From IMG/VR virus record IMGVR_UViG_3300032007_000001: a DNA stretch of 64,000 nucleotides; one strand, given 5' to 3'. The DNA is from a virus. Lineage: Duplodnaviria; Caudoviricetes. Shown one piece after another: positions 1-64,000 of the stretch. A program made the translations under genes and the position numbers. Under the pieces are notes generated by a model. It was not told the origin of the DNA, did no database searches, and saw only the letters and a program-made list of their open reading frames with translations. How positions within the stretch are numbered: the first letter of the stretch is position 1; every line of letters starts with the position of its first letter.

Positions 1-2
1 TA

Positions 3-65
3 TCAAGTTTTCGTCCAGTATTTAATTATGTTGATAATAGAAAAAGTAATAATATTTATAGGTGA
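3..65 (+). CDS. 3' end of a C-type-lectin-like paralog (truncated by window edge)
   Basis: Frame reads SSFRPVFNYVDNRKSNNIYR*, the same C-terminal motif as the three downstream paralogs. Confidence 0.8.
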   Translation, partial: SSFRPVFNYVDNRKSNNIYR

Positions 66-71
66 TGTAAA

Positions 72-649
72 TTGAGTATAGAAAATGATTTGTTGGACGC
101 AATATCATCAAAAGGTTACAATATTGAAAATGAAAATGTTAGAAATGCATTATATAAAATCTTAAGTAAAAAAAAAGATAATTACACTGGAGATTTAATA
201 TCCTGCAGAGTATTATCGCCAAATGAATGGAATAAATATATAATAAAAGATACATTGGACGGTTCCATAACAGCAAATAATAATAGTGTGTGGAAAAAAA
301 TAACACCAACAAATACAAACAATTCATTTGGTGGTGGTGGCTGTCCAACTTATTATTCTTATTTTTATTTAGAGTTATCTCAAAATAATAATTCTGGTAA
401 TTCAACATGTTTGCATGAACCAACTAATTGTTCAAATTCGATTTATGTTATGGGACGTTTGAATAATCAAGATAATTTTACAATTGGAAATACAAATATC
501 AGTAAAAAAGAAGTATATATCTTTTGAGAGATTCATATGTTCGTTCAAACAATTCAACCGGTATAAGAACTTATGTATATGGATATATAAATTTTAGACC
601 AGTTTTTCAATATAAAGACAATAATAAATCTCGAACGATTTTCAATTAA
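72..649 (+). pseudogene. Frameshifted C-type-lectin-like paralog (72..527 plus -1 frame 506..649)
   Basis: N-part has CRVLSPNEWNKYI..TLDGSI..VW; the family C-terminus NFRPVFQYKDNNKSRTIFN* lies in the -1 frame, which is closed upstream by TAA at 503-505; A6 run at 504-509. Confidence 0.75.
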
Positions 650-663
650 TTTGGTGAAAATAT

Positions 664-1392
664 ATGAGTGAATTTAAGCAAAAATTTATAGATTTTTTAT
701 CAGAAAATAATTTTAATATAAACGAAATTAAAAACGAATTGTTATCATTATTTAATGAAAACATAGAAGATAGTCCAACAAGAAATTTATTTTCTTGTAG
801 AATTTTATCTATAGATGAATACGATAAATATATATTAAATAGTACATTAAATGGGTCCATCAATAAATATGATAGCAACGTTTGGAATGATTTCTTAAAA
901 ACAAATGTAAATGGTTTTGTTTGTTGTCATAGGCCAATTGGTGAATCAATTAGTACATGGAATTCTGGGATAAAACAAAATAAATTTGTTTGTTATTCAA
1001 ATACAAATATAAAAAAATTACCCGAATATACAAATTTTAATAATTATGAAGTTAGAGGTTGTTCGCCAAACGTAAAAGATAATGTATATGTATATACAAA
1101 TTTATCACAGGATGACTCAAATAATAAATGCAAATATGCAACGCAACGTAAAACATATGAATCATTCCAATCTGATTGGGTTGATTTTGAAAAATGGTCT
1201 TATATGATTATAGAAATATCATCAAAAGAATTGATAGATAAACAACAAACTAAAAAAACAACGGTTGTCGTTAATGCACCAATAGTTTGTAGTAATGGTG
1301 CAACTCATACATTAACATGTAATAATTATTTATGTTTTAGACCGGTTTTTAATTATGTTGATAATAACAAGAGCGAAAATATAATTTTTTGA
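664..1392 (+). CDS. C-type-lectin-like (CLec/FGE-like fold) putative receptor-binding protein
   Basis: CRILSIDEYDKYILNSTLNGSI..VWN and terminal CFRPVFNYVDNNK; GGTGA RBS. Confidence 0.6.
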   Translation: MSEFKQKFIDFLSENNFNINEIKNELLSLFNENIEDSPTRNLFSCRILSIDEYDKYILNSTLNGSINKYDSNVWNDFLKTNVNGFVCCHRPIGESISTWNSGIKQNKFVCYSNTNIKKLPEYTNFNNYEVRGCSPNVKDNVYVYTNLSQDDSNNKCKYATQRKTYESFQSDWVDFEKWSYMIIEISSKELIDKQQTKKTTVVVNAPIVCSNGATHTLTCNNYLCFRPVFNYVDNNKSENIIF

Positions 1393-1404
1393 TTTGGTGA
1401 TATC

Positions 1405-2094
1405 ATGTCTCACATTATTTCAGATTTATTATATAATCAACTTATAAATTCCAATACATTGGAAGAACTTCTAACATCTAGAGATTTAATAAGAAATTCT
1501 CAAAATACACAAGGAGATGTTTCTAATGAGAACTTTGTTCTCATTAGAATTTTATCAAAAAACGAATATGATAAATATATTAAAAATGGAAATTTGAATG
1601 GGTCTGTAACAGAAAACAATATGAATACTTGGAATTATTCTCGATATAATGGTTATTTAATGTTATTTGGAGTTTATGGTGGTTACAATATAGACACATA
1701 CGATACATTTCAAAGCAGAGATAAAAACTTAAAAGCACCAAAAAATAGAGTATCTTGTTATCATAAAGGTGCTTGGCACGATGCTGCAAATTGGATAATG
1801 CAAACATATTTTATATTTGAAATTTTATCGAACAACAATGAAAATAAAAATACAGGCATATTCAATAATGATGTATTATTGGAAATTTATATAAATACAA
1901 GTGAAACAATATATAAGAATTATTCTGTTCCTAAAAATGTTACATTTAATAAAAGCGAAATAAATCATTTGGATTCTTTTTCAGCCTCACCAGTTAGTTA
2001 TGTAACTGGAACAATTAAATTAAATTGTTATTCATCATTTAGACCAGTTTTTAATTATAAGGATAATAACAAAAATAATTATATTTTCAATTAA
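1405..2094 (+). CDS. C-type-lectin-like putative receptor-binding protein
   Basis: IRILSKNEYDKYIKNGNLNGSV..TWN and terminal SFRPVFNYKDNNK; GGTGA RBS. Confidence 0.6.
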   Translation: MSHIISDLLYNQLINSNTLEELLTSRDLIRNSQNTQGDVSNENFVLIRILSKNEYDKYIKNGNLNGSVTENNMNTWNYSRYNGYLMLFGVYGGYNIDTYDTFQSRDKNLKAPKNRVSCYHKGAWHDAANWIMQTYFIFEILSNNNENKNTGIFNNDVLLEIYINTSETIYKNYSVPKNVTFNKSEINHLDSFSASPVSYVTGTIKLNCYSSFRPVFNYKDNNKNNYIFN

Positions 2095-2122
2095 ATGGGT
2101 AAAAATATATCCAATAAATAAA

Positions 2123-2142
2123 AAGAGAGCATTAAGCTCTCT
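2123..2142. terminator. Hairpin terminator, copy 1 of an identical 20-mer
   Basis: AAGAGAGC-ATTAA-GCTCTCT flanked by A/T runs, between convergent genes. Confidence 0.85.
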
Positions 2143-2146
2143 TTAT

Positions 2147-2422
2147 TTATTCCATTTCATATCTCATTTGTTGTTGTTCTTTTGCTTTTTCTATGATTGT
2201 TATTTTTATGATTTGTTTAAGTTCTTCAATTGTTGTATTGCTATCTACTTTTTCTTTTACAGCATCACATAATGCTTCAAACACTCTATCATCATTCAAA
2301 CAATCATGTACATAAAAATAAATGTAATTTTCTTCACAATTGTTTATTATGAAATTTAGTACTTCATCGCAATTGTATGTTATATCTTTTTGCGTTATCG
2401 CTAATCTTCTTAATCTTTTCAT
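2147..2422 (-). CDS. Small hypothetical protein with MKRL N-terminus
   Basis: ORF 2147..2431; RBS GGAGTG places the start at ATG 2422 (MKRLRRLA). Confidence 0.75.
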   Translation of the reverse strand: MKRLRRLAITQKDITYNCDEVLNFIINNCEENYIYFYVHDCLNDDRVFEALCDAVKEKVDSNTTIEELKQIIKITIIEKAKEQQQMRYEME

Positions 2423-2481
2423 TATATTCACTCCAATTACTTATTCTAAATCAAAATATATATATCATTAAGAAAAAAAAT

Positions 2482-2501
2482 AAGAGAGCATTAAGCTCTC
2501 T
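2482..2501 (-). terminator. Hairpin terminator, copy 2
   Basis: Identical AAGAGAGCATTAAGCTCTCT, overlapping the last codons of 2491..3057. Confidence 0.85.
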
Positions 2502-3048
2502 CAATTTTTTCTTCTTTTAACATTTTCAATATAAATTTATCAGGTGGAGTTCCATTTTCTACATTTATTAAATCCAATGACAATCCATTTATCATTACTT
2601 TTGTTTCATCGTATAGATTTGCAAATTTATCTTCAGATATTTCAGCTATTGGTTTCCCAATATATGTAATTTCTATATCATTTTCTGTAAGCTTTTCAGT
2701 CTGTTTATCTTTCGCTTTTTCTTTTATTTTCCACTCAAATTTTTTAGCTAATGCTATTGTAAGTACTTCTCCAGAATGTTTTATATTCTTAAATTGATAA
2801 ACTTCTACTACATAAAATTCTATGTTTTCTCCTTGTCCATAACAACCATAATTAGCATAACTTGGAGGAGTAGAAGATGCTTCATCAATTACATGTACAT
2901 ATTCTTTCGTTATCAATTTCTTTACTATTTCTTTGTTTTCTCTTAATGCATCTGTTACTTCTTGATGAGTGATAGCTTCGCCAGTTTGTATTGATGGTTC
3001 TCCAAATACCATTTTATACATTTCTTCTTTTGATATTAAACGTTTCAC
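2491..3048 (-). CDS. Hypothetical protein, paralog of 23464..23874
   Basis: RBS GAGGTG then GTG at 3048 (MKRLISK); shares PSxQTG..EV, VVE(V/F)(Y/F)QF, KAKD and VxING with the 23.5 kb gene. Confidence 0.8.
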   Translation of the reverse strand: MKRLISKEEMYKMVFGEPSIQTGEAITHQEVTDALRENKEIVKKLITKEYVHVIDEASSTPPSYANYGCYGQGENIEFYVVEVYQFKNIKHSGEVLTIALAKKFEWKIKEKAKDKQTEKLTENDIEITYIGKPIAEISEDKFANLYDETKVMINGLSLDLINVENGTPPDKFILKMLKEEKIERA

Positions 3049-3068
3049 ATCTATCACCTCTTTTTTGT

Positions 3069-3097
3069 ATTATAACATATTTGATAAACAATGTAAA
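3069..3097 (-). promoter_or_regulatory. Sigma70/SigA-like early promoter
   Basis: TTTACA-N17-TATAAT with TG extension. Confidence 0.75.
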
Positions 3098-3101
3098 TAA
3101 A

Positions 3102-3121
3102 AAGAGAGCATTAAGCTCTCT
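3102..3121 (-). terminator. Hairpin terminator, copy 3
   Basis: Identical 20-mer just after the M48 peptidase stop. Confidence 0.85.
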
Positions 3122-3126
3122 CTTTT

Positions 3127-4443
3127 TTATTCTTCTACTTTTTTATATTTGTATTTTGCTCTATTATTTTCATATTGTTCAATGATACCACGCGTATATG
3201 CTAAATTAGCCAATTCAGATTCAGTTTTAATAAATTCATTATATTTATTACCAAGTACATTAAACGGTGTTTCTACCCAATATTTTGCATCTTTCAAAGA
3301 CACATTATAATATGTATCTATTATTTTTGTATGGTCTTTAAAATCATTTCCATGACCATCAAGTATCAATACTACATTGTTAGGATTCCCATCTGTGAAG
3401 ACTTGATCTTCTCTCATAAGTTTAATGTATCTTGTTTTGCATATATCGAAATGAATTGCTGTGGCAATTTGCCCAACAACAAAGAAATTTCTTTCTACTG
3501 CATCAAATTGCCGTTTTGCATCTGTATAAAGGAATGCAGCGCCACATTTTGTATTGCCATTGAATAAAACACCAAAATCATTGTCATACTTAACAAATCC
3601 CAATGACAATTCTTCTATTTTTCTAATAGCTCTTTCTAACCGTTTGGCTGTTTTACTATGTGGATGAAGCCAATTTGTTACTCTATCTTCAATACCACGC
3701 ATTATTTTGTAATTATATGCTCTATATTCTACCATTGCTTCCCCGCCAACACTATATTCAGGCACATACATGGCGTATTCCATAGCTTTCTCATCTGCCT
3801 GTTGTTCTGTCTCAAATCCCATTTGACGACTATTAAAAGCATTGATAAGACTTGAACCAGCAGACAATCCAAGCAAAGCCCATACATTTCCAGCTGGAAT
3901 CATCGATATGATAAGCCTCGTATCCATCTGCCTATCATACTGCCTTAACATATCTTCGTTCTCCCAATGGCCAATTTCATGGCCAATAACAGCCGCCATT
4001 GCTGACATTTGATATATGTTTGATTTTTTCCAAGGCGTTTGTTCATTTTTATTATAAGAAAATGCACCACTTGTCATAGTAGCTAAATGGTCAAACATAC
4101 CTTCATATACGTATATTTGCCCACCACCATAACTTATAGCATTGGCAGAATCATTTTTTGCCATAAGTATGGGTTCTAGTCCGCGCTTTTTCCCTGGCGT
4201 GCCGTACATCCAGAGTTTGTCAGAGTTGAAGAGCATAATCCGCTTCTGGATGTGTTCGAGCACCCAATTGTGCTCGACAGGGTATTCTTTTGCAAAATCT
4301 TGGGCAGCTTGTGTGCCTATCTCTTTTTCTTGTTTTGACGATAACCAATGAGCTTCAGAAACAAATGGTACTGTAAGAGTTGCTGCAGTAGCAATTACCA
4401 CGGTTAAATTTTTAATTGCATTTTTGATTTTCAATGATATCAT
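3127..4443 (-). CDS. Secreted M48-family zinc metallopeptidase
   Basis: Signal peptide ending SEA; NAISYGGGQIYVYEG, AAVIGHEIGH (HExxH), EQQAD, HPHSKTAKR. Confidence 0.85.
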   Translation of the reverse strand: MISLKIKNAIKNLTVVIATAATLTVPFVSEAHWLSSKQEKEIGTQAAQDFAKEYPVEHNWVLEHIQKRIMLFNSDKLWMYGTPGKKRGLEPILMAKNDSANAISYGGGQIYVYEGMFDHLATMTSGAFSYNKNEQTPWKKSNIYQMSAMAAVIGHEIGHWENEDMLRQYDRQMDTRLIISMIPAGNVWALLGLSAGSSLINAFNSRQMGFETEQQADEKAMEYAMYVPEYSVGGEAMVEYRAYNYKIMRGIEDRVTNWLHPHSKTAKRLERAIRKIEELSLGFVKYDNDFGVLFNGNTKCGAAFLYTDAKRQFDAVERNFFVVGQIATAIHFDICKTRYIKLMREDQVFTDGNPNNVVLILDGHGNDFKDHTKIIDTYYNVSLKDAKYWVETPFNVLGNKYNEFIKTESELANLAYTRGIIEQYENNRAKYKYKKVEE

Positions 4444-4460
4444 TTCCTTTCATAGATAAA

Positions 4461-4778
4461 TTATAATTGTTTTTCGCATGCATGATTAGGTTTAACAAAA
4501 TAGAATTTACCATCTTTAAATACTTCTTTTACAACTTCTTTGTAAGATACAATTTGGTCACTATCATAAAAGGATGACCTATTATCTTTGTCTTCCCAAT
4601 AATAAAATTGTACAGAACCAAATCCAATTACTTTTTGAACAAGTTCTTCGGCTTCTTTTTCAGTTTTTGCTCCAACTCTATATCTTCCAGCTGTATTTCT
4701 TTGTCTACTTGGTCTTCTATAATTATCAACTAAGACTATAGCTTGTCTAATTTCTTTCATTAACTTTTTCATCTCCAA
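4461..4778 (-). CDS. Hypothetical protein
   Basis: 105 aa ORF in gene-dense context. Confidence 0.65.
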   Translation of the reverse strand: MEMKKLMKEIRQAIVLVDNYRRPSRQRNTAGRYRVGAKTEKEAEELVQKVIGFGSVQFYYWEDKDNRSSFYDSDQIVSYKEVVKEVFKDGKFYFVKPNHACEKQL

Positions 4779-4817
4779 AAAATAAAAGAGGAATAATTTC
4801 CTCTTTTATTCTATACA

Positions 4818-6749
4818 TTATAAACTGTCTATGTTAGCACTAAAAGCATTTTCTTCTATAAATTCTTTTCTCAATGAAGCGTCTTTTCCCATAAGTATTT
4901 CGAACATTTTTGCAGCTTCTTCGGCATCTTCTATAGTTATTCTTTTTAACGTTCTTGTTTTTGGGTCTAGAGTTGTTTCTTTGATTTCTGTATGGTTCAT
5001 CTCGCCCAAACCCTTAAAACGGTATAAAATATCATTGTCGTTTGGATGCAGTTTTCTATATTTTTCCAATTCATTATCATCTGCTATATAAACAGATGTT
5101 GTATCTTTTTTTACTATTCTATATAATGGTGGCAAAGCTGCATATACATGTCCTTTCCTAACCAATTCTGGCATATAATAGTAAAATAATGTCAATAACA
5201 ATGAACGTATATGAGAACCATCAACATCAGAGTCTGTTAATATTATTATTTTATCATATCTTATATTATTGACATCGAATTTATCTCCAATTCCTCCACC
5301 AATAGCTGCTACTATACCTTTAATAATTTCAGAATTTAATATCTTCCCAATATCAGCTTTTGATACATTTAATATTTTACCACGAAGTGGCAATACGGCT
5401 TGGAATTCTTTATATCTTCCTTGTTTCGTTGTACCAGCAGCTGAATCACCTTCTACTATAAGTAATTCACTTTGTCCTTCGTGGTTAGCACAATCTGCCA
5501 ATTTCCCAGGAAGAGCCATGGAAGTAAGTTGTTTTGCTTTTCTTGAATTTAGTCTCGCTTGTCTTGCTGCAAGTTCTGCTGTTTTTGTTTTGCTTGCTCT
5601 TTCAGCTATTAAGTCAAGTATCTTGGATTGTTTACGGTTTTTGGCTATTGCTTCCAATCCTTTTTTAAGCACACTTTCAACCGCATCTTTCGCAATAGCA
5701 TTGCCAAGTTTTGTTTTTGTTTGTCCTTCAAATTCAGCATTGGTCATTTTGATAGAGATAGTAGCATATAGGCCATCTTCAAAATAACGCATTTCAATAG
5801 GTTCTTTGATTAACTTCTTATTAATAGCATATTCATTCAAGTAATCTTTTAATGCATTCCTAAATCCTTGGACATGCATACCACCTTCATAGGTATTGAT
5901 ACTATTGACGAAAGATTTGATTTTATTGTTTGGTTCAACCTCATTATCATGAATAAAAGAAATTTCTACTAAAATCTTACTCCCGTCTATATTGTCATAC
6001 TTATCGTTGATAAGAATTGGTTCATCATATAAACGTTTTTTCTTTTCAATTAATTGTAACGTATATCCATTAATGCCGTCTTTATAATAAAAAGATTTAT
6101 TAACTTTTCTTTTTTCGTTAATATAATTGATAGTCAATCCAGAATTTAGTGAAGCTAATTCTACTAAACGACCTTCTAATCTATTTGAAGGTTCAAGAGA
6201 AGCTTTATAGATTTGTTTATCTGGGTGATATTTAATGGTTGTACCAGTTTCATCAGTATCTCCAATAACTTCTACTTCAGAAGTTGGAACGCCATAAGCA
6301 AATTCTTGTTTATAAATATGTCCATCTCTTTTTACAATGGCACAAAAATAATCACTGCAAGCATTGGTGCAGCACGAGCCAACGCCGTGAAGGCCCGCGC
6401 TTACCGAATATCCGCTATTTTTATCATGACTATATTTACCACCAGAATGAAGTGTTGTAAGAATACCTGTAAGAGTATCAATAGGCTTACCATCTTTATC
6501 TTTGAAAATTTCTGATGGACCAACGGGAATTCCTCTACCTCTATCAATTACTTCTACTGTAAAATCCTTATATATATGAACATCTATAACATTACCATAA
6601 CCGGCCATAAATTCGTCAATTGAATTATCCAATATTTCATAGACAAGTTGTTCTGTGGAATTTAATTGTCCTAAATACATGGCTGGCATTTGACGTATTG
6701 CATCAACATTTTGAAGAGATTTTATTTGATTAACACCATATTCGCTCAA
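4818..6749 (-). CDS. gyrB: Type IIA topoisomerase / DNA gyrase subunit B
   Basis: EILDNSIDE, DRGRGIP, GLHGVG, EGQTK, EGDSA, PLRGKILN, DSDVDGSHI, RFKGLGEM; AAGGTG RBS with TTG start. Confidence 0.95.
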   Translation of the reverse strand: MSEYGVNQIKSLQNVDAIRQMPAMYLGQLNSTEQLVYEILDNSIDEFMAGYGNVIDVHIYKDFTVEVIDRGRGIPVGPSEIFKDKDGKPIDTLTGILTTLHSGGKYSHDKNSGYSVSAGLHGVGSCCTNACSDYFCAIVKRDGHIYKQEFAYGVPTSEVEVIGDTDETGTTIKYHPDKQIYKASLEPSNRLEGRLVELASLNSGLTINYINEKRKVNKSFYYKDGINGYTLQLIEKKKRLYDEPILINDKYDNIDGSKILVEISFIHDNEVEPNNKIKSFVNSINTYEGGMHVQGFRNALKDYLNEYAINKKLIKEPIEMRYFEDGLYATISIKMTNAEFEGQTKTKLGNAIAKDAVESVLKKGLEAIAKNRKQSKILDLIAERASKTKTAELAARQARLNSRKAKQLTSMALPGKLADCANHEGQSELLIVEGDSAAGTTKQGRYKEFQAVLPLRGKILNVSKADIGKILNSEIIKGIVAAIGGGIGDKFDVNNIRYDKIIILTDSDVDGSHIRSLLLTLFYYYMPELVRKGHVYAALPPLYRIVKKDTTSVYIADDNELEKYRKLHPNDNDILYRFKGLGEMNHTEIKETTLDPKTRTLKRITIEDAEEAAKMFEILMGKDASLRKEFIEENAFSANIDSL

Positions 6750-6855
6750 ATTTTACACCTTCTGTTTTTAAGTTGAATTATTCTATTCTTAAAATTTGTT
6801 TAATAAAAAATTTATTGCTAACAATATCTTAGTAAAAAAATGTGCTTAAATTATT

Positions 6856-7974
6856 TTAATTATGCACAATTATGAAATTTGACTGATTTAGTGCAACGCA
6901 AAGGTTGTTTGCCTTGCATAATTTTATATAATACATTGCTTTCTTTTCTGTATTTTTCATCAATTGAGTAGATACTACTTTGTGATTATAATTTTTTACA
7001 TATTCTAAGAATTTATTAAAATCTTTGAAATACTTTTCTATTTTTGAAAATGGTTGAGCATTGCTATGCAAAAATCTTTTCTTTTCTTCATAATTTTCTT
7101 CAGTGATTTGTTTTCCTTCATCTAATAAAAGTCTTCCTATTTTTGCTATAGCATTTCTTTTTGATGTTTTTCTGTCTTCAATAGAACGTGTTAACATTTT
7201 ATAGTCGCTATTTGACAATTTATTTTCATATTCATAACTAAGATTCAAAAACTCATCAAAAGATTCAAAGTATTTATTGACAAGATTCATATTAATTGGG
7301 AATCTAAGAAATCCATTAATTCTATTTGACTCTAACAAATCTTGGTCTAAAATCAAATATTTTCTTATTAAACATGCAGCAGAACGTAATACATATTCTC
7401 GTTTTTGGTCATTTAAGATATTCTTATCTCTATCTGCATTGTAGCGTATCGTTTTTTCTCTATCATGATAAGCTTTATGTTTATTAGAATCTAACCAAAT
7501 TAAATTAGTTGGATTATTATTTTTATGATTTTCGTCAATGTGATGTACATCAAATCCGCCTATATCAATTTTGGGTTCCATATAATTCATAACCATATGA
7601 TGAGTAAATTTCCATTCATTATTATTAATGTCATAAAACATTTCTCTATCGTAGTTATAGTCTTCTTGATTAATTTGAAAATTCATTGGAAATATACTAT
7701 CAGCTTTTTTTAATAAATTTGCAGAAACGTATCTATTGTCTTTTGTATAAAAAAGATGAAGTGGGTCTGTTTCTATATAATTGCCTGTGTCTAATGTAAT
7801 AATGAAAGTATCATAAATATAAGATTTATTAATTGATGATACTTTATCTGGAAAAACGTTGTTATTTTCATCAATTGAATAGACAAAATAATCTTCTTTT
7901 TTGTTATTGAACATTTCTTCTATAGATTTTATTGTTCCATCTAAAAGTTTTATTAAAGTATTTCCACTCAGCAT
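6856..7974 (-). CDS. Free-standing intein-like protein with HNH homing endonuclease (no exteins)
   Basis: Block A-like MLSGNTLIKLLDG, block B-like GNYIETDPLHLF, HNH DVHHIDENHKNNNPTNL, YNHKVVS, ends IIVHN-stop; RBS GAGGGTG before ATG 7974. Confidence 0.8.
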   Translation of the reverse strand: MLSGNTLIKLLDGTIKSIEEMFNNKKEDYFVYSIDENNNVFPDKVSSINKSYIYDTFIITLDTGNYIETDPLHLFYTKDNRYVSANLLKKADSIFPMNFQINQEDYNYDREMFYDINNNEWKFTHHMVMNYMEPKIDIGGFDVHHIDENHKNNNPTNLIWLDSNKHKAYHDREKTIRYNADRDKNILNDQKREYVLRSAACLIRKYLILDQDLLESNRINGFLRFPINMNLVNKYFESFDEFLNLSYEYENKLSNSDYKMLTRSIEDRKTSKRNAIAKIGRLLLDEGKQITEENYEEKKRFLHSNAQPFSKIEKYFKDFNKFLEYVKNYNHKVVSTQLMKNTEKKAMYYIKLCKANNLCVALNQSNFIIVHN

Positions 7975-8080
7975 ATCTCTCACCCTCTCAGAAGCTGCTT
8001 GTGCACATTATATATACGTTGTTATAGATTTATTTTAAGCATAAAAAAAGAACTGGATAATCCAGTCCTTTTTATTTATT

Positions 8081-8668
8081 TTACATCTCTAAATTATCTT
8101 GTTCTCCTGTTTCAAAATATTTTTGTATCTTTTTTAATCGTTCTAATTTTTTCTTGTCAACCGATTTTTCACTTTTTTCCAATTTTTTTATCTTTTTTAA
8201 GTTTTCTTTTTTAAGATAATCTAACATTTTATTCATGTCAATCCAATTATTAAAATGTATTGTATCATCATAATTTGGCAATTTGTAATCTTTTGAAAAA
8301 ATATTTTTATAATCATCATAATTATTACAACTTTTAATTTCAATATCTTCTACTATCCCATCTGGATTTCCGTCAAAATCAATACTAACAGTAATAATTG
8401 CTGTTACATAAGAATTTAATTCGTTTTCACTTCTAAATACATGTAATTCTGTTACATAAAATAATGGATATTTTATCCCATCTTCGTTTGTCTTTTGATA
8501 TCCAAATTGTCCCCTTAATCCAACATCTTTTCCAGTTGTATCGTTTAATCTAAAGAACAATTTTTCATTAAATAAATTTGAATCTTTACTATTTATCAAC
8601 TTTTTTACTATATTTTCATTTATATTAAATATATTAGGAGATAATCCTTGTTTTATAAGATGTTTCAT
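8081..8668 (-). CDS. Hypothetical protein, paralog of 33266..33757
   Basis: MKHLIKQGLSP, LFNEK, GQFGYQKTNED, PLFYVTELHVFR shared with the 33 kb copy. Confidence 0.85.
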   Translation of the reverse strand: MKHLIKQGLSPNIFNINENIVKKLINSKDSNLFNEKLFFRLNDTTGKDVGLRGQFGYQKTNEDGIKYPLFYVTELHVFRSENELNSYVTAIITVSIDFDGNPDGIVEDIEIKSCNNYDDYKNIFSKDYKLPNYDDTIHFNNWIDMNKMLDYLKKENLKKIKKLEKSEKSVDKKKLERLKKIQKYFETGEQDNLEM

Positions 8669-8681
8669 TTTTTGTTCACCA

Positions 8682-9104
8682 TTAAAAACTACTTATTTTT
8701 ACATTTAGTTTTTTACTTGCTTTCTTGAAAAAAATATCTCTGGGTTGTAACGGCATATATCTTACAAACGCATCTTCATCAATATTTTTTGAATATACTA
8801 ATATTTCCAAGTTGTTTGTATCTTTAACTACAAAACTCATACCCGGTGTTTCTCTTCTTACTGTTTTAACCAATAATTTGACATTGGCATCCAATTTAAT
8901 CCAATTTTTGTAAAAAATTTTATGCCCACCAATATCTATCATAACCCAAGGCATACCAATACCAACAGCAAAATCGTTATCACCGTCATAATTGGGTACG
9001 AGTTCAATATTTCCTTTTATATTATCAATAATATACTTAAACATTTTTATCGTTTCTCTTTCGAATTCTTCTTGCCAAAATTTTTCTTTATTTGTTCTAT
9101 TCAT
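8682..9104 (-). CDS. Hypothetical protein, paralog of 33763..34203
   Basis: NDF..G..W..I.I.GH.I, PG..F and (V/I)YS.N shared; AAGGAGG RBS. Confidence 0.8.
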   Translation of the reverse strand: MNRTNKEKFWQEEFERETIKMFKYIIDNIKGNIELVPNYDGDNDFAVGIGMPWVMIDIGGHKIFYKNWIKLDANVKLLVKTVRRETPGMSFVVKDTNNLEILVYSKNIDEDAFVRYMPLQPRDIFFKKASKKLNVKISSF

Positions 9105-9125
9105 TCTTCTCGCCTCCTTATGTGT

Positions 9126-9154
9126 ATTATACCAAAATAATCGAAAAATGTAAA
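9126..9154 (-). promoter_or_regulatory. Sigma70-like early promoter
   Basis: TTTACA-N17-TATAAT (TGGTATAAT). Confidence 0.8.
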
Positions 9155-9168
9155 TAGTTTTAGTGTTT

Positions 9169-11031
9169 TTATTTTAGAATTTCTTTCAATTCATTTTCTG
9201 TATGAAGAACCTTGGTGTTATACTTTTCAGCTGCTTTAAGTTTGTTTCCACCAGCATCTTCACCGATAAGGAGATAGTTAGTATCTTTCGTTACTGAAGT
9301 CTTGAAAACATGACCAGCATCTTCAATGAGCTTCTGGAAGTAACTGCGAGGTTGGTCAAACTTACCAGTTACACAGATATTCAATGCATTTTCTTTTACT
9401 TCTTTTTTCTCAATAGCCTCTGGATTAATGTATTCGCGAAGCTTCAAAACATCTGTTAAGGCATTAGCAAGGTTGTCAATAACAGCAGAACCAATACCTT
9501 TAATAGTATAGAGATTTTTGCAGCCATTTTCAATCTCTTTTACAAGGTTTTCGTAAGTGCCAAGATATTCTGCGATAATCTTGGCGTTCATTTTTCCAAC
9601 ATGGTCGATACCAAGGCAATAAATGAATGTGTCGAGAGAAACGTTTTTTACAGACTTTTTAATATTATCTGCAAGTTTCTGAGCAGATTTTTCTGCAAAT
9701 CCTTCAACGTTCATCAAATCTTCTTTTGTAATTCTAAAAATATCATGCCAAGATTTGAATTGATAACTTTCAATAATCTTATCAGCAGTCTTAGCAGAGA
9801 GATTTGCAATGTTGAGAGCCGGTTTTGAAGCAATGTAGTTAATCTGCATAGAAATTCTTCCTTTGCAAGAAGGATTTACGCAGGCAAGCTGGCCATTATT
9901 TTTGATTAAAGGTTGACCACAAACAGGGCAAACATTTGGAATTTCAATTTCCTTATCACCATCTTCAATGACGCTTGTGATATAAGGGATAATTTCGTTT
10001 GCTTTCTCTACCAAAACCTTTGCATTCATAGTGAGGTGCTTTTCTTTAATCCAATCCACGTTATGGATAGAAGCTCTCTGAACAGTAGTACCAGCAAGGC
10101 GAATTGGCTCAAGGATAGCAACTGGAGTAACCTTAGTTCTGCCAAGGCTCCACTCAACATCGATGATTCTTGTTTCTTTCTTTTCTGTTTCAAACTTAAT
10201 AGCAATAGCATCTTTCGGATGATGGCCAGTGACGCCATATTTTTCAAAACTATCTTCTTCCAAACACTTCATTACAAGACCGTCAATGTCATACTTCATA
10301 GAATTCTTATCGAAGTTATTGATGAAATCCATGAGCTTATCAAAATCATCAAAAATCCAAGTATCTGGAGTTTCATAACCAAATTCTTTAAGCATTTCTA
10401 TATCTTTGTCATAAGAAAAATGATGATTTGTTATATCTTGACCTTTTCGCCTTATTTCATAAGCAAGAAAGCCAACAGTATAGTATTTGTTATCGTCAAG
10501 ATTGCGAAGAATTCCAGCTGCTGCATTTCTTGCATTTTCAAAAGGTTCAAGACAATTCTTTTCACGTTCTTCATTGATTTTCAAAAACGTTTCTTTGTCA
10601 ATGTAAGCTTCACCACGAACAACGTATCCATTCGCTTTACCCATTTTAATTTTGTTGGCAAGAGGAAGGATATCTCCACGTGTACCAGTACCTCTGGTTA
10701 CTCTTACATTGTTACCGTAGTCAACAAGAGTCAGACCATCAATTTTAGGCTGAATCATAACGTGATTATTGAATTTATTAAAAAACTTTTTAATTTCTTC
10801 AATTTCGTGAATCTTAATTTTATCCAGCGACATCATTGCAAAATCATGCTTACGCTTTGTAAACCCATTTACTTCATCGCTCGGAACATAATTTAGTTCT
10901 TTAGTACCATATTTCTCTATGAACTCCTTGCGAAGAGCGTCATATTCAGCGTCACTCATAATGGGGTTATTACATTCATAGTATTGGATATCGCAACGGT
11001 TGATGAGATCTAACATCTCTTGTTTAGTCAT
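9169..11031 (-). CDS. ligA: NAD-dependent DNA ligase
   Basis: SDAEYD, MMSLDK, PKIDG, TRG.G, NARNAAAG, DIDGLVMK, IAIKF, CPVC..C zinc finger, HhH repeats, C-terminal BRCT. Confidence 0.95.
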   Translation of the reverse strand: MTKQEMLDLINRCDIQYYECNNPIMSDAEYDALRKEFIEKYGTKELNYVPSDEVNGFTKRKHDFAMMSLDKIKIHEIEEIKKFFNKFNNHVMIQPKIDGLTLVDYGNNVRVTRGTGTRGDILPLANKIKMGKANGYVVRGEAYIDKETFLKINEEREKNCLEPFENARNAAAGILRNLDDNKYYTVGFLAYEIRRKGQDITNHHFSYDKDIEMLKEFGYETPDTWIFDDFDKLMDFINNFDKNSMKYDIDGLVMKCLEEDSFEKYGVTGHHPKDAIAIKFETEKKETRIIDVEWSLGRTKVTPVAILEPIRLAGTTVQRASIHNVDWIKEKHLTMNAKVLVEKANEIIPYITSVIEDGDKEIEIPNVCPVCGQPLIKNNGQLACVNPSCKGRISMQINYIASKPALNIANLSAKTADKIIESYQFKSWHDIFRITKEDLMNVEGFAEKSAQKLADNIKKSVKNVSLDTFIYCLGIDHVGKMNAKIIAEYLGTYENLVKEIENGCKNLYTIKGIGSAVIDNLANALTDVLKLREYINPEAIEKKEVKENALNICVTGKFDQPRSYFQKLIEDAGHVFKTSVTKDTNYLLIGEDAGGNKLKAAEKYNTKVLHTENELKEILK

Positions 11032-11069
11032 TAAAAATCTCTCCTTTTTTTCATCTGTTTTGTATATTT

Positions 11070-11098
11070 ATTATACCACAAAAAGCCTTAAATGTAAA
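11070..11098 (-). promoter_or_regulatory. Sigma70-like early promoter of ligase
   Basis: TTTACA-N17-TATAAT (TGTGGTATAAT). Confidence 0.8.
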
Positions 11099-11247
11099 TG
11101 GTTTTGAACAAATTCTCTCAAATGTTTTTTGTATTTTTTGAGAAATATTTAGCAAACTTAGTTCTATTGTACTAATAGGAAGGGATTGAATGGTCTAAAG
11201 AGTTAAAAATGTTAAATTTACTCATAATTTTATGGAGGGGATGATAT

Positions 11248-11610
11248 ATGGAATTACCTGCATGGCTGCAAATTGCTTTTATGATATTATCCTCTTGCCT
11301 TTCTTTAGTTGTAGCTTATCTTGGAACAAAAATCAAGAAACTGCAGGAGAGAAAAGAAGAGGAAGCTAAGCAAACTGCAAAAGAAGAAGAAGCTTTTAAG
11401 ACTGGCATCAGGTCGATGCTAAGAGACAGATTAATTTACATCTGCTATAAATGTAAAGAAAAGAACTGCATTACAGTTGACGAACTTGAAAACCTTGCTG
11501 ATATCTTTAAGTCATACGATGATTTAGAAGGCAACGTTGCAGTAACTAAACTTTACAAAGAAACAATTGCATTACCATTAGACGCTAATGAAAATGTGAA
11601 ATATATTTAA
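11248..11610 (+). CDS. Holin-like membrane protein, paralog 1
   Basis: Single N-terminal TM; LRDRL...ELENL..IF.SY.DL.GN phage family often annotated as holin; GGAGG RBS. Confidence 0.6.
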   Translation: MELPAWLQIAFMILSSCLSLVVAYLGTKIKKLQERKEEEAKQTAKEEEAFKTGIRSMLRDRLIYICYKCKEKNCITVDELENLADIFKSYDDLEGNVAVTKLYKETIALPLDANENVKYI

Positions 11611-11618
11611 GTGAGCTA

Positions 11619-11755
11619 AGAACAATGAAACAAATCAATACTGAAACACATAGCGATAAAAAGAGCGTGGATGTTCTTTATCGCTTGTGTAGTGATTCAG
11701 GCGCTACCCTCTAACATTGAGATAGCGCTTATTTTTATAAAATTTCATTGTTTTT
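11619..11755. ncRNA. Candidate structured RNA / cis-regulatory element
   Basis: Nested complementary stems: AACAATGAAA/TTTCATTGTT, CTGAA/TTCAG, ACACA/TGTGT, AGCGATAAA/TTTATCGCT, GCGCTA/TAGCGC. Confidence 0.5.
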
Positions 11756-11824
11756 TTATAAACGAGACTTTTTGAAATATTTTACTTATAGTAAGAAAGA
11801 CAATATTTTTATGGAGGGATAATA

Positions 11825-12241
11825 ATGGAATTACCAGCATGGACGCAAGTTGTTTTTATGATTATTTCTTCTATTCTTTCAATTATTGTCGCATATCTTG
11901 GACGTAAAATTACTCAAGAACAAGAAAGACGTGATAAGGCTGAAGAACAAATAACTAAAGAAGAATTAGCTTTGAAAACTGGTATTCGTGCAATTCTTAG
12001 AGACCGTTTACTATATATATGTCTGATTTGCGAAAGAAGAGGAGCAATAACAGTTGAAGAACTTGAAAATCTTTCTGACATTTTTAGGTCTTATGAAGAT
12101 TTAGGTGGTAATGGAGCTGCTAAAAAAATTTATCAAGATACAGTCGAATTGCCATTAACTACACATGCAAAGGATGCAGAACATGATGTTGGAATAAGTG
12201 ACGAAACGTTACAACACATAAAAAAAATGAAGCTATCATAA
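11825..12241 (+). CDS. Holin-like membrane protein, paralog 2
   Basis: MELPAW..., LRDRL, ELENL, SYEDLGGNG; clear tandem duplicate. Confidence 0.6.
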   Translation: MELPAWTQVVFMIISSILSIIVAYLGRKITQEQERRDKAEEQITKEELALKTGIRAILRDRLLYICLICERRGAITVEELENLSDIFRSYEDLGGNGAAKKIYQDTVELPLTTHAKDAEHDVGISDETLQHIKKMKLS

Positions 12242-12295
12242 TGATAGCTTTTATTTTTATAAAAAATAAATGTATGTTATTTATAGAAATAATAT

Positions 12296-12817
12296 TTGGG
12301 TGATATATATATGCTAAACTTAAATGATATTATAACATACGGCAATGCAAAATTCAAAGTAGTTAAATTTGCAACAAGTAATGATATAAATGAACTTAAT
12401 AAGAAAATAGGTCTGGGTGTTGATTGGTGTTATATCTACCCAAATGGTGGTACAGAATCAAATCCAGCAACCGTGTCAAATAATTCTGAATACATCGAGA
12501 ATAATCCGTTCCCGGGGTATATCGTAGAATGTAAACCGGAATTATATGTTGACGGAGATTGGGGTTTTCCAAATTGGGCGCAAAGTGTTAGACCAGATAA
12601 TAATACATGGATGGGATTCGGTGTTTCTGCTAATCAACACAATAACGAGAACATAAATATTAAGGTCGGTTCTCAACATTTATATACTGGGTCTTCCTAT
12701 GGAAATACGCTTAATGGTTCTTCTTGGCCAAAAAATTCTCCAACAACAGGTCCATTGAACACACCTCTTCCTTGCCGCGTCAAAGTCTGGAAAATTGGAA
12801 AAATTAAGGAGAACTAA
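12296..12817 (+). CDS. Stand-alone tail-fibre tip-like domain protein
   Basis: IYPNGGT..NPA.V...Y...NPFPGY.V.C..E....WG...PCRVKVWK resembles a tail-fibre C-terminal domain; start may be ATG 12311. Confidence 0.5.
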   Translation: MGDIYMLNLNDIITYGNAKFKVVKFATSNDINELNKKIGLGVDWCYIYPNGGTESNPATVSNNSEYIENNPFPGYIVECKPELYVDGDWGFPNWAQSVRPDNNTWMGFGVSANQHNNENINIKVGSQHLYTGSSYGNTLNGSSWPKNSPTTGPLNTPLPCRVKVWKIGKIKEN

Positions 12818-12834
12818 AGTTTAGTTCTCCTTTT
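12806..12834. terminator. Bidirectional terminator
   Basis: AAGGAGAACTAAA-G-TTTAGTTCTCCTT between convergent genes. Confidence 0.8.
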
Positions 12835-13346
12835 TATATCCACAAACTATCAAAATATTTGGCAAACAATAGTATTCCTCTTTTTTTTTCTCTTTCTTCT
12901 TTTTCTGTCTTTATTTCAGAATTATGCGTTGCTAAATCAAAAGCATATATAATTTTATCTAATATTTTATCCCATTCTTCAGTTGCTTTTTCTTCATCTT
13001 TATATTTCTCATATATTTTACTCGGAATTGAATTTTTATTTTTCTTAAATCTTTTTAATAATTTCGCAATAATACCGGCAGATATAGTATCTAATTCCCA
13101 TACCATATCATTGACACCTTGAATTTTATGATAATTTTCTTCATCGCCTATCATAAAATTAATGGTGCTTTTTAATTTTTGTTTTTGTTCTCTGTTTTTT
13201 TGTTTGCATTGATGAAGCCTATCTCTAAGAATTATGTTTTCAATCTGGAGTGACACATTCTCCAAACGTATATTATTATATTCATTACTTTCCAATTGAA
13301 GCAAACGGTGTTTTTCTTTCTCCAAAGCATTCAGTTTTTTATTCAT
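12834..13346 (-). CDS. Conserved phage hypothetical protein
   Basis: W.LD...A.II...L..FK...P...W..ILD.II.AF...G..LF.KYF..LW pattern common in phages; promoter TGTACA-N17-TAGAAT at 13364-13392. Confidence 0.7.
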   Translation of the reverse strand: MNKKLNALEKEKHRLLQLESNEYNNIRLENVSLQIENIILRDRLHQCKQKNREQKQKLKSTINFMIGDEENYHKIQGVNDMVWELDTISAGIIAKLLKRFKKNKNSIPSKIYEKYKDEEKATEEWDKILDKIIYAFDLATHNSEIKTEKEEREKKRGILLFAKYFDSLWI

Positions 13347-13428
13347 TATTTATCACCGATTATATTCTATCAAAAAAACTTAAAAATGTACAAAATAAAA
13401 GAGGAGCATTTCGCTCCTCTCATTTGTT

Positions 13429-14190
13429 TTATGCTTTTGCTGCTTTGTATTTGTTATACTCTCTATTTGCATTGCCAACCACTTCTTGGAAATCATCGAG
13501 ATTGATGATTGCATTCTCATCAAGGCGGGTGTGAATCCAATTGACTTGGCATTTTGCAATAAGAGAATGTTGTACATGCTTTGCAAGAATGATATTCGGC
13601 GTTACGAAAATCTCATCGATGCAATTATCCGGATTTTCAAGTCGTACAATGTAGTTGTTCTTGTCTTTGTACAATGTAGTCTTGATTTTTGACTTATTAT
13701 ATACGTTTTCAGTCTGGTCAATAACTTCATATTTATCAAGGTCATTTTTATCGTAATCACCAATCGTCTTATACTGAGAACGTTCATAATGTTGCGCTTT
13801 AATCTTTTCTTCAATCTGGTCGAGGAACTCTACAGGTACAGTCATAAAACTGTCTCTATATTCATTGAACAACTTCTGGTCTGCAAGAGGATAACGAGTC
13901 TTAAGTTCTGCAAGCTTGGAAAGGATAGCATACACAACTTTATCATGCTCGTTTTTCATCTTCTGACGATTTTTTGCATCTTGTTCAGCTTTCTTCAATT
14001 CTTGTTCAAACTGATAACGTTGCAAAGTGCCATCGCTCTCAAGTTTCTTCTTCAAAAATATCTGATTGCCAATGTAGCTCATTATACCGTAAATGGCTTT
14101 CAAAATCATAGTAATTACACTATTCATGCAATTGAAAAGAAAAACAATTGCTGCGCCAGCCATCAGTATGAATCCAAGCGTAATCAACAT
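13429..14190 (-). CDS. Membrane-anchored hypothetical protein
   Basis: Hydrophobic N-terminus; AGGAG RBS; early promoter upstream. Confidence 0.8.
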   Translation of the reverse strand: MLITLGFILMAGAAIVFLFNCMNSVITMILKAIYGIMSYIGNQIFLKKKLESDGTLQRYQFEQELKKAEQDAKNRQKMKNEHDKVVYAILSKLAELKTRYPLADQKLFNEYRDSFMTVPVEFLDQIEEKIKAQHYERSQYKTIGDYDKNDLDKYEVIDQTENVYNKSKIKTTLYKDKNNYIVRLENPDNCIDEIFVTPNIILAKHVQHSLIAKCQVNWIHTRLDENAIINLDDFQEVVGNANREYNKYKAAKA

Positions 14191-14220
14191 TTTCGTTCGC
14201 TCCTCTCTTTATTTGTTTAT

Positions 14221-14249
14221 ATTATACCACAAAATAACGAAAATGTAAA
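14221..14249 (-). promoter_or_regulatory. Sigma70-like early promoter
   Basis: TTTACA-N17-TATAAT (TGTGGTATAAT). Confidence 0.8.
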
Positions 14250-14286
14250 TAGTTTTGTGCAAAAAATATATAAAAGAAGCCATAAA

Positions 14287-14508
14287 TTATGGCCTTTTGA
14301 TTCCAGCTTTTATTTTTATTTTCAATGCTTTGTTTTCATATTTGTCATTTCTTTTTGCATTTTTAGCCCAACATTTTACTTCATTGGCTTCATATTGTGT
14401 AATATGACTACACATTTCGTGTAAATATTCTGGTATATTGCCAGCACTCTTCCATGATGAACCGTATTCTGTTTCTACAAAAAACATCATTTTGAATCTC
14501 TCCGTCAT
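14287..14508 (-). CDS. Small hypothetical protein
   Basis: 73 aa ORF in minus-strand run. Confidence 0.55.
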   Translation of the reverse strand: MTERFKMMFFVETEYGSSWKSAGNIPEYLHEMCSHITQYEANEVKCWAKNAKRNDKYENKALKIKIKAGIKRP

Positions 14509-14568
14509 TTCTTACTTTTTAATAAAATATATTTCAACAAAGAAAAAAAACGAAGAAAAACGGGCACA

Positions 14569-14790
14569 CTACCCGTTTTTCTTACTTTTTAAGAACCATT
14601 GCGTTTCTCCTGTCATTTCATTGACAAAATAGTCGATCTTGAAATCCTTTTTACTTTCCAACATTTTCATTTTTAATGTGGCGTCAAAATCATTTTTAGC
14701 TTCTACAAATTTTAGTTTCGCCTCTTGAGATGGACTAATAGGATTTCTTCCAAATACTCTTAGCTTAATCATAACTCTCCCCTTCTTCAA
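14569..14790 (-). CDS. Small hypothetical protein
   Basis: GGGGAG RBS suggests start at MIKLRV. Confidence 0.55.
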   Translation of the reverse strand: MKKGRVMIKLRVFGRNPISPSQEAKLKFVEAKNDFDATLKMKMLESKKDFKIDYFVNEMTGETQWFLKSKKNG

Positions 14791-14851
14791 AATTTGTTTT
14801 AGTAGTAAAAACTCTTTTAAGTCGGGATTTAATCTCGGAAAATAATGTTCA

Positions 14852-15487
14852 TTAAAACATTTGTTTGCTTTTTAATAAAGTTTTTCTTTCGTTTATAGTT
14901 TTTACTACCTTTTCGTACATATCTTGAAGTTCTATCGCTGGCATAGTTGTAAAAGAGTCATCCAATTTCTTATAGAATTCTTGCATCCATGCGAATTCTT
15001 TATCAAATAAGTATGGATATTGCTCTTTTATTAAAAATACATAATCGCGGCAGTATGAAGAACAGTAAATATTAATTTCAGGAATCGTTTTAATATTATT
15101 GTTTTGATTATTTTCCAAATTGTTTATTAATTGATTCAATTCATTAATTTTTTCGTCTTCTCCATATGATATTCCGTACCTAATTCTAAATAAATCAAAC
15201 GTCTGTTCGTAATCATCATGTTTTTCCATGTTATGAACAAACGTGACTATATTTCCAGACGCGGAACATCCAAAGCAATAATATGTTAAATGTGTTTGTA
15301 TTTCATTATTATTTTTCTTAAATCCTTTAGGATAAACAGTAAACGATGGTGTTCGTTCATTGTGAAATGGACATTTGCAACGATATATGCCATTAATTGG
15401 CTTTAATTGAATATATTCGTTCATGATTAATAAATCATCGCAATGGTCCGCAATATATTCAGTTATTTCCTTCGTTTCCTTGTCCAT
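14852..15487 (-). CDS. CHC2 zinc-finger protein (primase N-terminal domain only)
   Basis: CPFHNERTPSF...YYCFGC..SG; no TOPRIM domain in 211 aa. Confidence 0.85.
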   Translation of the reverse strand: MDKETKEITEYIADHCDDLLIMNEYIQLKPINGIYRCKCPFHNERTPSFTVYPKGFKKNNNEIQTHLTYYCFGCSASGNIVTFVHNMEKHDDYEQTFDLFRIRYGISYGEDEKINELNQLINNLENNQNNNIKTIPEINIYCSSYCRDYVFLIKEQYPYLFDKEFAWMQEFYKKLDDSFTTMPAIELQDMYEKVVKTINERKTLLKSKQMF

Positions 15488-16829
15488 TTTCTTCTACCGC
15501 TTTCGCCCACTCATTTGCGTCTCTCTCGATAATATTCATCATGGAAAACTGTTTTTCAAATTTGAATTCAAATGGTTCTCCATCCCTTGTCTTAAATGAT
15601 TCAATAATTCCGGTATGGTCTGATGTAGAACGTATTGCAATTCCCCAATCTATGTGGTCGGAGATTTGGTCTGATTCGGCAACATGTTCTGTACCAGCAT
15701 GACCGGTTTGTGTTTTTGTTTCTTCACGTCCAGCGCGAGTCATTTGTGCAGCAGATATAACAATTTTTTCCTTATCTCTGGCGAATTGTTTTAATGACAA
15801 TGCAATTGCGCCAAGGTTATCTCTTTTTACATCTGTTATCACATTGGGAGACATAATCTGAGCATAATCAACAACGACACAATCAAACACAATACCTAAA
15901 CGGTTTTCAATTTCCTCAGTTTTATTTTCTACGTATGCTGGCGTACATTTACCTGGTACGTCAACTACGTAAAAACGACCAACTGGTTTACCGTTTGGCG
16001 AGAGACCCTTCTCAAGATTGTCAAGATAATGGAAGAATTTTTCTTCTTCGACATCAGTGAGCGTTCCAAGTTTTATGCCTTTGCTTGGCACCATTGCTGC
16101 TCGTGAATCGAATCTTCTCATATAATCTTTTCTTGAGATTTCGAGTGAGAACAGGATGACATTTTTCTGTCTTCTCCACATGTGATAAGCAAAATTCAGC
16201 ATGAGGACAGACTTCCCATCACCCTTCCTACCTATAATATACACTAACTCCCCATAAGAAAAACCCCCATTACTGTCATCAATCTGTTTGAATCCAGTTG
16301 GTATTAACTTAAGGTCATTTGGGTTTTTCTTTATATGTTCATACGTTTCTTTTCGTTCTCTTACATCTTCTTCTGCTCCACCTTGACGAATATTAAATTG
16401 CCCTTCAGAAGCAAGGCTTGATATTTGATGATTTGCATCGTTAATAATATTATCTATATCTATCTCGTCTTTTGCTCCAACATCATTAGCGATATTACGC
16501 AATATATCTATGACAGAACTTTTCTTAAAGTTATTAACAACGACTTTTGAAATATATCTATATCCATTCATGGAATTTTTAACTTGCGAACTTAAATCAA
16601 TTTGTGTCAATTCCATGACCAAAGTTGTTGGGATATTTATAACGTTAGGATTAAGATGGTCTTTTACTTCATTATATGCTGCTTTTAAGATATTAAATTG
16701 TTTTCTTGTTTCTGCATTTATGAAGTATATTTCTTTTAATTCTGCCATTGCTGTTGGCAAAACATCTTGATGCTGCCATATATAACTAAGAAGTTTCTTT
16801 TCTTCCTTTAATGCATTTTCGTTAGACAT
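15459..16829 (-). CDS. dnaB: Replicative DnaB-like helicase
   Basis: IPTGF..ID, Walker A GRKGDGKS, FSLE, VVVDYAQIM, LKQFA, AAQMTR, KTRDG. Confidence 0.9.
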   Translation of the reverse strand: MSNENALKEEKKLLSYIWQHQDVLPTAMAELKEIYFINAETRKQFNILKAAYNEVKDHLNPNVINIPTTLVMELTQIDLSSQVKNSMNGYRYISKVVVNNFKKSSVIDILRNIANDVGAKDEIDIDNIINDANHQISSLASEGQFNIRQGGAEEDVRERKETYEHIKKNPNDLKLIPTGFKQIDDSNGGFSYGELVYIIGRKGDGKSVLMLNFAYHMWRRQKNVILFSLEISRKDYMRRFDSRAAMVPSKGIKLGTLTDVEEEKFFHYLDNLEKGLSPNGKPVGRFYVVDVPGKCTPAYVENKTEEIENRLGIVFDCVVVDYAQIMSPNVITDVKRDNLGAIALSLKQFARDKEKIVISAAQMTRAGREETKTQTGHAGTEHVAESDQISDHIDWGIAIRSTSDHTGIIESFKTRDGEPFEFKFEKQFSMMNIIERDANEWAKAVEENGQGNEGNN

Positions 16830-16844
16830 ATGTCCAATTACCTC

Positions 16845-17600
16845 TTAAAAATCTTCTTGTTCTTCAACTACTTGGTTTTCCACTCTATGATTTTCACCAA
16901 GTATTTTTATGATTTCATTGTTTGAAATAATAAAATCATGCACATCTTCCCCATAATTTTCTTTCATCTCTTTCATATCATAATTTGACGAAAGAATCAA
17001 TGGCTTACAATCATTGTCTCTCTTTCTAATAATATTTTCTAAAAATCTTTGAGAAAACCTATTATCATTTTTTCCGTTTTCATTTCCAATATTGTCTATA
17101 ATAAGCAAATCGGACTTATACAAAAATTGATTCAATTTATTCTTTTCCATGTCAAAAGACATTTTTATAATATCGGAAAATAAAGCAAATGCAACGGTAA
17201 AACATTTAAGTGTATCTTCATTATACATTGCAGATACATGTTTTGCTATTACGCATTCAGCTGTTGTTTTCCCACGGCCATGTGGACCATGAAAAAATAT
17301 TCCTCTATTATTTCTATAATTTTCTTTGAAATTATCAAAGTAATTTTTTACTCTTGGATAATAACTTTTATTCTTTAACTTCTCTTCCCACTCATCTTGT
17401 ATGAATTTCTTTGGCACTCCCCAGTCCAATAAATTCAAATTTCTTTTTATCTTTTTTATGCATTCGCATTCTTCGGATAATTGATAGTCATCATTTTCTT
17501 TTAATATATATCCTTTTCCATTGCATTTTTTGCAATTATGTTTAATGATATTATTCAATCTTCTTTCTTCTATTTTAAGTTCTTCCTCAGAAAGCAACAT
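16845..17600 (-). CDS. DnaC/IstB-like AAA+ helicase loader
   Basis: CKKC..ECEC zinc site, GPHGRGKT, LLIID.IG.E, SSNY; adjacent to DnaB. Confidence 0.85.
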   Translation of the reverse strand: MLLSEEELKIEERRLNNIIKHNCKKCNGKGYILKENDDYQLSEECECIKKIKRNLNLLDWGVPKKFIQDEWEEKLKNKSYYPRVKNYFDNFKENYRNNRGIFFHGPHGRGKTTAECVIAKHVSAMYNEDTLKCFTVAFALFSDIIKMSFDMEKNKLNQFLYKSDLLIIDNIGNENGKNDNRFSQRFLENIIRKRDNDCKPLILSSNYDMKEMKENYGEDVHDFIISNNEIIKILGENHRVENQVVEEQEDF

Positions 17601-17607
17601 TTGTTAT

Positions 17608-18852
17608 TCATTCCTTTTTCATCCATTGTTTGAATTTATTGTATTCATTCATGACTTTCTCATAAGTAACGCTATCATTTTTATATTTTTCAAAAAGCTT
17701 CTTAAATTTTGAATTTCTGCCGCCATGATTTTTGATAAATTCAATCATTTCGTTATCTGGGTACATGCGAATTTTGTATAACCACTCGCTGTAATTATAA
17801 TTTTCATCGAATTTACCGGATAAAATAATATTTTTTAATTTTTCAAAACACTGTTGAGCTATACGATGAGAAATTTCAGTAAACTTCATATGCCCATGCA
17901 TAACTTCTTCTACATTATCATCAATTTCTCTATCAACATCATAATTTACACACGGGTCTGACGTTTCATTAATTTTATCAATATAATCATTAAACCAAAA
18001 AAGAGAATTAACATGATTGTTTATCATATAATCAACAATAGATTTTGCATTTTCAAACGTTAAATTATTCTCTTTCATTAAAGATTTGATTCTATCTACT
18101 AACTTCACAAACATTTTTTTATCAATTTTTGTATGTTTGGCATCATAGAACTTTTTGATTAAGCTTGGAATAGAATTTTTTTCGTTGATTTCTTTTGCGT
18201 ATTGATAAAATCTTTCAGCTTCTTCAATTAAAAATTTGGCATCACTAATTTTTGAATGTCCAGTTTCAGCTGTATAACGTAAAAGTTTTTTTACAAATTC
18301 TGGTTCCAATTGATGTTTGAAGTATAAGCTTTTAATAGAAGATGTAGCAATAATAGAATTATATTCTTCAACACCAGCCAATTCATAAAAATATTTTACA
18401 AGATTTAATGGCTTGAATTCGGTATCTAATTCTTTTACATATTTTTTTTCATATTTCTTTTTGAATTGCTTTGCTTCTAATATTTGCTTATATTTTTCGG
18501 CTTCTGCTTTTTGTTTTTCTAGTTTTGCTAATTTTTTAGCTTCTATCTTTTCATTTTTTTCAGCTTGTTTTAATGCCGCTTCTTCAAGTTTTTCTTGTTG
18601 CTTCTTTTCTTTTTCTTCTTTCTTTTGTTTTTCCAAATATCCCTTATAGTCAGAAATTGACAAAGCTACATCAATAGTTTTGTCAATTATTTCTTTATGA
18701 TTATCATATACTTCTTGAAAGTCTTTGTTTGATTTTTTATCTAACTTAATCAATTCTTTTAAAAACTGGTGTTTGTTGTCTCCAGATTTCAAATGATTTC
18801 CTAATTTAATAGGAGTCTCAAATTCTTGTTCGCATAATGGACATACATACAT
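17608..18852 (-). CDS. C2H2 zinc-finger protein, putative replication initiator
   Basis: YVCPLC..F.....LGNH......H; lies directly upstream of loader and helicase. Confidence 0.55.
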   Translation of the reverse strand: MYVCPLCEQEFETPIKLGNHLKSGDNKHQFLKELIKLDKKSNKDFQEVYDNHKEIIDKTIDVALSISDYKGYLEKQKKEEKEKKQQEKLEEAALKQAEKNEKIEAKKLAKLEKQKAEAEKYKQILEAKQFKKKYEKKYVKELDTEFKPLNLVKYFYELAGVEEYNSIIATSSIKSLYFKHQLEPEFVKKLLRYTAETGHSKISDAKFLIEEAERFYQYAKEINEKNSIPSLIKKFYDAKHTKIDKKMFVKLVDRIKSLMKENNLTFENAKSIVDYMINNHVNSLFWFNDYIDKINETSDPCVNYDVDREIDDNVEEVMHGHMKFTEISHRIAQQCFEKLKNIILSGKFDENYNYSEWLYKIRMYPDNEMIEFIKNHGGRNSKFKKLFEKYKNDSVTYEKVMNEYNKFKQWMKKE

Positions 18853-18960
18853 TTTGATTCTCTCCTTTGCAAAATGTCATAAATTATTCTATTCATTTGT
18901 TTTTACATAAAAAATTAAGAGAGACTTTATAGTCTCTCTTTTATTAAGAAGAGTAATTAA

Positions 18961-19269
18961 TTACTCTTCTTCTCTCATATCTGTTATTGAACGCACATAT
19001 TCTTGATATTCATCTTCATATCTTTGCATTTCGCTTTTCATCCATCTTTTTACATCAATTGCAGTTCCTTCACAAAGCGTATTATCATTTTCATCTGTTA
19101 TAAAGTAATAATTGTCCCCTTTTCTTTTAGTCAATTTGAATGGTCTAAACTTATCGTTTTGCCAATCCTTATAATTTAAGGAACTATTTAAGACTTCAAT
19201 GTATCTATCCCATAAATTAAAAACACTATTATTGACTCTATTAGTAACATCTTCACCTAAACGTTTCAT
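18961..19269 (-). CDS. Hypothetical protein with MKRL N-terminus
   Basis: RBS AAGGTGA places the start at ATG 19269 (MKRLGEDV). Confidence 0.75.
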   Translation of the reverse strand: MKRLGEDVTNRVNNSVFNLWDRYIEVLNSSLNYKDWQNDKFRPFKLTKRKGDNYYFITDENDNTLCEGTAIDVKRWMKSEMQRYEDEYQEYVRSITDMREEE

Positions 19270-19392
19270 ATATATCACCTTTTTCATTTAATTTAATTTC
19301 TATTTTTGAAAAATAATTTTTATTTAATATGTAGATTTTATAAAAAAATATACATTTAACTATAAAAAATAAATCCATTATTGGATTCCATC

Positions 19393-19614
19393 CTAATCGG
19401 CACGATGAGGATTTATGACAATTCGCTTTGTAATTACCAGATATAATCCAATTATTCCAGCCGCAATCCAGCGTCCAAACATCATATACTGAACATCACA
19501 AAAAGGATATGCACACCAAATGACTGTAAGAAGGATTGCAATTAAAGCACATAAGAACGTAAAAACAGCTAGACTGGAAATCAATTTACATCCTCGAATA
19601 AAATTTGATGCCAC
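19393..19614 (-). CDS. Small two-TM membrane protein
   Basis: Two hydrophobic segments; AGGAG RBS. Confidence 0.7.
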   Translation of the reverse strand: MASNFIRGCKLISSLAVFTFLCALIAILLTVIWCAYPFCDVQYMMFGRWIAAGIIGLYLVITKRIVINPHRAD

Positions 19615-19695
19615 ATTTTCAACTCCTTTTTTAAAAAATTTTTACTTGTAAATTATATATTCTAACCCATGTAACTTCAACTTCTTTTTGAATAA

Positions 19696-21561
19696 TCATA
19701 CATTTACCACAAACTCTCTAATATCCCATTCTTCTTCTGTCTCATACATTTTTCGTCTTACTTTTGTTTGTCTTTTAAACATTGGAGTTTCATCATCAAA
19801 ATCAAATACAAAAGCTTTTGTTTTTCCAGGGTATAAACGTAATACTCTGCCAATTCTCTGGAAAGCTCTTGTAGAAGATTTTCCAGCGCCAGCTAAAATT
19901 AATGTATCTAAATTTGGTAAATCTAATCCTTCATCTGCAATTACGCTTGCAATCAATATTTTACAAACTCCTTGTTTTACACCTTCTATAACAGCCTGTC
20001 TTTGTTTTGTTGAATCTTTACCAGAAAGAAATTCTATATTAGACACTTCCAATGTATCTTCCAATCCAGATTTTGGGTCTATAAATGTAACATTTTGTTT
20101 TGTTTCACCAATAATATGCAATAATTTATCTCTTAAAAATTCTCCATGTCTTACTAATTTTACAAGAATCAAAATCGTACGATTTCTTTTATATAATTGA
20201 TAAGCTATTTTGCATACCATTTTATTTCTTGGAGTATTGTCTACTATCGCTTTTTCATATAAATCTTGATAATTTTTTCCTTTGAAAAAGCCATGTACAG
20301 GAACAAAATAAATCGTAGGCTTTACTAAATATCCTAATTGAATTAATTTAGAAGCATTAATATCATTTTCGTGATTTCTACGATTTAATATTGCTTCTAT
20401 AAGCATATCATCTCCGCTATCTCTCCACGGTGTCGCAGAAACGCCAATTCTATAATATGCATCTTTACACATAATGGAAGTTTTTAAGCATGTATCTGCA
20501 GCACAATGATGACAATTGCTTACCAAAATTCCATTAGCAAAGAAATTATGGTTCTTTTCTACAGTGATATCATATACATATTCTATTCTTGAAGCCACAT
20601 TGACAGCATTTAAAACAATACCATGAATAATATCCTTTCCATCAAACAAAATCACTTCTGTGTCCTTCTGAAGGTGTTCTGTGCGGATATATTTATTGTC
20701 TGAATAAGAAAATATTTTGTGATTATGCGTACACATTAAATTGTACGTTTTTTTATTAAAGTCTTTTATAGAAATAGAGTAAATTTTTCTTTCACCAATT
20801 GGTTGTTCCATATAATTGATGATTTTATTTTCTTCCAATGAACCGGTAGAAACATTATATGTCATTACATTGGCGTTGATTCTATTTCTTACTATTTCTC
20901 CAATTTTCATATTCGACCCATCTGACATTAGAACGTTTACATTTGCAGGTAAACATTCATCAATCATTATCATTTTGGCTTGCTTACATAAATCTTCATC
21001 AGCCGATTGTATTGACATAACAGTAATATCTTGTGGGTCATATATACCATCGCCAATAAAGCCAATCTTTCTGCCGAGAAATTTTTCAAATTCTGATTTT
21101 AATTGATTGCATAATGTAATTTTATCAGCAAAAACGCAGACTGGAGATACTTTATATTTTGCTATCAATCCAGCCATGATAAAAGTTTTCCCTGCACCAG
21201 TTGCAGCTTGAATCGTTTCTCTTTCGTTACATCTATCTATAATTTCTTGCTGATATGGACGTACTACCAATGGAGTATCTCCAATTTTTTCTACCAATTC
21301 ATAATCAGCATTTTGTTCTGGTTTTACTCTTAAATCTTTTATTTTATATGGAATATTACAATCGTTGCAAAAATCTATAACGTTATGTATGAGTCCTGCA
21401 TATGTTTTTAACGTTTTCTTATTAAAAACATGACGATATCTGACTTCACGCATACCAAAAACTTCTACTTTGAAGCTTAATTTTGCCCAAAGATTTGAAG
21501 CTTGGTCTTTTGTCAAGCCAATTACTTTTACATATACATTGTCTAATTCTAATGTTACCAC
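19696..21561 (-). CDS. SF2 DExH helicase (UvsW/XPB-like) containing a mini-intein
   Basis: RPYQ, ATGAGKT, IIDE|CHH, SATP, EGLDLP, QRIGRVLR. Confidence 0.9.
   Translation of the reverse strand: MVTLELDNVYVKVIGLTKDQASNLWAKLSFKVEVFGMREVRYRHVFNKKTLKTYAGLIHNVIDFCNDCNIPYKIKDLRVKPEQNADYELVEKIGDTPLVVRPYQQEIIDRCNERETIQAATGAGKTFIMAGLIAKYKVSPVCVFADKITLCNQLKSEFEKFLGRKIGFIGDGIYDPQDITVMSIQSADEDLCKQAKMIMIDECLPANVNVLMSDGSNMKIGEIVRNRINANVMTYNVSTGSLEENKIINYMEQPIGERKIYSISIKDFNKKTYNLMCTHNHKIFSYSDNKYIRTEHLQKDTEVILFDGKDIIHGIVLNAVNVASRIEYVYDITVEKNHNFFANGILVSNCHHCAADTCLKTSIMCKDAYYRIGVSATPWRDSGDDMLIEAILNRRNHENDINASKLIQLGYLVKPTIYFVPVHGFFKGKNYQDLYEKAIVDNTPRNKMVCKIAYQLYKRNRTILILVKLVRHGEFLRDKLLHIIGETKQNVTFIDPKSGLEDTLEVSNIEFLSGKDSTKQRQAVIEGVKQGVCKILIASVIADEGLDLPNLDTLILAGAGKSSTRAFQRIGRVLRLYPGKTKAFVFDFDDETPMFKRQTKVRRKMYETEEEWDIREFVVNV
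20515..20955 (-). mobile_element. Mini-intein (147 aa, no endonuclease) in helicase motif II
   Basis: CLPANVNVLMSDG ... CTHNH ... VYDITVEKNHNFFANGILVSN followed by Cys+1. Confidence 0.9.
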
Positions 21562-21953
21562 GCTGAACGCGTCCTCCTTGTAGAAGATATTTCCATTTGC
21601 AAGGCTATATATTTTTGAATTTTTTCCAATTCTTCTCTATTTATCGTTTCATATATCCAATCTTTATTAAGAACTCCGGTAATCACTTCATATAATTCTT
21701 CTATTGTATATTTTCTTCTTGTATATAAAGGATTACCTTCAAATTCTTCGTTTTTTGCATATTTTTTAACTTTTGGAATAACGCCTTCTCTTTCCCAACG
21801 TCTTATTGTTGATGTCTTTTTACCAAATAATGTAGCTACTTCTGATATAGTGAACATTTCACCTTCCAATATTTTTCTATATATTTCTTGGTGTCTTTCT
21901 TTTTCTTTTCTTTCACCATATCTTTTTCTTTGTTCTTCTTTTGATATAGCCAT
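21555..21953 (-). CDS. MerR-like HTH DNA-binding protein
   Basis: FTISEVATLFGKKTSTIRRWEREGVIP...RRKYT. Confidence 0.8.
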   Translation of the reverse strand: MAISKEEQRKRYGERKEKERHQEIYRKILEGEMFTISEVATLFGKKTSTIRRWEREGVIPKVKKYAKNEEFEGNPLYTRRKYTIEELYEVITGVLNKDWIYETINREELEKIQKYIALQMEISSTRRTRSAW

Positions 21954-22057
21954 GCGTTATTCACCTCACAAGCTATTCTATACAAAACATTTATTTTCTA
22001 AATCAAAATATAAAAGAGCAAAGGCAATTAACACCTTTGCTCTAATCAAAATGAATT

Positions 22058-22477
22058 TTAAGGTTCAAGACTATCAGTTGCAGTATTTACTATATTTTTT
22101 ATTTTTTCTTTTTGAGTTTTATCCATTATTTTTATTGTTCTTTCTAAGAAATTCAAAAAATCATCATCATCTCTAATAAACATTGATTCATATTTGTGAA
22201 CTTCTCTTAAATGTTGTTCTACAAATTTATTCAACGTTTCGTTCCAAAGTTTTTTTGCATCATCCATTGATTTTGAACTTATACATGCATAATCAAATTC
22301 ATAAAAGTCAGTTATAAATTTTTCTATATTTCGTTCGTCTATAAGTATTTCTCTTGTTTCTTCCGTTACAGTTTCGTCATCAATAAAAAATGCATATTTA
22401 TTATTTTCTCTTGGATATGCTTCGCTTTGAAAAAACTGAATGCCATTTCTATTTTTACCTATCAAATATAACGTCAT
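22058..22477 (-). CDS. Hypothetical protein
   Basis: 139 aa ORF; GAGG RBS; terminator at 22014-22042. Confidence 0.7.
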   Translation of the reverse strand: MTLYLIGKNRNGIQFFQSEAYPRENNKYAFFIDDETVTEETREILIDERNIEKFITDFYEFDYACISSKSMDDAKKLWNETLNKFVEQHLREVHKYESMFIRDDDDFLNFLERTIKIMDKTQKEKIKNIVNTATDSLEP

Positions 22478-22491
22478 TTATTTCATTCCTC

Positions 22492-22788
22492 TCAAAAATA
22501 CTTTTTAGCTTCTTCAAAGAAATCATTAAATGCTTTTTGAAGTTGTTCAATTTCTTCTACATCTTGTACCATCATGGAAAATCCATTTTTAGTTGGTCCA
22601 TCATATGTATCGTTTTTGATAAACTGACGCATGTTAAGATAACGATTACCATTATTTTTGCTTTCTTGCAATGCGAAATCAATTCTCATTTCTGGATTTT
22701 GTTGAAGAGTTTTTGTTACAATTTTGTTAATGGATTGTGCGAACTTCTCAGGATTTTTCTTAGCCAATTTTAATGTCCCCTTTCTCAA
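22492..22788 (-). CDS. PC4/YdbC-like ssDNA-binding protein
   Basis: NRYLNMRQFIKNDTYDGPTKNGFSM matches the PC4 core pattern; real start probably TTG 22764. Confidence 0.7.
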   Translation of the reverse strand: MRKGTLKLAKKNPEKFAQSINKIVTKTLQQNPEMRIDFALQESKNNGNRYLNMRQFIKNDTYDGPTKNGFSMMVQDVEEIEQLQKAFNDFFEEAKKYF

Positions 22789-22960
22789 CTGGTTCCAATG
22801 CTGATTCTTTTATGTTTGTATAGCTTAATTTACCATTATCAATGAAATAAGTATTATCATCAAAAATTTGTATGATTTTATATGTGCTATCATCGTATGG
22901 GTGTTTTTTGAATTTCACACTATCATTTATTCTAAACAAATGTTTTCCTAAACGTTTCAT
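22760..22960 (-). CDS. Small beta-rich hypothetical protein with MKRL N-terminus
   Basis: GGTGA RBS before ATG 22960 (MKRLGKHLFRINDSVKF). Confidence 0.65.
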   Translation of the reverse strand: MKRLGKHLFRINDSVKFKKHPYDDSTYKIIQIFDDNTYFIDNGKLSYTNIKESALEPVEKGDIKIG

Positions 22961-23406
22961 CTTCCATTTTTCACCAACCACTCTTTTACTATATCCCAAA
23001 CAACATAATCAATATCTTGTGCAATTGAATAATCATAATTCAACAACAAAACATAATCACAATTCATAAAAATATTTTTATTTTCAACTTTCATATCATT
23101 TAATTTATAAAACTTAAAAGAATTTTCACCATTTAAGTTTACAAATTGAACGCACGATATTTTTAATGAATTTTTTTTATCTTCAAATTTTTCGACGCAA
23201 TGACACAATTTACCATTAATAATTTCCTCATCAAAAAGATATGATATATTACCAAATTGTAATCTTAAAAACCCATTACTTTCATTACAAGACAAAAATT
23301 GGATATCATTGAATCCATTTGAAATATTAGATAAGACATCGGATAATTCATTGAATATATTTTGTTTTAATATTGTTACAATATTTTCATTGATTTTCAT
23401 ATTCAA
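22957..23406 (-). CDS. Hypothetical protein
   Basis: AAGGAGG RBS; promoter TTTACA-N17-TAAAAT at 23427-23455. Confidence 0.75.
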   Translation of the reverse strand: MNMKINENIVTILKQNIFNELSDVLSNISNGFNDIQFLSCNESNGFLRLQFGNISYLFDEEIINGKLCHCVEKFEDKKNSLKISCVQFVNLNGENSFKFYKLNDMKVENKNIFMNCDYVLLLNYDYSIAQDIDYVVWDIVKEWLVKNGR

Positions 23407-23463
23407 TCAACCTCCTTTTTATCTATATTTTAATACATTTTTATCAATTTGTAAATAGAAAAA

Positions 23464-23874
23464 TTAAATTTTTTCTATAAGAAATCCATTGATTACAACA
23501 TCGGATGTATTAAAATTTTTATTTTGACCATCAAATATTCTACCACCAGAAAATCTATTATCTTTTGCTTTAGTGAAAATATTATCTTCCACTTCTTTTG
23601 CAAAAATAACTGTTTTATACCCATTTCCAAGTTGTTTTGAATTAAATTGAAAAAATTCAACAACACAAAAATGTTCTATACCATTTTGGTCAAAATAATG
23701 TCCTTTCATTCCTTGCATCGCATAATCTTCTTTTGGATGAGGTGGAGGTCCTTTCTTAAAATCATCTAAGCTAAAACCGTTTTGATTATTTTTTATAAAT
23801 TCTTTTACTTCATCAAATGAAATTATATTTCCAGTTTGGTCGCTTGGAAAAGCTATTTTTTTTAATCTTTTCAA
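23464..23874 (-). CDS. Hypothetical protein, paralog of 2491..3048
   Basis: GGTGA RBS before TTG 23874 (MKRLKKIAFPSDQTG). Confidence 0.75.
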   Translation of the reverse strand: MKRLKKIAFPSDQTGNIISFDEVKEFIKNNQNGFSLDDFKKGPPPHPKEDYAMQGMKGHYFDQNGIEHFCVVEFFQFNSKQLGNGYKTVIFAKEVEDNIFTKAKDNRFSGGRIFDGQNKNFNTSDVVINGFLIEKI

Positions 23875-23875
23875 T

Positions 23876-24463
23876 TTAATCACCAATCATGCCTTTTAAG
23901 TCAATTACTATAGGTTCTTTGGGTTCACAATAATTATAATAAATATTGCAAAGATAATTTGTTTCAGATAAAATACTGCAATTGTTTCTTTCTTTTATAT
24001 CGTAAAAAACTCTTTCTACGAATTCCTTTGTATGAGGATGCATAAGCTTCTTTAATATTTTATTCTTTTCCCACCATTCCCATTCATCTTCAAAAGAAAA
24101 ATGTTTTCCGTGATAAGCCTTTCCTGCTCCGAGCCAATCGCAAATCAATTCCAACGCATCATAAAATGGCATTTTGCATATTACAATAGTATTGTCTGTC
24201 CTCATTATATAATGCTCAAAATGATGAGAATTAAAATTTTGATGATGAATCCAAGCTTTACTATATTTTTTTTCTTTTTTACAAGCTTCTATTGGAGATT
24301 CATTATCGTTATAATATTTTACAGATTCAAAAAATTCAATTGGATGGAATTTACTCAAATCATGTTTTATTCCTCTCCAATATAATCCAGCCATAAAACA
24401 ATATACCATAACATAATATTTGTGTATGCATATTTTCTTAAAATGCTTCAAATAGTTATTCAA
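23876..24463 (-). CDS. DUF5662-like HD-domain protein
   Basis: HK..V...C...GL...GIKHDLSKF.P.EF..SVKYY....SP, AWIHH...N.HH.E, ELICDW.GAG. Confidence 0.75.
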   Translation of the reverse strand: MNNYLKHFKKICIHKYYVMVYCFMAGLYWRGIKHDLSKFHPIEFFESVKYYNDNESPIEACKKEKKYSKAWIHHQNFNSHHFEHYIMRTDNTIVICKMPFYDALELICDWLGAGKAYHGKHFSFEDEWEWWEKNKILKKLMHPHTKEFVERVFYDIKERNNCSILSETNYLCNIYYNYCEPKEPIVIDLKGMIGD

Positions 24464-24863
24464 CGTTATTAACCTTCTTGTTCAAAATTTTCAATAAATC
24501 ATCAATGCCAAATTCTAAATAGCTTTCATCAACATGAAATTCTCTAAAAATGATTTGCAATAACATTTTTTCTTGTTCATATGTAATTGTATCGTAACTT
24601 TTTAATGAATAAAAGAAAGTTCTTATAATCCCTTTATTCATTTTGCACCAATCAATAATTGATTTTGTATTTATTTTATGAATTACTGGTTTTGTTGTTT
24701 TGCGCTTAGCAAACGCTTCGTAAGCACTTTGTTTTGATGAATATCCAAAACTACAATTATCAGCTAAAATCTCTCCAGTGTTTTTATCAACTATAACGTA
24801 CTTTTTTTCATTGATTTTTGTAGCTACAATATTCATTACAATCACCTCAACAAAACAAAGCAT
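24456..24863 (-). CDS. Hypothetical protein
   Basis: ORF coupled to neighbours; GAGGTG RBS suggests start at MNIVATK. Confidence 0.65.
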   Translation of the reverse strand: MLCFVEVIVMNIVATKINEKKYVIVDKNTGEILADNCSFGYSSKQSAYEAFAKRKTTKPVIHKINTKSIIDWCKMNKGIIRTFFYSLKSYDTITYEQEKMLLQIIFREFHVDESYLEFGIDDLLKILNKKVNNVE

Positions 24864-26478
24864 TTTTAATAGTTCTCAATGTATTGATTATTTTTGAAAA
24901 ATTATTTTCTTCTTTTTTTACTATTGTTTTTTTATTTTCATAAGGATATTTTTCCAATACTTTTCTTGTTAGCGTTTCTAAAAATGTTGTTTCTTTACAT
25001 TTCGTTGCCCAACTAACATTTTGAGAGCCATAATTATCTGGTCTTGCTGTTATTGATTCAAGGTTTGTTATTACATAACCAATATAATCCATCTTATCAT
25101 ATACTACAAATATATATGCATATCCCATTAAATTTACTACAATATCTTCACTCAAAATATACATATTCTTAAATTTTTGTGCCTCTGATTCGTTTTTTAG
25201 GAATTCTATTCTAATATCATTGAAATAAATGCAATCAGTTGGCCTTTTTAATTCAACGTTTGAAAAATGACTGCTAACGCTATTTAAGAAAGTATCATCA
25301 TGAAGTTCTTCATTTATTATTTTTTCAATTACTTCTTTGCAATCTACTTTTTTTGCAGCATAATAATAATAACATAAATTTTTTGTATTGACTTTTGAAT
25401 GTATCAACTGATTAAATGCTTCTTTTTCTCCAAGTTTTTCTTTTTTCTTTTCTACTATTTCTTTCAAGACTTCTAAAAAAATCTTATTTATTTTTTCTCC
25501 ACGAATTTTGTATAAAGATTGATTCAAATCTCCAATCAAAAGAAAATTTTTCTTCTTTTTCGCAAAAGCTATTTTTTTAATATTAAACGTTTTATTTATT
25601 TCTTCATCATCAATATAATCATCCAATAAACTATAATCATTAAATCCAAAATATGAAATCATTTTATATATAATTACATTTCGTGGATTTTTTTTGAAGT
25701 ATATCTCCAATTCTTTTGTTGGTTCTACATCAAAATATTTGCACAAATTCCCAAACAAATATTCGTTCTTTATAAATATTTCATTTTTTTCCAATTGATG
25801 ATTATATCCTCTATATGATTCCAAATATTCGAAACAATCGAATTTTTCATAGTTAAGCAGAAAATCAAATATTCTACATTCTCTCCAAAAACTTTCTTCT
25901 GGAAAATAATCTTTTAATTCTTTAATAATTTCTTTTGGAAAAAATTCTTCATGGTTAAATAAATTAACCATGTCTTTATAAGTCATTGCTGGTTCTGCTA
26001 TTATATTACCATTGTTTTTGAATGTCAAGGTTATTGTTTTTGGCTTTAAGTTTTTATTATCATTATGTATTCTATACCAGCTATCAACATTTTTATGTTC
26101 TTCCATATCAATGGATATATGAACATCAATATATTGTATATGCATTCTGATATTATGTCCGAAATAATCCTTTTCCATTTCAAACATAATCGGTAATGCA
26201 CCATAATATGAAAGCCAATTGTATCTTTCTTCTTTTTTGCAAAAAACAGTGGCTACACAATTTTTGCAAAAACAGGAATTTGTACATACAAAAATTGAAT
26301 TATCTACTGGAAAAAATCCTTTATTTACAGAACCATATTTACCGCATATAAAATATTTTTCATCTTCGGACGTTATAGCTATGCCGGCAAAACAATCTAA
26401 ATCTACTTCTGCTTTTTCATCAAAAGATTTTTCCCATGTATCGTTTTTTAAGTTATGAGTAAATCTTATCAATTCCAT
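24847..26478 (-). CDS. Hypothetical protein (543 aa)
   Basis: Long ORF; GGAG RBS; promoter TTTACA-N17-TAAAAT at 26520-26548. Confidence 0.75.
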   Translation of the reverse strand: MELIRFTHNLKNDTWEKSFDEKAEVDLDCFAGIAITSEDEKYFICGKYGSVNKGFFPVDNSIFVCTNSCFCKNCVATVFCKKEERYNWLSYYGALPIMFEMEKDYFGHNIRMHIQYIDVHISIDMEEHKNVDSWYRIHNDNKNLKPKTITLTFKNNGNIIAEPAMTYKDMVNLFNHEEFFPKEIIKELKDYFPEESFWRECRIFDFLLNYEKFDCFEYLESYRGYNHQLEKNEIFIKNEYLFGNLCKYFDVEPTKELEIYFKKNPRNVIIYKMISYFGFNDYSLLDDYIDDEEINKTFNIKKIAFAKKKKNFLLIGDLNQSLYKIRGEKINKIFLEVLKEIVEKKKEKLGEKEAFNQLIHSKVNTKNLCYYYYAAKKVDCKEVIEKIINEELHDDTFLNSVSSHFSNVELKRPTDCIYFNDIRIEFLKNESEAQKFKNMYILSEDIVVNLMGYAYIFVVYDKMDYIGYVITNLESITARPDNYGSQNVSWATKCKETTFLETLTRKVLEKYPYENKKTIVKKEENNFSKIINTLRTIKNALFC

Positions 26479-26495
26479 AAATTTTCTCCAAAAAT

Positions 26496-26523
26496 AAATG
26501 GACTTGGAAATCCAAGTCCATTT
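26496..26523 (-). terminator. Terminator ending the tail gene block
   Basis: AAATGGACTTGGA-AA-TCCAAGTCCATTT. Confidence 0.8.
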
Positions 26524-26548
26524 TACTATGTTTTACATGAAATGTAAA

Positions 26549-29500
26549 TTATTTTTTTATACTTGGTCTTCCTTTTATTCTATACAAATCACCGTATTGC
26601 GGGTCCAATTTCGTTATAACGCTAGTGTTTGTATTTATATTTCCAATAACAAACATGAATATTTCACCTTTTTCATCTGCTACTGGACAATATGCTCCAA
26701 TATACTTTTTAATTGGAGTTGTGGTATCATTAAAGTATAAATTAAAATCTACATTCTCAAATGATATGTTCCCATCTTGGAAATAATTGCTATTTTTAGT
26801 AAGAATATATTCGTTTGAAAGACTACATGTCTCTTCATTATTTTTCAACATGAAATCATTCATAAATACAATCTTTTTATTTATATCTTCATTATTCAAG
26901 GTTGTAGTCATATCATTAGTTACGTTTTTAAGAATAATATCTGCATTATCAATTTTATAACTATACACCATACCACCAGGTAAACCATTAATAATATTAG
27001 TTTGAATAGCTTCATTATTTGGTTTCCCTGTACTAAGTGTAGTCATAAAGTATTTCCAGTCTCCAACTCTTGTAACTTTTTTGTTGTTGACTGTCATAAC
27101 ACCTTGATAAGGAACATGTTCGTACCAAATTGACAATAAATCTTCATTTGTCATTTGATAAGAAACCATAATTGGAAGTTGTATCGTTACATCTTTTCTT
27201 GGTTTTGATTCTTCATCAAATATAATCGTAATGAATGGAGAACCAAAAGAATCGTCTGTAATCCTAACTGGCATTGTATTATAAATCTTTTTATTTGTTG
27301 GCATACCGTGTTCATCATAAAAAATTTCACCATTATGATATACGAGAACGGTTTCTTCTTGTCCAACTATTTTTGCTTCATTATTTAATTCGTTGTTTAT
27401 GAATGTATATACACTCTTTAGTACACCACCATGTATTCCACCGTCTTGTGTCATATTCATGCAAGGCAATGTATATACATTATCAACGCCATTTGCTACA
27501 AATTCCAACAATTTACATTTATGCATGTTCGTCATGATTGTTTTGGATTTTAAATCATAATCAAAACTATATCCGGCACACGCAAGTTCAAATGTTATAG
27601 TATCACCAATATTCAATGGATATTTTAAGTATACTTTGAAATTCAAGTCTTCTTCGCCAACAATTGGTGAAGGTGTTTTTGTTATTGATTCAATCCTATT
27701 TGTATGAGAACCAACAATACCCAACACTTTATACCCATATACTTCTATCGGTATTTCATATTGGTTTGTACCATTACCTGAAACGTTATAGTAAATCAAA
27801 CGAGCATAACATTGACTGTGCGTTCTGTATTCATTTGTAAAATCATATGCTTCATCTTCATTACCAAAAACTTTTCTTGGCTTTAAGTATGGAATTTTTC
27901 TTGGATATTTTGAATTAATATCATTGAAAGAAACTTCTTGTTCTATATACAATGGATATTCATAATTTGCCACAGTATCTGCATCCATATCGTATTTAAC
28001 AATCGCAGCACCGTTTATTTTTGTTGGCATGTCTATTCCACCGCAACCTGGAGATAAACATACAACACATTGTATTATAACTCTCTCCAAATCTTGGTTA
28101 TATGGATAGAATATGACGTGATTCGTACCTACACCCTCAACTCTACCATACGTTATATTGCTTAATTTATTCCCATCCATATCGTAAATTTCCGTTATGC
28201 TTTCAACGTATTTATCTTCATTTAGATTAATTTCAAAAGTTGCAAGGTTTTCTTCTTCATTTTTATTTATATAGAAAATTGTATCTTTTTGTGTGAAAGC
28301 ATTGTCGCTGTAGTTATTTACGATAGAATTGAATCCCGGCATCAACAAAGTATTATAATTGCTAAAGTCTTTTGGTATCATTGGCCAGAATTTATTAACA
28401 ACGTATGTATATCCAGTACCAGAACCCATGATTAATTCATAATTGTTATTGAATGCAACAAAATTGTCTATAATGAATCCTGGACTATATTGATTCATTG
28501 AATCTCCAATTTTAAGTCTAGCTGCTTTCAAATAACATCTTGAATAATCTGCCTGTGCTACTAATTTCGTATTTATATAAACGTAAATTTGTCCAACAAC
28601 TGGTGAAGGCTCATTACACCAAGAAATACGAATATGATAGTATCTTCCAGAAATAATTAATTTATCTGAAAGATTTACAATTGCTTTATTTTCAATATAA
28701 TTATCATTGCTAATTTCATAATTATATTGAGATAGAATCAATTTATTCTTTAATTTTTGTAATTTAATGATTGGAGAATTGCTTTCATTTACAAGAGACA
28801 ACATAACTTGACTATAATCGTCACAACCGTTCCAATTGCTCTTCATATAGAAGTCAATTGTCCCTTTTTCTTCTGTAAGCAAGTCAGTTACATTGTATGA
28901 TAATTCTTTATTATCATCTATAATTGCGCCAAGATGATTCAAGGAATTATCGAATTTTATAGCCGCGTCATATACCAATGGTCTGCTAGCATCATATGTT
29001 GGAATTAACTGGTTAATAGTACCATCGAATGGTATCATTAATTTACATGAACCAATTTCTCCAAAATTGAATAATCTATTGCCAATTTGTACTCTTCTCT
29101 GAATTGGCGTTCCGTTTGTTGTTAAATTATTATTGATTAAATCTTTGAATGTATTATCACACAATACTTCATAATCAAATCCAGATAATGATACTGTTTT
29201 TCTTAAATCAATTACATCATTTTCTGATATAACATCATATGCTAATCTATCTGTTCTAAAATAATTCTTTATATCACCATTTTTGGAAGAATCGTTATTG
29301 ACCAACATATCATTATAAGAATCAGAACCATTATAATTTTCAAAATTATACTTTGATAAATTTCTTCTTCTTATCCTAAACATTGGCAATGCAAATACAT
29401 ATTTACCGAATAAAGAAGTTGATTTTATTTCAAAATCTTTTCTCCCGGCAACATATAAATTCTTATCGTGGTTAAATGATTCTTCTAAAAATAATTCATT

Positions 29501-30178
29501 TGTTGCTTCGCAAAACACGAGATTTACATTCGGTTCTACACCAAATTGACCATTGGCTTTTGCGAAAACAGAAGAATAATGTAATATATCATTATATCCT
29601 AAGCCTTCTGGATATTCATTAAAATTACATTCATTCTTTACTCTTACATCCCAACACATTGTTATGCGACGAGATGTTTCATCATTTACTCTATCATCGA
29701 ATGCTAATTGACCTAAACTCTCACCATCAACATATCCATTTTTATTTGTATCTTCTATACCTTTTTTGCTTTCAAACCAAACTTCAAGATACACCAAACT
29801 ATCATACGTTGAATCTTCAGTAGGATTACCAAGGTCAATCAATATATAATTATCAATTTTATTGTATGTAAAATTACCACTAGCAACCAATGGATAACCA
29901 TTTATGACGCATTGAAACGGTGCTATTGCAATTTGATTTTTTAATATCAAACCGTTAGCACTCGGGCGGAAAATCATTTTTTCGCCTTTGAAATTTGGGT
30001 CAACCAAATATGTAAATCCACTTGGAATTGCTTCTCTAAGCATTGATGTTCTAGCATTTTCTTGAATCTGTTGCAATTCATTCAGTTCGACTTCAAGTAG
30101 TGGGCGGTCATGACCGAATTTAACAGACGTATAGCTAGATTTTTCATTATAATTGGAGTGTCTATCAAAATGTTCCAA
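26549..30178 (-). CDS. Large virion baseplate/tail-fibre protein with LamG-like domain
   Basis: N-terminal RPLLEVELNELQ, VYLEVWF, ETSRR, ALPMFRIRR, VIDLRK shared with 34984..36972; central GTIDFY..W..YHI..SW..YIN..LKIG..IDN LamG-like pattern. Confidence 0.65.
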   Translation of the reverse strand: MEHFDRHSNYNEKSSYTSVKFGHDRPLLEVELNELQQIQENARTSMLREAIPSGFTYLVDPNFKGEKMIFRPSANGLILKNQIAIAPFQCVINGYPLVASGNFTYNKIDNYILIDLGNPTEDSTYDSLVYLEVWFESKKGIEDTNKNGYVDGESLGQLAFDDRVNDETSRRITMCWDVRVKNECNFNEYPEGLGYNDILHYSSVFAKANGQFGVEPNVNLVFCEATNELFLEESFNHDKNLYVAGRKDFEIKSTSLFGKYVFALPMFRIRRRNLSKYNFENYNGSDSYNDMLVNNDSSKNGDIKNYFRTDRLAYDVISENDVIDLRKTVSLSGFDYEVLCDNTFKDLINNNLTTNGTPIQRRVQIGNRLFNFGEIGSCKLMIPFDGTINQLIPTYDASRPLVYDAAIKFDNSLNHLGAIIDDNKELSYNVTDLLTEEKGTIDFYMKSNWNGCDDYSQVMLSLVNESNSPIIKLQKLKNKLILSQYNYEISNDNYIENKAIVNLSDKLIISGRYYHIRISWCNEPSPVVGQIYVYINTKLVAQADYSRCYLKAARLKIGDSMNQYSPGFIIDNFVAFNNNYELIMGSGTGYTYVVNKFWPMIPKDFSNYNTLLMPGFNSIVNNYSDNAFTQKDTIFYINKNEEENLATFEINLNEDKYVESITEIYDMDGNKLSNITYGRVEGVGTNHVIFYPYNQDLERVIIQCVVCLSPGCGGIDMPTKINGAAIVKYDMDADTVANYEYPLYIEQEVSFNDINSKYPRKIPYLKPRKVFGNEDEAYDFTNEYRTHSQCYARLIYYNVSGNGTNQYEIPIEVYGYKVLGIVGSHTNRIESITKTPSPIVGEEDLNFKVYLKYPLNIGDTITFELACAGYSFDYDLKSKTIMTNMHKCKLLEFVANGVDNVYTLPCMNMTQDGGIHGGVLKSVYTFINNELNNEAKIVGQEETVLVYHNGEIFYDEHGMPTNKKIYNTMPVRITDDSFGSPFITIIFDEESKPRKDVTIQLPIMVSYQMTNEDLLSIWYEHVPYQGVMTVNNKKVTRVGDWKYFMTTLSTGKPNNEAIQTNIINGLPGGMVYSYKIDNADIILKNVTNDMTTTLNNEDINKKIVFMNDFMLKNNEETCSLSNEYILTKNSNYFQDGNISFENVDFNLYFNDTTTPIKKYIGAYCPVADEKGEIFMFVIGNINTNTSVITKLDPQYGDLYRIKGRPSIKK

Positions 30179-30270
30179 AACACATTACCTCCTTTTATAA
30201 AAATAAACTAATTGTATTTTATTTAATTTATAGAAGAACGAAATAAATAAAATAATTTCGGGGTGTAAAT

Positions 30271-30609
30271 ATGAAACATTTGATTAAAAAAGCAAATTAT
30301 GATATAGTTGATAAAATTCTTGAATATGCAAAAAAACGTAATTTAACGATTCAAGAAAATGAAGATAACTATATTATATGTGGTTCAATCGCACTAACAT
30401 TTATGGGAATTGAAGTAATAAATACAGATATGGAATCAATTGATTCCAATGATTTTTCTATTTCAATTATTATAGAAAAAAATCAAACTGATGTAAAAAA
30501 AGGTTTATTAAAATTAAAAAATGGTAAATTTAATTTTGAAAAAGAAATAGCATTGGTTTATATTTTAAGATTACTAAGTACTAAAGACATAGAATCAATT
30601 GGATTGTGA
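30271..30609 (+). CDS. Hypothetical protein with MKHLIKKA N-terminus
   Basis: GGGGTG RBS. Confidence 0.75.
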   Translation: MKHLIKKANYDIVDKILEYAKKRNLTIQENEDNYIICGSIALTFMGIEVINTDMESIDSNDFSISIIIEKNQTDVKKGLLKLKNGKFNFEKEIALVYILRLLSTKDIESIGL

Positions 30610-30618
30610 GGTAAAAAT

Positions 30619-30942
30619 ATGGAAATTTATTATGGGATTACAGACTTTAATGATGTTAAAATAACTAAACTTATTTTAGACGAATGTACAAATGGAATAT
30701 ATTACATTATAAAAACAGAAAATGATGAACCATTACAAAAATATAATTTGTGGAAAAAAGAGTTAATTTCAGCAGAAAATTTTGATAAGTTGTTTACAGA
30801 TACACATTGTATTTTTTCTCATGATAAAAAATTAATAAAAATGAGATTAACTGATGAAATTAACAAACAACTTGAAGAATTAGATAAAAAAACAAAACAC
30901 TTAAAAACATTGAAGAAAAAAGTAAAAGATGCTACAAAATAG
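30619..30942 (+). CDS. Hypothetical protein (intact paralog of the IS-disrupted gene)
   Basis: MEIYYGITDF..., HCIFS..KKLIK; terminator at 30924-30954. Confidence 0.8.
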   Translation: MEIYYGITDFNDVKITKLILDECTNGIYYIIKTENDEPLQKYNLWKKELISAENFDKLFTDTHCIFSHDKKLIKMRLTDEINKQLEELDKKTKHLKTLKKKVKDATK

Positions 30943-30955
30943 TAGCATCTTTTTA

Positions 30956-30984
30956 TTTACATATCATATGTTTTATGTTAAAAT
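30956..30984 (+). promoter_or_regulatory. Sigma70-like early promoter
   Basis: TTTACA-N17-TAAAAT. Confidence 0.7.
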
Positions 30985-31127
30985 AAAAAAGAGGTGATAA
31001 TATGAAAATATATTATGGAATAACTGATTTTCATAAAGTAATTATAAAAGAACTTATAATTGAACCTTATAAAAATTAAAAATATAAAATTATAATATAA
31101 TATATTATAAAAATAAGAGGTGATAAA

Positions 31128-31727
31128 ATGTTAGCAAAAGATGTGTTAAGAGTATTAGGTATTACAAGAGCTACTTTAACAAAATATGTAAAAACTGGAA
31201 TCATAAAAGTAAATGTTTTGCCTAATAAAAGATACGACTATAATGAAGAAGATGTTTATAAATTTTTAAATAAAGATATAAAAAGAAAAACAATTATATA
31301 TGCTAGAGTATCTACTCAAAAACAAAAAAATGATTTAGAAAATCAAATTAATTTACTCAAACAATTTTGTTTTTCAAATGGTTATACGATTTCTGGAATT
31401 TATCAGGATATAGCTAGTGGAATATCTTTTGAAAAAAGAAAAGATTTTTTTAATCTTTTAGATGAAGTTATAAGCGGAAAAGTAGAAAGAATAGTAATTA
31501 CTTATAAAGATAGACTTTCAAGAATTGGATTTGATTTATTTCATCATTTATTCCAAAAATATAATTGCGAAATAATAGTAATGAGTGAAATTGGAAATAA
31601 TAAATTAGATTCTCAAGAAATATTTGAAGAAATTGTTAATCTTTTGCGTTGTTATTCTATGAAATTATATTCCAATAGAAGATGCTTAAATAAAATTAAA
31701 GAAGCAATAGAAGATGATAACGAATGA
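31128..31727 (+). CDS. tnpA: IS607 TnpA serine recombinase
   Basis: N-terminal MerR-like HTH, IYARVST, DLENQ, DIASG, YKDRLSRIGF. Confidence 0.95.
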   Translation: MLAKDVLRVLGITRATLTKYVKTGIIKVNVLPNKRYDYNEEDVYKFLNKDIKRKTIIYARVSTQKQKNDLENQINLLKQFCFSNGYTISGIYQDIASGISFEKRKDFFNLLDEVISGKVERIVITYKDRLSRIGFDLFHHLFQKYNCEIIVMSEIGNNKLDSQEIFEEIVNLLRCYSMKLYSNRRCLNKIKEAIEDDNE

Positions 31728-32947
31728 TAAAAGTAGAAAAACATATAATAAAACAATCTAATAAACATTTTAAATTAATAAAACATTTTTGTTGGTTATC
31801 TAAAAATCTTTATAATCATGCTAATTTTTTGATACGAGAAGAATTTATAAAAAATGGTAAGTGGTTAAGATATCAAGAATTGGATAAGATATTAAAAAAC
31901 GACTCAGAATATCCAGATTATAAAAATATGCCAACAAGCCAATCTGCTCAACAAATATTAAGATTATTAGATAAAAATTGGATTTCATTTTTTAAGTCTA
32001 TAAAAGATTGGAAACTACATAAAGATAAGTATTTAGGAAGACCAAAGCTTCCAAAATATAAAAAGAAAAATGGATTGTGTTGTTTGACAATAACAAATCA
32101 AGAATGTAGAATAAAAGATAAAAAAATAACATTTCATAAATCTTTTAACGGTTTTTATCTTTTCCCTCAATTTATAAATAAACAATATGAAAAATTTAGA
32201 CAAGTAAGATTTATACCAGACGGAGTAAATATAATAACTGAAATTATATATGAAACTAAAGATGTTAATTTTAAGAAAGATAATAAAAAATATGCTTCTA
32301 TAGATATTGGAGTAGATAATTTAGCAACATTAACAACGAATGTAAATAATATGCCAATTATAATTAATGGAAAACCATTAAAGTCAATTAATCAATACTA
32401 TAATAAAAAATTAGCATATGTGAAAAAAGTATGCAAACAAATGAATAATAAACATTCTTCTAAAAGAATACAAAAATTAACTAACAAAAGAAATTGGAAA
32501 ACAAATGATTATATGCACAAAGCGAGTAGAAAAATAGTAAATGAATGTATAAAAAATGATATAACTACATTAGTAATTGGGCATAATAAAGAATGGAAAA
32601 ATAAATGTAAATTGTCAAAAAAAGTAAATCAGAATTTTATTATGATTCCATTTAATAATCTTATTCAAAAAATACAGTACAAAGCAAAAGAAGAAGGTAT
32701 AACGGTCATCTTAACTGAAGAAAGTTATACGAGCGGTACATCTTTTTTGGATAATGAATTACCTATTAAAGAGAATTATGATAAAAAAAGAAGAATAAAA
32801 AGAGGATTATTTAAGTCTAACAAAAATAAATTGATTAATGCAGATGTAAATGCTTCTTTTCAAATTCTTAAGAAAGTAGTTCCAAATGCTTATAGCTATG
32901 GAATAGAGGATGTTGTGGTACATCCATTTGTAGTAAATGTAGCTTAA
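31724..32947 (+). CDS. tnpB: TnpB RNA-guided endonuclease
   Basis: RuvC motifs SIDIGVDN, TEESYTS, NADVNAS; ATGA overlap with tnpA. Confidence 0.95.
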   Translation: MIKVEKHIIKQSNKHFKLIKHFCWLSKNLYNHANFLIREEFIKNGKWLRYQELDKILKNDSEYPDYKNMPTSQSAQQILRLLDKNWISFFKSIKDWKLHKDKYLGRPKLPKYKKKNGLCCLTITNQECRIKDKKITFHKSFNGFYLFPQFINKQYEKFRQVRFIPDGVNIITEIIYETKDVNFKKDNKKYASIDIGVDNLATLTTNVNNMPIIINGKPLKSINQYYNKKLAYVKKVCKQMNNKHSSKRIQKLTNKRNWKTNDYMHKASRKIVNECIKNDITTLVIGHNKEWKNKCKLSKKVNQNFIMIPFNNLIQKIQYKAKEEGITVILTEESYTSGTSFLDNELPIKENYDKKRRIKRGLFKSNKNKLINADVNASFQILKKVVPNAYSYGIEDVVVHPFVVNVA

Positions 32948-33038
32948 TGCTACATTGAACAACAAAAGAAAATATAATTTTTAATTTCTTAAATTAATTT
33001 TAATATTTTCTATATCATAAAAATAATATATACAAAAT
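32880..33038 (+). ncRNA. Putative TnpB omega/reRNA scaffold plus flanking guide
   Basis: Hairpins GGATG/CATCC and AATGTAGC/GCTACATT over the tnpB 3' end and right end; extent inferred from known TnpB biology. Confidence 0.45.
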
Positions 33039-33265
33039 TATAAAATCAACCGATGATACACCATTAAACTAATGCGGAATTCTTAACAAGCGTGTATCAG
33101 AAGAAGAATTTGATAAATTTTATGCTGACGTACATTGCATTTTTTCAAAAAACAAAAAACTTATTAAAGATAAACTAAAAGAAGCATTTGATAAAGAAAT
33201 AGATAAATTAGAAAAACAATTAAAAGAATTAAAGAAAGTAAAAGAGACTATCAAATGATAGTCTC

Positions 33266-33757
33266 TTATTTTTTATTTTGTTCTTCTAATTTTTCTTCTA
33301 ATGCATTTTTTACTTCTTCGAATTTTTTCCATCCACCGTATTGAACAACATTTCCATTTTCTAAAACCAGCGTTGTTGACAAAATATCCTTAAAATCAAG
33401 AAATCTATCATAATCTCTTATTTGAATATCAAAATTTTTGGAATTAACATTTCCATTATTATCAATTTCAACTGTTAAAATTGCAACGCAAAATTTTTTA
33501 CCTTCTTTTTCTATTTTTCTAAACGTATGAATTTCTGTTAAATAGATTAGTGGATTAAAAATAACGTCATCATTTGTTTTTTGATATCCAAATTCTCCAG
33601 CAACGCCAACGTTATCAACCTTGTCAAAATTGTTTATTCTTTTCCATTCTTTTTCATTAAATAAATATGGTGCCCTCGTTTTTATTAATCTTTCTACAGT
33701 ATCATTGGATAAAATAGAAATTGATGGCGATAAGGCTTTTTTAATTAAATGTGTCAT
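33266..33757 (-). CDS. Hypothetical protein, paralog of 8081..8668
   Basis: MTHLIKKALSP, LFNEK, GEFGYQKTNDD, PLIYLTEIHTFR. Confidence 0.85.
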   Translation of the reverse strand: MTHLIKKALSPSISILSNDTVERLIKTRAPYLFNEKEWKRINNFDKVDNVGVAGEFGYQKTNDDVIFNPLIYLTEIHTFRKIEKEGKKFCVAILTVEIDNNGNVNSKNFDIQIRDYDRFLDFKDILSTTLVLENGNVVQYGGWKKFEEVKNALEEKLEEQNKK

Positions 33758-33762
33758 GTTAT

Positions 33763-34203
33763 TTACCTTATATTCAAATTATATTTTTTATTCCATTCGT
33801 TATATAAATTTTTTTTATACCAAATCGTAACAACTTTATAATAAATTAAATGATGTTCGTCTTCTGTATCATTTTCAGAATATATATAAATTGCTATATG
33901 ATTTTCATTTTCCTCAATGAATTTTACTCCAGGTTTTCCTTTTTTCATTTTTATAGATAAAATTTTAGAAATATTGTTTTCATTAATTTCATCTTTACTT
34001 AAAATAGTATGTCCATTTACATTTATATATAAAAACCAAATTCCACACATTGACATAAAATCATTGCGAGAAGAATCATCGCTTACAATCAATACATCTT
34101 TATCTACATTTTTTGAAATATAAAAAAACAAATCTAATACTGCCTTTGTCATTTCTTTTTTATATATATTTAAGTTTTTTATTATTTCATTATCTTTTTT
34201 CAT
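33763..34203 (-). CDS. Hypothetical protein, paralog of 8682..9104
   Basis: Shared motifs; GAGGTG RBS; promoter TTTACA-N17-TAAAAT at 34224-34252. Confidence 0.8.
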   Translation of the reverse strand: MKKDNEIIKNLNIYKKEMTKAVLDLFFYISKNVDKDVLIVSDDSSRNDFMSMCGIWFLYINVNGHTILSKDEINENNISKILSIKMKKGKPGVKFIEENENHIAIYIYSENDTEDEHHLIYYKVVTIWYKKNLYNEWNKKYNLNIR

Positions 34204-34318
34204 CTATCTCACCTCTTTATCATATTTTATCATAAAAATAAAGAAATGTAAATAGCTTTTATTCTTTTTATAAAAAAAGAAGAGTAATAAAAACTCTTCT
34301 TTTTAATGTAAATTAATT

Positions 34319-34969
34319 TTAGAATGTTAACTTCCATCTGACGGAGATCCTGTGGTTATTGCCCTTACTAATTACAGGAAAGCGTTTGCAATTAAACATA
34401 ATCCCGCTATCTTTACCTGCGCCATTATTCCAATCAGCCTGTGCATCTCCTCCGAAAATTCCTATCTCGCTCAATGGAGCGCACGCTTCATTTTCATAGA
34501 ACGTTGTATCTAAAAGTAATACATTTGTTACTGTGTCTGTTTCGCTTTCATCTGGAGCTTGGAAACACCAACTTGTAAAACGTTTGCGATAAATTTCTCC
34601 AATTAATTTCGTTTCATCCAATGTTGGTTCTGGAGGATTAAGAATATCATAATTTGCAGTATCAACTGGATTTGTAATAGCATCGTATGGAGAATTTGGG
34701 TCCTGAAGAATACCAACACCAAGAGCTACACAAACCAACCCATTATCAAACCAGTTTCCAGCAAAAGCTTCGTCAGTACCACCAGTAATAGAACCAGGTG
34801 CCATACGACCTGCCATAAGAGTTGAAGCTGTATCTACAATTAAATTATGGTCTTGAATTTTATTTACAATTTCTCCGCCGACAATCTTACCATGAACAAG
34901 TTCTCCACCAATATGTTGATAAATAGCAAGTTCGCCGTGAATAGGCTTAAATGTTTCAGAAAAAATCAA
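34319..34969 (-). CDS. Tail collar / fibre-attachment baseplate protein
   Basis: NLIVD, ALGVG, L.GEIYRK, EA...L.EIGIFGG, FPVI.K.....VRWKLTF pattern; tail operon context. Confidence 0.6.
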   Translation of the reverse strand: MIFSETFKPIHGELAIYQHIGGELVHGKIVGGEIVNKIQDHNLIVDTASTLMAGRMAPGSITGGTDEAFAGNWFDNGLVCVALGVGILQDPNSPYDAITNPVDTANYDILNPPEPTLDETKLIGEIYRKRFTSWCFQAPDESETDTVTNVLLLDTTFYENEACAPLSEIGIFGGDAQADWNNGAGKDSGIMFNCKRFPVISKGNNHRISVRWKLTF

Positions 34970-34983
34970 TGTTATCTCTCCTT

Positions 34984-36972
34984 TTATGCAATCTTATCAA
35001 TATTTAATAACTTCTTAACATCAATGGTATCATATAATTCATTATATGACATCTCATCAAATATAAGACATTGTATATGAACATCTTCTTCATTCGTACC
35101 AGTATTATATACAGTTACTTGATTGTCGTCTTCTGTATTGGCATAAACGTCTCCAATCACACCATCTTCAATTGTTGCTTTAGATGTTATAAATGGAGTT
35201 CCAAGAAGTAACGTATATGCATCTCCAAATGAAATTGATTCTTGTTGAACACCAGTAAGACCATTTAATACCATTGTAAATAATTCAACGTTTTGAATAT
35301 CAGTATTATATGTATCTATAACGACCCATGTAAATTCATTGCCAATCGTTGAAGTTACTTCACCAGAATCATCTGTTGTTAAACCAGTATTGTAAACTAT
35401 AAAACCGTTTGTTTTTGTTTTGATATAAATTTCACCATTTCTACCATTTGTATTCTCGTTTGGACAAATATAAATGAAATGTCTATTTACATCCAAATCA
35501 AAACCAAGATTGATTTCAGTTCCTTCTAAGCCATTGAATAAATCTTTGTCAGAAATGACTTTATTCTTTTCAATTCCAACGGCTGTAAGATGCATTTTCA
35601 AGCCTTTTGCACCAGTATTATGGATAACAAAGTATTTATTTTCTTTCGTTACAAATAAGTCGCCAATTTGGCCAAGATTTTCGCTATCATAATCAACAAC
35701 AGTTGGTATAACAACATAATCTTTTTTCATTAAATCCCAACCGACAAAATACTTGTTTTTGCGATATACAACGGCAATATCGTCTTCTGTTTCTGTGATA
35801 TAACCGCCTGATGTAATACCGTTCTGTCTGAAAGAATTTATTCCATAAATTTCTTCATCATGAATAGAAGGGATTGAATAACCAATATTTTGTAAAATAT
35901 AATTTGCACTTTCTATATCATGCGATAAACGATTTATCTTGTTCTTGAGATGTGTTTGATATTTATATAAATCTCTTAATGTAAGATAAATTTTATTATA
36001 TTGCTCTTCACCAAGCGCAGCCAAATGACGAAGGTCAACGATTTGGTCATGATATATAATATTTGAATATTTTTCATCTGGTCTATCTGCTGGTTCTCCG
36101 CCGTCTACATAATCAATGCCACCAAATGGATTATTGACTGCATCAAAACCAGAATTATTGATACGCTTTATGCAGAAAAGAGGAATTGCGTAAATATATC
36201 CATCAAAACTATGAATTTTGGATGTATCTCCGTCGCCAGTTCTATATAAGAATGGGTCATGTTCTGTAGCTGTAAAATAATATTCTTTTCTTATATAGCC
36301 ACCTGAAGCAGACGGATGAATATCTGTATTTGGTGTACCATCATCATCTACAAATCCATTTTCGCATTTACCATCATAATCCTCATGAGTAGACATTTTC
36401 CACTTCAATTGAATTCTTCTTGAAGTTTCCAAATCTATTCTTTCGTCAATGATATGATAGTCCAATGCATCATTTAAGTCATTGCCATAAGCTCTAACAA
36501 TGTCATCATTTTTTAATTCTTCAAACCAGAATTCTATAAAAACAAAATCATTTCTTGTTCCAGCTACAGGAGGATTAGGAAGTCTTACTATCCCATTTTT
36601 TAATTCTTTTCCTCTATAAGCATAGATATGTACTATATTCCCGTCCATAACTACACTAAATGGAGGCATTTCAAAAGCATTCAAATGTGCTTCATCATTA
36701 TTGAAAACTTGAAAACATTTACTTCTATTGTGTTCATCATTTTCGTCGTCTTCTTCAGTATTAACGGTAAGCACACCGGATTTAGTCATACTTCTTATTA
36801 ATTCTGAAACCTGTTCTGTTTGGAGCCATTGCATTTCGTTCAGTTCTCTTTCTGGAACGTATGCATTTGACCCCCAATTCAACGTCTTAAATCGCGACTT
36901 TTCAGTATAACGTCCTCTTGGATTTTCGTTAAAAGTAGGCGCAATTTTTTCAATACTTGCCAAAAATATCAC
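34984..36972 (-). CDS. Virion baseplate/tail protein, paralog of the 26549..30178 N-terminus
   Basis: ERELNEMQ, FVFIEFWF, ETSRR, AIPLFCIKR, IVDLRH. Confidence 0.65.
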   Translation of the reverse strand: MIFLASIEKIAPTFNENPRGRYTEKSRFKTLNWGSNAYVPERELNEMQWLQTEQVSELIRSMTKSGVLTVNTEEDDENDEHNRSKCFQVFNNDEAHLNAFEMPPFSVVMDGNIVHIYAYRGKELKNGIVRLPNPPVAGTRNDFVFIEFWFEELKNDDIVRAYGNDLNDALDYHIIDERIDLETSRRIQLKWKMSTHEDYDGKCENGFVDDDGTPNTDIHPSASGGYIRKEYYFTATEHDPFLYRTGDGDTSKIHSFDGYIYAIPLFCIKRINNSGFDAVNNPFGGIDYVDGGEPADRPDEKYSNIIYHDQIVDLRHLAALGEEQYNKIYLTLRDLYKYQTHLKNKINRLSHDIESANYILQNIGYSIPSIHDEEIYGINSFRQNGITSGGYITETEDDIAVVYRKNKYFVGWDLMKKDYVVIPTVVDYDSENLGQIGDLFVTKENKYFVIHNTGAKGLKMHLTAVGIEKNKVISDKDLFNGLEGTEINLGFDLDVNRHFIYICPNENTNGRNGEIYIKTKTNGFIVYNTGLTTDDSGEVTSTIGNEFTWVVIDTYNTDIQNVELFTMVLNGLTGVQQESISFGDAYTLLLGTPFITSKATIEDGVIGDVYANTEDDNQVTVYNTGTNEEDVHIQCLIFDEMSYNELYDTIDVKKLLNIDKIA

Positions 36973-37634
36973 TCCTTCAAGAGTAATTGATAATCATATA
37001 AAACATTAGTTTCATTTGATACATTCTTAATCTTTAAGTAAAGAGTGTCTCCTTTTATTGTAAAAGAATTTCCTTTCTTAAAGTTTTTATTATCAAAACT
37101 ATAATGTATCGTTACATCATTCTGCGTATGTGTATTAACAACACATTTTTTATAGTTTTTCTTAAGATTTATGGGAAGAAGAGAAATAACAGAATCTTTT
37201 CTTAAAGTAATTGAATTGACTCCAGAATCGAAATTGTTGCTTTCTTCTATATCCATAAACTTAAATAAATTAAATTCATACATTAAGCACTCATTATATC
37301 CATCTTCCAATAATTGGTTTTTCTTTAACATCATAACATCCATTAAAGAAAATTTTTCAGGATAACGAGCATAATCGTATGTTTGAATATAATTTTTTTC
37401 TTCTATTAGTGGTTTCCCAAGTTCATTTGTAGAAACAACGCCATTTTTATCAATATACAATTGATTACCAGAAGAATCTTTAACAGAAATATTTTCTTTT
37501 ATAGTTTCTTCTTTTTTTAATGCATCAATATCTTCTACATATACTCCGAGTGTGAATTCAGGAGCATATTCACTACATCCTATTGATAATGCATTAATAT
37601 CTTGAGGATTGCTCATTTCGAACAAGATATACAT
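36969..37634 (-). CDS. Putative virion structural protein
   Basis: Translationally coupled within the tail operon. Confidence 0.55.
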   Translation of the reverse strand: MYILFEMSNPQDINALSIGCSEYAPEFTLGVYVEDIDALKKEETIKENISVKDSSGNQLYIDKNGVVSTNELGKPLIEEKNYIQTYDYARYPEKFSLMDVMMLKKNQLLEDGYNECLMYEFNLFKFMDIEESNNFDSGVNSITLRKDSVISLLPINLKKNYKKCVVNTHTQNDVTIHYSFDNKNFKKGNSFTIKGDTLYLKIKNVSNETNVLYDYQLLLKE

Positions 37635-40600
37635 TAAATTGAAACCTCCTGAATTATATTTTCTACTCCAGAATCTATTGTAAACAATTTAATTGAACAT
37701 GATTCTTTTACTTTCGTTTCAATTGAAGTTGTATATGTATTTGTTGTAGATAAATTCGTTCTTAACAAATGATTATGGAATTTATATTTGAAATCTTCTT
37801 CTTCAAATGTTCGTTCTGTTTCAAATGAAGTTAGTTCATCTGTTTTATGAACGTATGTATCTTCAAAAATAGAAGTTGGAATATTGATTATACATTCATC
37901 ATTTTTTGGAACATATTTCTCTTCTTCAAAAGGCATTTGCATATCAAAACGCATATAATCATCATCCATGCGTTCTTGAAATGCTGTTTTGAAAGTATTC
38001 AAATGAGTATTGTTATTTCCAAATGTATGTAAAACATGAGGCCCAACGCGATATTTGAATTTTACTTCTTCAAAGAAAATACTTGAATTCCAAGATTTTT
38101 CATCAATTGGTGGTTCAAATTTATCTTCATTCAATTGGAAAGATGTATGGAAAAATACTTCATCATTTTTAAGTATATATTTATCTTCTTCATACTTAAT
38201 CCAACTTTCATAATGGTCGGAATCTGTTATGGCATACATAAAGCCGGTAACAAAATTATTATCATTATTTGTTCCATATGTTTTTCCAAGATTTGTAATC
38301 AATGTATTTGAAATATATGGTCTTATCCCATATTTATTTTCAGTCATTAACAACAAAGAATGAAAATCTACATTTTCTTTTATTTCTCTTTCATAGTTTT
38401 CTTCATAAAAAGCATTTATATGAAATAGTTCATCTTCACCTTGCAATGAATATTTTACATCTTCAGTAATAAAACTATGAACGTAATCAATATCATGCAA
38501 TGTATATTTGGGACCAATTACGTGAGCTGAATTTAAGTCATGTTTATTTGGATTGAATACCAAATCATAATTATTTGCTTTCCAACCATATTTATTTGTT
38601 TCTTCAAAGAAAAGTAATTTCCAATCTTCTACATCGCTATCTTTCCATGGAATTCCATATTTATTTTCGTACCAATCACCATAATCTTCTTTACCGACTA
38701 ATACGACCATAATTATAGGAATTGTATGCGCTGGTCTAACTATATCGGTTACTAATCTTATGTCATCATATAATTTTTCTGTATCAATTGTAGATTCCAA
38801 ATCTTTTTCAACTTCAACAACAAAACTATATTGATTTTCATAGTGCATTTCTTTTGTCATACCATAGTGTTTATAATCCTTAAACAACTCATAGATATGA
38901 ACATCAAATGTTGTAAATGTTTTTAATGCTTTTTCAATGCTTGATTTCGTTGCACCTTTTAATAATGATTCTATTAAAGCAGACACAACTGTACGATATT
39001 GTTCTTCTGACCAATCTTTTCTCCATGGCAATTTAAGCATTGCGCCAAAATTGTTATATATCGCATCGCCATGAGCTGTTTTAAGATACATGTTGTCTTC
39101 CAATATTTGACGTTCATATTCTGTATCTCCAAGTTCAACAGCTAATGAGTGAACCAACTTTGGAAAATTGGTACCATCATAAACATCTTTTGTATAGTCA
39201 TCTGAAATCAATTCCATTATTTCTTTAGCATAATGAGAATATAATTCCATTCGTTTTTGCGCTTCTTTTAATACTGATTCATCAACATGTACTTCTAAAG
39301 AAACGGCTTCTTCTACAAAAACAAAATCATATTGCTGGAATGTTATATCTAATGGGTTTTGTAATACCCCATGCATTCCATCAGGTAAGTAATACTCTCT
39401 ATTTACCGCTGGCTTTAATGTAACTGTTGTATATGATGGATTTTTTGTTAATACTTGACGTTCGTGAGCCGGAAATATAACTGTACATAGCATTGTTTTT
39501 TCTCTATTCATTAACATAACGCTATGTAAGTCATCACTCATAACAAAAGGACGTTTGTTATTTAAGTTATATGTATTATCAGCTAATTGTGTATAATCTT
39601 CTAATTTTGTTAAAAGAAATTTATATTGGTCATACGCTGGTTTTGTTGTATTACCCAAGAAATAGTATAACAAACCATAAACGTTCTTTACAGCATCTAC
39701 ATCTTCTGGGTCAAAAAATTCATCTACTAATTGTGTTTTGAATGGGATAACGTTTGCTTTATAAGCGTTTATTATTTCTCTTAAATCTCTAAACGCTTGT
39801 AATTGCAAATCATTATAATTTCCACTTTCTGCATAATGGCCTTGATATGTAGAAAGATATTCTACATCAAAAATCAAATTATTTCTTTGGGCTTGTGAAA
39901 CTAGCCCTTTTTTCATTCTTTCAATGACATCAGTATAAATATTATAATTCATGCTATCCAAGTTTTGTTTACCTTGAAAAGCAAAAAAATCTATATATTC
40001 AAGAAAACCAGATGGACCAATATCATCATCATTTTCATCTACACCATAATATTCACCAGTAGCTGTTGCCAACCAACCGTTATGGAACGTTTCTCCATCA
40101 ACTATATATTCACTATTAACGTAATCACTTACGCCAAGACAAATACCAGGTCCACCGATTTGAATATCATTATATTTTGTATGTATGATTTCATAAATAT
40201 ATTTAATTAATTGTACATACAAATATGGTGGACATTTCATGACACCGGATTCATCTCTTGATTCAGGTTCTGTCATGATTTGCCAACGCTTTACCCATGG
40301 GTATGTATTGATTACATTAACAGCATATTGAGCATAAGAATTGACATTCAAATCAGTTACAGCCGTTGGAAATTCTATCTCCAAAATAAGATTTAAGTTA
40401 TATTCACCACATAATTGATGATACGTGTCCATTCGTTTTTCCATTGGCCACAAATCACCATTTATGCCAGAATTTCCTACATATAATTGATTGTTTGCAT
40501 TTTTATTGATTTGAATTGTGTCTATTACATCTGTAAATTTTAACTTATTGATATGAATAAATAAATCATTTAACTTTTGTTGTATTGCTTCTTCGCCAGT

Positions 40601-40678
40601 TAAATTTTTATATATCCAAACCTCGCCAAGAAGTGGGTCACCATTTTTCAAGCAGGTTAATCTTATACCTGTTCTCAT
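37634..40678 (-). CDS. Baseplate wedge protein fused to a glycoside-hydrolase-like TIM barrel
   Basis: WQIMTEPE, QIGGPG, IDFFAF, YGLLY (clan GH-A-like); EQYR...LLKGATKSSIEKAL and IVRPAHT (wedge I/gp7-like); follows baseplate J. Confidence 0.6.
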   Translation of the reverse strand: MRTGIRLTCLKNGDPLLGEVWIYKNLTGEEAIQQKLNDLFIHINKLKFTDVIDTIQINKNANNQLYVGNSGINGDLWPMEKRMDTYHQLCGEYNLNLILEIEFPTAVTDLNVNSYAQYAVNVINTYPWVKRWQIMTEPESRDESGVMKCPPYLYVQLIKYIYEIIHTKYNDIQIGGPGICLGVSDYVNSEYIVDGETFHNGWLATATGEYYGVDENDDDIGPSGFLEYIDFFAFQGKQNLDSMNYNIYTDVIERMKKGLVSQAQRNNLIFDVEYLSTYQGHYAESGNYNDLQLQAFRDLREIINAYKANVIPFKTQLVDEFFDPEDVDAVKNVYGLLYYFLGNTTKPAYDQYKFLLTKLEDYTQLADNTYNLNNKRPFVMSDDLHSVMLMNREKTMLCTVIFPAHERQVLTKNPSYTTVTLKPAVNREYYLPDGMHGVLQNPLDITFQQYDFVFVEEAVSLEVHVDESVLKEAQKRMELYSHYAKEIMELISDDYTKDVYDGTNFPKLVHSLAVELGDTEYERQILEDNMYLKTAHGDAIYNNFGAMLKLPWRKDWSEEQYRTVVSALIESLLKGATKSSIEKALKTFTTFDVHIYELFKDYKHYGMTKEMHYENQYSFVVEVEKDLESTIDTEKLYDDIRLVTDIVRPAHTIPIIMVVLVGKEDYGDWYENKYGIPWKDSDVEDWKLLFFEETNKYGWKANNYDLVFNPNKHDLNSAHVIGPKYTLHDIDYVHSFITEDVKYSLQGEDELFHINAFYEENYEREIKENVDFHSLLLMTENKYGIRPYISNTLITNLGKTYGTNNDNNFVTGFMYAITDSDHYESWIKYEEDKYILKNDEVFFHTSFQLNEDKFEPPIDEKSWNSSIFFEEVKFKYRVGPHVLHTFGNNNTHLNTFKTAFQERMDDDYMRFDMQMPFEEEKYVPKNDECIINIPTSIFEDTYVHKTDELTSFETERTFEEEDFKYKFHNHLLRTNLSTTNTYTTSIETKVKESCSIKLFTIDSGVENIIQEVSI

Positions 40679-40693
40679 TACATCACACCCGCT

Positions 40694-42622
40694 TTAATTT
40701 ATAATTGAACCTTCTGAAACTATATCAATGTCTATATTATCCAATACAAAATATTCGTTTTTCTCCAATTGAATTTTATCAACAGCCAATTGGTTTTTCT
40801 TTGAAAGAGAAACTGAATCCAAATCAACTTGTGTAATTCCATATGTATCTCTTGCAATTGCAACGAGCGTAGATTCTTCAATTGAATCTCCCATTTTCCT
40901 TAATGAAGCAACAAACGTTGAAATTTTTGTTATTATTGTATTTCTCAATACAGTAGAATTTGAATTTTCATCGCAATATGCTTTCATTAATATTTGAATG
41001 GGTACTTCATATGCTTCTCTTAAAAGAATATCGGCTGTCAAAATTCTTTTATTATTCATCATTTGCTGGAGATTATAAATCAGTTTATTAGAATTGTATT
41101 TGATAACCAATTTATCTCCATCTTGCAAAATTCCTTCTTTAATCCAATGAATTTTATCAGTGGCATAAATACTATTTCCCAAATCATCATTGACGTGTGA
41201 TTCATACCGTTGCCCAAGGTAAGTATCTTTTACTAAGATATAATCTGGTTCATTATAATATCTTAAGTAAATCTTATTACCTTTTTTAACGAACGTTCTA
41301 CCATTTAAGCGTTTATCAACAGCAATAATTTTATAAGGAATACCATTATAAAACACTTTCTGGAACATTGGTTCTGGAGTTCTCGAAGAAACATCTTCTT
41401 TTTCTGTCAATGCCCAGTTGATTGAATAGTTAATGTTATATAAATAGTTAATTGCTTCATGTAATTCTTCGTCTATTTTTTTCTTTAATAATTCAATTTC
41501 TGTTGGGTCTTCAACATCCAGTGCATACATTGAAGAATCTGGGAAATTATCAGTAATCGTAAAATCCCAAAGAATATCCTTATAATACGTTTCGTGTTCA
41601 ACGTTATCAGAAACACCATATTCAACTTCATAATCAGCTGCATTATCGTAAACGTATCCAGATGCGACTGATGTAATCGATATAATGTTACTTACAGGTT
41701 GACTTGGTAAAAGTATATCTTTATTTTCTTTTGTTATATAAGACGTTGTTAATTCCAAAGTATAAGTTGATTCAAAATTTTGTTTTCCTCTTACCCATAT
41801 ATCTACCATTCCACCACGGCCATAGATATATTCTTTAGCAGCATTAAGATATCCACCATCTCTGAACATGATAGAATCTCCGCCACCAATGACCAAACAA
41901 TCATCAACGTAATCTTGTTGAACGATATATTTCAAATAACCATTCTTTGTACAAATTGAAGCACCAAGTATTGATAACATTATCCTAAAACGAAGAGAAA
42001 TATCGTTTTCTTTATCTTCTCCGCCTGTTGTAGCTATTAAATTTGCTACACCGTCAATACCTTCTATTGGTGATGTCATAACAGTTATAGTTCCAGCCGA
42101 AACATTATAACTTTCACCTGGTGACGTTGCTTCAATATCAACTTCTATATATTTATAATTATTTAAGTAATCAGTTTGTAAAGAATTAATATTTCTTTTT
42201 GAAAGAAAAACAGATTCAGTTGTTCTAAATTCTCTATATGGAATAGCTGATGTTTCAAGCGTTGCTATTACAAAATTTTCTGGTATATATACGCTATCAG
42301 GTATAGAACTTGTTGAAGCGTTTATTCTATTTGAACCAGTTATATAAAATCTAACTCTGCCAGTAGCCTTTGTAGCAGCTCTACGCATTGTAAAATAATT
42401 TCCAGCCAATCTATCTAAATCATCACCAGATGCAGTCAATACAGATTGATTGATTTCCATTATCTTCATTGTGGCATAGTTTGCTGCAAATTCATCAGCC
42501 ATTGGAGATACGATGACATCATTCACCCATGTTCCTGGTTTAGTATCCGCAGAAGGCAAACGGTCGTTGATATCGTTTCTTATGCTTTGCTGAATTTCAT
42601 CAAAAATTCTCTGTTTAATCAA
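40694..42622 (-). CDS. Baseplate J-like wedge protein (gp6-like)
   Basis: TASGDDLDRLA, R..AT.ATG.V.F, IEAT.PG..YNV.AGTI, V.N.....GG.D.END..LR.RI, GG.VDIWV. Confidence 0.9.
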   Translation of the reverse strand: MIKQRIFDEIQQSIRNDINDRLPSADTKPGTWVNDVIVSPMADEFAANYATMKIMEINQSVLTASGDDLDRLAGNYFTMRRAATKATGRVRFYITGSNRINASTSSIPDSVYIPENFVIATLETSAIPYREFRTTESVFLSKRNINSLQTDYLNNYKYIEVDIEATSPGESYNVSAGTITVMTSPIEGIDGVANLIATTGGEDKENDISLRFRIMLSILGASICTKNGYLKYIVQQDYVDDCLVIGGGDSIMFRDGGYLNAAKEYIYGRGGMVDIWVRGKQNFESTYTLELTTSYITKENKDILLPSQPVSNIISITSVASGYVYDNAADYEVEYGVSDNVEHETYYKDILWDFTITDNFPDSSMYALDVEDPTEIELLKKKIDEELHEAINYLYNINYSINWALTEKEDVSSRTPEPMFQKVFYNGIPYKIIAVDKRLNGRTFVKKGNKIYLRYYNEPDYILVKDTYLGQRYESHVNDDLGNSIYATDKIHWIKEGILQDGDKLVIKYNSNKLIYNLQQMMNNKRILTADILLREAYEVPIQILMKAYCDENSNSTVLRNTIITKISTFVASLRKMGDSIEESTLVAIARDTYGITQVDLDSVSLSKKNQLAVDKIQLEKNEYFVLDNIDIDIVSEGSIIN

Positions 42623-42637
42623 CTATTTTCACCTTCC

Positions 42638-43135
42638 TTATGCGTTATAAATCGTTTGATTGAATATTTCGTCTTCTTGATTTTTTATTGTAACGTCCAA
42701 TTCGTATCCTCTATCAAATTGAGTAATTTTAACGTTTTCAACATCCAATAAAATTTCATCATCTGTCATATTATCATACGTTGAATTTTCTGTTATTTGC
42801 AAAAGTTTTAAGTATTCCAATGCCATGCGAACAGCTAAATCACATTTTGCAGCTGGCATATTTGTTATTTTTGAACCAATAATATTATGTATAATTGAAC
42901 CCCAATTCTCATAATATTTATTGTTTCCTTTTACATCATTAATGATTTTTAACATTTCTTGTTGTAATTTTATTGTGCCAGTTGCAAGAATTGGATTACC
43001 AGAAATATCGAATGTTATGTCATAATAATATCCATTTCCTTTGCATTTTGGACACATATCATGACTATATTGTTTATGATTTGCATAATGGTCGCATTGA
43101 CAAAATAATTTTATATCTGTAGACAAATAAATCAC
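42638..43135 (-). CDS. Baseplate wedge gp25-like protein with Cys/His zinc-ribbon N-terminus
   Basis: CQCDH...CPKCKG; DI.FD.SG, KLQQE..KI, WGS.IH.IIG; upstream of baseplate J. Confidence 0.7.
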   Translation of the reverse strand: MIYLSTDIKLFCQCDHYANHKQYSHDMCPKCKGNGYYYDITFDISGNPILATGTIKLQQEMLKIINDVKGNNKYYENWGSIIHNIIGSKITNMPAAKCDLAVRMALEYLKLLQITENSTYDNMTDDEILLDVENVKITQFDRGYELDVTIKNQEDEIFNQTIYNA

Positions 43136-44055
43136 CCGTTTGAATCTTCTTGAGGAGCGTTCTTGTCGACATGACCAGCATTCTGAGAAATGCTTCCACC
43201 AGTCATTGTCATTCCACTGCTATCCATACCAAAGATTGTTTTTCCTTGTACTACCATATTTATTCCTTCTGGAGAAATCCATATACCAGACATTTGTCCA
43301 GCATCTCCTCCAGTTGCCGAAATTTCTATATGTCCATTATCTGCATCCATTCTTATCCACAAAGTACAATCACTTTGTGCCGATTCTTCTCTAGATGCAG
43401 CATCTCTATCTTGGTCTCCAGCTGAAGCCCAAGCCTTTAAGTCCAATTTATTTGACCAACGATTATGAATGTAATTGTTTCCTACACCTTTCATGCAAAG
43501 TTCTCCAGGTTTTAAGTATGGAGTGCATGCTTTATAATCGTTGTTTATATATCCAAGAATATAAGCATTGTGTCTTCTTCCAAAGCCTATGATAACTTCT
43601 GAATTCAATGGTGGAAGATAATTATATCCGCACCAAGAATCTTGTCCAACCCAAATAAATGGATATGTCAATGGAACTTTTTCTTCGTTAGAAGAATTTG
43701 CCACTTCATCCAAAGTTCTATCTTCAGGATTATACGAAATATCAGTATAATCTGTCATATCTTGTTGTGTTGGTGAAACAATACCTGAAAGATTTAACGT
43801 TAATACAACCTTGCCATTATTTTCATTAACTGCACTTTTTACATCTAAATAATTTGTTGATGTTGGATTTAAGTTATTTAAGTTTGGATTCCAAATTTTT
43901 GCAGTGCGAATAAAAACAATTGTATTTTTATCTAATGCATTATTTGCTGTTTGACCATATTCTATATGTGCATCTGTTGGACGCAAAGGCTGTTTTTGAT
44001 TGTCCAATAAATCTTGGAACATCTTTGCGTCATCTTCAGTAAATTCATTATTCAT
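43132..44055 (-). CDS. Baseplate central spike / gpV-gp5-like OB-fold protein
   Basis: YLPPLNSEVIIGF, LKPGE, beta-repeat C-terminus; synteny. Confidence 0.65.
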   Translation of the reverse strand: MNNEFTEDDAKMFQDLLDNQKQPLRPTDAHIEYGQTANNALDKNTIVFIRTAKIWNPNLNNLNPTSTNYLDVKSAVNENNGKVVLTLNLSGIVSPTQQDMTDYTDISYNPEDRTLDEVANSSNEEKVPLTYPFIWVGQDSWCGYNYLPPLNSEVIIGFGRRHNAYILGYINNDYKACTPYLKPGELCMKGVGNNYIHNRWSNKLDLKAWASAGDQDRDAASREESAQSDCTLWIRMDADNGHIEISATGGDAGQMSGIWISPEGINMVVQGKTIFGMDSSGMTMTGGSISQNAGHVDKNAPQEDSNG

Positions 44056-44150
44056 TATTTCATTGTCCTTTCTATGTCAAAGAACATACTAATTTATTTA
44101 TTCTATAAAAAAATAATGTTGACCAACAAAAAAAGTATATATAAAAAAAT

Positions 44151-44173
44151 AAAAGAGTCAAAAAGACTCTTTT
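44151..44173. terminator. Terminator
   Basis: AAAAGAGTC-AAAAA-GACTCTTTT. Confidence 0.75.
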
Positions 44174-44643
44174 TATTTTTTTGCTACAACTGGTTGTGCA
44201 TTTTTCTTTTTTTCTTCTTCTTTTTTTATTCTTTCTTCTCTTGCTTTTTCTATGGCTTCCATTTTTTTATTTGTTTGTTCTTGAGCTGCACCGGCAGATT
44301 CGTCTTCAGCTTGGCCAGATTTTTTATTACCAACGCCTTTAGCTTTTTTTAATAATTTTGCAACGTTATTCATGACTTGCGCTGCCGCCGCAGCTCCAGC
44401 TAATGTTGGCAATATTTTCCCAGGAACCGCATCTGCTAATATGGAAGCCGCTTGAATTCCACCAAGTTTAGAAGCCAATTGTCCAGTAATATTTAATGCC
44501 GCATTGACATTAATGTTTTGAAGTATTGCTGTTGCTTGTTTTTTCATTGCATCTAATTTATTTTTTGCATCACTAGCTTTTTGTTTAGCAGATGATACTG
44601 CACTACTAGCTTTTGCCTGTGCTGCAGCTGCTGGAGAAGCCAT
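44173..44643 (-). CDS. Ala/Lys-rich hypothetical protein
   Basis: 156 aa; GGGTGA RBS. Confidence 0.7.
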   Translation of the reverse strand: MASPAAAAQAKASSAVSSAKQKASDAKNKLDAMKKQATAILQNINVNAALNITGQLASKLGGIQAASILADAVPGKILPTLAGAAAAAQVMNNVAKLLKKAKGVGNKKSGQAEDESAGAAQEQTNKKMEAIEKAREERIKKEEEKKKNAQPVVAKK

Positions 44644-44657
44644 AAACTATCACCCTA

Positions 44658-47600
44658 TTAGTGCGTTTTCCAATTACTTATATCATAATAATTCGGTCTA
44701 TTTAAAAGATTTCCCAAAGGATTAGTATTATTAATTACAAAACTATTATTCGTATTTGATAATGATTGTTGCTGTTTATTTCTAAAATTTAATATATTTG
44801 AATTATTTTTATCATTTGAGTTATCTTTAACTTGACCAGAATGTGATGTTGTTTTACCATCATTTGAGATAACTTTTTGGCTAGTACTTCCATCTTCATT
44901 TTGTTGCGTTATAACAGTGCCGTGAACTTGTGTTATTTCTTTTCTAACACCAGTATCTGTTTCTGTAATTTTTTCGTTTTTATTATCTGGATCTTCTTTT
45001 GGATTTCCAGAAGCTGGTGCTTCTGTTGTTTTTCCTTCTGTATTTTTACCTGGTTTTTTAAGTTCTGTTAAATCAATACTTTTAGGAATCTTAATTTTTT
45101 GGCCTTGGAAAGATTGTAATTGATTATTAATTTGCATTCCATTTTGTGCCAGAGAATTACCAAAAACTTCTGGATTTAATGCAATAATTGCTTTTCTAAA
45201 TTCTTCCAATTGTTCTTGTACAATATTTGTTTTTGTTTGATTCATAAAAGCAGAACCAATATAATAATCTTTTGTTTCAATATTTGCTCTACATTTTACT
45301 ACATATGCGTCACCTTGAGGTGATGTTTTGGATTCTTTTGTACCATTTTTACCCGCATTTAATTTTGCATGCATTTCATCTGTAATTTTTGATAATTTAT
45401 CTTGATATGATTGTGACTCATCAGATACTTCTGGTTGTGTTGTTGTTTTACCATCTGAATCCAAAATACCTTCATATACCCATCTAGTTTTATCATTATC
45501 ATATACATAAATTGTGAATGTGCCTATTTGTTCTGGTGCTCCAGTAGCTCCATTCGAATATTTTAAGAATTCACCTTTACTTTCATACGTTCTTCTTTTC
45601 CAACCTTTTTCAAACGTTTCTGAATCAAATGGTTTATCGCCAGATTCTTTTAGCGAGCGTGTTGACCATTTGTCTGCAAGTTGTTGTTCTTCTGTTTCTT
45701 CTTCAACCGGCTTTAATTGCGGCTGTTCTATTTCCAAACCATAAATATCTTTAGCTATTGAATGGAAAGTATCTGCAGCTTGTATAACATAATCTTGTTC
45801 GTTCCCGGCATCATGATATTTGTTATATTCTGCCATTAATACACTCAAATCTGGGCAATAACCCGTATTTGAATTATAATACGTTTTATACAATAACATC
45901 ATTTGGTCGATACACGAAGGCTCTCCCATCATTCTTCCGCATGTGAGCGTCAATGTCATTGTAGATTCTTTACCACCAACACCAATATCTCTTCTTATAG
46001 ACGTTACATAATAAATTGCTTGTGCATCTGTATGTTGCGCCATCCAACTAGCGCCAACGCCTTTATACGATGAAGATGCCAACTGGCCTACAGAAATATT
46101 AACGTCGTCGCCTTCCTTAAAATAATCTTCGTTTATTTTTTGTTCAGTAAATTGCGAAGCGTCAGAACCAAGATTAACAGAAAAATTAGAATCTAAATTT
46201 CCTGACATTTGTAAAGCATTCATGGCCTGCTTTGTAATGTTATTTGAAGCTGTCTGGAGCGATGTTGGATTGTGTGTATTAGATATATCACTTAATGCAG
46301 AAGATACACTAGAACCCCTTTCTTGTGAAGCGAGAGGTTTATGTGGATGTTCATCATAAGCAAAAAATCTAATTGGGTTGCCAATTCTTATAGAAGAATC
46401 TTCAATCATATTTAATGTAGCAGAATATCTTTCAGCTACAGATTTAGCACACATCATATAAGCAATCAAATGAGCATTTGCTTTGTTGCCCATATGAGGG
46501 AAATTGAATACCTTCGGGCTTGGACGACATCCAAAACGAATCATTGAATCAATATCTGGAAATACTCTTCTTATTTGTACCATTGCACCAGATTGGTCAA
46601 ATGGAGAAAAATCACCAGTAATATTAACTTCATACATATTAAAGAGATTTTCATCACTTTCTGTTAATGTGAATCCCATAATATATTCTTGTGGTATTTC
46701 TGGAATTAATTCGTCAGTAAGTTCTGACAATGTGCCATCATACCATTTATGTTTATTTTTTTCAAACTTTTTACGTGGTACAGATACTTTTATATATTGT
46801 GTTGTTGTTTCGCCTACTCCTTCAGTACCGTTTGCGCCATATACTCTGTCATGCCAATATTCTGTTTGTTCGTGTAAATATTGATTATATCCGTTTTTAT
46901 CTTCACTATTGGCATTTGTATAAATGGTTACCATTTGACCATTTAATTTGTTTAATTCTTGTTCAGATGCATTTGCATTAGAAAACGCGTCTTTATTTGC
47001 TTCAAATATTTCTGGCCATCGATTTCCATCACCAAGATATTTTTCAGCCAATTCATATAATGTCATTCCTTCTCTAACGGTTATATTAACAGTCCCTTTA
47101 TTATACAATTCAACTATTGGATTTGTAATGGTTGACCCACTAAGTTGATTTTTTGCATTATTAATGTCGCCTTTTGCATGTTTAGCAGCATCTTCTGCAG
47201 CTTTTGCATACAGATATTGTTTATATTCTTCTGTATATACTTGACGCTGAATAGAATCAGGGTCTTTTATGTAAACGCCATCTTTGCCTTTTACTTCTCC
47301 TTTTTGTTGGTCTGCTTTTGAATCAGCATTTGTGCCAGGTTTTTTTATTAACCCTTTTTTCTTAAGTTCTTCATCTTCACCATCGTCATCATCTTGCATA
47401 TCTTCAACCAAGTCTTTTTCGTGTCTGGCCCAATATCCATTCGTCAAATTTTTCATTTTTAATTCTGGAGAATTGAGAAGACCACCCTTAAGTTGAGAAT
47501 ATCCCATGTTATTATCAACTTTTGTATTCGCTCCCAATGCATAATTTGGACATTTTAATACAATATTTCCTTCTTCATCTGCAAAAAATTCCAATTGCAA

Positions 47601-49211
47601 ATCGCCAACAGCTCTTTGACATACTTGCAATCTTTTTTCTGTTACAGCAGTAAATACTTGGTCGCTTGCACCTTGTTTAATATTTACAGTAATTGGCGGA
47701 AATTGTATTGGTTCTATACGTTTTGTTAAATACCAAGTTGGAATACCAGCGTCCATACAAAGTTGACGAATAAGGCGTTCCATTGGCATTCCGCCAAAAA
47801 TATCTTTTAATGCAAAGCTTTTCCACATTGATTGCAATACTCTTTTTTCTTCTTCACTTGCATTTTCAACACTACCATTTTTACCAAGCATTGCCATAAC
47901 TTCAAAAGGATTATATATTTCTACAGTACCAAAATGTTCTGTATCTAATTTTCCCCAACGCAAATCAATACCAGCACCATTCATGGATGCGCCGGCTATC
48001 ATTGTTGGCTGAGTGGAAACATAACTCAAATCTAATAATTTTAATTGGTCTTTTGCCGTAATGCTAATTGTTAATCCATTCGTTGCGCCAGACGCATGGG
48101 TTTTTTTAACTTCAGAAATATATCCAAAAAAGATTTGTTTCATTTTGAAATCTCCAGTGGATTCATCTCTTTCAAAATTTGATTTACCAAAAACCCAAAC
48201 TTCATCCATTGATTCCCAATCGCATTTTTCGGCAAATTTCCATGTAGAAGGAGCTTTACTTAATTTTGGCCCTTGAATATCAATTCCATAATCTGGTGGT
48301 AATGTCATTGTTAATGGTTCATCATTACCCCATGCATCGCCCCTATTTTCAACAGTAACCAAACCTTCCTTAAAAACATCCTGATTGCTATGTTCAGATT
48401 GAATGTTTCCACCAGTTGTTTTTAATGAACGGTCAACACCAATAAGATTATTACTTTCTAATCCTGCTTTTTTTCCTAAATCATCATCAACATATGCACC
48501 AATACGCATAGTATAACCGGTTTTTTCATCTGTATATTTTTTAATAACTTTACCAGTTGTTTTACCATTGGTTGTTGTCATTTGCATGGTTTCGTCATAA
48601 GGATTTTCATATTGGTCCATTATTCCTTTTGTACCATTTAATTTATTAATTGCTTTATCAATGTCTTGGATGCCGGTTTCTATATAATCACCATCTTCAT
48701 AACACATAACCCTTTCTCCACCTTTTAAGGAAAAAGAACATGAACCTGGTGATAAAATTGAATGATTCGTAGAACAAGATGTAAACGTATCTATCAAATA
48801 CGTTCGCATATAATTACCGTTTTCCAATGCATTTGTTGAAGATTCTCCAAGTTTTCCGCTAGATTGTTGATTTGCAGCATTTGCCGCATAAAATAATTTT
48901 TTACGTATGAGAATAATATAGTCTTGCTTAAAATTAACTATCTTTCTAGACCCAGCTCTTGGATTATATTGTTCTTGTACACCAACAAGATGCTGAGGAT
49001 TGTCATACATTTTATAGGCTTGACCCATCAAAATGTCATCAGAAGCTTTATATTGTATTGTACCCCTATCAATAGAATGACCAACAATTGGACCATTATC
49101 ATCATTCAATAAATGCATATTTGAATTATTTCGTTCATTTTCTTGTGCCGATGCGGCATTAGGCGCTCCAGTTGTTGCCTCGTCACCTTTAATTCCCATA
49201 AATCCCAACAC
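44658..49211 (-). CDS. Baseplate hub protein (gp27/gpD-like) with LysM domains
   Basis: IFFGYI, ITAKDQLK.L, EFFADEEGNIVLKCPNY, IRIGNPI, YYVTSI; LysM VREGMTLYELAEKYLGDGNRWPEIFEAN. Confidence 0.75.
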   Translation of the reverse strand: MLGFMGIKGDEATTGAPNAASAQENERNNSNMHLLNDDNGPIVGHSIDRGTIQYKASDDILMGQAYKMYDNPQHLVGVQEQYNPRAGSRKIVNFKQDYIILIRKKLFYAANAANQQSSGKLGESSTNALENGNYMRTYLIDTFTSCSTNHSILSPGSCSFSLKGGERVMCYEDGDYIETGIQDIDKAINKLNGTKGIMDQYENPYDETMQMTTTNGKTTGKVIKKYTDEKTGYTMRIGAYVDDDLGKKAGLESNNLIGVDRSLKTTGGNIQSEHSNQDVFKEGLVTVENRGDAWGNDEPLTMTLPPDYGIDIQGPKLSKAPSTWKFAEKCDWESMDEVWVFGKSNFERDESTGDFKMKQIFFGYISEVKKTHASGATNGLTISITAKDQLKLLDLSYVSTQPTMIAGASMNGAGIDLRWGKLDTEHFGTVEIYNPFEVMAMLGKNGSVENASEEEKRVLQSMWKSFALKDIFGGMPMERLIRQLCMDAGIPTWYLTKRIEPIQFPPITVNIKQGASDQVFTAVTEKRLQVCQRAVGDLQLEFFADEEGNIVLKCPNYALGANTKVDNNMGYSQLKGGLLNSPELKMKNLTNGYWARHEKDLVEDMQDDDDGEDEELKKKGLIKKPGTNADSKADQQKGEVKGKDGVYIKDPDSIQRQVYTEEYKQYLYAKAAEDAAKHAKGDINNAKNQLSGSTITNPIVELYNKGTVNITVREGMTLYELAEKYLGDGNRWPEIFEANKDAFSNANASEQELNKLNGQMVTIYTNANSEDKNGYNQYLHEQTEYWHDRVYGANGTEGVGETTTQYIKVSVPRKKFEKNKHKWYDGTLSELTDELIPEIPQEYIMGFTLTESDENLFNMYEVNITGDFSPFDQSGAMVQIRRVFPDIDSMIRFGCRPSPKVFNFPHMGNKANAHLIAYMMCAKSVAERYSATLNMIEDSSIRIGNPIRFFAYDEHPHKPLASQERGSSVSSALSDISNTHNPTSLQTASNNITKQAMNALQMSGNLDSNFSVNLGSDASQFTEQKINEDYFKEGDDVNISVGQLASSSYKGVGASWMAQHTDAQAIYYVTSIRRDIGVGGKESTMTLTLTCGRMMGEPSCIDQMMLLYKTYYNSNTGYCPDLSVLMAEYNKYHDAGNEQDYVIQAADTFHSIAKDIYGLEIEQPQLKPVEEETEEQQLADKWSTRSLKESGDKPFDSETFEKGWKRRTYESKGEFLKYSNGATGAPEQIGTFTIYVYDNDKTRWVYEGILDSDGKTTTQPEVSDESQSYQDKLSKITDEMHAKLNAGKNGTKESKTSPQGDAYVVKCRANIETKDYYIGSAFMNQTKTNIVQEQLEEFRKAIIALNPEVFGNSLAQNGMQINNQLQSFQGQKIKIPKSIDLTELKKPGKNTEGKTTEAPASGNPKEDPDNKNEKITETDTGVRKEITQVHGTVITQQNEDGSTSQKVISNDGKTTSHSGQVKDNSNDKNNSNILNFRNKQQQSLSNTNNSFVINNTNPLGNLLNRPNYYDISNWKTH

Positions 49212-49223
49212 CTTTTACAAAAC

Positions 49224-51020
49224 TTAAAAAGTAATTCCGTTACCGAAACCTTTATTACCATATTGTAAATCTATTTTTCTATAATCCCAATTAAAATCAT
49301 TATTATTTGAATTCCAACCACCATTTGTAAGATTGAATGTTCCTCCATGCCCAACCTGTTTCTGATTACCATTAATAGATTGAGCAAATTTTTCCGTTAC
49401 GCTGCCGTATGTATCTCGATAAACTTGTGAAAATAATTCATTATTAAAACCGCTGTTATCGCTAGCGTCTTTCACGTTAGTTTTTCCTCCTCCACCCATC
49501 AACGCACCAAGCGCTCCACCAAGAACATTCAATCCAACACCAGTTAAAACGTTTTTAAGATTAAAACCGCTGCTACTGCTGCTACTAGTTCCAGCAGCTC
49601 TTATATTTTGACGATTAACTTTAATTTGACGAGTTATTGTAAATTTCATTGAATATGAAATAGACATTGTTGTTGCTTGTCTAGTCCATGTAAATTGGTC
49701 AAAATGTCCAAGAAATACTCTATCATCAAAATATATAAAAATCTGTCTTGGACGATATAAGTCTGTCAAATTATCATTTATATCAGAAACTGCATTTGCA
49801 ACAACGTCTTTATTGATTAACCGTTCTTTATTAAGAGTTTGAACAGTATTTACGACTCTTTGTAAATCCATTGTTGTCATTGAACCTAACGTATAATAAT
49901 TACCTTGTGTAGCTTGGTTCGGCATAGCATAAGGTGAATTTCCACCATTTAAGAATGTTGCCAATCCATCAACAGCACCACTTAGTCCAAAACCAAGCTG
50001 GTCCAAAAAACCACCTATATTTGCATTACTATCTTTTGTACCATATCCAGTTGCTCCAAGTAATGCATCTGTTGCTATATTACCAATTATATTTTTATCA
50101 TAACCAGAAAAAATATTTTTCAATGATGATGTTAAATCATTTAAGTTTTCTTTACTAGATTTAGCTGGATTTATAACAGCACTCCCAATTCCAGAAATCA
50201 AGCTTGCTACAGATAATGCACCAGATGCTTGATTTGTAGCAGCGCCTGTTACTTTTCCAAGTAAATTATTACCAGCTTGTTGAGATACAACGCCACCAAA
50301 ACAGCCGCTAGTACCCTTGAGTGCGTCTTGAACCGAACCTTTATTATTCATTCCAAGAGCATCGCCAAGAGTACCAACAACTTTGTTGTTTATATATTCT
50401 TTGGCCGTGTTAGCAATCCCTTCTAAACCAACAGCACCTAATACGCCACTTAATAAATCTCCAGTTGCTCCACCAGAACCGCTACTCCCAGCGGCTTTTA
50501 TATTATTTGTATGAACCGTTGTAACATCAACATTTGTATATTTTAACAATGTTCCAGAATAATGGTATACCTCTTCTAATGCTTCTATACCTTTCATTTG
50601 AGACATACCAGTTTCACCAGTAATATCCAATGTCCAAACATCATCACCGTAATGATGAAAATATATGCCACCACGAGTAAATACTTTTGCTTTTACTTTT
50701 TGGGTTGATATATTAATTTTATTCGGATTAATGTATAATACAACTTCTTTTTTCTGAGATGGCGTAAGATAATATTCTATTGACATTGGTATGCGTTCTT
50801 TTAATGACATATACCTATCTGAAGCCATTTGTGCAGCACCAAAAATATCAGTAAGATAATTATTATATCTTGCTTGTTCTTGCATAAATTTATTCGTTGA
50901 TGCTACATTTCCAAGATTGCCAACAATTGTTCCTGGAATATTAATAGCTTCCGATATTGGAGTTTCAATACCATTTTGTATTGTTGTTGGAAAAGGATTT
51001 GCTATAATAGATGAATCCAA
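49224..51020 (-). CDS. Tail-tube initiator / baseplate protein with Gly-rich insertion
   Basis: LYINP..I.....K......TRGG....HYG......I.G.TG and FLGHF..F.W.......SYSMKF split by a Gly/Ala-rich region; downstream of tape measure. Confidence 0.55.
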   Translation of the reverse strand: MDSSIIANPFPTTIQNGIETPISEAINIPGTIVGNLGNVASTNKFMQEQARYNNYLTDIFGAAQMASDRYMSLKERIPMSIEYYLTPSQKKEVVLYINPNKINISTQKVKAKVFTRGGIYFHHYGDDVWTLDITGETGMSQMKGIEALEEVYHYSGTLLKYTNVDVTTVHTNNIKAAGSSGSGGATGDLLSGVLGAVGLEGIANTAKEYINNKVVGTLGDALGMNNKGSVQDALKGTSGCFGGVVSQQAGNNLLGKVTGAATNQASGALSVASLISGIGSAVINPAKSSKENLNDLTSSLKNIFSGYDKNIIGNIATDALLGATGYGTKDSNANIGGFLDQLGFGLSGAVDGLATFLNGGNSPYAMPNQATQGNYYTLGSMTTMDLQRVVNTVQTLNKERLINKDVVANAVSDINDNLTDLYRPRQIFIYFDDRVFLGHFDQFTWTRQATTMSISYSMKFTITRQIKVNRQNIRAAGTSSSSSSGFNLKNVLTGVGLNVLGGALGALMGGGGKTNVKDASDNSGFNNELFSQVYRDTYGSVTEKFAQSINGNQKQVGHGGTFNLTNGGWNSNNNDFNWDYRKIDLQYGNKGFGNGITF

Positions 51021-51042
51021 TTAATTCACCTTCTCTCTAATT

Positions 51043-51642
51043 TTATAAAACATTCATATAATTTCTAGCTTTTTCTCTTATAACATTTCCACCAGTTGAT
51101 GGGTCGTCATGATTTGATGTATAATATGGACTTTCAGCTGTTCCAAGTAATTGCAAATCCCAACGTTCGCAACCGTTGTTTGGACCATACAAATCATCTT
51201 CATCATATAAATTTTCGTTGTCTCCAGCTTCACCATGTGTCATAACATTATTAATGTTAATATCAATTTGCAATTCCTTGCATATTATTGCTATAACTTG
51301 AGCCAAAGTATCAATTTGAGTTTCTGTTGGAGGATTTTCTCCCAAATCATTTGTTGTGGCGCCAACAGCACAACAAAGTGATACCCCAATTGTACCTGTA
51401 TTTAGTTTCCATGTATGAGATAATACATCAGCCAAATTATATGTAGAAACAAAAATTTCTCCATCGCCAGTTATACTTATATGATATTCATCAAAAAGTT
51501 GGTCCCACCAACCAGCTGTCCAATGGAGTATAATTTTTGGACAATCTAATCCTGCATAATTTGCATTTTCGTATAATTCCTCTTTGCTATTACTAGCAAT
51601 TTCTCTAATTTCGTCTAATGTTACTTGTTGCATTGTCGACAC
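51043..51642 (-). CDS. N-acetylmuramoyl-L-alanine amidase (Amidase_2)
   Basis: IILHWTAG, YHISITGDG, HTWKLNT..IGVSL, PT..QI, VMTHGE, ERWDL. Confidence 0.85.
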   Translation of the reverse strand: MSTMQQVTLDEIREIASNSKEELYENANYAGLDCPKIILHWTAGWWDQLFDEYHISITGDGEIFVSTYNLADVLSHTWKLNTGTIGVSLCCAVGATTNDLGENPPTETQIDTLAQVIAIICKELQIDININNVMTHGEAGDNENLYDEDDLYGPNNGCERWDLQLLGTAESPYYTSNHDDPSTGGNVIREKARNYMNVL

Positions 51643-51654
51643 CTCTTTTCTAAA

Positions 51655-54600
51655 TTAAAATTCCAATTGTATTTTTTCACTACCGCTTTCATCTTCATTT
51701 TCTATAATTGAAGTATTGACGCGCTTAGCAAATTCACTTTGATTCATTGCTTCTTCTATTTTTTTCATCATTTCTTCTGCATCTTTGCCATCTTTCATAA
51801 TGCCAAAAATTTGCACTGTTCCAACATTTTCTTTTTCTGCTTTTCTAATTGCATCTTGTTGGGCTTGTAATGACGCTTTTTGAGCATCCAATTTTTGTTG
51901 TTGTTCTAATATTGATTTTTGAGATTCAATAACAGCATTCATTTCTTCTGTTGAACGTGTTCCAGAACGATATTGTTCTCTTATTTGCTTTCTTTTTTCA
52001 TCAGCACTAACATAATTGCTTCCAGAAACAACATTCATGTTATTGGAAAGTCCACCATAAGTTGGTGTTTTTCCAAGATATTTTGAAATGCTATTATAAA
52101 TACTGACATTGTTATTGAATTGTTCTATTGCTGTCATCGGTTTTGGAGGTTTGAATTGCAATTTTCCACTACCTGCTTGTGCACTTACATTAACTCCAAG
52201 TGCTCTTAAACCAGTTCCAATAGCGTCAAGCCAACCAACATTCGTTCCATTCTGGTCATTTGCCGCACCGGCTGGGCAATATTTCCTTTGAATAGCACCG
52301 ATTGTTTTAATGCCTTCATCAATATAATCTTCTTTTAACAAAACAGCTGCTCTTGTAATATTTTCTTCAACAGAAGAATCAACATGGTCATCCATTAAGC
52401 TATAAACATTATACGGTTCTCCATTACCCAATATTCCAGAAGTATCTCCGCCAAATCCATTTTCTGCATATGTAATGGCAGCAAAAAATGCTGGGTCAAT
52501 TCCATATTTACGTGCTGTATCAATAATAAATTGAGCTTTTCCTTTTAATACACCTTGTAAATGTGGTTCTAATTCTGCAGCTGTTATACCAGAATCAACA
52601 GTTACGTCATAATTACCAACATAACCACCGAGGCCAGACATTAATGGATTTGCTACAGTACCATCAGTTCTTGTTAACGGTTGTCTACCACCAGTTGGTC
52701 TTGCTTCTGGTCTATTATCATTACCAGACCAATTTATATCTACGTGAACATTTCCAGTTCCTTCGTCTTCGATAATTGCCGCATAACCATTTGCATGACA
52801 CCATTGAATTATCCATTCCATATCATCTGAGACAACGTCGGTCTTCCAACCAGTATGATGACTATATTCACCACCAGCATGAACAAATGTTTCGGCACCA
52901 CCAGTCATTTCAATTAATTCTCCGCCGTGTGCATCCTTATACGCTCTAGCTAATGCATTCATACCAGCAATTGATTCAGGACGAAGCGTAGACCACTTGG
53001 TTAATTCATCTTCCCAATCATGATTATGCAACATAATGCTTCTATCTAAAGAAGATGAATTTTCTAATCCAATTTGTTGTCTGTTATTATAATTTTGATT
53101 AACGTAATTCATTAAATCTGAATTAACAGATGGCTCATTTTTAACTACACCAGCAATATGTTGCCAGAGTTCGGTTGCTCCTCCAGCTGTCATATTTTTA
53201 AGTTCAAAATTAATAATATCGTCATCTGTCATATCTGGATTCGAAGCATATTTGGGATTTTTCTTTTTTGCCCATTCTAATACATTTCTCTTTATTCTTT
53301 GAGCAAACGGAGTATCTTTACCTGCCAATTCTCTCAAGTAAGCAGCTTCATTTTCCCAATATTGTTTATCTGTACTTCCAGCATTAGGATGATAATAATA
53401 ATTAGCCAAATGAGTGTATAAAATATTTAATTCATCATCATCTTCATAATTATTTGCATACGTTTCAAAGAATTTACCTAATATGTTATTATCAGACATT
53501 TTACTATCTAAAACGGCTGTGTTTTGATTTATAGCTCTTCTGTTTATTGCCAATGCCTGCATCAGTTGTTTTAATGTAACGTTTTGGTCTTGCAACTGTT
53601 TGACCATTTCTTTTAATATCTTTTTCTGTGTATCATTTAATTTACTTAAGTCTATTCCATTATCTTTTAAGTATGTTCTTAAAAATTCTCCTTGGTCCGT
53701 TTCAGATTCAATAACTTTCATAATGTCAATTCCTCTAATTTCGGAATTTTCATTCATGCAAGCTACCCAATCCGCTGTTGCTTCATCAAATTTTTCTCCC
53801 ATACCAAGATAATCTTTTATGGCATCTCCGCCTTTGCCACCTAACCAGCCACCGACCATGCTACCTAACACAAATCCAACACCAGGAATTGGAATTAATA
53901 CCTGTCCAATTGCGCCACCAATAGCGCCACCGGCTACTGATGTACCAGTACCAATTGCAACTCTTGCTAATCGTTCTTTCCAAGAACGTTGATTGCCAGA
54001 CATTGCATCTCCAAATTCTCCAATGGTTTCGCCAAGAGCCGATAACATCCAATATTCTCTTCCAAGATTTCTTGCACCAGAAGCAATGCTTTTCATCATG
54101 CTTGGGTCAAGATTCCTGAGCGCGCTCCAATTTGTTGAAAATGCATTTTTTGTATTTCTCAACGAAGATATAATTTGATTACCAGTACCAGTTTTTAATG
54201 CTCCCCCAAATTTTCTAATATCATCCCAAGAATTTAATCTTATATCACTTAAACTAGAATTAAAAGTACGTTTTAATTGGTTTACAATTTCAACTGGTAC
54301 TTTTCCTTCCATTTCACTGGCTCTAGCTAATTGTGACATTAATTTATTAGGAAGCTTTCTAAAATGACGCAAATCTCCTCTTTTTAGTGACATCCAAAGT
54401 GCATGACGAACGCCACCACCAGCGGCAGAAAGAGGAGCCAAAACATTTCCAATATATGGAGACGCCATATATATTGCACCAGCACCAAGACCAAGATTGA
54501 TTGCATAATTCATAAAATCCGATTCATCTTCGTTGCCTTCCATGGAATGCATTATTTCATCATAATTTGCAATCTGTACTTTCGCTCTACCGGATTTCAT

Positions 54601-57600
54601 AAATTGAATAAATCCAGTATGATTGTCTTGCATTGATGGTGTTCCTTCATCAACATTTTCTTCAGCTTCGCCACGCTTATTAAGCCAATATAATGTCGCT
54701 GCTGAGGCTCCAGCTAATGCCAAACCAGTCCAACCTTTCCCGCCACCAGTTGGACGTGATTTTGTAACCAAATTTTTAACCTGGTTCATTGCACCTTTAC
54801 CCATATATTTAATGCCTTGATATCCAGCACCAAGAGCAAATAAAGTCGTGCCAAGACCAAGAATTGGATTGTTCCCGATAGTTCTTGTAATATTTTGTAC
54901 TGTTTTGTTGTTTGCTAATTCATTTAACCAATGCGCAATCTTTCCTGCCCATTCTGGAAGTTTTTCAAGCAATTCATTTATTTGTTTTACTGCGCCTTCC
55001 AACAATGGATTTATTTTTGTTTGCCAAATATATGCCAAACGCATTAATGCATCTTCTCTTTCAGCTACCATTAATTGCGTTTTTGCTAATTGCGAAGCCA
55101 TTATGGCTAATTCTTTATCAGCATCTGATATTGAATCAGCTAAATCTATTTTTTTCTTTTCGTCTCTTTCTTTTTTACCAACTAAAAATTCTTTTATTTC
55201 ATCAGTTTTTCCTTCTTGCTTCATCGCTGTCAATTGTGCAATTTCTTTTTCAGAATACCCATCTTGTTTTAATAGATTCTGAAAATTATATAAAGAAAGA
55301 CTATTATTTCCTCCTAAGAAATTATCAAACATGGTATATTTTGCTAACATGGCATTTCCCATGTTTTCTTTCCAATCTCCAACTTGGTTGCCATTTCTAT
55401 CCATGAATATGCGACCACGAAGCATTGCGGAATACATTCCTCCGCCCCAACCTGACATCATTCCCCAATACATGGATTGAGACGTATTTTTACCAAAATT
55501 CAATTCTATTTGAGATGTTTTTATCATTAAATTAACAGCATCTGTCATATTCATTCCAGATTGTGTGGCAGAAGCAATAACATCGGTAGCTTTTTCAGCA
55601 TCAATACCCAATTCTCTTGCTCTTGTTACCATACTCTTAATATTTTCAAAAAACATCTTAGTAGACATACCGGATGATTTTGCCTGTTCAACCATATTCG
55701 CTATAATTGTAGCTGTTGTTTTAGCATCTTGTCCAGAATCTTTATAGAAATATTTGATTAAAAAGTCAAAATCATTATTATCCAAACCACTTGTTTCTTT
55801 CAATGAGAATAAATTTTCAGCAAAGAAAGACATGTCGCTTCTATTAGCTTCTGGTGTTGAATTATATCTGCCACCAATATTTCTAGCTAATGACATATAA
55901 AATTTTGTTGGAGCGTCTGCACCAATCATAGCGCCAGAAAGGTATTGATAATATCTACCAGTGTTATATATACGACTCAAATTAGCATTTGAAGCAATAT
56001 CTGCACCAAGAGATATGTCTGTTCTTGCCGCTTGATACATTAACATATCATTTGATACTGCTTTTGAAACGCTATCCTTGAATAATCCTCCTAATGATAG
56101 CATATTGGATAATCCCATTACACCAAATATGCTAAGCAAGAAAGATTTTCCGCCACCCAAAAATCCACCGATTTTTGAAGCCATCGTTAAAATGTTTTCG
56201 CCATTTTTTAAGTCGTTTATTTCATTATTTCTTTGAACTAGTTCTTCATTTAATTTTTTAACTTGTTCTATATCGTCTTTATCTAAATTAAGAATTTGCA
56301 TTGCATTAAGAACTTGCAATGTATTATTAATTTGTTGCTGAATTTCTTTTTGTTTTAAGTCAAGAGAACTTTTATCTACCTTGAAAAAATTTGATAATTT
56401 ATTTGGAATGGTTCTATCCAATACATTTCTTGCATCCAAACCGACAGAATGAGAAATAGAACGAGTAAGATTTCCAATTGTTTTTGTATTTGTTAAACCA
56501 CTTATTTGTCCTTGACGTTTTGTTATGTTTTGTCTTGTATATAATGATACCTTAAATTTATTTATTTTATCATTCCTTGCGGTTTCTGTTTCAGCATGCA
56601 ATATATCATCAATATTCATCCCGGTAGGTTGAATTTGAGAAATAAAGTGTTTTGCAATATCATTAGCACTTAATATACTTTCTTGCGAGGCTCCAGCTCT
56701 TAACGTTTTATTAAAATTTGCATTGCTTTGTTCTATCATATCCACAACAGTATATGACATATTATCCAAAGCTATCGTTGACGTTTGTACTGGACTTGCT
56801 ATTTTTTTCCCTTTTGTTTCAAAAGTACTTACATTTTTTCTTATATCTTGTAAATTTTCAACATTTTGATATGCTTTTAATGTTTGGTCATATCCCTTAA
56901 CAGCATTCTCAAGATTTGAAAATTTTCTATTAGAAATTTGATTAAGAATATTATTTGATTCTTTTATTTGTTCATCTATATTATCTATTACTTTTTTTGC
57001 TGAAATATTGGGTTCGTTTTGAATATCTTTTAATTCTTCAAATAATTTCTCTAATTTTGCAGTAGAAATTTCCTTATTATCCAATTCCTCAATGCCAACT
57101 TGAAAATCTTTAGATAAATCAAAGGTTACAAGTGACTTAATATCATTTATATTTTTAGATATTCCGCTTTTGAAAACGTCAAAAGATGCAGAAGACATTT
57201 GTGGTTCATTTTGATTTTGTAAATCACCACTTAATCCTTGCATATCTTTTTGTGCATTTTCAACCTTGCTTTGAGATAAGCGTATTCTATTAATGCAATT
57301 TTCACAATGACGTTTTAATTCATTAGAATCACTATTGTTCATTGCTGAAATCAATTTATTTTTGAATTCCGATATTGAACTTAAAACATCTATGTTTGTT
57401 TCTTTTGTTTCTATTTTTGTATTTGATAATTTTCTTAAATGACTGAATAATTGATTATATGCACTTAATTCAAATGAAGTATGTTGTACAGAATTAAGAT
57501 TACATGTTTCTTTACTTGCATACTCTAATGTTGTTGCTACTTCACCTAATTGTTTTACTGTTTCTTTATCTTCAAAATCGCAGGTGACTAAAAGATTGGT

Positions 57601-57660
57601 AACTTGCAATAATAAATCATTAAATTGATTAAAATTTCTTTCTAATACTTGTACATCCAA
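51655..57660 (-). CDS. Tape-measure-like protein 2 with peptidase M15-like and glucosaminidase/lysozyme-like domains
   Basis: 2001 aa helical, Gly-rich TM-like segments; SHHTGWKTD..HVD; YGIDPAFFAAITYAENG..TI.AIQ.KYCP. Confidence 0.75.
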   Translation of the reverse strand: MDVQVLERNFNQFNDLLLQVTNLLVTCDFEDKETVKQLGEVATTLEYASKETCNLNSVQHTSFELSAYNQLFSHLRKLSNTKIETKETNIDVLSSISEFKNKLISAMNNSDSNELKRHCENCINRIRLSQSKVENAQKDMQGLSGDLQNQNEPQMSSASFDVFKSGISKNINDIKSLVTFDLSKDFQVGIEELDNKEISTAKLEKLFEELKDIQNEPNISAKKVIDNIDEQIKESNNILNQISNRKFSNLENAVKGYDQTLKAYQNVENLQDIRKNVSTFETKGKKIASPVQTSTIALDNMSYTVVDMIEQSNANFNKTLRAGASQESILSANDIAKHFISQIQPTGMNIDDILHAETETARNDKINKFKVSLYTRQNITKRQGQISGLTNTKTIGNLTRSISHSVGLDARNVLDRTIPNKLSNFFKVDKSSLDLKQKEIQQQINNTLQVLNAMQILNLDKDDIEQVKKLNEELVQRNNEINDLKNGENILTMASKIGGFLGGGKSFLLSIFGVMGLSNMLSLGGLFKDSVSKAVSNDMLMYQAARTDISLGADIASNANLSRIYNTGRYYQYLSGAMIGADAPTKFYMSLARNIGGRYNSTPEANRSDMSFFAENLFSLKETSGLDNNDFDFLIKYFYKDSGQDAKTTATIIANMVEQAKSSGMSTKMFFENIKSMVTRARELGIDAEKATDVIASATQSGMNMTDAVNLMIKTSQIELNFGKNTSQSMYWGMMSGWGGGMYSAMLRGRIFMDRNGNQVGDWKENMGNAMLAKYTMFDNFLGGNNSLSLYNFQNLLKQDGYSEKEIAQLTAMKQEGKTDEIKEFLVGKKERDEKKKIDLADSISDADKELAIMASQLAKTQLMVAEREDALMRLAYIWQTKINPLLEGAVKQINELLEKLPEWAGKIAHWLNELANNKTVQNITRTIGNNPILGLGTTLFALGAGYQGIKYMGKGAMNQVKNLVTKSRPTGGGKGWTGLALAGASAATLYWLNKRGEAEENVDEGTPSMQDNHTGFIQFMKSGRAKVQIANYDEIMHSMEGNEDESDFMNYAINLGLGAGAIYMASPYIGNVLAPLSAAGGGVRHALWMSLKRGDLRHFRKLPNKLMSQLARASEMEGKVPVEIVNQLKRTFNSSLSDIRLNSWDDIRKFGGALKTGTGNQIISSLRNTKNAFSTNWSALRNLDPSMMKSIASGARNLGREYWMLSALGETIGEFGDAMSGNQRSWKERLARVAIGTGTSVAGGAIGGAIGQVLIPIPGVGFVLGSMVGGWLGGKGGDAIKDYLGMGEKFDEATADWVACMNENSEIRGIDIMKVIESETDQGEFLRTYLKDNGIDLSKLNDTQKKILKEMVKQLQDQNVTLKQLMQALAINRRAINQNTAVLDSKMSDNNILGKFFETYANNYEDDDELNILYTHLANYYYHPNAGSTDKQYWENEAAYLRELAGKDTPFAQRIKRNVLEWAKKKNPKYASNPDMTDDDIINFELKNMTAGGATELWQHIAGVVKNEPSVNSDLMNYVNQNYNNRQQIGLENSSSLDRSIMLHNHDWEDELTKWSTLRPESIAGMNALARAYKDAHGGELIEMTGGAETFVHAGGEYSHHTGWKTDVVSDDMEWIIQWCHANGYAAIIEDEGTGNVHVDINWSGNDNRPEARPTGGRQPLTRTDGTVANPLMSGLGGYVGNYDVTVDSGITAAELEPHLQGVLKGKAQFIIDTARKYGIDPAFFAAITYAENGFGGDTSGILGNGEPYNVYSLMDDHVDSSVEENITRAAVLLKEDYIDEGIKTIGAIQRKYCPAGAANDQNGTNVGWLDAIGTGLRALGVNVSAQAGSGKLQFKPPKPMTAIEQFNNNVSIYNSISKYLGKTPTYGGLSNNMNVVSGSNYVSADEKRKQIREQYRSGTRSTEEMNAVIESQKSILEQQQKLDAQKASLQAQQDAIRKAEKENVGTVQIFGIMKDGKDAEEMMKKIEEAMNQSEFAKRVNTSIIENEDESGSEKIQLEF

Positions 57661-57726
57661 TCTTTTTCACCTCTTTTTACAATTACTCTAAAATAAGAAT
57701 AAAAAAAACAAACGCAATAAAAACAA

Positions 57727-57748
57727 AAAGCCGCTAAAAAGCGGCTTT
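57727..57748 (-). terminator. Terminator after chaperone gene
   Basis: AAAGCCGCT-AAAA-AGCGGCTTT, with T-run on the minus strand. Confidence 0.85.
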
Positions 57749-57763
57749 CTTTTTAAGAAAATT

Positions 57764-58114
57764 TTACTTCTTTTCTTCTAATTCTTTTTCTTTCTTCGCT
57801 CTTTCTACATCATATAAACGATACAGTGTTGAAGTAATGAAAGGATTAACTCTATCAAACAAAGCATTTTTATCATCTTGTGATAACACTTCATCATTAA
57901 TAGATACCAAAGCTTCTTTCATTGTTTCGGCTTGCATTTTGAACATGCGAGATACCATATCGTTATCACTAGAATTTTCAAGAGTAGCTGTATGTTCTTT
58001 TGAATTAAGAATCTTAAATGTCCACTTCTTATCAAATCTATTGATTTCTATCTGACCAGTACCCAATGATACGATATCTTCTATCATTTTCTCTACATCG
58101 TTTACGTTTTTCAT
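57764..58114 (-). CDS. Putative tail assembly chaperone
   Basis: 116 aa, between tape-measure genes; L..E....ALVSIN....LY..Y pattern. Confidence 0.55.
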   Translation of the reverse strand: MKNVNDVEKMIEDIVSLGTGQIEINRFDKKWTFKILNSKEHTATLENSSDNDMVSRMFKMQAETMKEALVSINDEVLSQDDKNALFDRVNPFITSTLYRLYDVERAKKEKELEEKK

Positions 58115-58193
58115 TGAAAAATCAGTCCTTTACATATTTCTGCTAATTTAATATAGATAAAACGCACAACTATAATATTTATCCAAACATTTT

Positions 58194-61100
58194 TTACGCA
58201 ATTGCACTATCACTTACAATTTCTACATCATCCATAAATTCTTCGGCGATTTCTTGTATTATTTTCACTAATGTACTTTTGTCTTTTGGTTTTTCTGTTA
58301 ATTTCGGTTCTGTTTTTAATAATTCACTTACAGATGAAAGTTTTTCCATAACATTGTCCATTCTTGCTTTTATTTCTGTTTCTGACATTCCCATATTACC
58401 CATTATTTCTTTTCGTTTTTCATCAACGGATTGGTAACTTTGCGTTGGGTCGACATTCATATTATCTGTAAGTCCACCGTAAGTAACTTTACCACCAGAA
58501 GCATATTCTGCTATTTTTGACATATCATTTACTTGTTCTTGCAATGGACGGTCATCTTTTGGTTTTCCTTGTGGAAGATTTAACATCTGACCTGGTGAAT
58601 ACATTGAACTTCCGCCACCAGTTTTTATAACGTATGTTGGGTCTTTATAATATTCATCATCATGTACAACCATGTTTCTTCCAGAACTGTTTCCGTATAT
58701 ACCACCTGCACCATCAGCTATATTAACGTGTTGATAATCACTACCATCATCTGTCATATATACTAAAACGTCGCCGCGTTGTACATTGCTTCCATTATAT
58801 ACTTGTAACAATCCTCTTGCATTTGCGTCATTTGCAAGTTGTTCTACACCAACAACACCTTTATCCAATTCTTCTTTTAAGAAAGAATTATAATAAGCGC
58901 CAATTTTTGTAGCAGCTTCAACACACCCGACGGTACCATTGTCCATCGTTACACCGGCATATCTCTGATAACCTTGTTCAAGTAAATCATTTCCACCGGT
59001 TAAAACGCCATTATCAATACTGAAATAACTTGTTGCACCGCCACCACCTGAAGAACCGCCACTAAGACTTCCACTTCCGGCAACACCCATTCTTCTCATA
59101 ACAGAGTCTGCATACTCATTAATAGAAGGATATTCGGTACCGTCCCAACTTTGTACTCTGCTTTTTTCTTCTTCACTATAACTTACAGCTCCTTCTCCTC
59201 CATACCAAGCAATCGCTACGTCTCGCCAATTTCCGAATTTTCTATAATACTCCAACATTTTATATCTTGCAACATAGTTTTGGTTTTCCGGTGTCATTGG
59301 AGCGCCGGAACCAAGTCCAGCAGCCTCTGCCCAATATGGCCAATTTTCTGGCATAATTTGGAAAGCGCCAGAAGCACCAGAATCGCTATTAATAAGGTCG
59401 TAATCTCCACCAGATTCTTGTCCCATAATAGCACGCATAAAAGCGTCTACTCCTTCTATTCCAGCAGAAGAACCTCCTAAAGAAAAACCTCCCATCATTG
59501 CTTTCATTTTTGCTTCTGTATTGGCTGCAATATAATCATTCAATTCTCCTTGGTCTTTTAATGAAAGTGCTAACATGGAATATGCTTTTTTTAATTCGCT
59601 GGCAGAAATTACCTGTAAAGCTTCGCCATTGTAAACTTCTCCAAGAATTTTAGCTATATTACCAATTTCATAATTTTTTACCATTTCATGATAATTGTTT
59701 GCTTGTTTGAACCAAAAACCATCTTCATCTTCTGGATTTTCGTCCATATGATAATAATAGTTAGCTAGCATTTCATATTTATCTTTATCTTCACCACTAA
59801 GACCTTGAGCTTTTTTAGCAAACCAATTCGCCTTTACTGTATTGTCTTCCCATTCTTTTGTTAATGCTTCTCTTATTTTCTTTCTTAATTCTGGAGTATT
59901 AAATGGATTATTTTTTAATGAACGTGAAGCTAAAAACATAGCTGCTTGGTCATCATCGTACATTTTCTTAAATTCTTTATATTTATCCAACCAAAGTCTT
60001 TGTTGGTCATCATTCATTTTTCTCCAATCCATCCCATGATTAGCTAAACTTATTGATACTAGAGAAGAAAATTCTCTATTTGACAATCCAAGCGCCATTG
60101 CTGCTTCCCCAAATGTATTGGATTGGACAAATAAACTTTCTTTTTTATCTTCATGATTTCTTAATAATTCTTCATCTTCTGATAATGGTGACATTGACCC
60201 AAAATTTTGTGCAGAACGTTCATCCATTATGCCAAAATTTCTATTTAATGCCATATTTTGATTCAAATATGTTTGGTAATAATTAGCAAGCATTTGTCTT
60301 TGACTCGAATCTTGTCCTTCCATTTCCAATGGAGATGCTTCTGCGACAGACGGAGACAAATAATCTAATGCAAACGGAGCCATACTACCAACAAAAGCAC
60401 CACCACGTCTGAACGTATTAATAAATTGTGCTGGGTTTTTAACGTGAAATTTTGTTGCTAATACAGTTGCTAATGCACCCATACCAATTTCACCAGCCAA
60501 TTCAGAGCCTGACATGATTAAAGTATCTTTACCAATTTCGCTTAAATCCATATCTCCGTCGCCAAAAAAACCCTCGAATGCAACGTTCATAAGTAAATTT
60601 GTACCGAAGTTTTTACCAGCGCTTCTCCATGTTGTGCGTTCAACAAGCTTGCCAGCTCTAGCCATAGCTTCTCTTCGTCTTTGAGCTTTTGAAAGTTTAC
60701 CCATTTTTCCAGCATTTCTGGAAAACATATTTTTTAATCCGCCAAGTTTTCCTCTGCCTTTAAATAATGAATATCCGGTTACTGCTGCCAAAGCCAAAGC
60801 TGCAGCTCCACCAATTAATCTGTTTTTATCTTTATCTACTAATTGAACTTTTGCATCACCAGAACGTAAAAATTCGTCTAATTTTTGTTCTTCGGATTTA
60901 GCTGAATGTTCAGCTATAACGTCTTGTAGTGTCGTTGCTCCTGCGAAAATAGCAGCTAACAACATTGTTTTTTGTCCTCTTCCAAGACCATCTAAATGAG
61001 AAATTACATTCGTTACTAAACTTTTTTCTGCATTCGTTGCTGGAGCAGAGGTTAATAATTTCATAGGTAAAGAAGCCAAATTTTTAAGAAGTTTCGTTCC

Positions 61101-63980
61101 AACATATTTAGCTATTCTTCCACCAGTATAAAGCATAAGCAAGGAAGCGACTGGATGATTTTCAAAAAATTCCCATGCTTTTTTTCCAAGTTTTGATTCC
61201 AAAAATTTAGAAATCAATTCTGACATTTTATTATAGAATTCTTCAACTTTTTCTGTTAATTTTTTAACTATATCACTTAATGAATCATTAAAATTAACAT
61301 GAAGCATATGTGCAATTCTATTGATAGAAGACATATATTTTGCTTCTAATTTTTGTACTTCGCTTAATTCATTTGCGGCTGTTCCTAATGCAGCTACATA
61401 ATTTTCCATAGAAGCTATTGGAGCATTTGGGTCTTTTGCTTGGTCTATAGATTTTAATTTTTCTTTTAATGCATCTATACCTTGTGTTTGCGCAATTCCC
61501 AATAATTCAACAGAATCTTTTTCACTGTAGCCATTTTCACGCAGTCTATCGACAAAAGTCATTTGTCCGACGTTATCGTTTATTTCTCCGAACATTGTCG
61601 CTTGCGCAAAAATGCGGTCAACCATTTTATCATAATATTCATTATTAATATTACCAAAACGGTCAATTGGAATTAAAGCAGATGTAACAGCATCAGCAGC
61701 ACTAGATTCACCTGTTAGCATTCCAAAAAACATATTCTTTCCCCAATTTTTTGAAGAAGTTGCTTGCCAACCAGAGGCTGCTTTACCAGTAGAAGCTATT
61801 ATAGAACCTATATCTTGAATTAACAGATTCGTTGTTTCTGAAAATGAGCCCATAATTCCAGTTACTCTCATTTCAGAAAATCCCATTTCTCTGTAATTTT
61901 TTGCTAGTGGCGCTATTATATCTGCTAACGTATCAACACTGACATTATTTTGGATTGCCATCATTTCCATTTTTCTAAAATGTTTTACAGTATCTTCTGC
62001 AGACAATCCCAAATCTCTATAAAATGACGTTACAAATTTCGTTATACTGGCATCACTAACGCCAAACAATTCCTTGTCTGCTGCTAATTGAGTTGCCATA
62101 TAACGCATATCAGCTTGATTTTGGCTAATTGTATTAAAACGATTCCCACCAACATTGTTATATAAATTCATATATAAGTTCTGTACAAATGGAAAATCCA
62201 TAGAACCATATGTCAAATCATAATATGCTTGTGAAGCTCTATATGAAAGTGCATCATTTGATTCTCTATTAATTGGAGCACCATGTGCTATATCTGTTCT
62301 TGATAAATTATAATTGGCTAATCCAAGTTGTTGCATCCTATTTATTACGTCACTTGGAGCTTTTGTAATTAAATCTAAAATTGAATTTCCGCCCATCATC
62401 ATTGCTGTAGAACCAGCAACCATAGCAAAAAATGTTTTGCTAGATGAAAAGAAATCTTTCATTGTATCAACAAAACTTTTTGAAGCTGTTTTAATATCAT
62501 TTATTCTTTCTTTTGAATCTGCTAATTTTTTCCTTATTTCCTTAAATTGTTTCAAATAAGGAGAATCAACATTGACTCTTTCCAATTGATTAATTATTAT
62601 GCTATAATTGTTAATCAATTTATCTAAATTCTTATCATATATATCTAAAACTTTTATATCAGATTGATTGAAATTATTGATTACATTAAATTGGTTTATC
62701 AATCCAATTTGTTGTTCTGATGCTTTTAATAAAGTTCCTCCCATTCCTTCGACTATTTTGGAAAGAGATTCATCACTTACTATACCGTTATTAAATAATT
62801 CATCAAATTCATGCATATGTTCTTTCAATGAATTATCAGTTTCATATAACGTTCTTGACATATCCAAATTATTTGCATAGAATTTTTCATTCATTATGTT
62901 TGTATTTGGAATCATAAAAACGTCAGAATATAATTTAGATGAAACGCCAATTTTACTTAAATCGTTTTTAACTTCATCATCAAGCATTCCACCTTGTTTT
63001 ATATATTTTAACTGATTCTTGAATGCTTCATGACTGAAATTAATTTCATCCAATTCACTAAATTGTAAAAGTTTCGTATTTGCTTCTATTTCTTCTGGTA
63101 TTTTTTCAATTAATCTATCTAATTCTTGTATTTTTTTCTTTGCATCATCAGTCAATGAATCATAATCTGTCTTTTCATCCATGACTTCTTTTAATGCTTC
63201 TGTTCCTTTGGAAAAAATATCATCTAATTTATGAGATACTTCCAAAAATTTTTTTAAGTATTTATTTGAACCGTCTTTTGTTTTTAAGTGATTTATTTTT
63301 TCTCTAACGCCATCAGATAATTCTTTTACAGAAGAAATATAATCAAGCATAACTTCATTTGTTTTATCTTCTGACTTAAAATCAATTAGTTTTTCTTTTA
63401 AGTTTTTAACATTTTCATGAACGTCTGAAATTCCTCTTAGAAGAACTATGCTATCGTCCAAAAATCTTTCATCTATTTTACGTTTTGGCGTTTGTAATTC
63501 TTCATGAGAATGTTGTAATTCTGATGTTGATTTTTCTAAATCTCTTATAATTTTTTCAATATTTAATTTTTTTGTTTTTACATCATAATCTATTTTTGTT
63601 CCATTAGCAAATTTTGGCATTGCATCAAAAAACTTTGTCTGGTCAGAACTTATTTTATCTGCTAATGCACTTACTTTTCTATCATCTATAAAACTTCCAA
63701 CATGGTCAGATACTTTTGCTATTGAATTGGCAACATCATCTTTTTTATTAGCAATTTGTTGCAACGATGCTTGAAGAGAATCAACGATGGACGTATCTAA
63801 TCCAGTATGCATTGATTCATTAAATTCTTCTTTCAAAACCAAAAAAGCAGAATCTAATGTTTTTTCGATTTCTTGGATTGCTGATATATCTTGTTTTACT
63901 AATTGTTCTACGTCTATTAATTTTTTTGCATCAGAAACTAAGCTAATTGTTTGGTCTAACCATTCAATTAACATTCCCAA
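58194..63980 (-). CDS. Tape-measure-like protein 1 with lytic transglycosylase and NlpC/P60-like domains (5' end may lie outside the window)
   Basis: AIMGQESGGDY..SGASGAFQIMP..W (SLT-like); GCVEA..GDVLVY..HV.IADG..GNSS; frame is open to the window edge. Confidence 0.75.
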   Translation of the reverse strand: MGMLIEWLDQTISLVSDAKKLIDVEQLVKQDISAIQEIEKTLDSAFLVLKEEFNESMHTGLDTSIVDSLQASLQQIANKKDDVANSIAKVSDHVGSFIDDRKVSALADKISSDQTKFFDAMPKFANGTKIDYDVKTKKLNIEKIIRDLEKSTSELQHSHEELQTPKRKIDERFLDDSIVLLRGISDVHENVKNLKEKLIDFKSEDKTNEVMLDYISSVKELSDGVREKINHLKTKDGSNKYLKKFLEVSHKLDDIFSKGTEALKEVMDEKTDYDSLTDDAKKKIQELDRLIEKIPEEIEANTKLLQFSELDEINFSHEAFKNQLKYIKQGGMLDDEVKNDLSKIGVSSKLYSDVFMIPNTNIMNEKFYANNLDMSRTLYETDNSLKEHMHEFDELFNNGIVSDESLSKIVEGMGGTLLKASEQQIGLINQFNVINNFNQSDIKVLDIYDKNLDKLINNYSIIINQLERVNVDSPYLKQFKEIRKKLADSKERINDIKTASKSFVDTMKDFFSSSKTFFAMVAGSTAMMMGGNSILDLITKAPSDVINRMQQLGLANYNLSRTDIAHGAPINRESNDALSYRASQAYYDLTYGSMDFPFVQNLYMNLYNNVGGNRFNTISQNQADMRYMATQLAADKELFGVSDASITKFVTSFYRDLGLSAEDTVKHFRKMEMMAIQNNVSVDTLADIIAPLAKNYREMGFSEMRVTGIMGSFSETTNLLIQDIGSIIASTGKAASGWQATSSKNWGKNMFFGMLTGESSAADAVTSALIPIDRFGNINNEYYDKMVDRIFAQATMFGEINDNVGQMTFVDRLRENGYSEKDSVELLGIAQTQGIDALKEKLKSIDQAKDPNAPIASMENYVAALGTAANELSEVQKLEAKYMSSINRIAHMLHVNFNDSLSDIVKKLTEKVEEFYNKMSELISKFLESKLGKKAWEFFENHPVASLLMLYTGGRIAKYVGTKLLKNLASLPMKLLTSAPATNAEKSLVTNVISHLDGLGRGQKTMLLAAIFAGATTLQDVIAEHSAKSEEQKLDEFLRSGDAKVQLVDKDKNRLIGGAAALALAAVTGYSLFKGRGKLGGLKNMFSRNAGKMGKLSKAQRRREAMARAGKLVERTTWRSAGKNFGTNLLMNVAFEGFFGDGDMDLSEIGKDTLIMSGSELAGEIGMGALATVLATKFHVKNPAQFINTFRRGGAFVGSMAPFALDYLSPSVAEASPLEMEGQDSSQRQMLANYYQTYLNQNMALNRNFGIMDERSAQNFGSMSPLSEDEELLRNHEDKKESLFVQSNTFGEAAMALGLSNREFSSLVSISLANHGMDWRKMNDDQQRLWLDKYKEFKKMYDDDQAAMFLASRSLKNNPFNTPELRKKIREALTKEWEDNTVKANWFAKKAQGLSGEDKDKYEMLANYYYHMDENPEDEDGFWFKQANNYHEMVKNYEIGNIAKILGEVYNGEALQVISASELKKAYSMLALSLKDQGELNDYIAANTEAKMKAMMGGFSLGGSSAGIEGVDAFMRAIMGQESGGDYDLINSDSGASGAFQIMPENWPYWAEAAGLGSGAPMTPENQNYVARYKMLEYYRKFGNWRDVAIAWYGGEGAVSYSEEEKSRVQSWDGTEYPSINEYADSVMRRMGVAGSGSLSGGSSGGGGATSYFSIDNGVLTGGNDLLEQGYQRYAGVTMDNGTVGCVEAATKIGAYYNSFLKEELDKGVVGVEQLANDANARGLLQVYNGSNVQRGDVLVYMTDDGSDYQHVNIADGAGGIYGNSSGRNMVVHDDEYYKDPTYVIKTGGGSSMYSPGQMLNLPQGKPKDDRPLQEQVNDMSKIAEYASGGKVTYGGLTDNMNVDPTQSYQSVDEKRKEIMGNMGMSETEIKARMDNVMEKLSSVSELLKTEPKLTEKPKDKSTLVKIIQEIAEEFMDDVEIVSDSAIA

Positions 63981-64000
63981 TTCCTGTTTTGCTTTATTTT

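Follow-up and report, generated by a model that had tools for sequence, protein, structure and literature searches.

A short N-terminal tag on unrelated proteins of a rumen phage and Bacillus phage G, a candidate signal for docking in the phage head

The window (the whole 64,000-nucleotide stretch that was analysed) belongs to the 504,279-bp genome of a rumen phage. A sequence-only reading had proposed that eight dispersed small genes in it share an N-terminal M-[KT]-[RH]-L tag. All eight N-termini were present where that reading had placed them, each preceded by a Shine-Dalgarno-like site. The eight genes are listed below.

2147..2422, minus strand: tagged gene of 91 aa beginning MKRLRRLA, ATG start; start and Shine-Dalgarno site seen in the sequence.
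2491..3048, minus strand: tagged gene of 185 aa, GTG start, read as M-KRLISKE; start also chosen by our gene caller.
8081..8668, minus strand: tagged gene of 195 aa beginning MKHLIKQG; paralog of 33266-33757.
18961..19269, minus strand: tagged gene of 102 aa beginning MKRLGEDV, with only the MKRL half of the tag; start also chosen by our gene caller.
22760..22960, minus strand: tagged gene of 66 aa beginning MKRLGKHL; start assigned by phage G orthology.
23464..23874, minus strand: tagged gene of 136 aa, TTG start, read as M-KRLKKIA; start also chosen by our gene caller.
30271..30609, plus strand: tagged gene of 112 aa beginning MKHLIKKA; start also chosen by our gene caller.
33266..33757, minus strand: tagged gene of 163 aa beginning MTHLIKKA; paralog of 8081-8668.

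The independent gene caller chose seven of the eight starts. The exception was the gene at 22760..22960, for which it selected a TTG at 22939; the start at 22960 was backed by the phage G ortholog, which begins MKRLIKKSEQLF and from which the alignment begins. The GTG of the gene at 2491..3048 was found 4 nt downstream of a strong Shine-Dalgarno site, GAGGTGAT. An M48 peptidase gene (3127-4434) lies directly upstream of two of the tagged genes, and the baseplate/tail gene block has the gene at 33266..33757 as its penultimate member on the downstream side. The protein encoded at 30271..30609 is the sole one in the genome with both the N-terminal tag and a C-terminal Gly-Leu tail. Searches of Pfam and PHROG assigned the product of 2147..2422 to no family.

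The grouping into two paralog pairs plus singletons, also proposed from the letters, was retained after removal of the tag (E 8e-25 for 8081-8668 and 33266-33757; E 1e-4 for 2491-3048 and 23464-23874). The gene at 2491..3048 is also a weak paralog of genome positions 408261-408734, and the bodies of the remaining window carriers, with the tag removed, had nothing in common. In the AF2 model of the 8081..8668 product, a disordered segment (residues 1-13) preceded a beta-sheet body with helices at its C-terminus, and weak WGR-like matches were seen by fold. Its closest ortholog, in ENA contigs, starts MGYLIKQG and has lost K2 and H3.

When the whole genome was scanned against shuffled controls, M[KT][RH]L starts were far above chance and commoner than first noted: 41 of the 698 predicted proteins carried one (MKRL 25, MKHL 14, MTHL 2), and MKRL and MKHL were the two commonest N-terminal 4-mers. 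Column shuffles gave an expectation of 2.4 (no more than 8 in any of 2000 shuffles), and an expectation based on how often the motif follows internal Met was 1.0 (Poisson p = 9e-51). The information content fell to background past residue 8, giving an eight-residue consensus of M-K-[R/H]-L-[I/K/R]-K-x-[A/S] with a core of [K/S]-R-L-x-K-x-A. R/H3 and L4 showed no variation in sets of 41 and 22 sequences. A position weight matrix scan, with an internal background rate of 3.8e-4 per site, detected 43 tags right after Met and 19 shifted by 2-8 residues, ten of the latter having the form MNIIxxRLxKxA. Roughly one gene in 15 is tagged in both the rumen phage and Bacillus phage G.

The tag Arg was encoded by AGA (16), CGT (8), and CGA (1), and the Leu by TTA, TTG, CTT, or CTA. 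Besides the ribosome-binding site, the DNA upstream of the tagged genes showed no conservation. These varied synonymous codons and the lack of upstream conservation indicate that selection acts on the peptide, not on the DNA. Furthermore, the distance from Met to the tag varied from 0 to 8 residues among orthologs, AF2 models showed the tag as an unstructured segment preceding the fold, and the bodies were acidic across folds (p 9e-11 and 4e-9). The tag is a portable N-terminal peptide on unrelated bodies and not a nucleotide-level signal. A single diverged paralog family was considered and rejected: BLAST clusters were only five and small, and the Pfam domains of the phage G carriers differ. 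A Sec, Tat, or lipoprotein signal peptide was also rejected, with residues 9-16 polar and variable and the bodies acidic and soluble-looking. No description of the tag was found in the literature.

In Bacillus phage G, a cultivated, distant relative, 22-26 proteins bear this tag. The enrichment over chance was 20-40 fold in both phages, whose structural proteins are ~34% identical. The Pfam folds of the phage G carriers are unrelated (NDT-NUDIX, SLOG, ferritin-like (ferritin/Dps-like), ParB_N, GNAT, WYL, and PARP-like) and begin 8-100 residues past the start. Some paralogs of these carriers lack the tag. In the PARP-like YHGT family (n=9), six members have M[KT]RL and one has the variant MRRL, and in the two untagged members nothing precedes the domain. 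Orthologs in five genomes and ~40 metagenomic homologs have kept the tag, with bodies 26-35% identical. It was present in five of five genomes for the gp9 and gp17 families and in most full-length metagenomic gp17 homologs; for the gp20 family it was clear in three genomes, weak in one, and lost in the rumen phage. The carriers best conserved among the five genomes flank the portal and prohead-protease genes, and this position links the tag to the genes of the head module.

A related but longer tag was observed in LR745208 (485 kb), which has only 27-39 proteins in common with the phage G lineage, including the capsid (41% identical), portal, head-protease, and baseplate proteins. Nine of its proteins begin with M(T)TLRSKLIRLAH-NP-LR-LLPLLKEA, a related tag of 30 residues, and for eight of the nine the body is not detectably similar to anything else encoded in LR745208. 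The gene for one carrier has the protease/scaffold genes on one side and the decoration/capsid genes on the other.

Beyond the head module, tagged genes are dispersed through the replication and other modules, and they cluster (23 adjoin another tagged gene, 5 expected). The same genome encodes a second class with a terminal tag, ~110 small, fast-evolving proteins with the Gly-Leu tail. That tail is C-terminal whereas the present tag is N-terminal, the two gene sets are nearly disjoint (1 shared, 6.5 expected), they are found in separate parts of the genome, and phage G lacks the tail. Of 62 tagged genes, only 4 were in operons with a sigma-A-type consensus promoter, whereas 58 of 108 Gly-Leu-tail genes, about half, were (Fisher p 7e-4); such operons presumably form the early class of the phage.

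Our best reading of M-K-R/H-L-x-K-x-A is a putative head-docking or processing tag, to which we assign a probability of about 0.4. The tag would be an address on a disordered stalk ahead of folded, mostly acidic, unrelated bodies, and one common partner, conserved across the phage G lineage, would read it. This partner would most likely be found in the assembling prohead, where the candidates are the HK97-type capsid protein, through its inner face or N-arm, the scaffold, and the portal. Tagged proteins of the middle/late phase would be docked inside the head, trimming there by the head protease or by the neighbouring M16B peptidase would be possible, and some docked proteins may leave with the DNA. 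Docking, encapsidation, cleavage, and ejection are steps that we infer. The location in the head is suggested indirectly by the carriers near the portal and protease genes, the LR745208 tag, the scarcity of tagged genes in sigma-A-type operons, and the precedent of RIIK described below. Against it are the dispersal of tagged genes outside the head module, the acidity of the bodies, the lack of a recognisable protease motif past the tag, the MGYL start of the closest ortholog of the gene at 8081..8668 and the untagged gp20-like gene of the rumen phage. The sequence-only reading had also suggested a search of the head proteins for similar K.A sites; no tag-like counterpart was found inside the putative scaffold, capsid, or portal proteins, and the C-termini of the head-module proteins carried none either. 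A phage G particle proteomics report lists tagged gp346, which is given little weight because many replication enzymes are listed there too (PMC12484599).

A precedent for docking by a peptide this short is RIIK, a basic-hydrophobic C-terminal motif that follows an amphipathic helix in just two scaffolding proteins, that of 80alpha and CpmB of SaPI1. The capsid protein into which it docks has the HK97 fold, and neither the R nor the I can be dispensed with (PMC5644958). This case demonstrates that so short a peptide suffices for docking into a capsid protein. Like R-L-I-K here, it is a terminal Arg-aliphatic-Lys motif in a Firmicutes phage with an HK97-fold capsid, and R/H3-L4 of the tag provide the same invariant Arg plus aliphatic residue. 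The present tag differs in being N-terminal and on dozens of non-scaffold proteins.

The analogy to T4 internal proteins proposed by the sequence-only reading was borne out for a short N-terminal peptide on unrelated bodies, but not for the cleavage motif, the Glu-ending sequence of T4 being absent. The T4 capsid targeting sequence (CTS), reportedly described by Mullaney and Black in 1996, occurs on the internal proteins IPI, IPII, and IPIII and on Alt. It is likewise a short N-terminal peptide (~10 residues) on otherwise unrelated, fast-evolving proteins, in both systems the carriers include ADP-ribosyltransferase-like enzymes, and the interval from portal to head-protease gene holds small tagged genes, a position taken in T4 by genes 67 and 68. 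The sequences differ, however, the basic KRLIKKA standing against MKTYQEFIAE of T4. The gp21 motif of T4 is Leu/Ile-x-Glu, whereas the present tag ends in K-x-A/S with no conserved Glu, and no Glu-type or other recognisable protease motif was found past it. The head here is HK97-type, and its protease matches PHROG 18299 only, with no Pfam match, in contrast to the gp21-type protease of T4. T4 internal proteins are basic, whereas the tagged bodies are acidic. T4 has four or five carriers; here there are ~45-60, as putative cargo.

Loading of many proteins into an HK97-fold shell by short terminal peptides or propeptides is also known from phiKZ-like jumbo phages, which have propeptides on inner-body and ejected head proteins, and from encapsulins, which use cargo-loading peptides. 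Neither resembles the present tag: the long phiKZ propeptides are family-specific, with cleavage at S/A/G-x-Glu, and encapsulin peptides are mostly C-terminal and Gly/Ser-rich.

Processing without any link to encapsidation was also considered. The tag might be a presequence for the phage M16B peptidase, which is MPP-beta-like, or for another protease, and its cleavage would activate or release the protein. The M16B peptidase has an intact HxxEH and adjoins the large terminase gene in both the rumen phage and phage G; each of the four related IMG/VR fragments also gave an M16 match. The solved structures nearest to this peptidase are those of a Bacillus 'processing protease' and of the beta subunit of mitochondrial processing peptidase (MPP), an enzyme that cuts off basic N-terminal presequences in which an Arg is critical; the M48 peptidase gene upstream of two tagged genes points the same way. 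MPP presequences, of 15-50 residues and serving membrane import, resemble the tag in being basic N-terminal extensions with a critical Arg, but they have no fixed sequence. Moreover, the R-2/R-3 cleavage rules fit the tag poorly, with a hydrophobic residue at position 5 in just half of the tags, and a search of LR745208, which has the related tag, gave no M16 match. We regard this explanation as unlikely. A role of this peptidase would be compatible with docking in the head if it works inside proheads.

Targeting elsewhere in the infected cell, for instance to the membrane, the phage DNA, or a replication/assembly compartment, is also improbable. It would work through a two-turn basic amphipathic helix, an arrangement that follows from the consensus, in which M1, L4, I5, and A8 face one way and K2, R3, K6, and K7 the opposite way. 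Many carriers are found among replication genes, and those acting on DNA include the ParB_N, ferritin/Dps-like, and WYL proteins of phage G, with the weak WGR-like matches of the 8081-8668 product in addition. Eight residues are short for membrane binding, however, the invariant R/H-L pair argues for a specific pocket rather than bulk charge, and the conserved carriers belong to the head module.

An N-degron or unfolding signal, timing removal by a Clp-type unfoldase of the phage (a ClpX-like ATPase) or of the host, seems quite improbable. Known N-terminal motifs for ClpX are Met-basic-hydrophobic, and the rumen phage encodes a ClpX-like AAA_2 protein. Phage G encodes both ClpX and ClpP (PMC12484599). 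ClpP was not found in the rumen phage, though, the tag tolerates 2-8 extra residues ahead of it, and it would be strange to destroy conserved proteins of the head module.

An origin without a common reader (common descent, recombination at gene starts, or initiation efficiency in an AT-rich genome) is very unlikely: Lys is already the commonest second residue (20%), the tagged genes cluster as if from local duplication, and some paralog groups exist, but 27% of MK starts continue with [RH]L, the codons vary synonymously over unconserved DNA, unrelated Pfam folds carry the tag, the bodies share their acidity across folds, and the tag has been kept over deep divergence at a variable offset.

A stronger form of the head-docking reading, which we hold only tentatively and consider doubtful, is an ancient lineage-wide loading signal, related to the LR745208 tag, that packs 25 to 60 acidic proteins for delivery with the DNA. 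The putative cargo would include ADP-ribosyltransferase-like, nucleotide-processing, and DNA-binding enzymes. To our knowledge, sixty cargo species in one head would be unprecedented. If this is true, the protein cargo would exceed that of T4 in diversity by an order of magnitude, in a phage that can be grown.

Two thirds of phage G genes, and almost every small gene in its uncultivated relatives, lack an assigned role. By assigning 4-9% of the proteome to a single functional class, the tag gives a first handle on these orphan genes. Should the tag serve a protease or an unfoldase and not head loading, it would reveal a protein-processing system run by the phage with dozens of clients. If head loading is true, it would reveal what a giant capsid contains besides DNA, a large set of candidate first-strike effectors, and a simple eight-residue tool to load foreign proteins into a very large phage particle. 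As phage G can be grown, the question is answerable by existing methods, partly from data already collected.

The window corresponds to positions 161438-225437 of one contig, 504,279 bp long and 29.7% G+C, 91% of which was covered by about 698 genes in our own gene calling. The sequence-only reading had claimed that eight window genes share an N-terminal tag, here M-K-[R/H]-L-[I/K/R]-K-x-[A/S], and had proposed that it loads cargo into the head. All eight N-termini were present, each behind a Shine-Dalgarno-like site, and two of them start on GTG or TTG. Seven of the eight starts were picked independently by our gene calling, and the eighth (22960) was backed by its ortholog in Bacillus phage G, a cultivated distant relative, which begins MKRLIKKSEQLF. 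Genome-wide, M[KT][RH]L was observed in 41 of 698 proteins, against 2.4 expected from column shuffles (maximum 8); the expectation from the frequency after internal Met was 1.0, giving a Poisson p of 9e-51. MKRL (25) and MKHL (14) were by far the commonest N-terminal 4-mers, and [RH]L followed in 39 of the 143 proteins starting with MK.

The information content of the tag was high at residues 2-4, moderate at residues 5-8 (I/K/R, K, K/A/Q, and A/S, respectively), and at background from residue 9; accordingly, the tag is eight residues long. When the proteins were scanned with a PWM, 43 tags were found directly after Met and 19 were displaced by 2-8 residues, including ten of the form MNIIxxRLxKxA, while the match rate at internal sites was 3.8e-4. 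If helical, the tag would expose M1, L4, I5, and A8 along one side and K2, R3, K6, and K7 along the opposite side. A gene-calling artefact was ruled out, because the phage G starts in GenBank agree where checked and independent callers match in metagenomic homologs.

The conservation is at the level of the peptide. Arg in the tag is encoded by AGA (16), CGT (8), or CGA (1), His by CAT or CAC, and Leu by TTA, TTG, CTT, or CTA, and the ribosome-binding site is the sole common element upstream of the tagged genes. The varied synonymous codons and the upstream sharing of this site only therefore exclude a nucleotide-level signal such as a promoter, a translation enhancer, or a recombination site.

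The bodies behind the tag are mostly unrelated, as had been proposed: after removal of the tag, BLASTP found no more than five small clusters among the 41 bodies. The eight window proteins gave nothing significant against Pfam and PHROG. When the whole phage G genome was treated with the same gene caller (659 genes), MKRL was again the top 4-mer, with 20 MKRL and 2 MTRL starts, 26 tags by PWM, and the consensus MKRL[ILVM]KK[AS]; the GenBank starts equalled ours in the two regions checked. Among the tagged phage G proteins, gp334 has a nucleoside deoxyribosyltransferase-like Pfam domain (labelled NUDIX hydrolase in GenBank), gp345 a SLOG domain, and gp346 a ferritin-like domain, and further carriers have ParB_N, GNAT, WYL, and PARP-like domains. 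The BLASTP clustering and these unrelated domains rule out a single diverged family. The PARP-like family, designated YHGT, has nine members in phage G and is likely ADP-ribosyltransferase-like.

Phage G 35181-36314, 70929-71849, 81748-82587, 163172-163849, 178671-179204, 245994-246467, 401815-402885, and 420403-420834: YHGT family, Y-H-G-T-S motif and weak match to the PARP catalytic domain

Six of the nine begin with M[KT]RL and one with MRRL, whereas two begin directly at the catalytic domain; thus, the tag is an add-on put before a domain. In the studied phage, the family's only representative is a possible remnant, a 39-aa ORF at genome 477983-478102 that starts MKRLKKSNVEIPKILYHAT. AF2 modelled two tagged proteins with 13-16 unstructured residues at the start and then a confident fold. 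The model of the product of window 8081-8668 (minus strand) has a beta-sheet body; Foldseek against the PDB gave no significant match for it, the best rows all being PARP WGR (DNA-break-binding) domains at E about 0.1, and none for the gp17-like model.

The kinship of the studied phage with phage G was confirmed by protein identities of 76% for the capsid protein, 56-57% for terminase and portal, and 34% between a 1513-aa tail protein and gp185. The tag also occurs in four IMG/VR contigs that are related via the head protease; in the three of these that were examined in full, tagged genes numbered 6 of 83, 5+5 of 199, and 2 of 152. Among reciprocal best hits, the tag was kept at 26-35% body identity with a variable offset from Met, as seen in two families.

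gp9 family starts: MKRLRKKVAS, MTRLKKIKQ, MKRLGSKP, MSRLKRN, MGMKRLIKKAS
gp17 family starts: MKRLRKKTAS, MKRLIKKSNH, MKRLKKTAAP, MKSRLRKIANH, MIKRLIKKATN

Most full-length proteins among 51 metagenomic gp17 homologs begin with a recognisable tag variant; short gp18-like paralogs in this set are untagged. Exceptions occur: the closest ortholog of 8668 starts MGYLIKQG, and the gp20-like gene of the studied phage is untagged. A homolog search with 8081-8668 found one relative only. The exact coding pattern of MKHLIKKA, searched in IMG/VR, turned up nothing beyond chance singletons among small, unrelated phages. The tag was absent from 14 proteins around the capsid gene of Tunturiibacter phage Tunturi_5, whose capsid protein is 38% identical. 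Taken together, the tag is lineage-wide, protein-level, and portable. Tag strings were not found in any paper in the literature searched, and the phage G and jumbo-phage papers examined do not mention the tag; it is apparently undescribed there.

As the sequence-only reading stated, no recognisable replication enzyme or baseplate or tail protein of the window starts with the tag. Gyrase B, an HNH/intein piece, NAD ligase, a DnaB-type helicase, an intein-bearing helicase, and an M48 peptidase are encoded in the left third, and baseplate and tail genes lie in the right half. Megablast of one window gene against GenBank phages gave no match. The gene for the M48 family (HtpX/Ste24-like) peptidase, at 3127-4434 (minus), immediately precedes two tagged genes of the same orientation. 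Other features of the window are as follows.

6856-7974, minus: HNH and intein ORF, 372 aa, intein splicing-domain match, just downstream of gyrase B
19696-21561, minus: superfamily 2 helicase, 621 aa, internal intein with splicing-domain match
11248-11610 and 11825-12241, plus: two tandem paralogs starting MELPAW-Q--FM, conserved in ENA relative contigs, probably small membrane proteins
31128-32947, plus: transposase (PHROG 506, 407 aa) and 199-aa partner gene

The transposase lies between the replication and tail blocks, in an island of low G+C, and 49% identical copies occur in phage G and one IMG/VR relative.

Tagged bodies were more acidic than comparably sized untagged proteins, both in the studied phage (net charge per residue -0.077 versus -0.007, p 9e-11) and in phage G (-0.096 versus -0.020, p 4e-9). 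The tagged genes also cluster: 23 adjoin another tagged gene versus 5 expected, and ten are consecutive at genome 302979-306512 in two convergent five-gene blocks. A second set of small proteins, sharing a C-terminal Gly-Leu tail, was ruled out as the same class, since the two sets are nearly disjoint (1 common versus 6.5 expected); their genes occupy different genome regions. The studied phage has its own strong promoter consensus, AAACTATTTACA-spacer-TGGTATAAT, with about 60-110 sites genome-wide, for example upstream of window 3048. Operons behind this promoter contained 58 of 108 Gly-Leu-tail genes, whereas just 4 of the 62 tagged genes lay in such operons (p 7e-4). The difference emerged only with the phage's own consensus; none was seen when generic sigma-A promoters were scored. 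TAGAATA was dropped as a second promoter motif, as it was not specific. If the promoters of the phage's own consensus, which are of sigma-A type, are the early class, the tagged proteins would be made later, at head assembly.

The stretch of phage G from the terminase gene (gp1) to the capsid gene (gp27) includes the tagged genes gp9, gp13, and gp17 and the offset-tagged gene gp20; gp13 is directly upstream of the portal gene, and the head maturation protease gp19 is flanked by gp17 and gp20. This arrangement is retained in the studied phage, where one tagged gene adjoins the portal gene and another precedes the genes for the decoration and capsid proteins.

Genome 359217-360036: three consecutive tagged genes
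Genome 369547-370140: tagged gene adjoining the terminase gene
Genome 404726-405100: tagged gene overlapping the start of the protease gene

Capsid targeting is the best supported mechanism for the tag, with a probability of roughly 40%. A structural precedent for docking is the terminal RIIK motif of the 80alpha scaffolding protein and CpmB, which slots into a cleft on the HK97-fold capsid protein; both the R and the first I of the motif are essential (PMC5644958). Tagged gp346 was reported in the 'particle proteomics' of phage G, in a 104-protein list that also includes many replication enzymes (PMC12484599), so its presence there carries little weight. The K.A-type sites looked for in head proteins did not appear: the capsid, portal, and putative scaffold proteins contained no tag-like motif.

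Less probably, and to an equal degree, the tag may be some other cellular address or a presequence for a peptidase. For the presequence, an M16B peptidase gene adjoins the large terminase gene in both the studied phage and phage G, and an M16 match was found in all four related IMG/VR contigs.

Genome 366358-367584 (locus L061:6358-7584), minus: M16B peptidase with intact HxxEH; the phage G counterpart is gp2

From its sequence, this zinc peptidase looks active in both phages, and the solved structures closest to it are those of a Bacillus processing protease and MPP-beta, but M16 is absent from LR745208, a 485-kb uncultured outgroup phage. Near the terminase gene, the M16B gene is followed by one for a protein with sigma-70 region 4. 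Slightly less probable still is a Clp-type degron. The studied phage encodes a ClpX-like protein and lacks ClpP; ClpXP is present in phage G.

LR745208 (55% G+C) was compared with the G lineage. Its capsid protein is 41% identical, and BLAST matched only 27 proteins of the studied phage and 39 of phage G, among them capsid, portal, head-protease, and baseplate proteins. No MKRL tags were found in LR745208; nine of its proteins start with a module of about 30 residues, M(T)TLRSKLIRLAH-NP-LR-LLPLLKEA.

LR745208.1 (loci L105-L129) 14562-15269, 20283-20732, 226068-226730, 274678-275658, 351543-352536, 389893-390948, 398171-398575, and 433231-433653: tagged proteins

Eight of the nine bodies have no BLAST match elsewhere in LR745208 and the ninth has a single untagged paralog; the nine gave no significant Pfam match, and the acidity of their bodies was no different from the rest of its proteins. 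The core S-K-L-I-R-L-A is similar to the S-R-L-R-K-I-A variants seen in the G lineage, and one tagged gene lies between the protease/scaffold and decoration/capsid genes, the neighbourhood of gp20 in phage G. Should the two tags be related, the protein that reads them would be expected among the few that are shared, the recognisable ones of which are mostly virion parts.

What the first reader, a model, noticed from the sequence alone, without database searches (positions are those of the whole stretch)
6856..7983. Extein-less, splicing-degenerate intein carrying an HNH nuclease beside gyrB
Seen: the ORF is an entire intein outline, from block A to a terminal HN followed directly by a stop, with its own RBS and an upstream terminator. 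Cys1 is replaced by the initiator Met (MLSGNTLIKLLDG), block B TxxH reads DPLH, and block F VYD..HNF reads MYY..NNL. The HNH core (VHHIDENHKNNNPTNL..H...H) looks intact. Established: the Synechocystis Ssp GyrB intein is an HNH-type intein beginning CFSGDTLVALTDG, and free-standing phage homing endonucleases (T4 seg/mob) cut neighbouring genes of competing phages. Inference: an intein has left its host gene and become a free-standing homing/marker-exclusion nuclease, an unusual route to a free-standing HEG.
Basis: partly seen in the sequence, partly recalled or inferred. Interest (0 to 1): 0.8.

Follow-up and report, generated by a model that had tools for sequence, protein, structure and literature searches.

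The report
Phage intein turned stand-alone HNH nuclease
A 504-kb phage carries, just upstream of its gyrase B gene, a complete intein that has lost its host protein and its splicing residues but kept an intact, strongly conserved DNA-cutting module; this is a viral, HNH-type counterpart of the yeast HO/WHO endonucleases.

Summary
The gene lies on the minus strand, 6856-7974, with the true start at ATG 7974. It encodes 372 aa that align end to end with real HNH inteins. Met stands exactly where Cys1 should be, and a TAA stop follows the terminal His-Asn. It has its own RBS and an upstream terminator.

The AlphaFold model (pLDDT 85) has a full Hint fold (Z about 19 to solved inteins), an I-HmuI-like HNH and a helical HTH-like region. 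Seven homologues (44-95% identical) exist, six traced to contigs upstream of gyrB, none with exteins. All seven lack Cys1 and the block F Asp/His, and five lack the terminal Asn. The HNH residues are invariant and dN/dS is 0.05.

The nearest relatives are inteins in GyrB. They sit at the Toprim IM|(C/T)DADVDG site, not at the Ssp-GyrB-type EGDSAGG|S site. One related contig carries both this gene and a full intein at that site, so a copy became free-standing.

Nuclease activity and target are untested. I favour a gyrB-directed homing or exclusion nuclease, with domestication as the main rival. This is a new variant of a known kind (yeast HO/WHO). First readers of this scan also flagged this family in another genome (e1-5641686).

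The parts
6856..7974 (-). Free-standing intein-derived gene (372 aa + TAA stop at 6856-6858). The longest-ORF start, GTG 7983, is probably not used.
   Evidence: ORF list and translation. RBS and start. Stop. Seven homologues, 44-95% identical, all aligned from Met-Leu. dN/dS 0.05.
7675..7974 (-). Hint N-terminal half (aa 1-100): blocks A and B. Met replaces Cys1, and DPLH replaces TxxH.
   Evidence: Alignment A3. Model strands and Hint matches at Z 17-19.5, rmsd 1.7-2.5 A over 134-142 residues. dN/dS 0.03 against L015.
7459..7662 (-). HNH nuclease module (aa 105-172). The core DVHHIDENHKNNNPTNLIWLDSNKHKAYH lies at 7465-7554.
   Evidence: Pfam HNH_3 28 bits > 24.8. Four PHROG HNH families. H144, H145, N153, P155 and N157 are invariant across all 19 aligned sequences; H166 and H170 are invariant in the six-member family alignment and at least 90% conserved in the 19. 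I-HmuI 1u3e Z 7.8, 77 residues aligned.
6994..7416 (-). Helical region (aa 187-327) with motifs ACLIRK and NAxAKIG shared with Toprim-site GyrB inteins. Residues 264-330 resemble a TetR-type helix-turn-helix. Presumed DNA-binding part.
   Evidence: Alignment A3. Model helices. TetR N-domain matches at Z about 6 are weak and only suggestive. It lacks about 80 columns of YN(K/G)S repeats that the inteins have.
6859..6993 (-). Hint C-terminal half (aa 328-372): NYNHKV, degenerate block F (MYY..KANNL) and terminal IIVHN.
   Evidence: Alignment A3. Strands 331-371 in the model. The Hint matches span model residues 1..372.
7981..7987 (-). Shine-Dalgarno GAGGGTG, 6 nt before ATG 7974.
   Evidence: Read directly from the sequence.
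8045..8073 (-). Intrinsic terminator of the upstream 195-aa gene. It isolates the free gene from upstream transcription.
   Evidence: Terminator scan: 13-bp stem plus T run, 2 sites found against 0.3 expected.
4818..6749 (-). gyrB-like topoisomerase II large-subunit gene (643 aa), intein-free, 106 bp downstream on the same strand. No terminator was detected between the two genes, so co-transcription is possible.
   Evidence: Pfam and PHROG. Terminator scan. Intergenic sequence.
5217..5258 (-). gyrB Toprim motif YDKIIIL|TDSDVDG. This is the empty counterpart of the insertion site used by the closest intein relatives (IM|CDADVDG) and the candidate ancestral target.
   Evidence: Site occupancy in relatives.

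Best explanation
SHOWN: the gene is a duplicate of an HNH-type intein of the lineage that occupies the Toprim IM|(C/T)DADVDG site of GyrB. It has become an independent gene. The initiator Met sits at the Cys1 position and a stop follows the last intein residue. There are no exteins. The splicing residues are lost (Cys1, block B Thr, block F Asp and His, and in most relatives the terminal Asn). The Hint fold is complete in the model, the HNH active-site residues are conserved, and the whole length is under strong purifying selection. The gene is kept between the NAD-ligase and gyrB genes in a clade of huge phages.

INFERRED: it works as a free-standing, site-specific HNH DNA endonuclease. The Hint halves and the helical HTH-like region would serve as the DNA-recognition scaffold, as the Hint domain does in PI-SceI and HO. 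Its most likely target is a conserved stretch of gyrB in genomes with a sensitive allele, the Toprim motif being the ancestral homing site. A cut there would be repaired from the nuclease-carrying genome. That repair would co-convert gyrB together with the nearby nuclease gene, in the manner of T4 seg/mob or yeast WHO homing and marker exclusion. Its own genome would be protected by allele differences (window, L001, L103) or by inserts that break the site (mini-intein, group I or group II intron, full intein in L003, L021 and the P0005 contig).
For: Origin and anatomy:
- End-to-end colinear alignment with 11 Toprim-site GyrB inteins and one from a RecJ-like protein.
- The seven best non-family N-part scores are all at that site (157-104 bits). 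All nine hosts checked are GyrB by Pfam.
- Apart from the family itself, the eight proteins that also match profile positions 161-371 are seven Toprim-site GyrB inteins and one RecJ-like intein.
- In the trees the family is monophyletic (100/100) and sits among the Toprim-site inteins. In the full-length tree the four non-GyrB-Toprim inteins other than the RecJ-like one form a separate group (90/81); in the N-part tree 55 other-site inteins form one clade (SH-aLRT 93).
- Hint fold at Z 17-19.5, and I-HmuI HNH at Z 7.8.

Selection:
- 66 synonymous against 21 non-synonymous differences to L015, dN/dS 0.05, and 0.03-0.08 in each of the four regions.
- HNH residues are invariant.

Independent gene: RBS, terminator and stop. 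The open frame is 383 codons.

Link to gyrB:
- The gene is always 0.1-3.5 kb upstream of gyrB, while the small genes around it differ.
- The Toprim motif of gyrB in these relatives is a hot spot for selfish inserts.
- The L001 gyrB reads VIMM-C-DADVDG, with the intein-type +1 Cys but no intein.
- Pairwise identities of the free gene and the gyrB N-half disagree (L003-L103: 84% gyrB against 59% free gene). Nucleotide homology to the 95% relatives ends 5 bp past the gene's stop. Both point to recombination at this locus.

Precedents: WHO/HO (PMC7282813). T4 mobE is listed by title and abstract only (PMC2790892).
Against: - No cleavage data, and the target is unknown.
- The gene is present and intact in all seven sampled relatives, with no pseudogenes. 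Purifying selection is as strong as in a housekeeping gene. Selfish free-standing endonuclease genes are usually patchy and decay.
- It lacks the YN(K/G)S repeat region of its intein relatives, which probably contacts DNA, and it sits on a long stem branch. Its specificity may therefore no longer be the Toprim site.
- In the P0005 contig it coexists with a full HNH intein at that site, which would be redundant if the specificities were equal.
- No duplicated gyrB fragment flanks it, unlike WHO elements.
- The sampling is biased. Most relatives were found through the gene itself, so absence in near relatives could not be tested.
Confidence: 0.5

Rival explanations
1. Domesticated nuclease or DNA-binding protein. 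The ex-intein now performs a job for the phage itself in the replication module (for example processing of replication or recombination intermediates, host DNA attack, or regulation). It is inherited vertically and is no longer a selfish homing element, as HO is in yeast.
For: - Present and intact in 7 of 7 sampled lineages whose gyrB N-halves have diverged to about 51% identity.
- dN/dS is 0.05 across all regions, including the Hint halves.
- Fixed position in the DnaB-primase-ligase-gyrB-gyrA block.
- Possibly co-transcribed with gyrB, since no terminator lies between them.
- Long stem branch and loss of the intein's YNKS repeats suggest a new specificity.
Against: - No known phage function needs a Hint-HNH protein.
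- The surroundings are unusually mosaic, with a homology break exactly at its 3' end, and its pairwise identities disagree with those of gyrB. That is what active homing produces.
- The neighbouring gyrB is riddled with selfish elements in relatives.
Confidence: 0.3
2. Trans-acting helper ('collaborative homing'). The free nuclease cuts insert-free gyrB alleles and so mobilises endonuclease-less passengers at the Toprim motif (the mini-intein, or the ORF-less group I or group II intron). Those passengers in turn protect the carrier genome by breaking the target site.
For: - L003 has a mini-intein without a nuclease plus an ORF-less group II intron at the motif.
- L021 has an ORF-less group I intron inside DADID|G.
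- Both carry the free gene 1.2-3.5 kb upstream.
- T4 mobE is reported to promote trans homing of the defunct I-TevIII (PMC2790892; title and abstract only).
Against: - The window, L001 and L103 have the free gene but an empty Toprim site.
- The P0005 contig has an intein with its own HNH there.
- No cleavage data exist.
Confidence: 0.12
3. Inactive relic. The gene is a decaying intein copy on its way to loss, with no function.
For: Splicing residues are gone. Pfam Intein_splicing scores below its cut-off.
Against: - Intact frames in seven lineages down to 44% identity.
- dN/dS 0.05, with 66 synonymous against 21 non-synonymous changes.
- Invariant HNH residues.
- A confident full-length fold.
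Confidence: 0.02
4. A true intein or split-intein piece whose exteins were missed (misassembly, frameshift, recoded stop or fractured gene).
For: Such cases exist nearby in sequence space. P0162 looks nearly extein-less but lies inside a fragmented gyrB.
Against: - The open frame is 383 codons from stop to stop.
- TAA is not reassigned in the known phage codes.
- An upstream terminator and the gene's own RBS are present.
- The downstream gyrB is complete from residue 1.
- The family members traced to contigs from different samples show the same boundaries, and all seven lack the catalytic Cys1.
Confidence: 0.01

Closest known systems
Yeast HO endonuclease and WHO elements (Coughlan et al. 2020, PMC7282813)
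   Same: - Intein-derived proteins with no exteins and no need for splicing.
- The Hint region is retained around a nuclease domain.
- WHO genes lie beside their target gene (FBA1), are transcribed independently, and rely on allele differences for resistance.
- One member (HO) was domesticated.
   Different: - The nuclease is LAGLIDADG, not HNH.
- They carry a C-terminal zinc-finger fusion, absent here, where there is an internal helical HTH-like region instead.
- They are eukaryotic and act in meiosis.
- WHO elements are flanked by duplicated target-gene fragments and form clusters with pseudogenes. Neither is seen here.
- Here the target is not demonstrated.
HNH inteins at the GyrB Toprim site IM|(C/T)DADVDG (e.g. 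P0044, P0026, P0160 residues 214-665; metagenomic, unnamed)
   Same: - Colinear from first to last residue at 28-37% identity.
- Shared motifs: GxTK(V/I)KLLDG, SLMP, HHxDxNxxNNxPxNL, ACLIRK, NAMAKIG, NYNHK.
- Same Hint-HNH-helical-Hint order.
   Different: - Those are in frame inside GyrB, with Cys1, TPDH, block F D..H and a terminal HN/HQ followed by +1 Cys.
- They carry an extra YN(K/G)S repeat region.
- The window protein lacks all of these and is a separate gene.
Free-standing phage HNH homing endonucleases (T4 mobE; I-HmuI as structural reference, PDB 1u3e)
   Same: - Independent small gene between essential DNA-metabolism genes.
- HNH beta-beta-alpha-metal core plus helical DNA-binding parts.
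- I-HmuI matches at Z 7.8.
- Presumed action on a neighbouring gene of competitors.
   Different: Those have no Hint domain and are not derived from inteins. They are typically patchy among relatives, whereas this gene was present in every sampled relative.
Ssp GyrB intein type (site EGDSAGG|S; represented here by P0007/P0008 and the L003 site-1 intein)
   Same: An HNH-type intein family of GyrB, with 30-33% local identity to the window protein.
   Different: - It uses a different insertion site and falls in a separate group in the tree (90/81).
- It lacks the shared ACLIRK and NAMAKIG middle region.
- That Ssp GyrB itself sits at this site is from my memory, not tested here.
Bacterial intein-like (BIL) domains (PDB 2lwy)
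   Same: A Hint fold outside a classical intein context. It is the best structural match (Z 19.5, tied with the next rows, all mini-inteins).
   Different: BILs have no nuclease, keep their processing residues, and sit inside larger, often secreted, proteins.

Membership tests
Intein (protein-splicing element) | In-frame insertion inside a host protein, with N- and C-exteins | tested here: not met
   The open frame is 383 codons stop to stop. The gene has its own RBS and an upstream terminator, TAA follows right after HN, and the downstream gyrB is complete.
Intein (protein-splicing element) | Hint fold made of the N- and C-terminal halves | tested here: met
   AlphaFold model with pLDDT 85. 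Z 17-19.5, rmsd 1.7-2.5 A over 134-142 residues against solved mini-inteins, spanning residues 1..372. Foldseek top hits are all inteins. Caveat: the alignment used for the model contained true inteins.
Intein (protein-splicing element) | N-terminal nucleophile (Cys/Ser1) | tested here: not met
   Met is at the aligned position in 7 of 7 family members.
Intein (protein-splicing element) | Block B TxxH | tested here: not met
   The window has DPLH. The Thr is absent in most members. The His is kept in 6 of 7 (Gln in P0011).
Intein (protein-splicing element) | Block F Asp/His and block G His-Asn followed by a +1 Cys/Ser/Thr | tested here: not met
   The block F D and H are replaced in 7 of 7. 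The terminal Asn is present only in the window and P0002 (the others end T, V, V, V and GSE). A stop codon stands in place of the +1 residue in 7 of 7.
Intein (protein-splicing element) | Pfam PF14890 Intein_splicing above its gathering score | tested here: not met
   23 bits against 35.8, although the match spans the whole profile, positions 1-155.
Free-standing HNH homing endonuclease | Intact HNH (beta-beta-alpha-metal) motif | tested here: met
   PF13392 28 bits > 24.8. Four PHROG HNH families. H144, H145, N153, P155 and N157 are invariant in the 19-sequence alignment; H166 and H170 are invariant within the family and at least 90% conserved overall. I-HmuI Z 7.8.
Free-standing HNH homing endonuclease | Independent gene between host genes with its own expression signals | tested here: met
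Free-standing HNH homing endonuclease | Site-specific cleavage of a nuclease-less allele near its own locus, with biased inheritance | not testable with these tools
   This needs enzyme assays and co-infection crosses.
Free-standing HNH homing endonuclease | Sporadic distribution among close relatives | tested here: inconclusive
   Present in all 7 sampled lineages. Five lineages were found through the gene itself, and only two contigs through neighbouring genes (L019 via gyrB; L103 via ligase), each of a type already sampled through the gene itself; both have it. The 80 distant gyrB loci lack it.
WHO/HO-type intein-derived endonucleases | Intein-like region without exteins, independent of splicing | tested here: met
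   Family definition from PMC7282813.
WHO/HO-type intein-derived endonucleases | LAGLIDADG nuclease plus C-terminal zinc finger | tested here: not met
   The nuclease is HNH. There is no Cys-X2-Cys array in the sequence. This makes it an analogue, not a member.
WHO/HO-type intein-derived endonucleases | Lies beside its target gene, flanked by a duplicated fragment of that gene | tested here: not met
   The gene is adjacent to gyrB, but no second gyrB fragment exists in the window. Targeting of gyrB is unproven.
GyrB Toprim-site HNH intein lineage (descent, not current state) | Closest homologues by score, by shared middle-region motifs and by tree position | tested here: met
   The exact sister lineage within the group is unresolved (polytomy).

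The most novel reading that the evidence does not exclude
Huge phages have evolved their own HNH-type version of the yeast WHO/HO system. An intein copy shed its exteins and splicing chemistry and kept the Hint fold as a DNA-recognition scaffold. It persists as a free-standing nuclease that polices or mobilises alleles of the adjacent gyrB gene. The Toprim motif of gyrB in this clade is contested by a full intein, a mini-intein, a group I intron and a group II intron. This would be the first viral or prokaryotic case of the intein-to-free-standing-endonuclease route, and a natural system for testing how splicing elements and nucleases associate and dissociate.
Probability: 0.4. Interest if true: 0.75.

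Novelty: new variant of a known kind. Interest (0 to 1): 0.62.

Why it matters
Textbook models have free-standing endonuclease genes invading inteins and introns. The reverse step, an intein shedding its host gene and living on as a nuclease, is documented only for yeast HO/WHO (LAGLIDADG type).

Here the same step is seen for an HNH intein in a virus. The source lineage can be identified, and intermediate states survive in relatives: a full intein, a mini-intein, a +1-Cys 'scar' and an empty site. That makes the order of events, the re-use of the Hint fold for DNA recognition, and the choice between selfish and domesticated fates directly testable.

The family also offers a compact, naturally splicing-dead Hint-HNH scaffold, and a possible new site-specific nuclease aimed at a very conserved gyrase motif.

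I found no description of such a phage protein in the paper library. GenBank phages hold only distant intein hits.

Tried and rejected
- Direct PDB sequence search gave only weak Npu DnaE intein hits (E 0.2-0.5). The fold search was needed.
- The gyrB-based scan of IMG/VR found one relative only. Presence or absence among near relatives therefore stayed untestable.
- The ligase-based search found one new syntenic relative that has the gene (L103), and one non-syntenic contig (L104) that is uninformative.
- A search for other extein-less Hint-HNH proteins of similar length found none among the 120 best hits listed. The best candidate, P0162 (M+CFTGD...VHN+7 aa), lies inside a fragmented gyrB. 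P0257 has short flanks and was not pursued.
EGDSAAG is shared by L001 and by L003, and L003 carries an intein exactly there. The free gene's relatives also use the other site.
- Rfam found no family for the roughly 290-bp insert in the L103 gyrB, and nothing in the window itself. No tRNAs were found.
- A misassembly or hidden-extein reading was rejected (see rivals).
- The TetR-like HTH match (Z about 6) is too weak to claim a fold.
Full report
**What is there**

The finding's coordinates hold one ORF on the minus strand, 6856-7983 (375 codons from GTG). On that strand an intrinsic terminator (8073-8045) closes the upstream 195-aa gene. A TATAAT-like box follows, then GAGGGTG (7987-7981), and six nt later ATG 7974. 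The GTG at 7983 lies inside the Shine-Dalgarno sequence. All seven family proteins have Met-Leu at this aligned position. Five begin there as called; P0003 and P0005 were called with longer N-termini, which I trimmed. The product is therefore most likely 372 aa, MLSGNTLIKLLDG...NFIIVHN.

The stop is TAA, directly after His-Asn. The frame is open for only 383 codons from stop to stop, so no extein can be hidden. A complete 643-aa gyrB-like gene starts 106 bp further on (4818-6749, own RBS, TTG start). No terminator was detected between the two genes.

The window is part of a 504,279-bp virus record rated complete. The same genome has ordinary mini-inteins in a helicase (window 19696-21561) and in a dCMP deaminase.

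**Is it an intein outline?**

Yes. Pfam gives HNH_3 above its cut-off (28 against 24.8 bits). Intein_splicing scores below its cut-off (23 against 35.8) but covers profile positions 1-155 across residues 11-375.

A profile of the family (A1), searched against 1.84 billion representatives, found 2940 proteins at E<=1e-3. Nearly all of the 150 best listed are 660-3000 aa, and in every one I examined the match is embedded in a larger host protein. Only two representative clusters (P0006, P0011) have the free-standing length.

An alignment of the seven free-standing proteins with 11 inteins cut out of GyrB proteins and one from a RecJ-like protein is colinear from the first residue to the last (A3):
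- Met aligns with Cys1.
- DPLH aligns with block B TPDH.
- AMYYIKLCKANNL aligns with block F PMYDFTVExYHNF.
- IIVHN aligns with the terminal IIVH(N/Q).

An AlphaFold model built on A3 has mean pLDDT 85 and pTM 0.66. Foldseek and VIA-align return solved inteins as the top matches (Z 17-19.5, rmsd 1.7-2.5 A over 134-142 residues, using both ends of the protein). After those come I-HmuI (Z 7.8) for residues 41-176 and weak TetR-type HTH matches (Z about 6) for residues 264-330.

The anatomy is therefore:
- Hint-N: residues 1-100
- HNH: 105-172
- flexible linker: 172-188
- helical region: 187-327
- Hint-C: 328-372

**It cannot splice, yet it is maintained**

Across the seven family members:

| Feature | State in the family |
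|---|---|
| Cys1 | Met in 7 of 7 |
| Block B Thr | mostly lost |
| Block B His | Gln in P0011, kept in the other six |
| Block F Asp and His | lost in 7 of 7 |
| Terminal Asn | kept only in the window and its 95% relative (others end HT, HV, HV, HV, GSE) |
| +1 residue | a stop codon in 7 of 7 |
| HNH residues H144, H145, N153, P155, N157 | invariant across all 19 aligned sequences |
| HNH residues H166, H170 | invariant in the six-member family alignment, at least 90% conserved in the 19 |

Against the 95%-identical relative there are 66 synonymous and 21 non-synonymous differences. That gives dN/dS 0.05, and 0.03-0.08 in each of the four regions, the Hint halves included. Relic and misassembly readings are therefore rejected.

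**Where it came from**

After the family itself, the seven best-scoring N-terminal matches (157 to 104 bits) all follow the extein string (R/K)Y(D/E/G)K(V/I)I(I/F)(M/A/T)| and precede |CD(A/S)DVDG. This is the Toprim DxDxD motif of GyrB. All nine hosts scanned are GyrB by Pfam. Apart from the family itself, the eight proteins that also match the profile's second half are seven Toprim-site GyrB inteins and one RecJ-like intein; they share the motifs ACLIRK, NAMAKIG and NYNHK.

In a 77-sequence tree of the N-part, the family is one clade (100). It attaches among the Toprim-site inteins, while the 55 inteins from other sites form a separate clade (SH-aLRT 93).

In a careful full-length tree:
- The family is again monophyletic (100/100), on a stem of 1.2 changes per site.
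- It sits in an unresolved group with the Toprim-site inteins.
- Toprim-site inteins never form a clade of their own in the bootstrap trees.
- The Ssp-GyrB-type site-1 inteins (P0007, L003 site 1) group elsewhere (90/81).

**Relatives**

The gene was traced to contigs of 2.7 to 420 kb from several metagenomes, plus a 178-kb IMG/VR record. In every contig that reaches both genes it lies between the NAD-ligase and gyrB of a DnaB-primase-HU-ligase-gyrB-gyrA block, among small genes that differ from genome to genome.

State of gyrB in each lineage:

| Lineage | Site 1 (EGDSAAG\|) | Toprim site |
|---|---|---|
| window | empty | empty (IIIL\|TDSDVDG) |
| L001 | empty | empty, but reads VIMM-C-DADVDG, the intein-type +1 Cys |
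| L103 | unclassified insert of about 290 bp inside EG\|DSA | empty; a GIY-YIG gene follows gyrB |
| L003/L004 | full HNH intein | mini-intein, followed at once by an ORF-less group II intron (RF02004, 180 bits) |
| L021 | empty | ORF-less group I intron inside DADID\|G (RF00028, 50.7 bits) |
| P0005 contig | mini-intein | full 452-aa HNH intein (P0160 residues 214-665) |

Three points follow. Related phages do have this intein lineage inside gyrB. One contig has both the in-gene intein and the free gene, so the free gene is an old duplicate rather than a recent escape. The Toprim motif of gyrB is a contested homing site in this clade.

**Signs of exchange at the locus**

Nucleotide homology between the window and its 95% relatives stops 5 bp after the free gene's stop codon. 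There the relatives carry an extra 239-aa gene.

Pairwise identities of the free gene and of the gyrB N-half also disagree. L003 and L103 are 84% identical in gyrB but 59% in the free gene, while L001 and L103 are 75% and 74%.

**Mechanism**

Shown: descent, anatomy, loss of the splicing residues, retained HNH, purifying selection, independent expression signals and linkage to gyrB.

Inferred: nuclease activity and target.

I favour a free-standing site-specific HNH endonuclease acting on sensitive gyrB alleles of competitors, with co-conversion of the linked nuclease gene. This parallels the free-standing T4 endonucleases (mobE, PMC2790892, seen here by title and abstract only) and the yeast WHO elements (PMC7282813). 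I give it about 50%.

The main rival, at about 30%, is domestication. It is supported by the gene's presence in every sampled relative and by housekeeping-like constraint. A trans-helper role for the nuclease-less mini-intein and introns is a further variant, at about 12%.

**Comparison and novelty**

The protein is not an intein. The defining features were tested and not met: exteins, nucleophiles, block F/G, and the Pfam threshold.

It is not a member of the HO/WHO family either, which has a LAGLIDADG nuclease and a zinc finger. It is the closest functional and evolutionary analogue of that family.

Full-text searches found no report of an extein-less or free-standing intein other than HO/WHO. 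GenBank phages contain only distant in-gene intein matches. I rate it a new variant of a known kind.

First readers of this scan flagged the same family in another genome (e1-5641686) and a similar-looking case next to a portal gene (e1-5367808). The first I confirmed in my alignment; the second I did not test.

Noticed in passing
window 19696-21561 (-): A 621-aa ResIII/Helicase_C-type helicase carries an ordinary mini-intein (MIMIDE|CLPANVNVLMSDG...NGILVSN|CHHCAA) in its DExH region.
   Followed up: partly
L007 1213-2169 (-) = G000:C1 about 292.4-293.4 kb (outside the window): The dCMP deaminase gene carries a mini-intein (ELC|LTGDNYVRLLDG...LIVHN|CRSQHAE). Pfam Intein_splicing scores 39 bits.
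   Followed up: partly
G000:C1:264832-265050 (-) (L011, outside the window): A further Intein_splicing C-part match (23 bits) lies in an 813-codon frame that contains one TAA stop. It may be a broken or unusual intein-bearing gene.
   Followed up: no
L003 9313-13795: The gyrB of a related phage carries three selfish inserts. A full HNH intein sits at EGDSAAG|, a mini-intein at DKIIMM|, and an ORF-less group II intron (RF02004 180 bits, RF00029 55 bits) lies directly after SDSD of the Toprim motif.
   Followed up: partly
L021 13196-13564: The gyrB of a 178-kb relative has an ORF-less group I intron (RF00028, 50.7 bits) inside the Toprim codons DADID|G.
   Followed up: partly
L103 17991-18269 and 18945-20003: The gyrB is interrupted inside EG|DSASG by a non-coding insert of about 290 bp with no Rfam match. 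A 352-aa GIY-YIG gene lies just downstream of gyrB.
   Followed up: partly
L001 gyrB (11293-13233), Toprim motif: This intein-free gyrB reads VIMM-C-DADVDG, with Cys where GyrB normally has Thr. That is the +1 residue of Toprim-site inteins, so it may be a scar of precise intein loss.
   Followed up: partly
L102 843-6482: A more distant phage has a fractured gyrB: an N-fragment, a 359-aa free ORF, then a 51-aa split-intein C-piece ending ...IIVGN|CSGGLHGV. The GLHGVG ATP-lid motif is therefore an intein site too.
   Followed up: no
L003 4024-6008: The NAD-ligase gene of this relative is split by an IS605 OrfB/TnpB (Cas12f-like) gene of 412 aa.
   Followed up: no
window 6851 / L015 9124, L017 2352: Homology to the 95%-identical relatives ends 5 bp past the free gene's stop. 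The relatives then carry a 239-aa gene ending ...GFRPIFQYKDTNKS. That resembles the multi-copy 'constant frame, variable core' family noted elsewhere in this genome, and it is absent here.
   Followed up: partly
window 8081-9104 against L015 6866-7894: The two small genes upstream of the free gene are only 75-80% identical to those of the close relative, while the ligase and the free gene on either side are 95%. This is local mosaicism.
   Followed up: no
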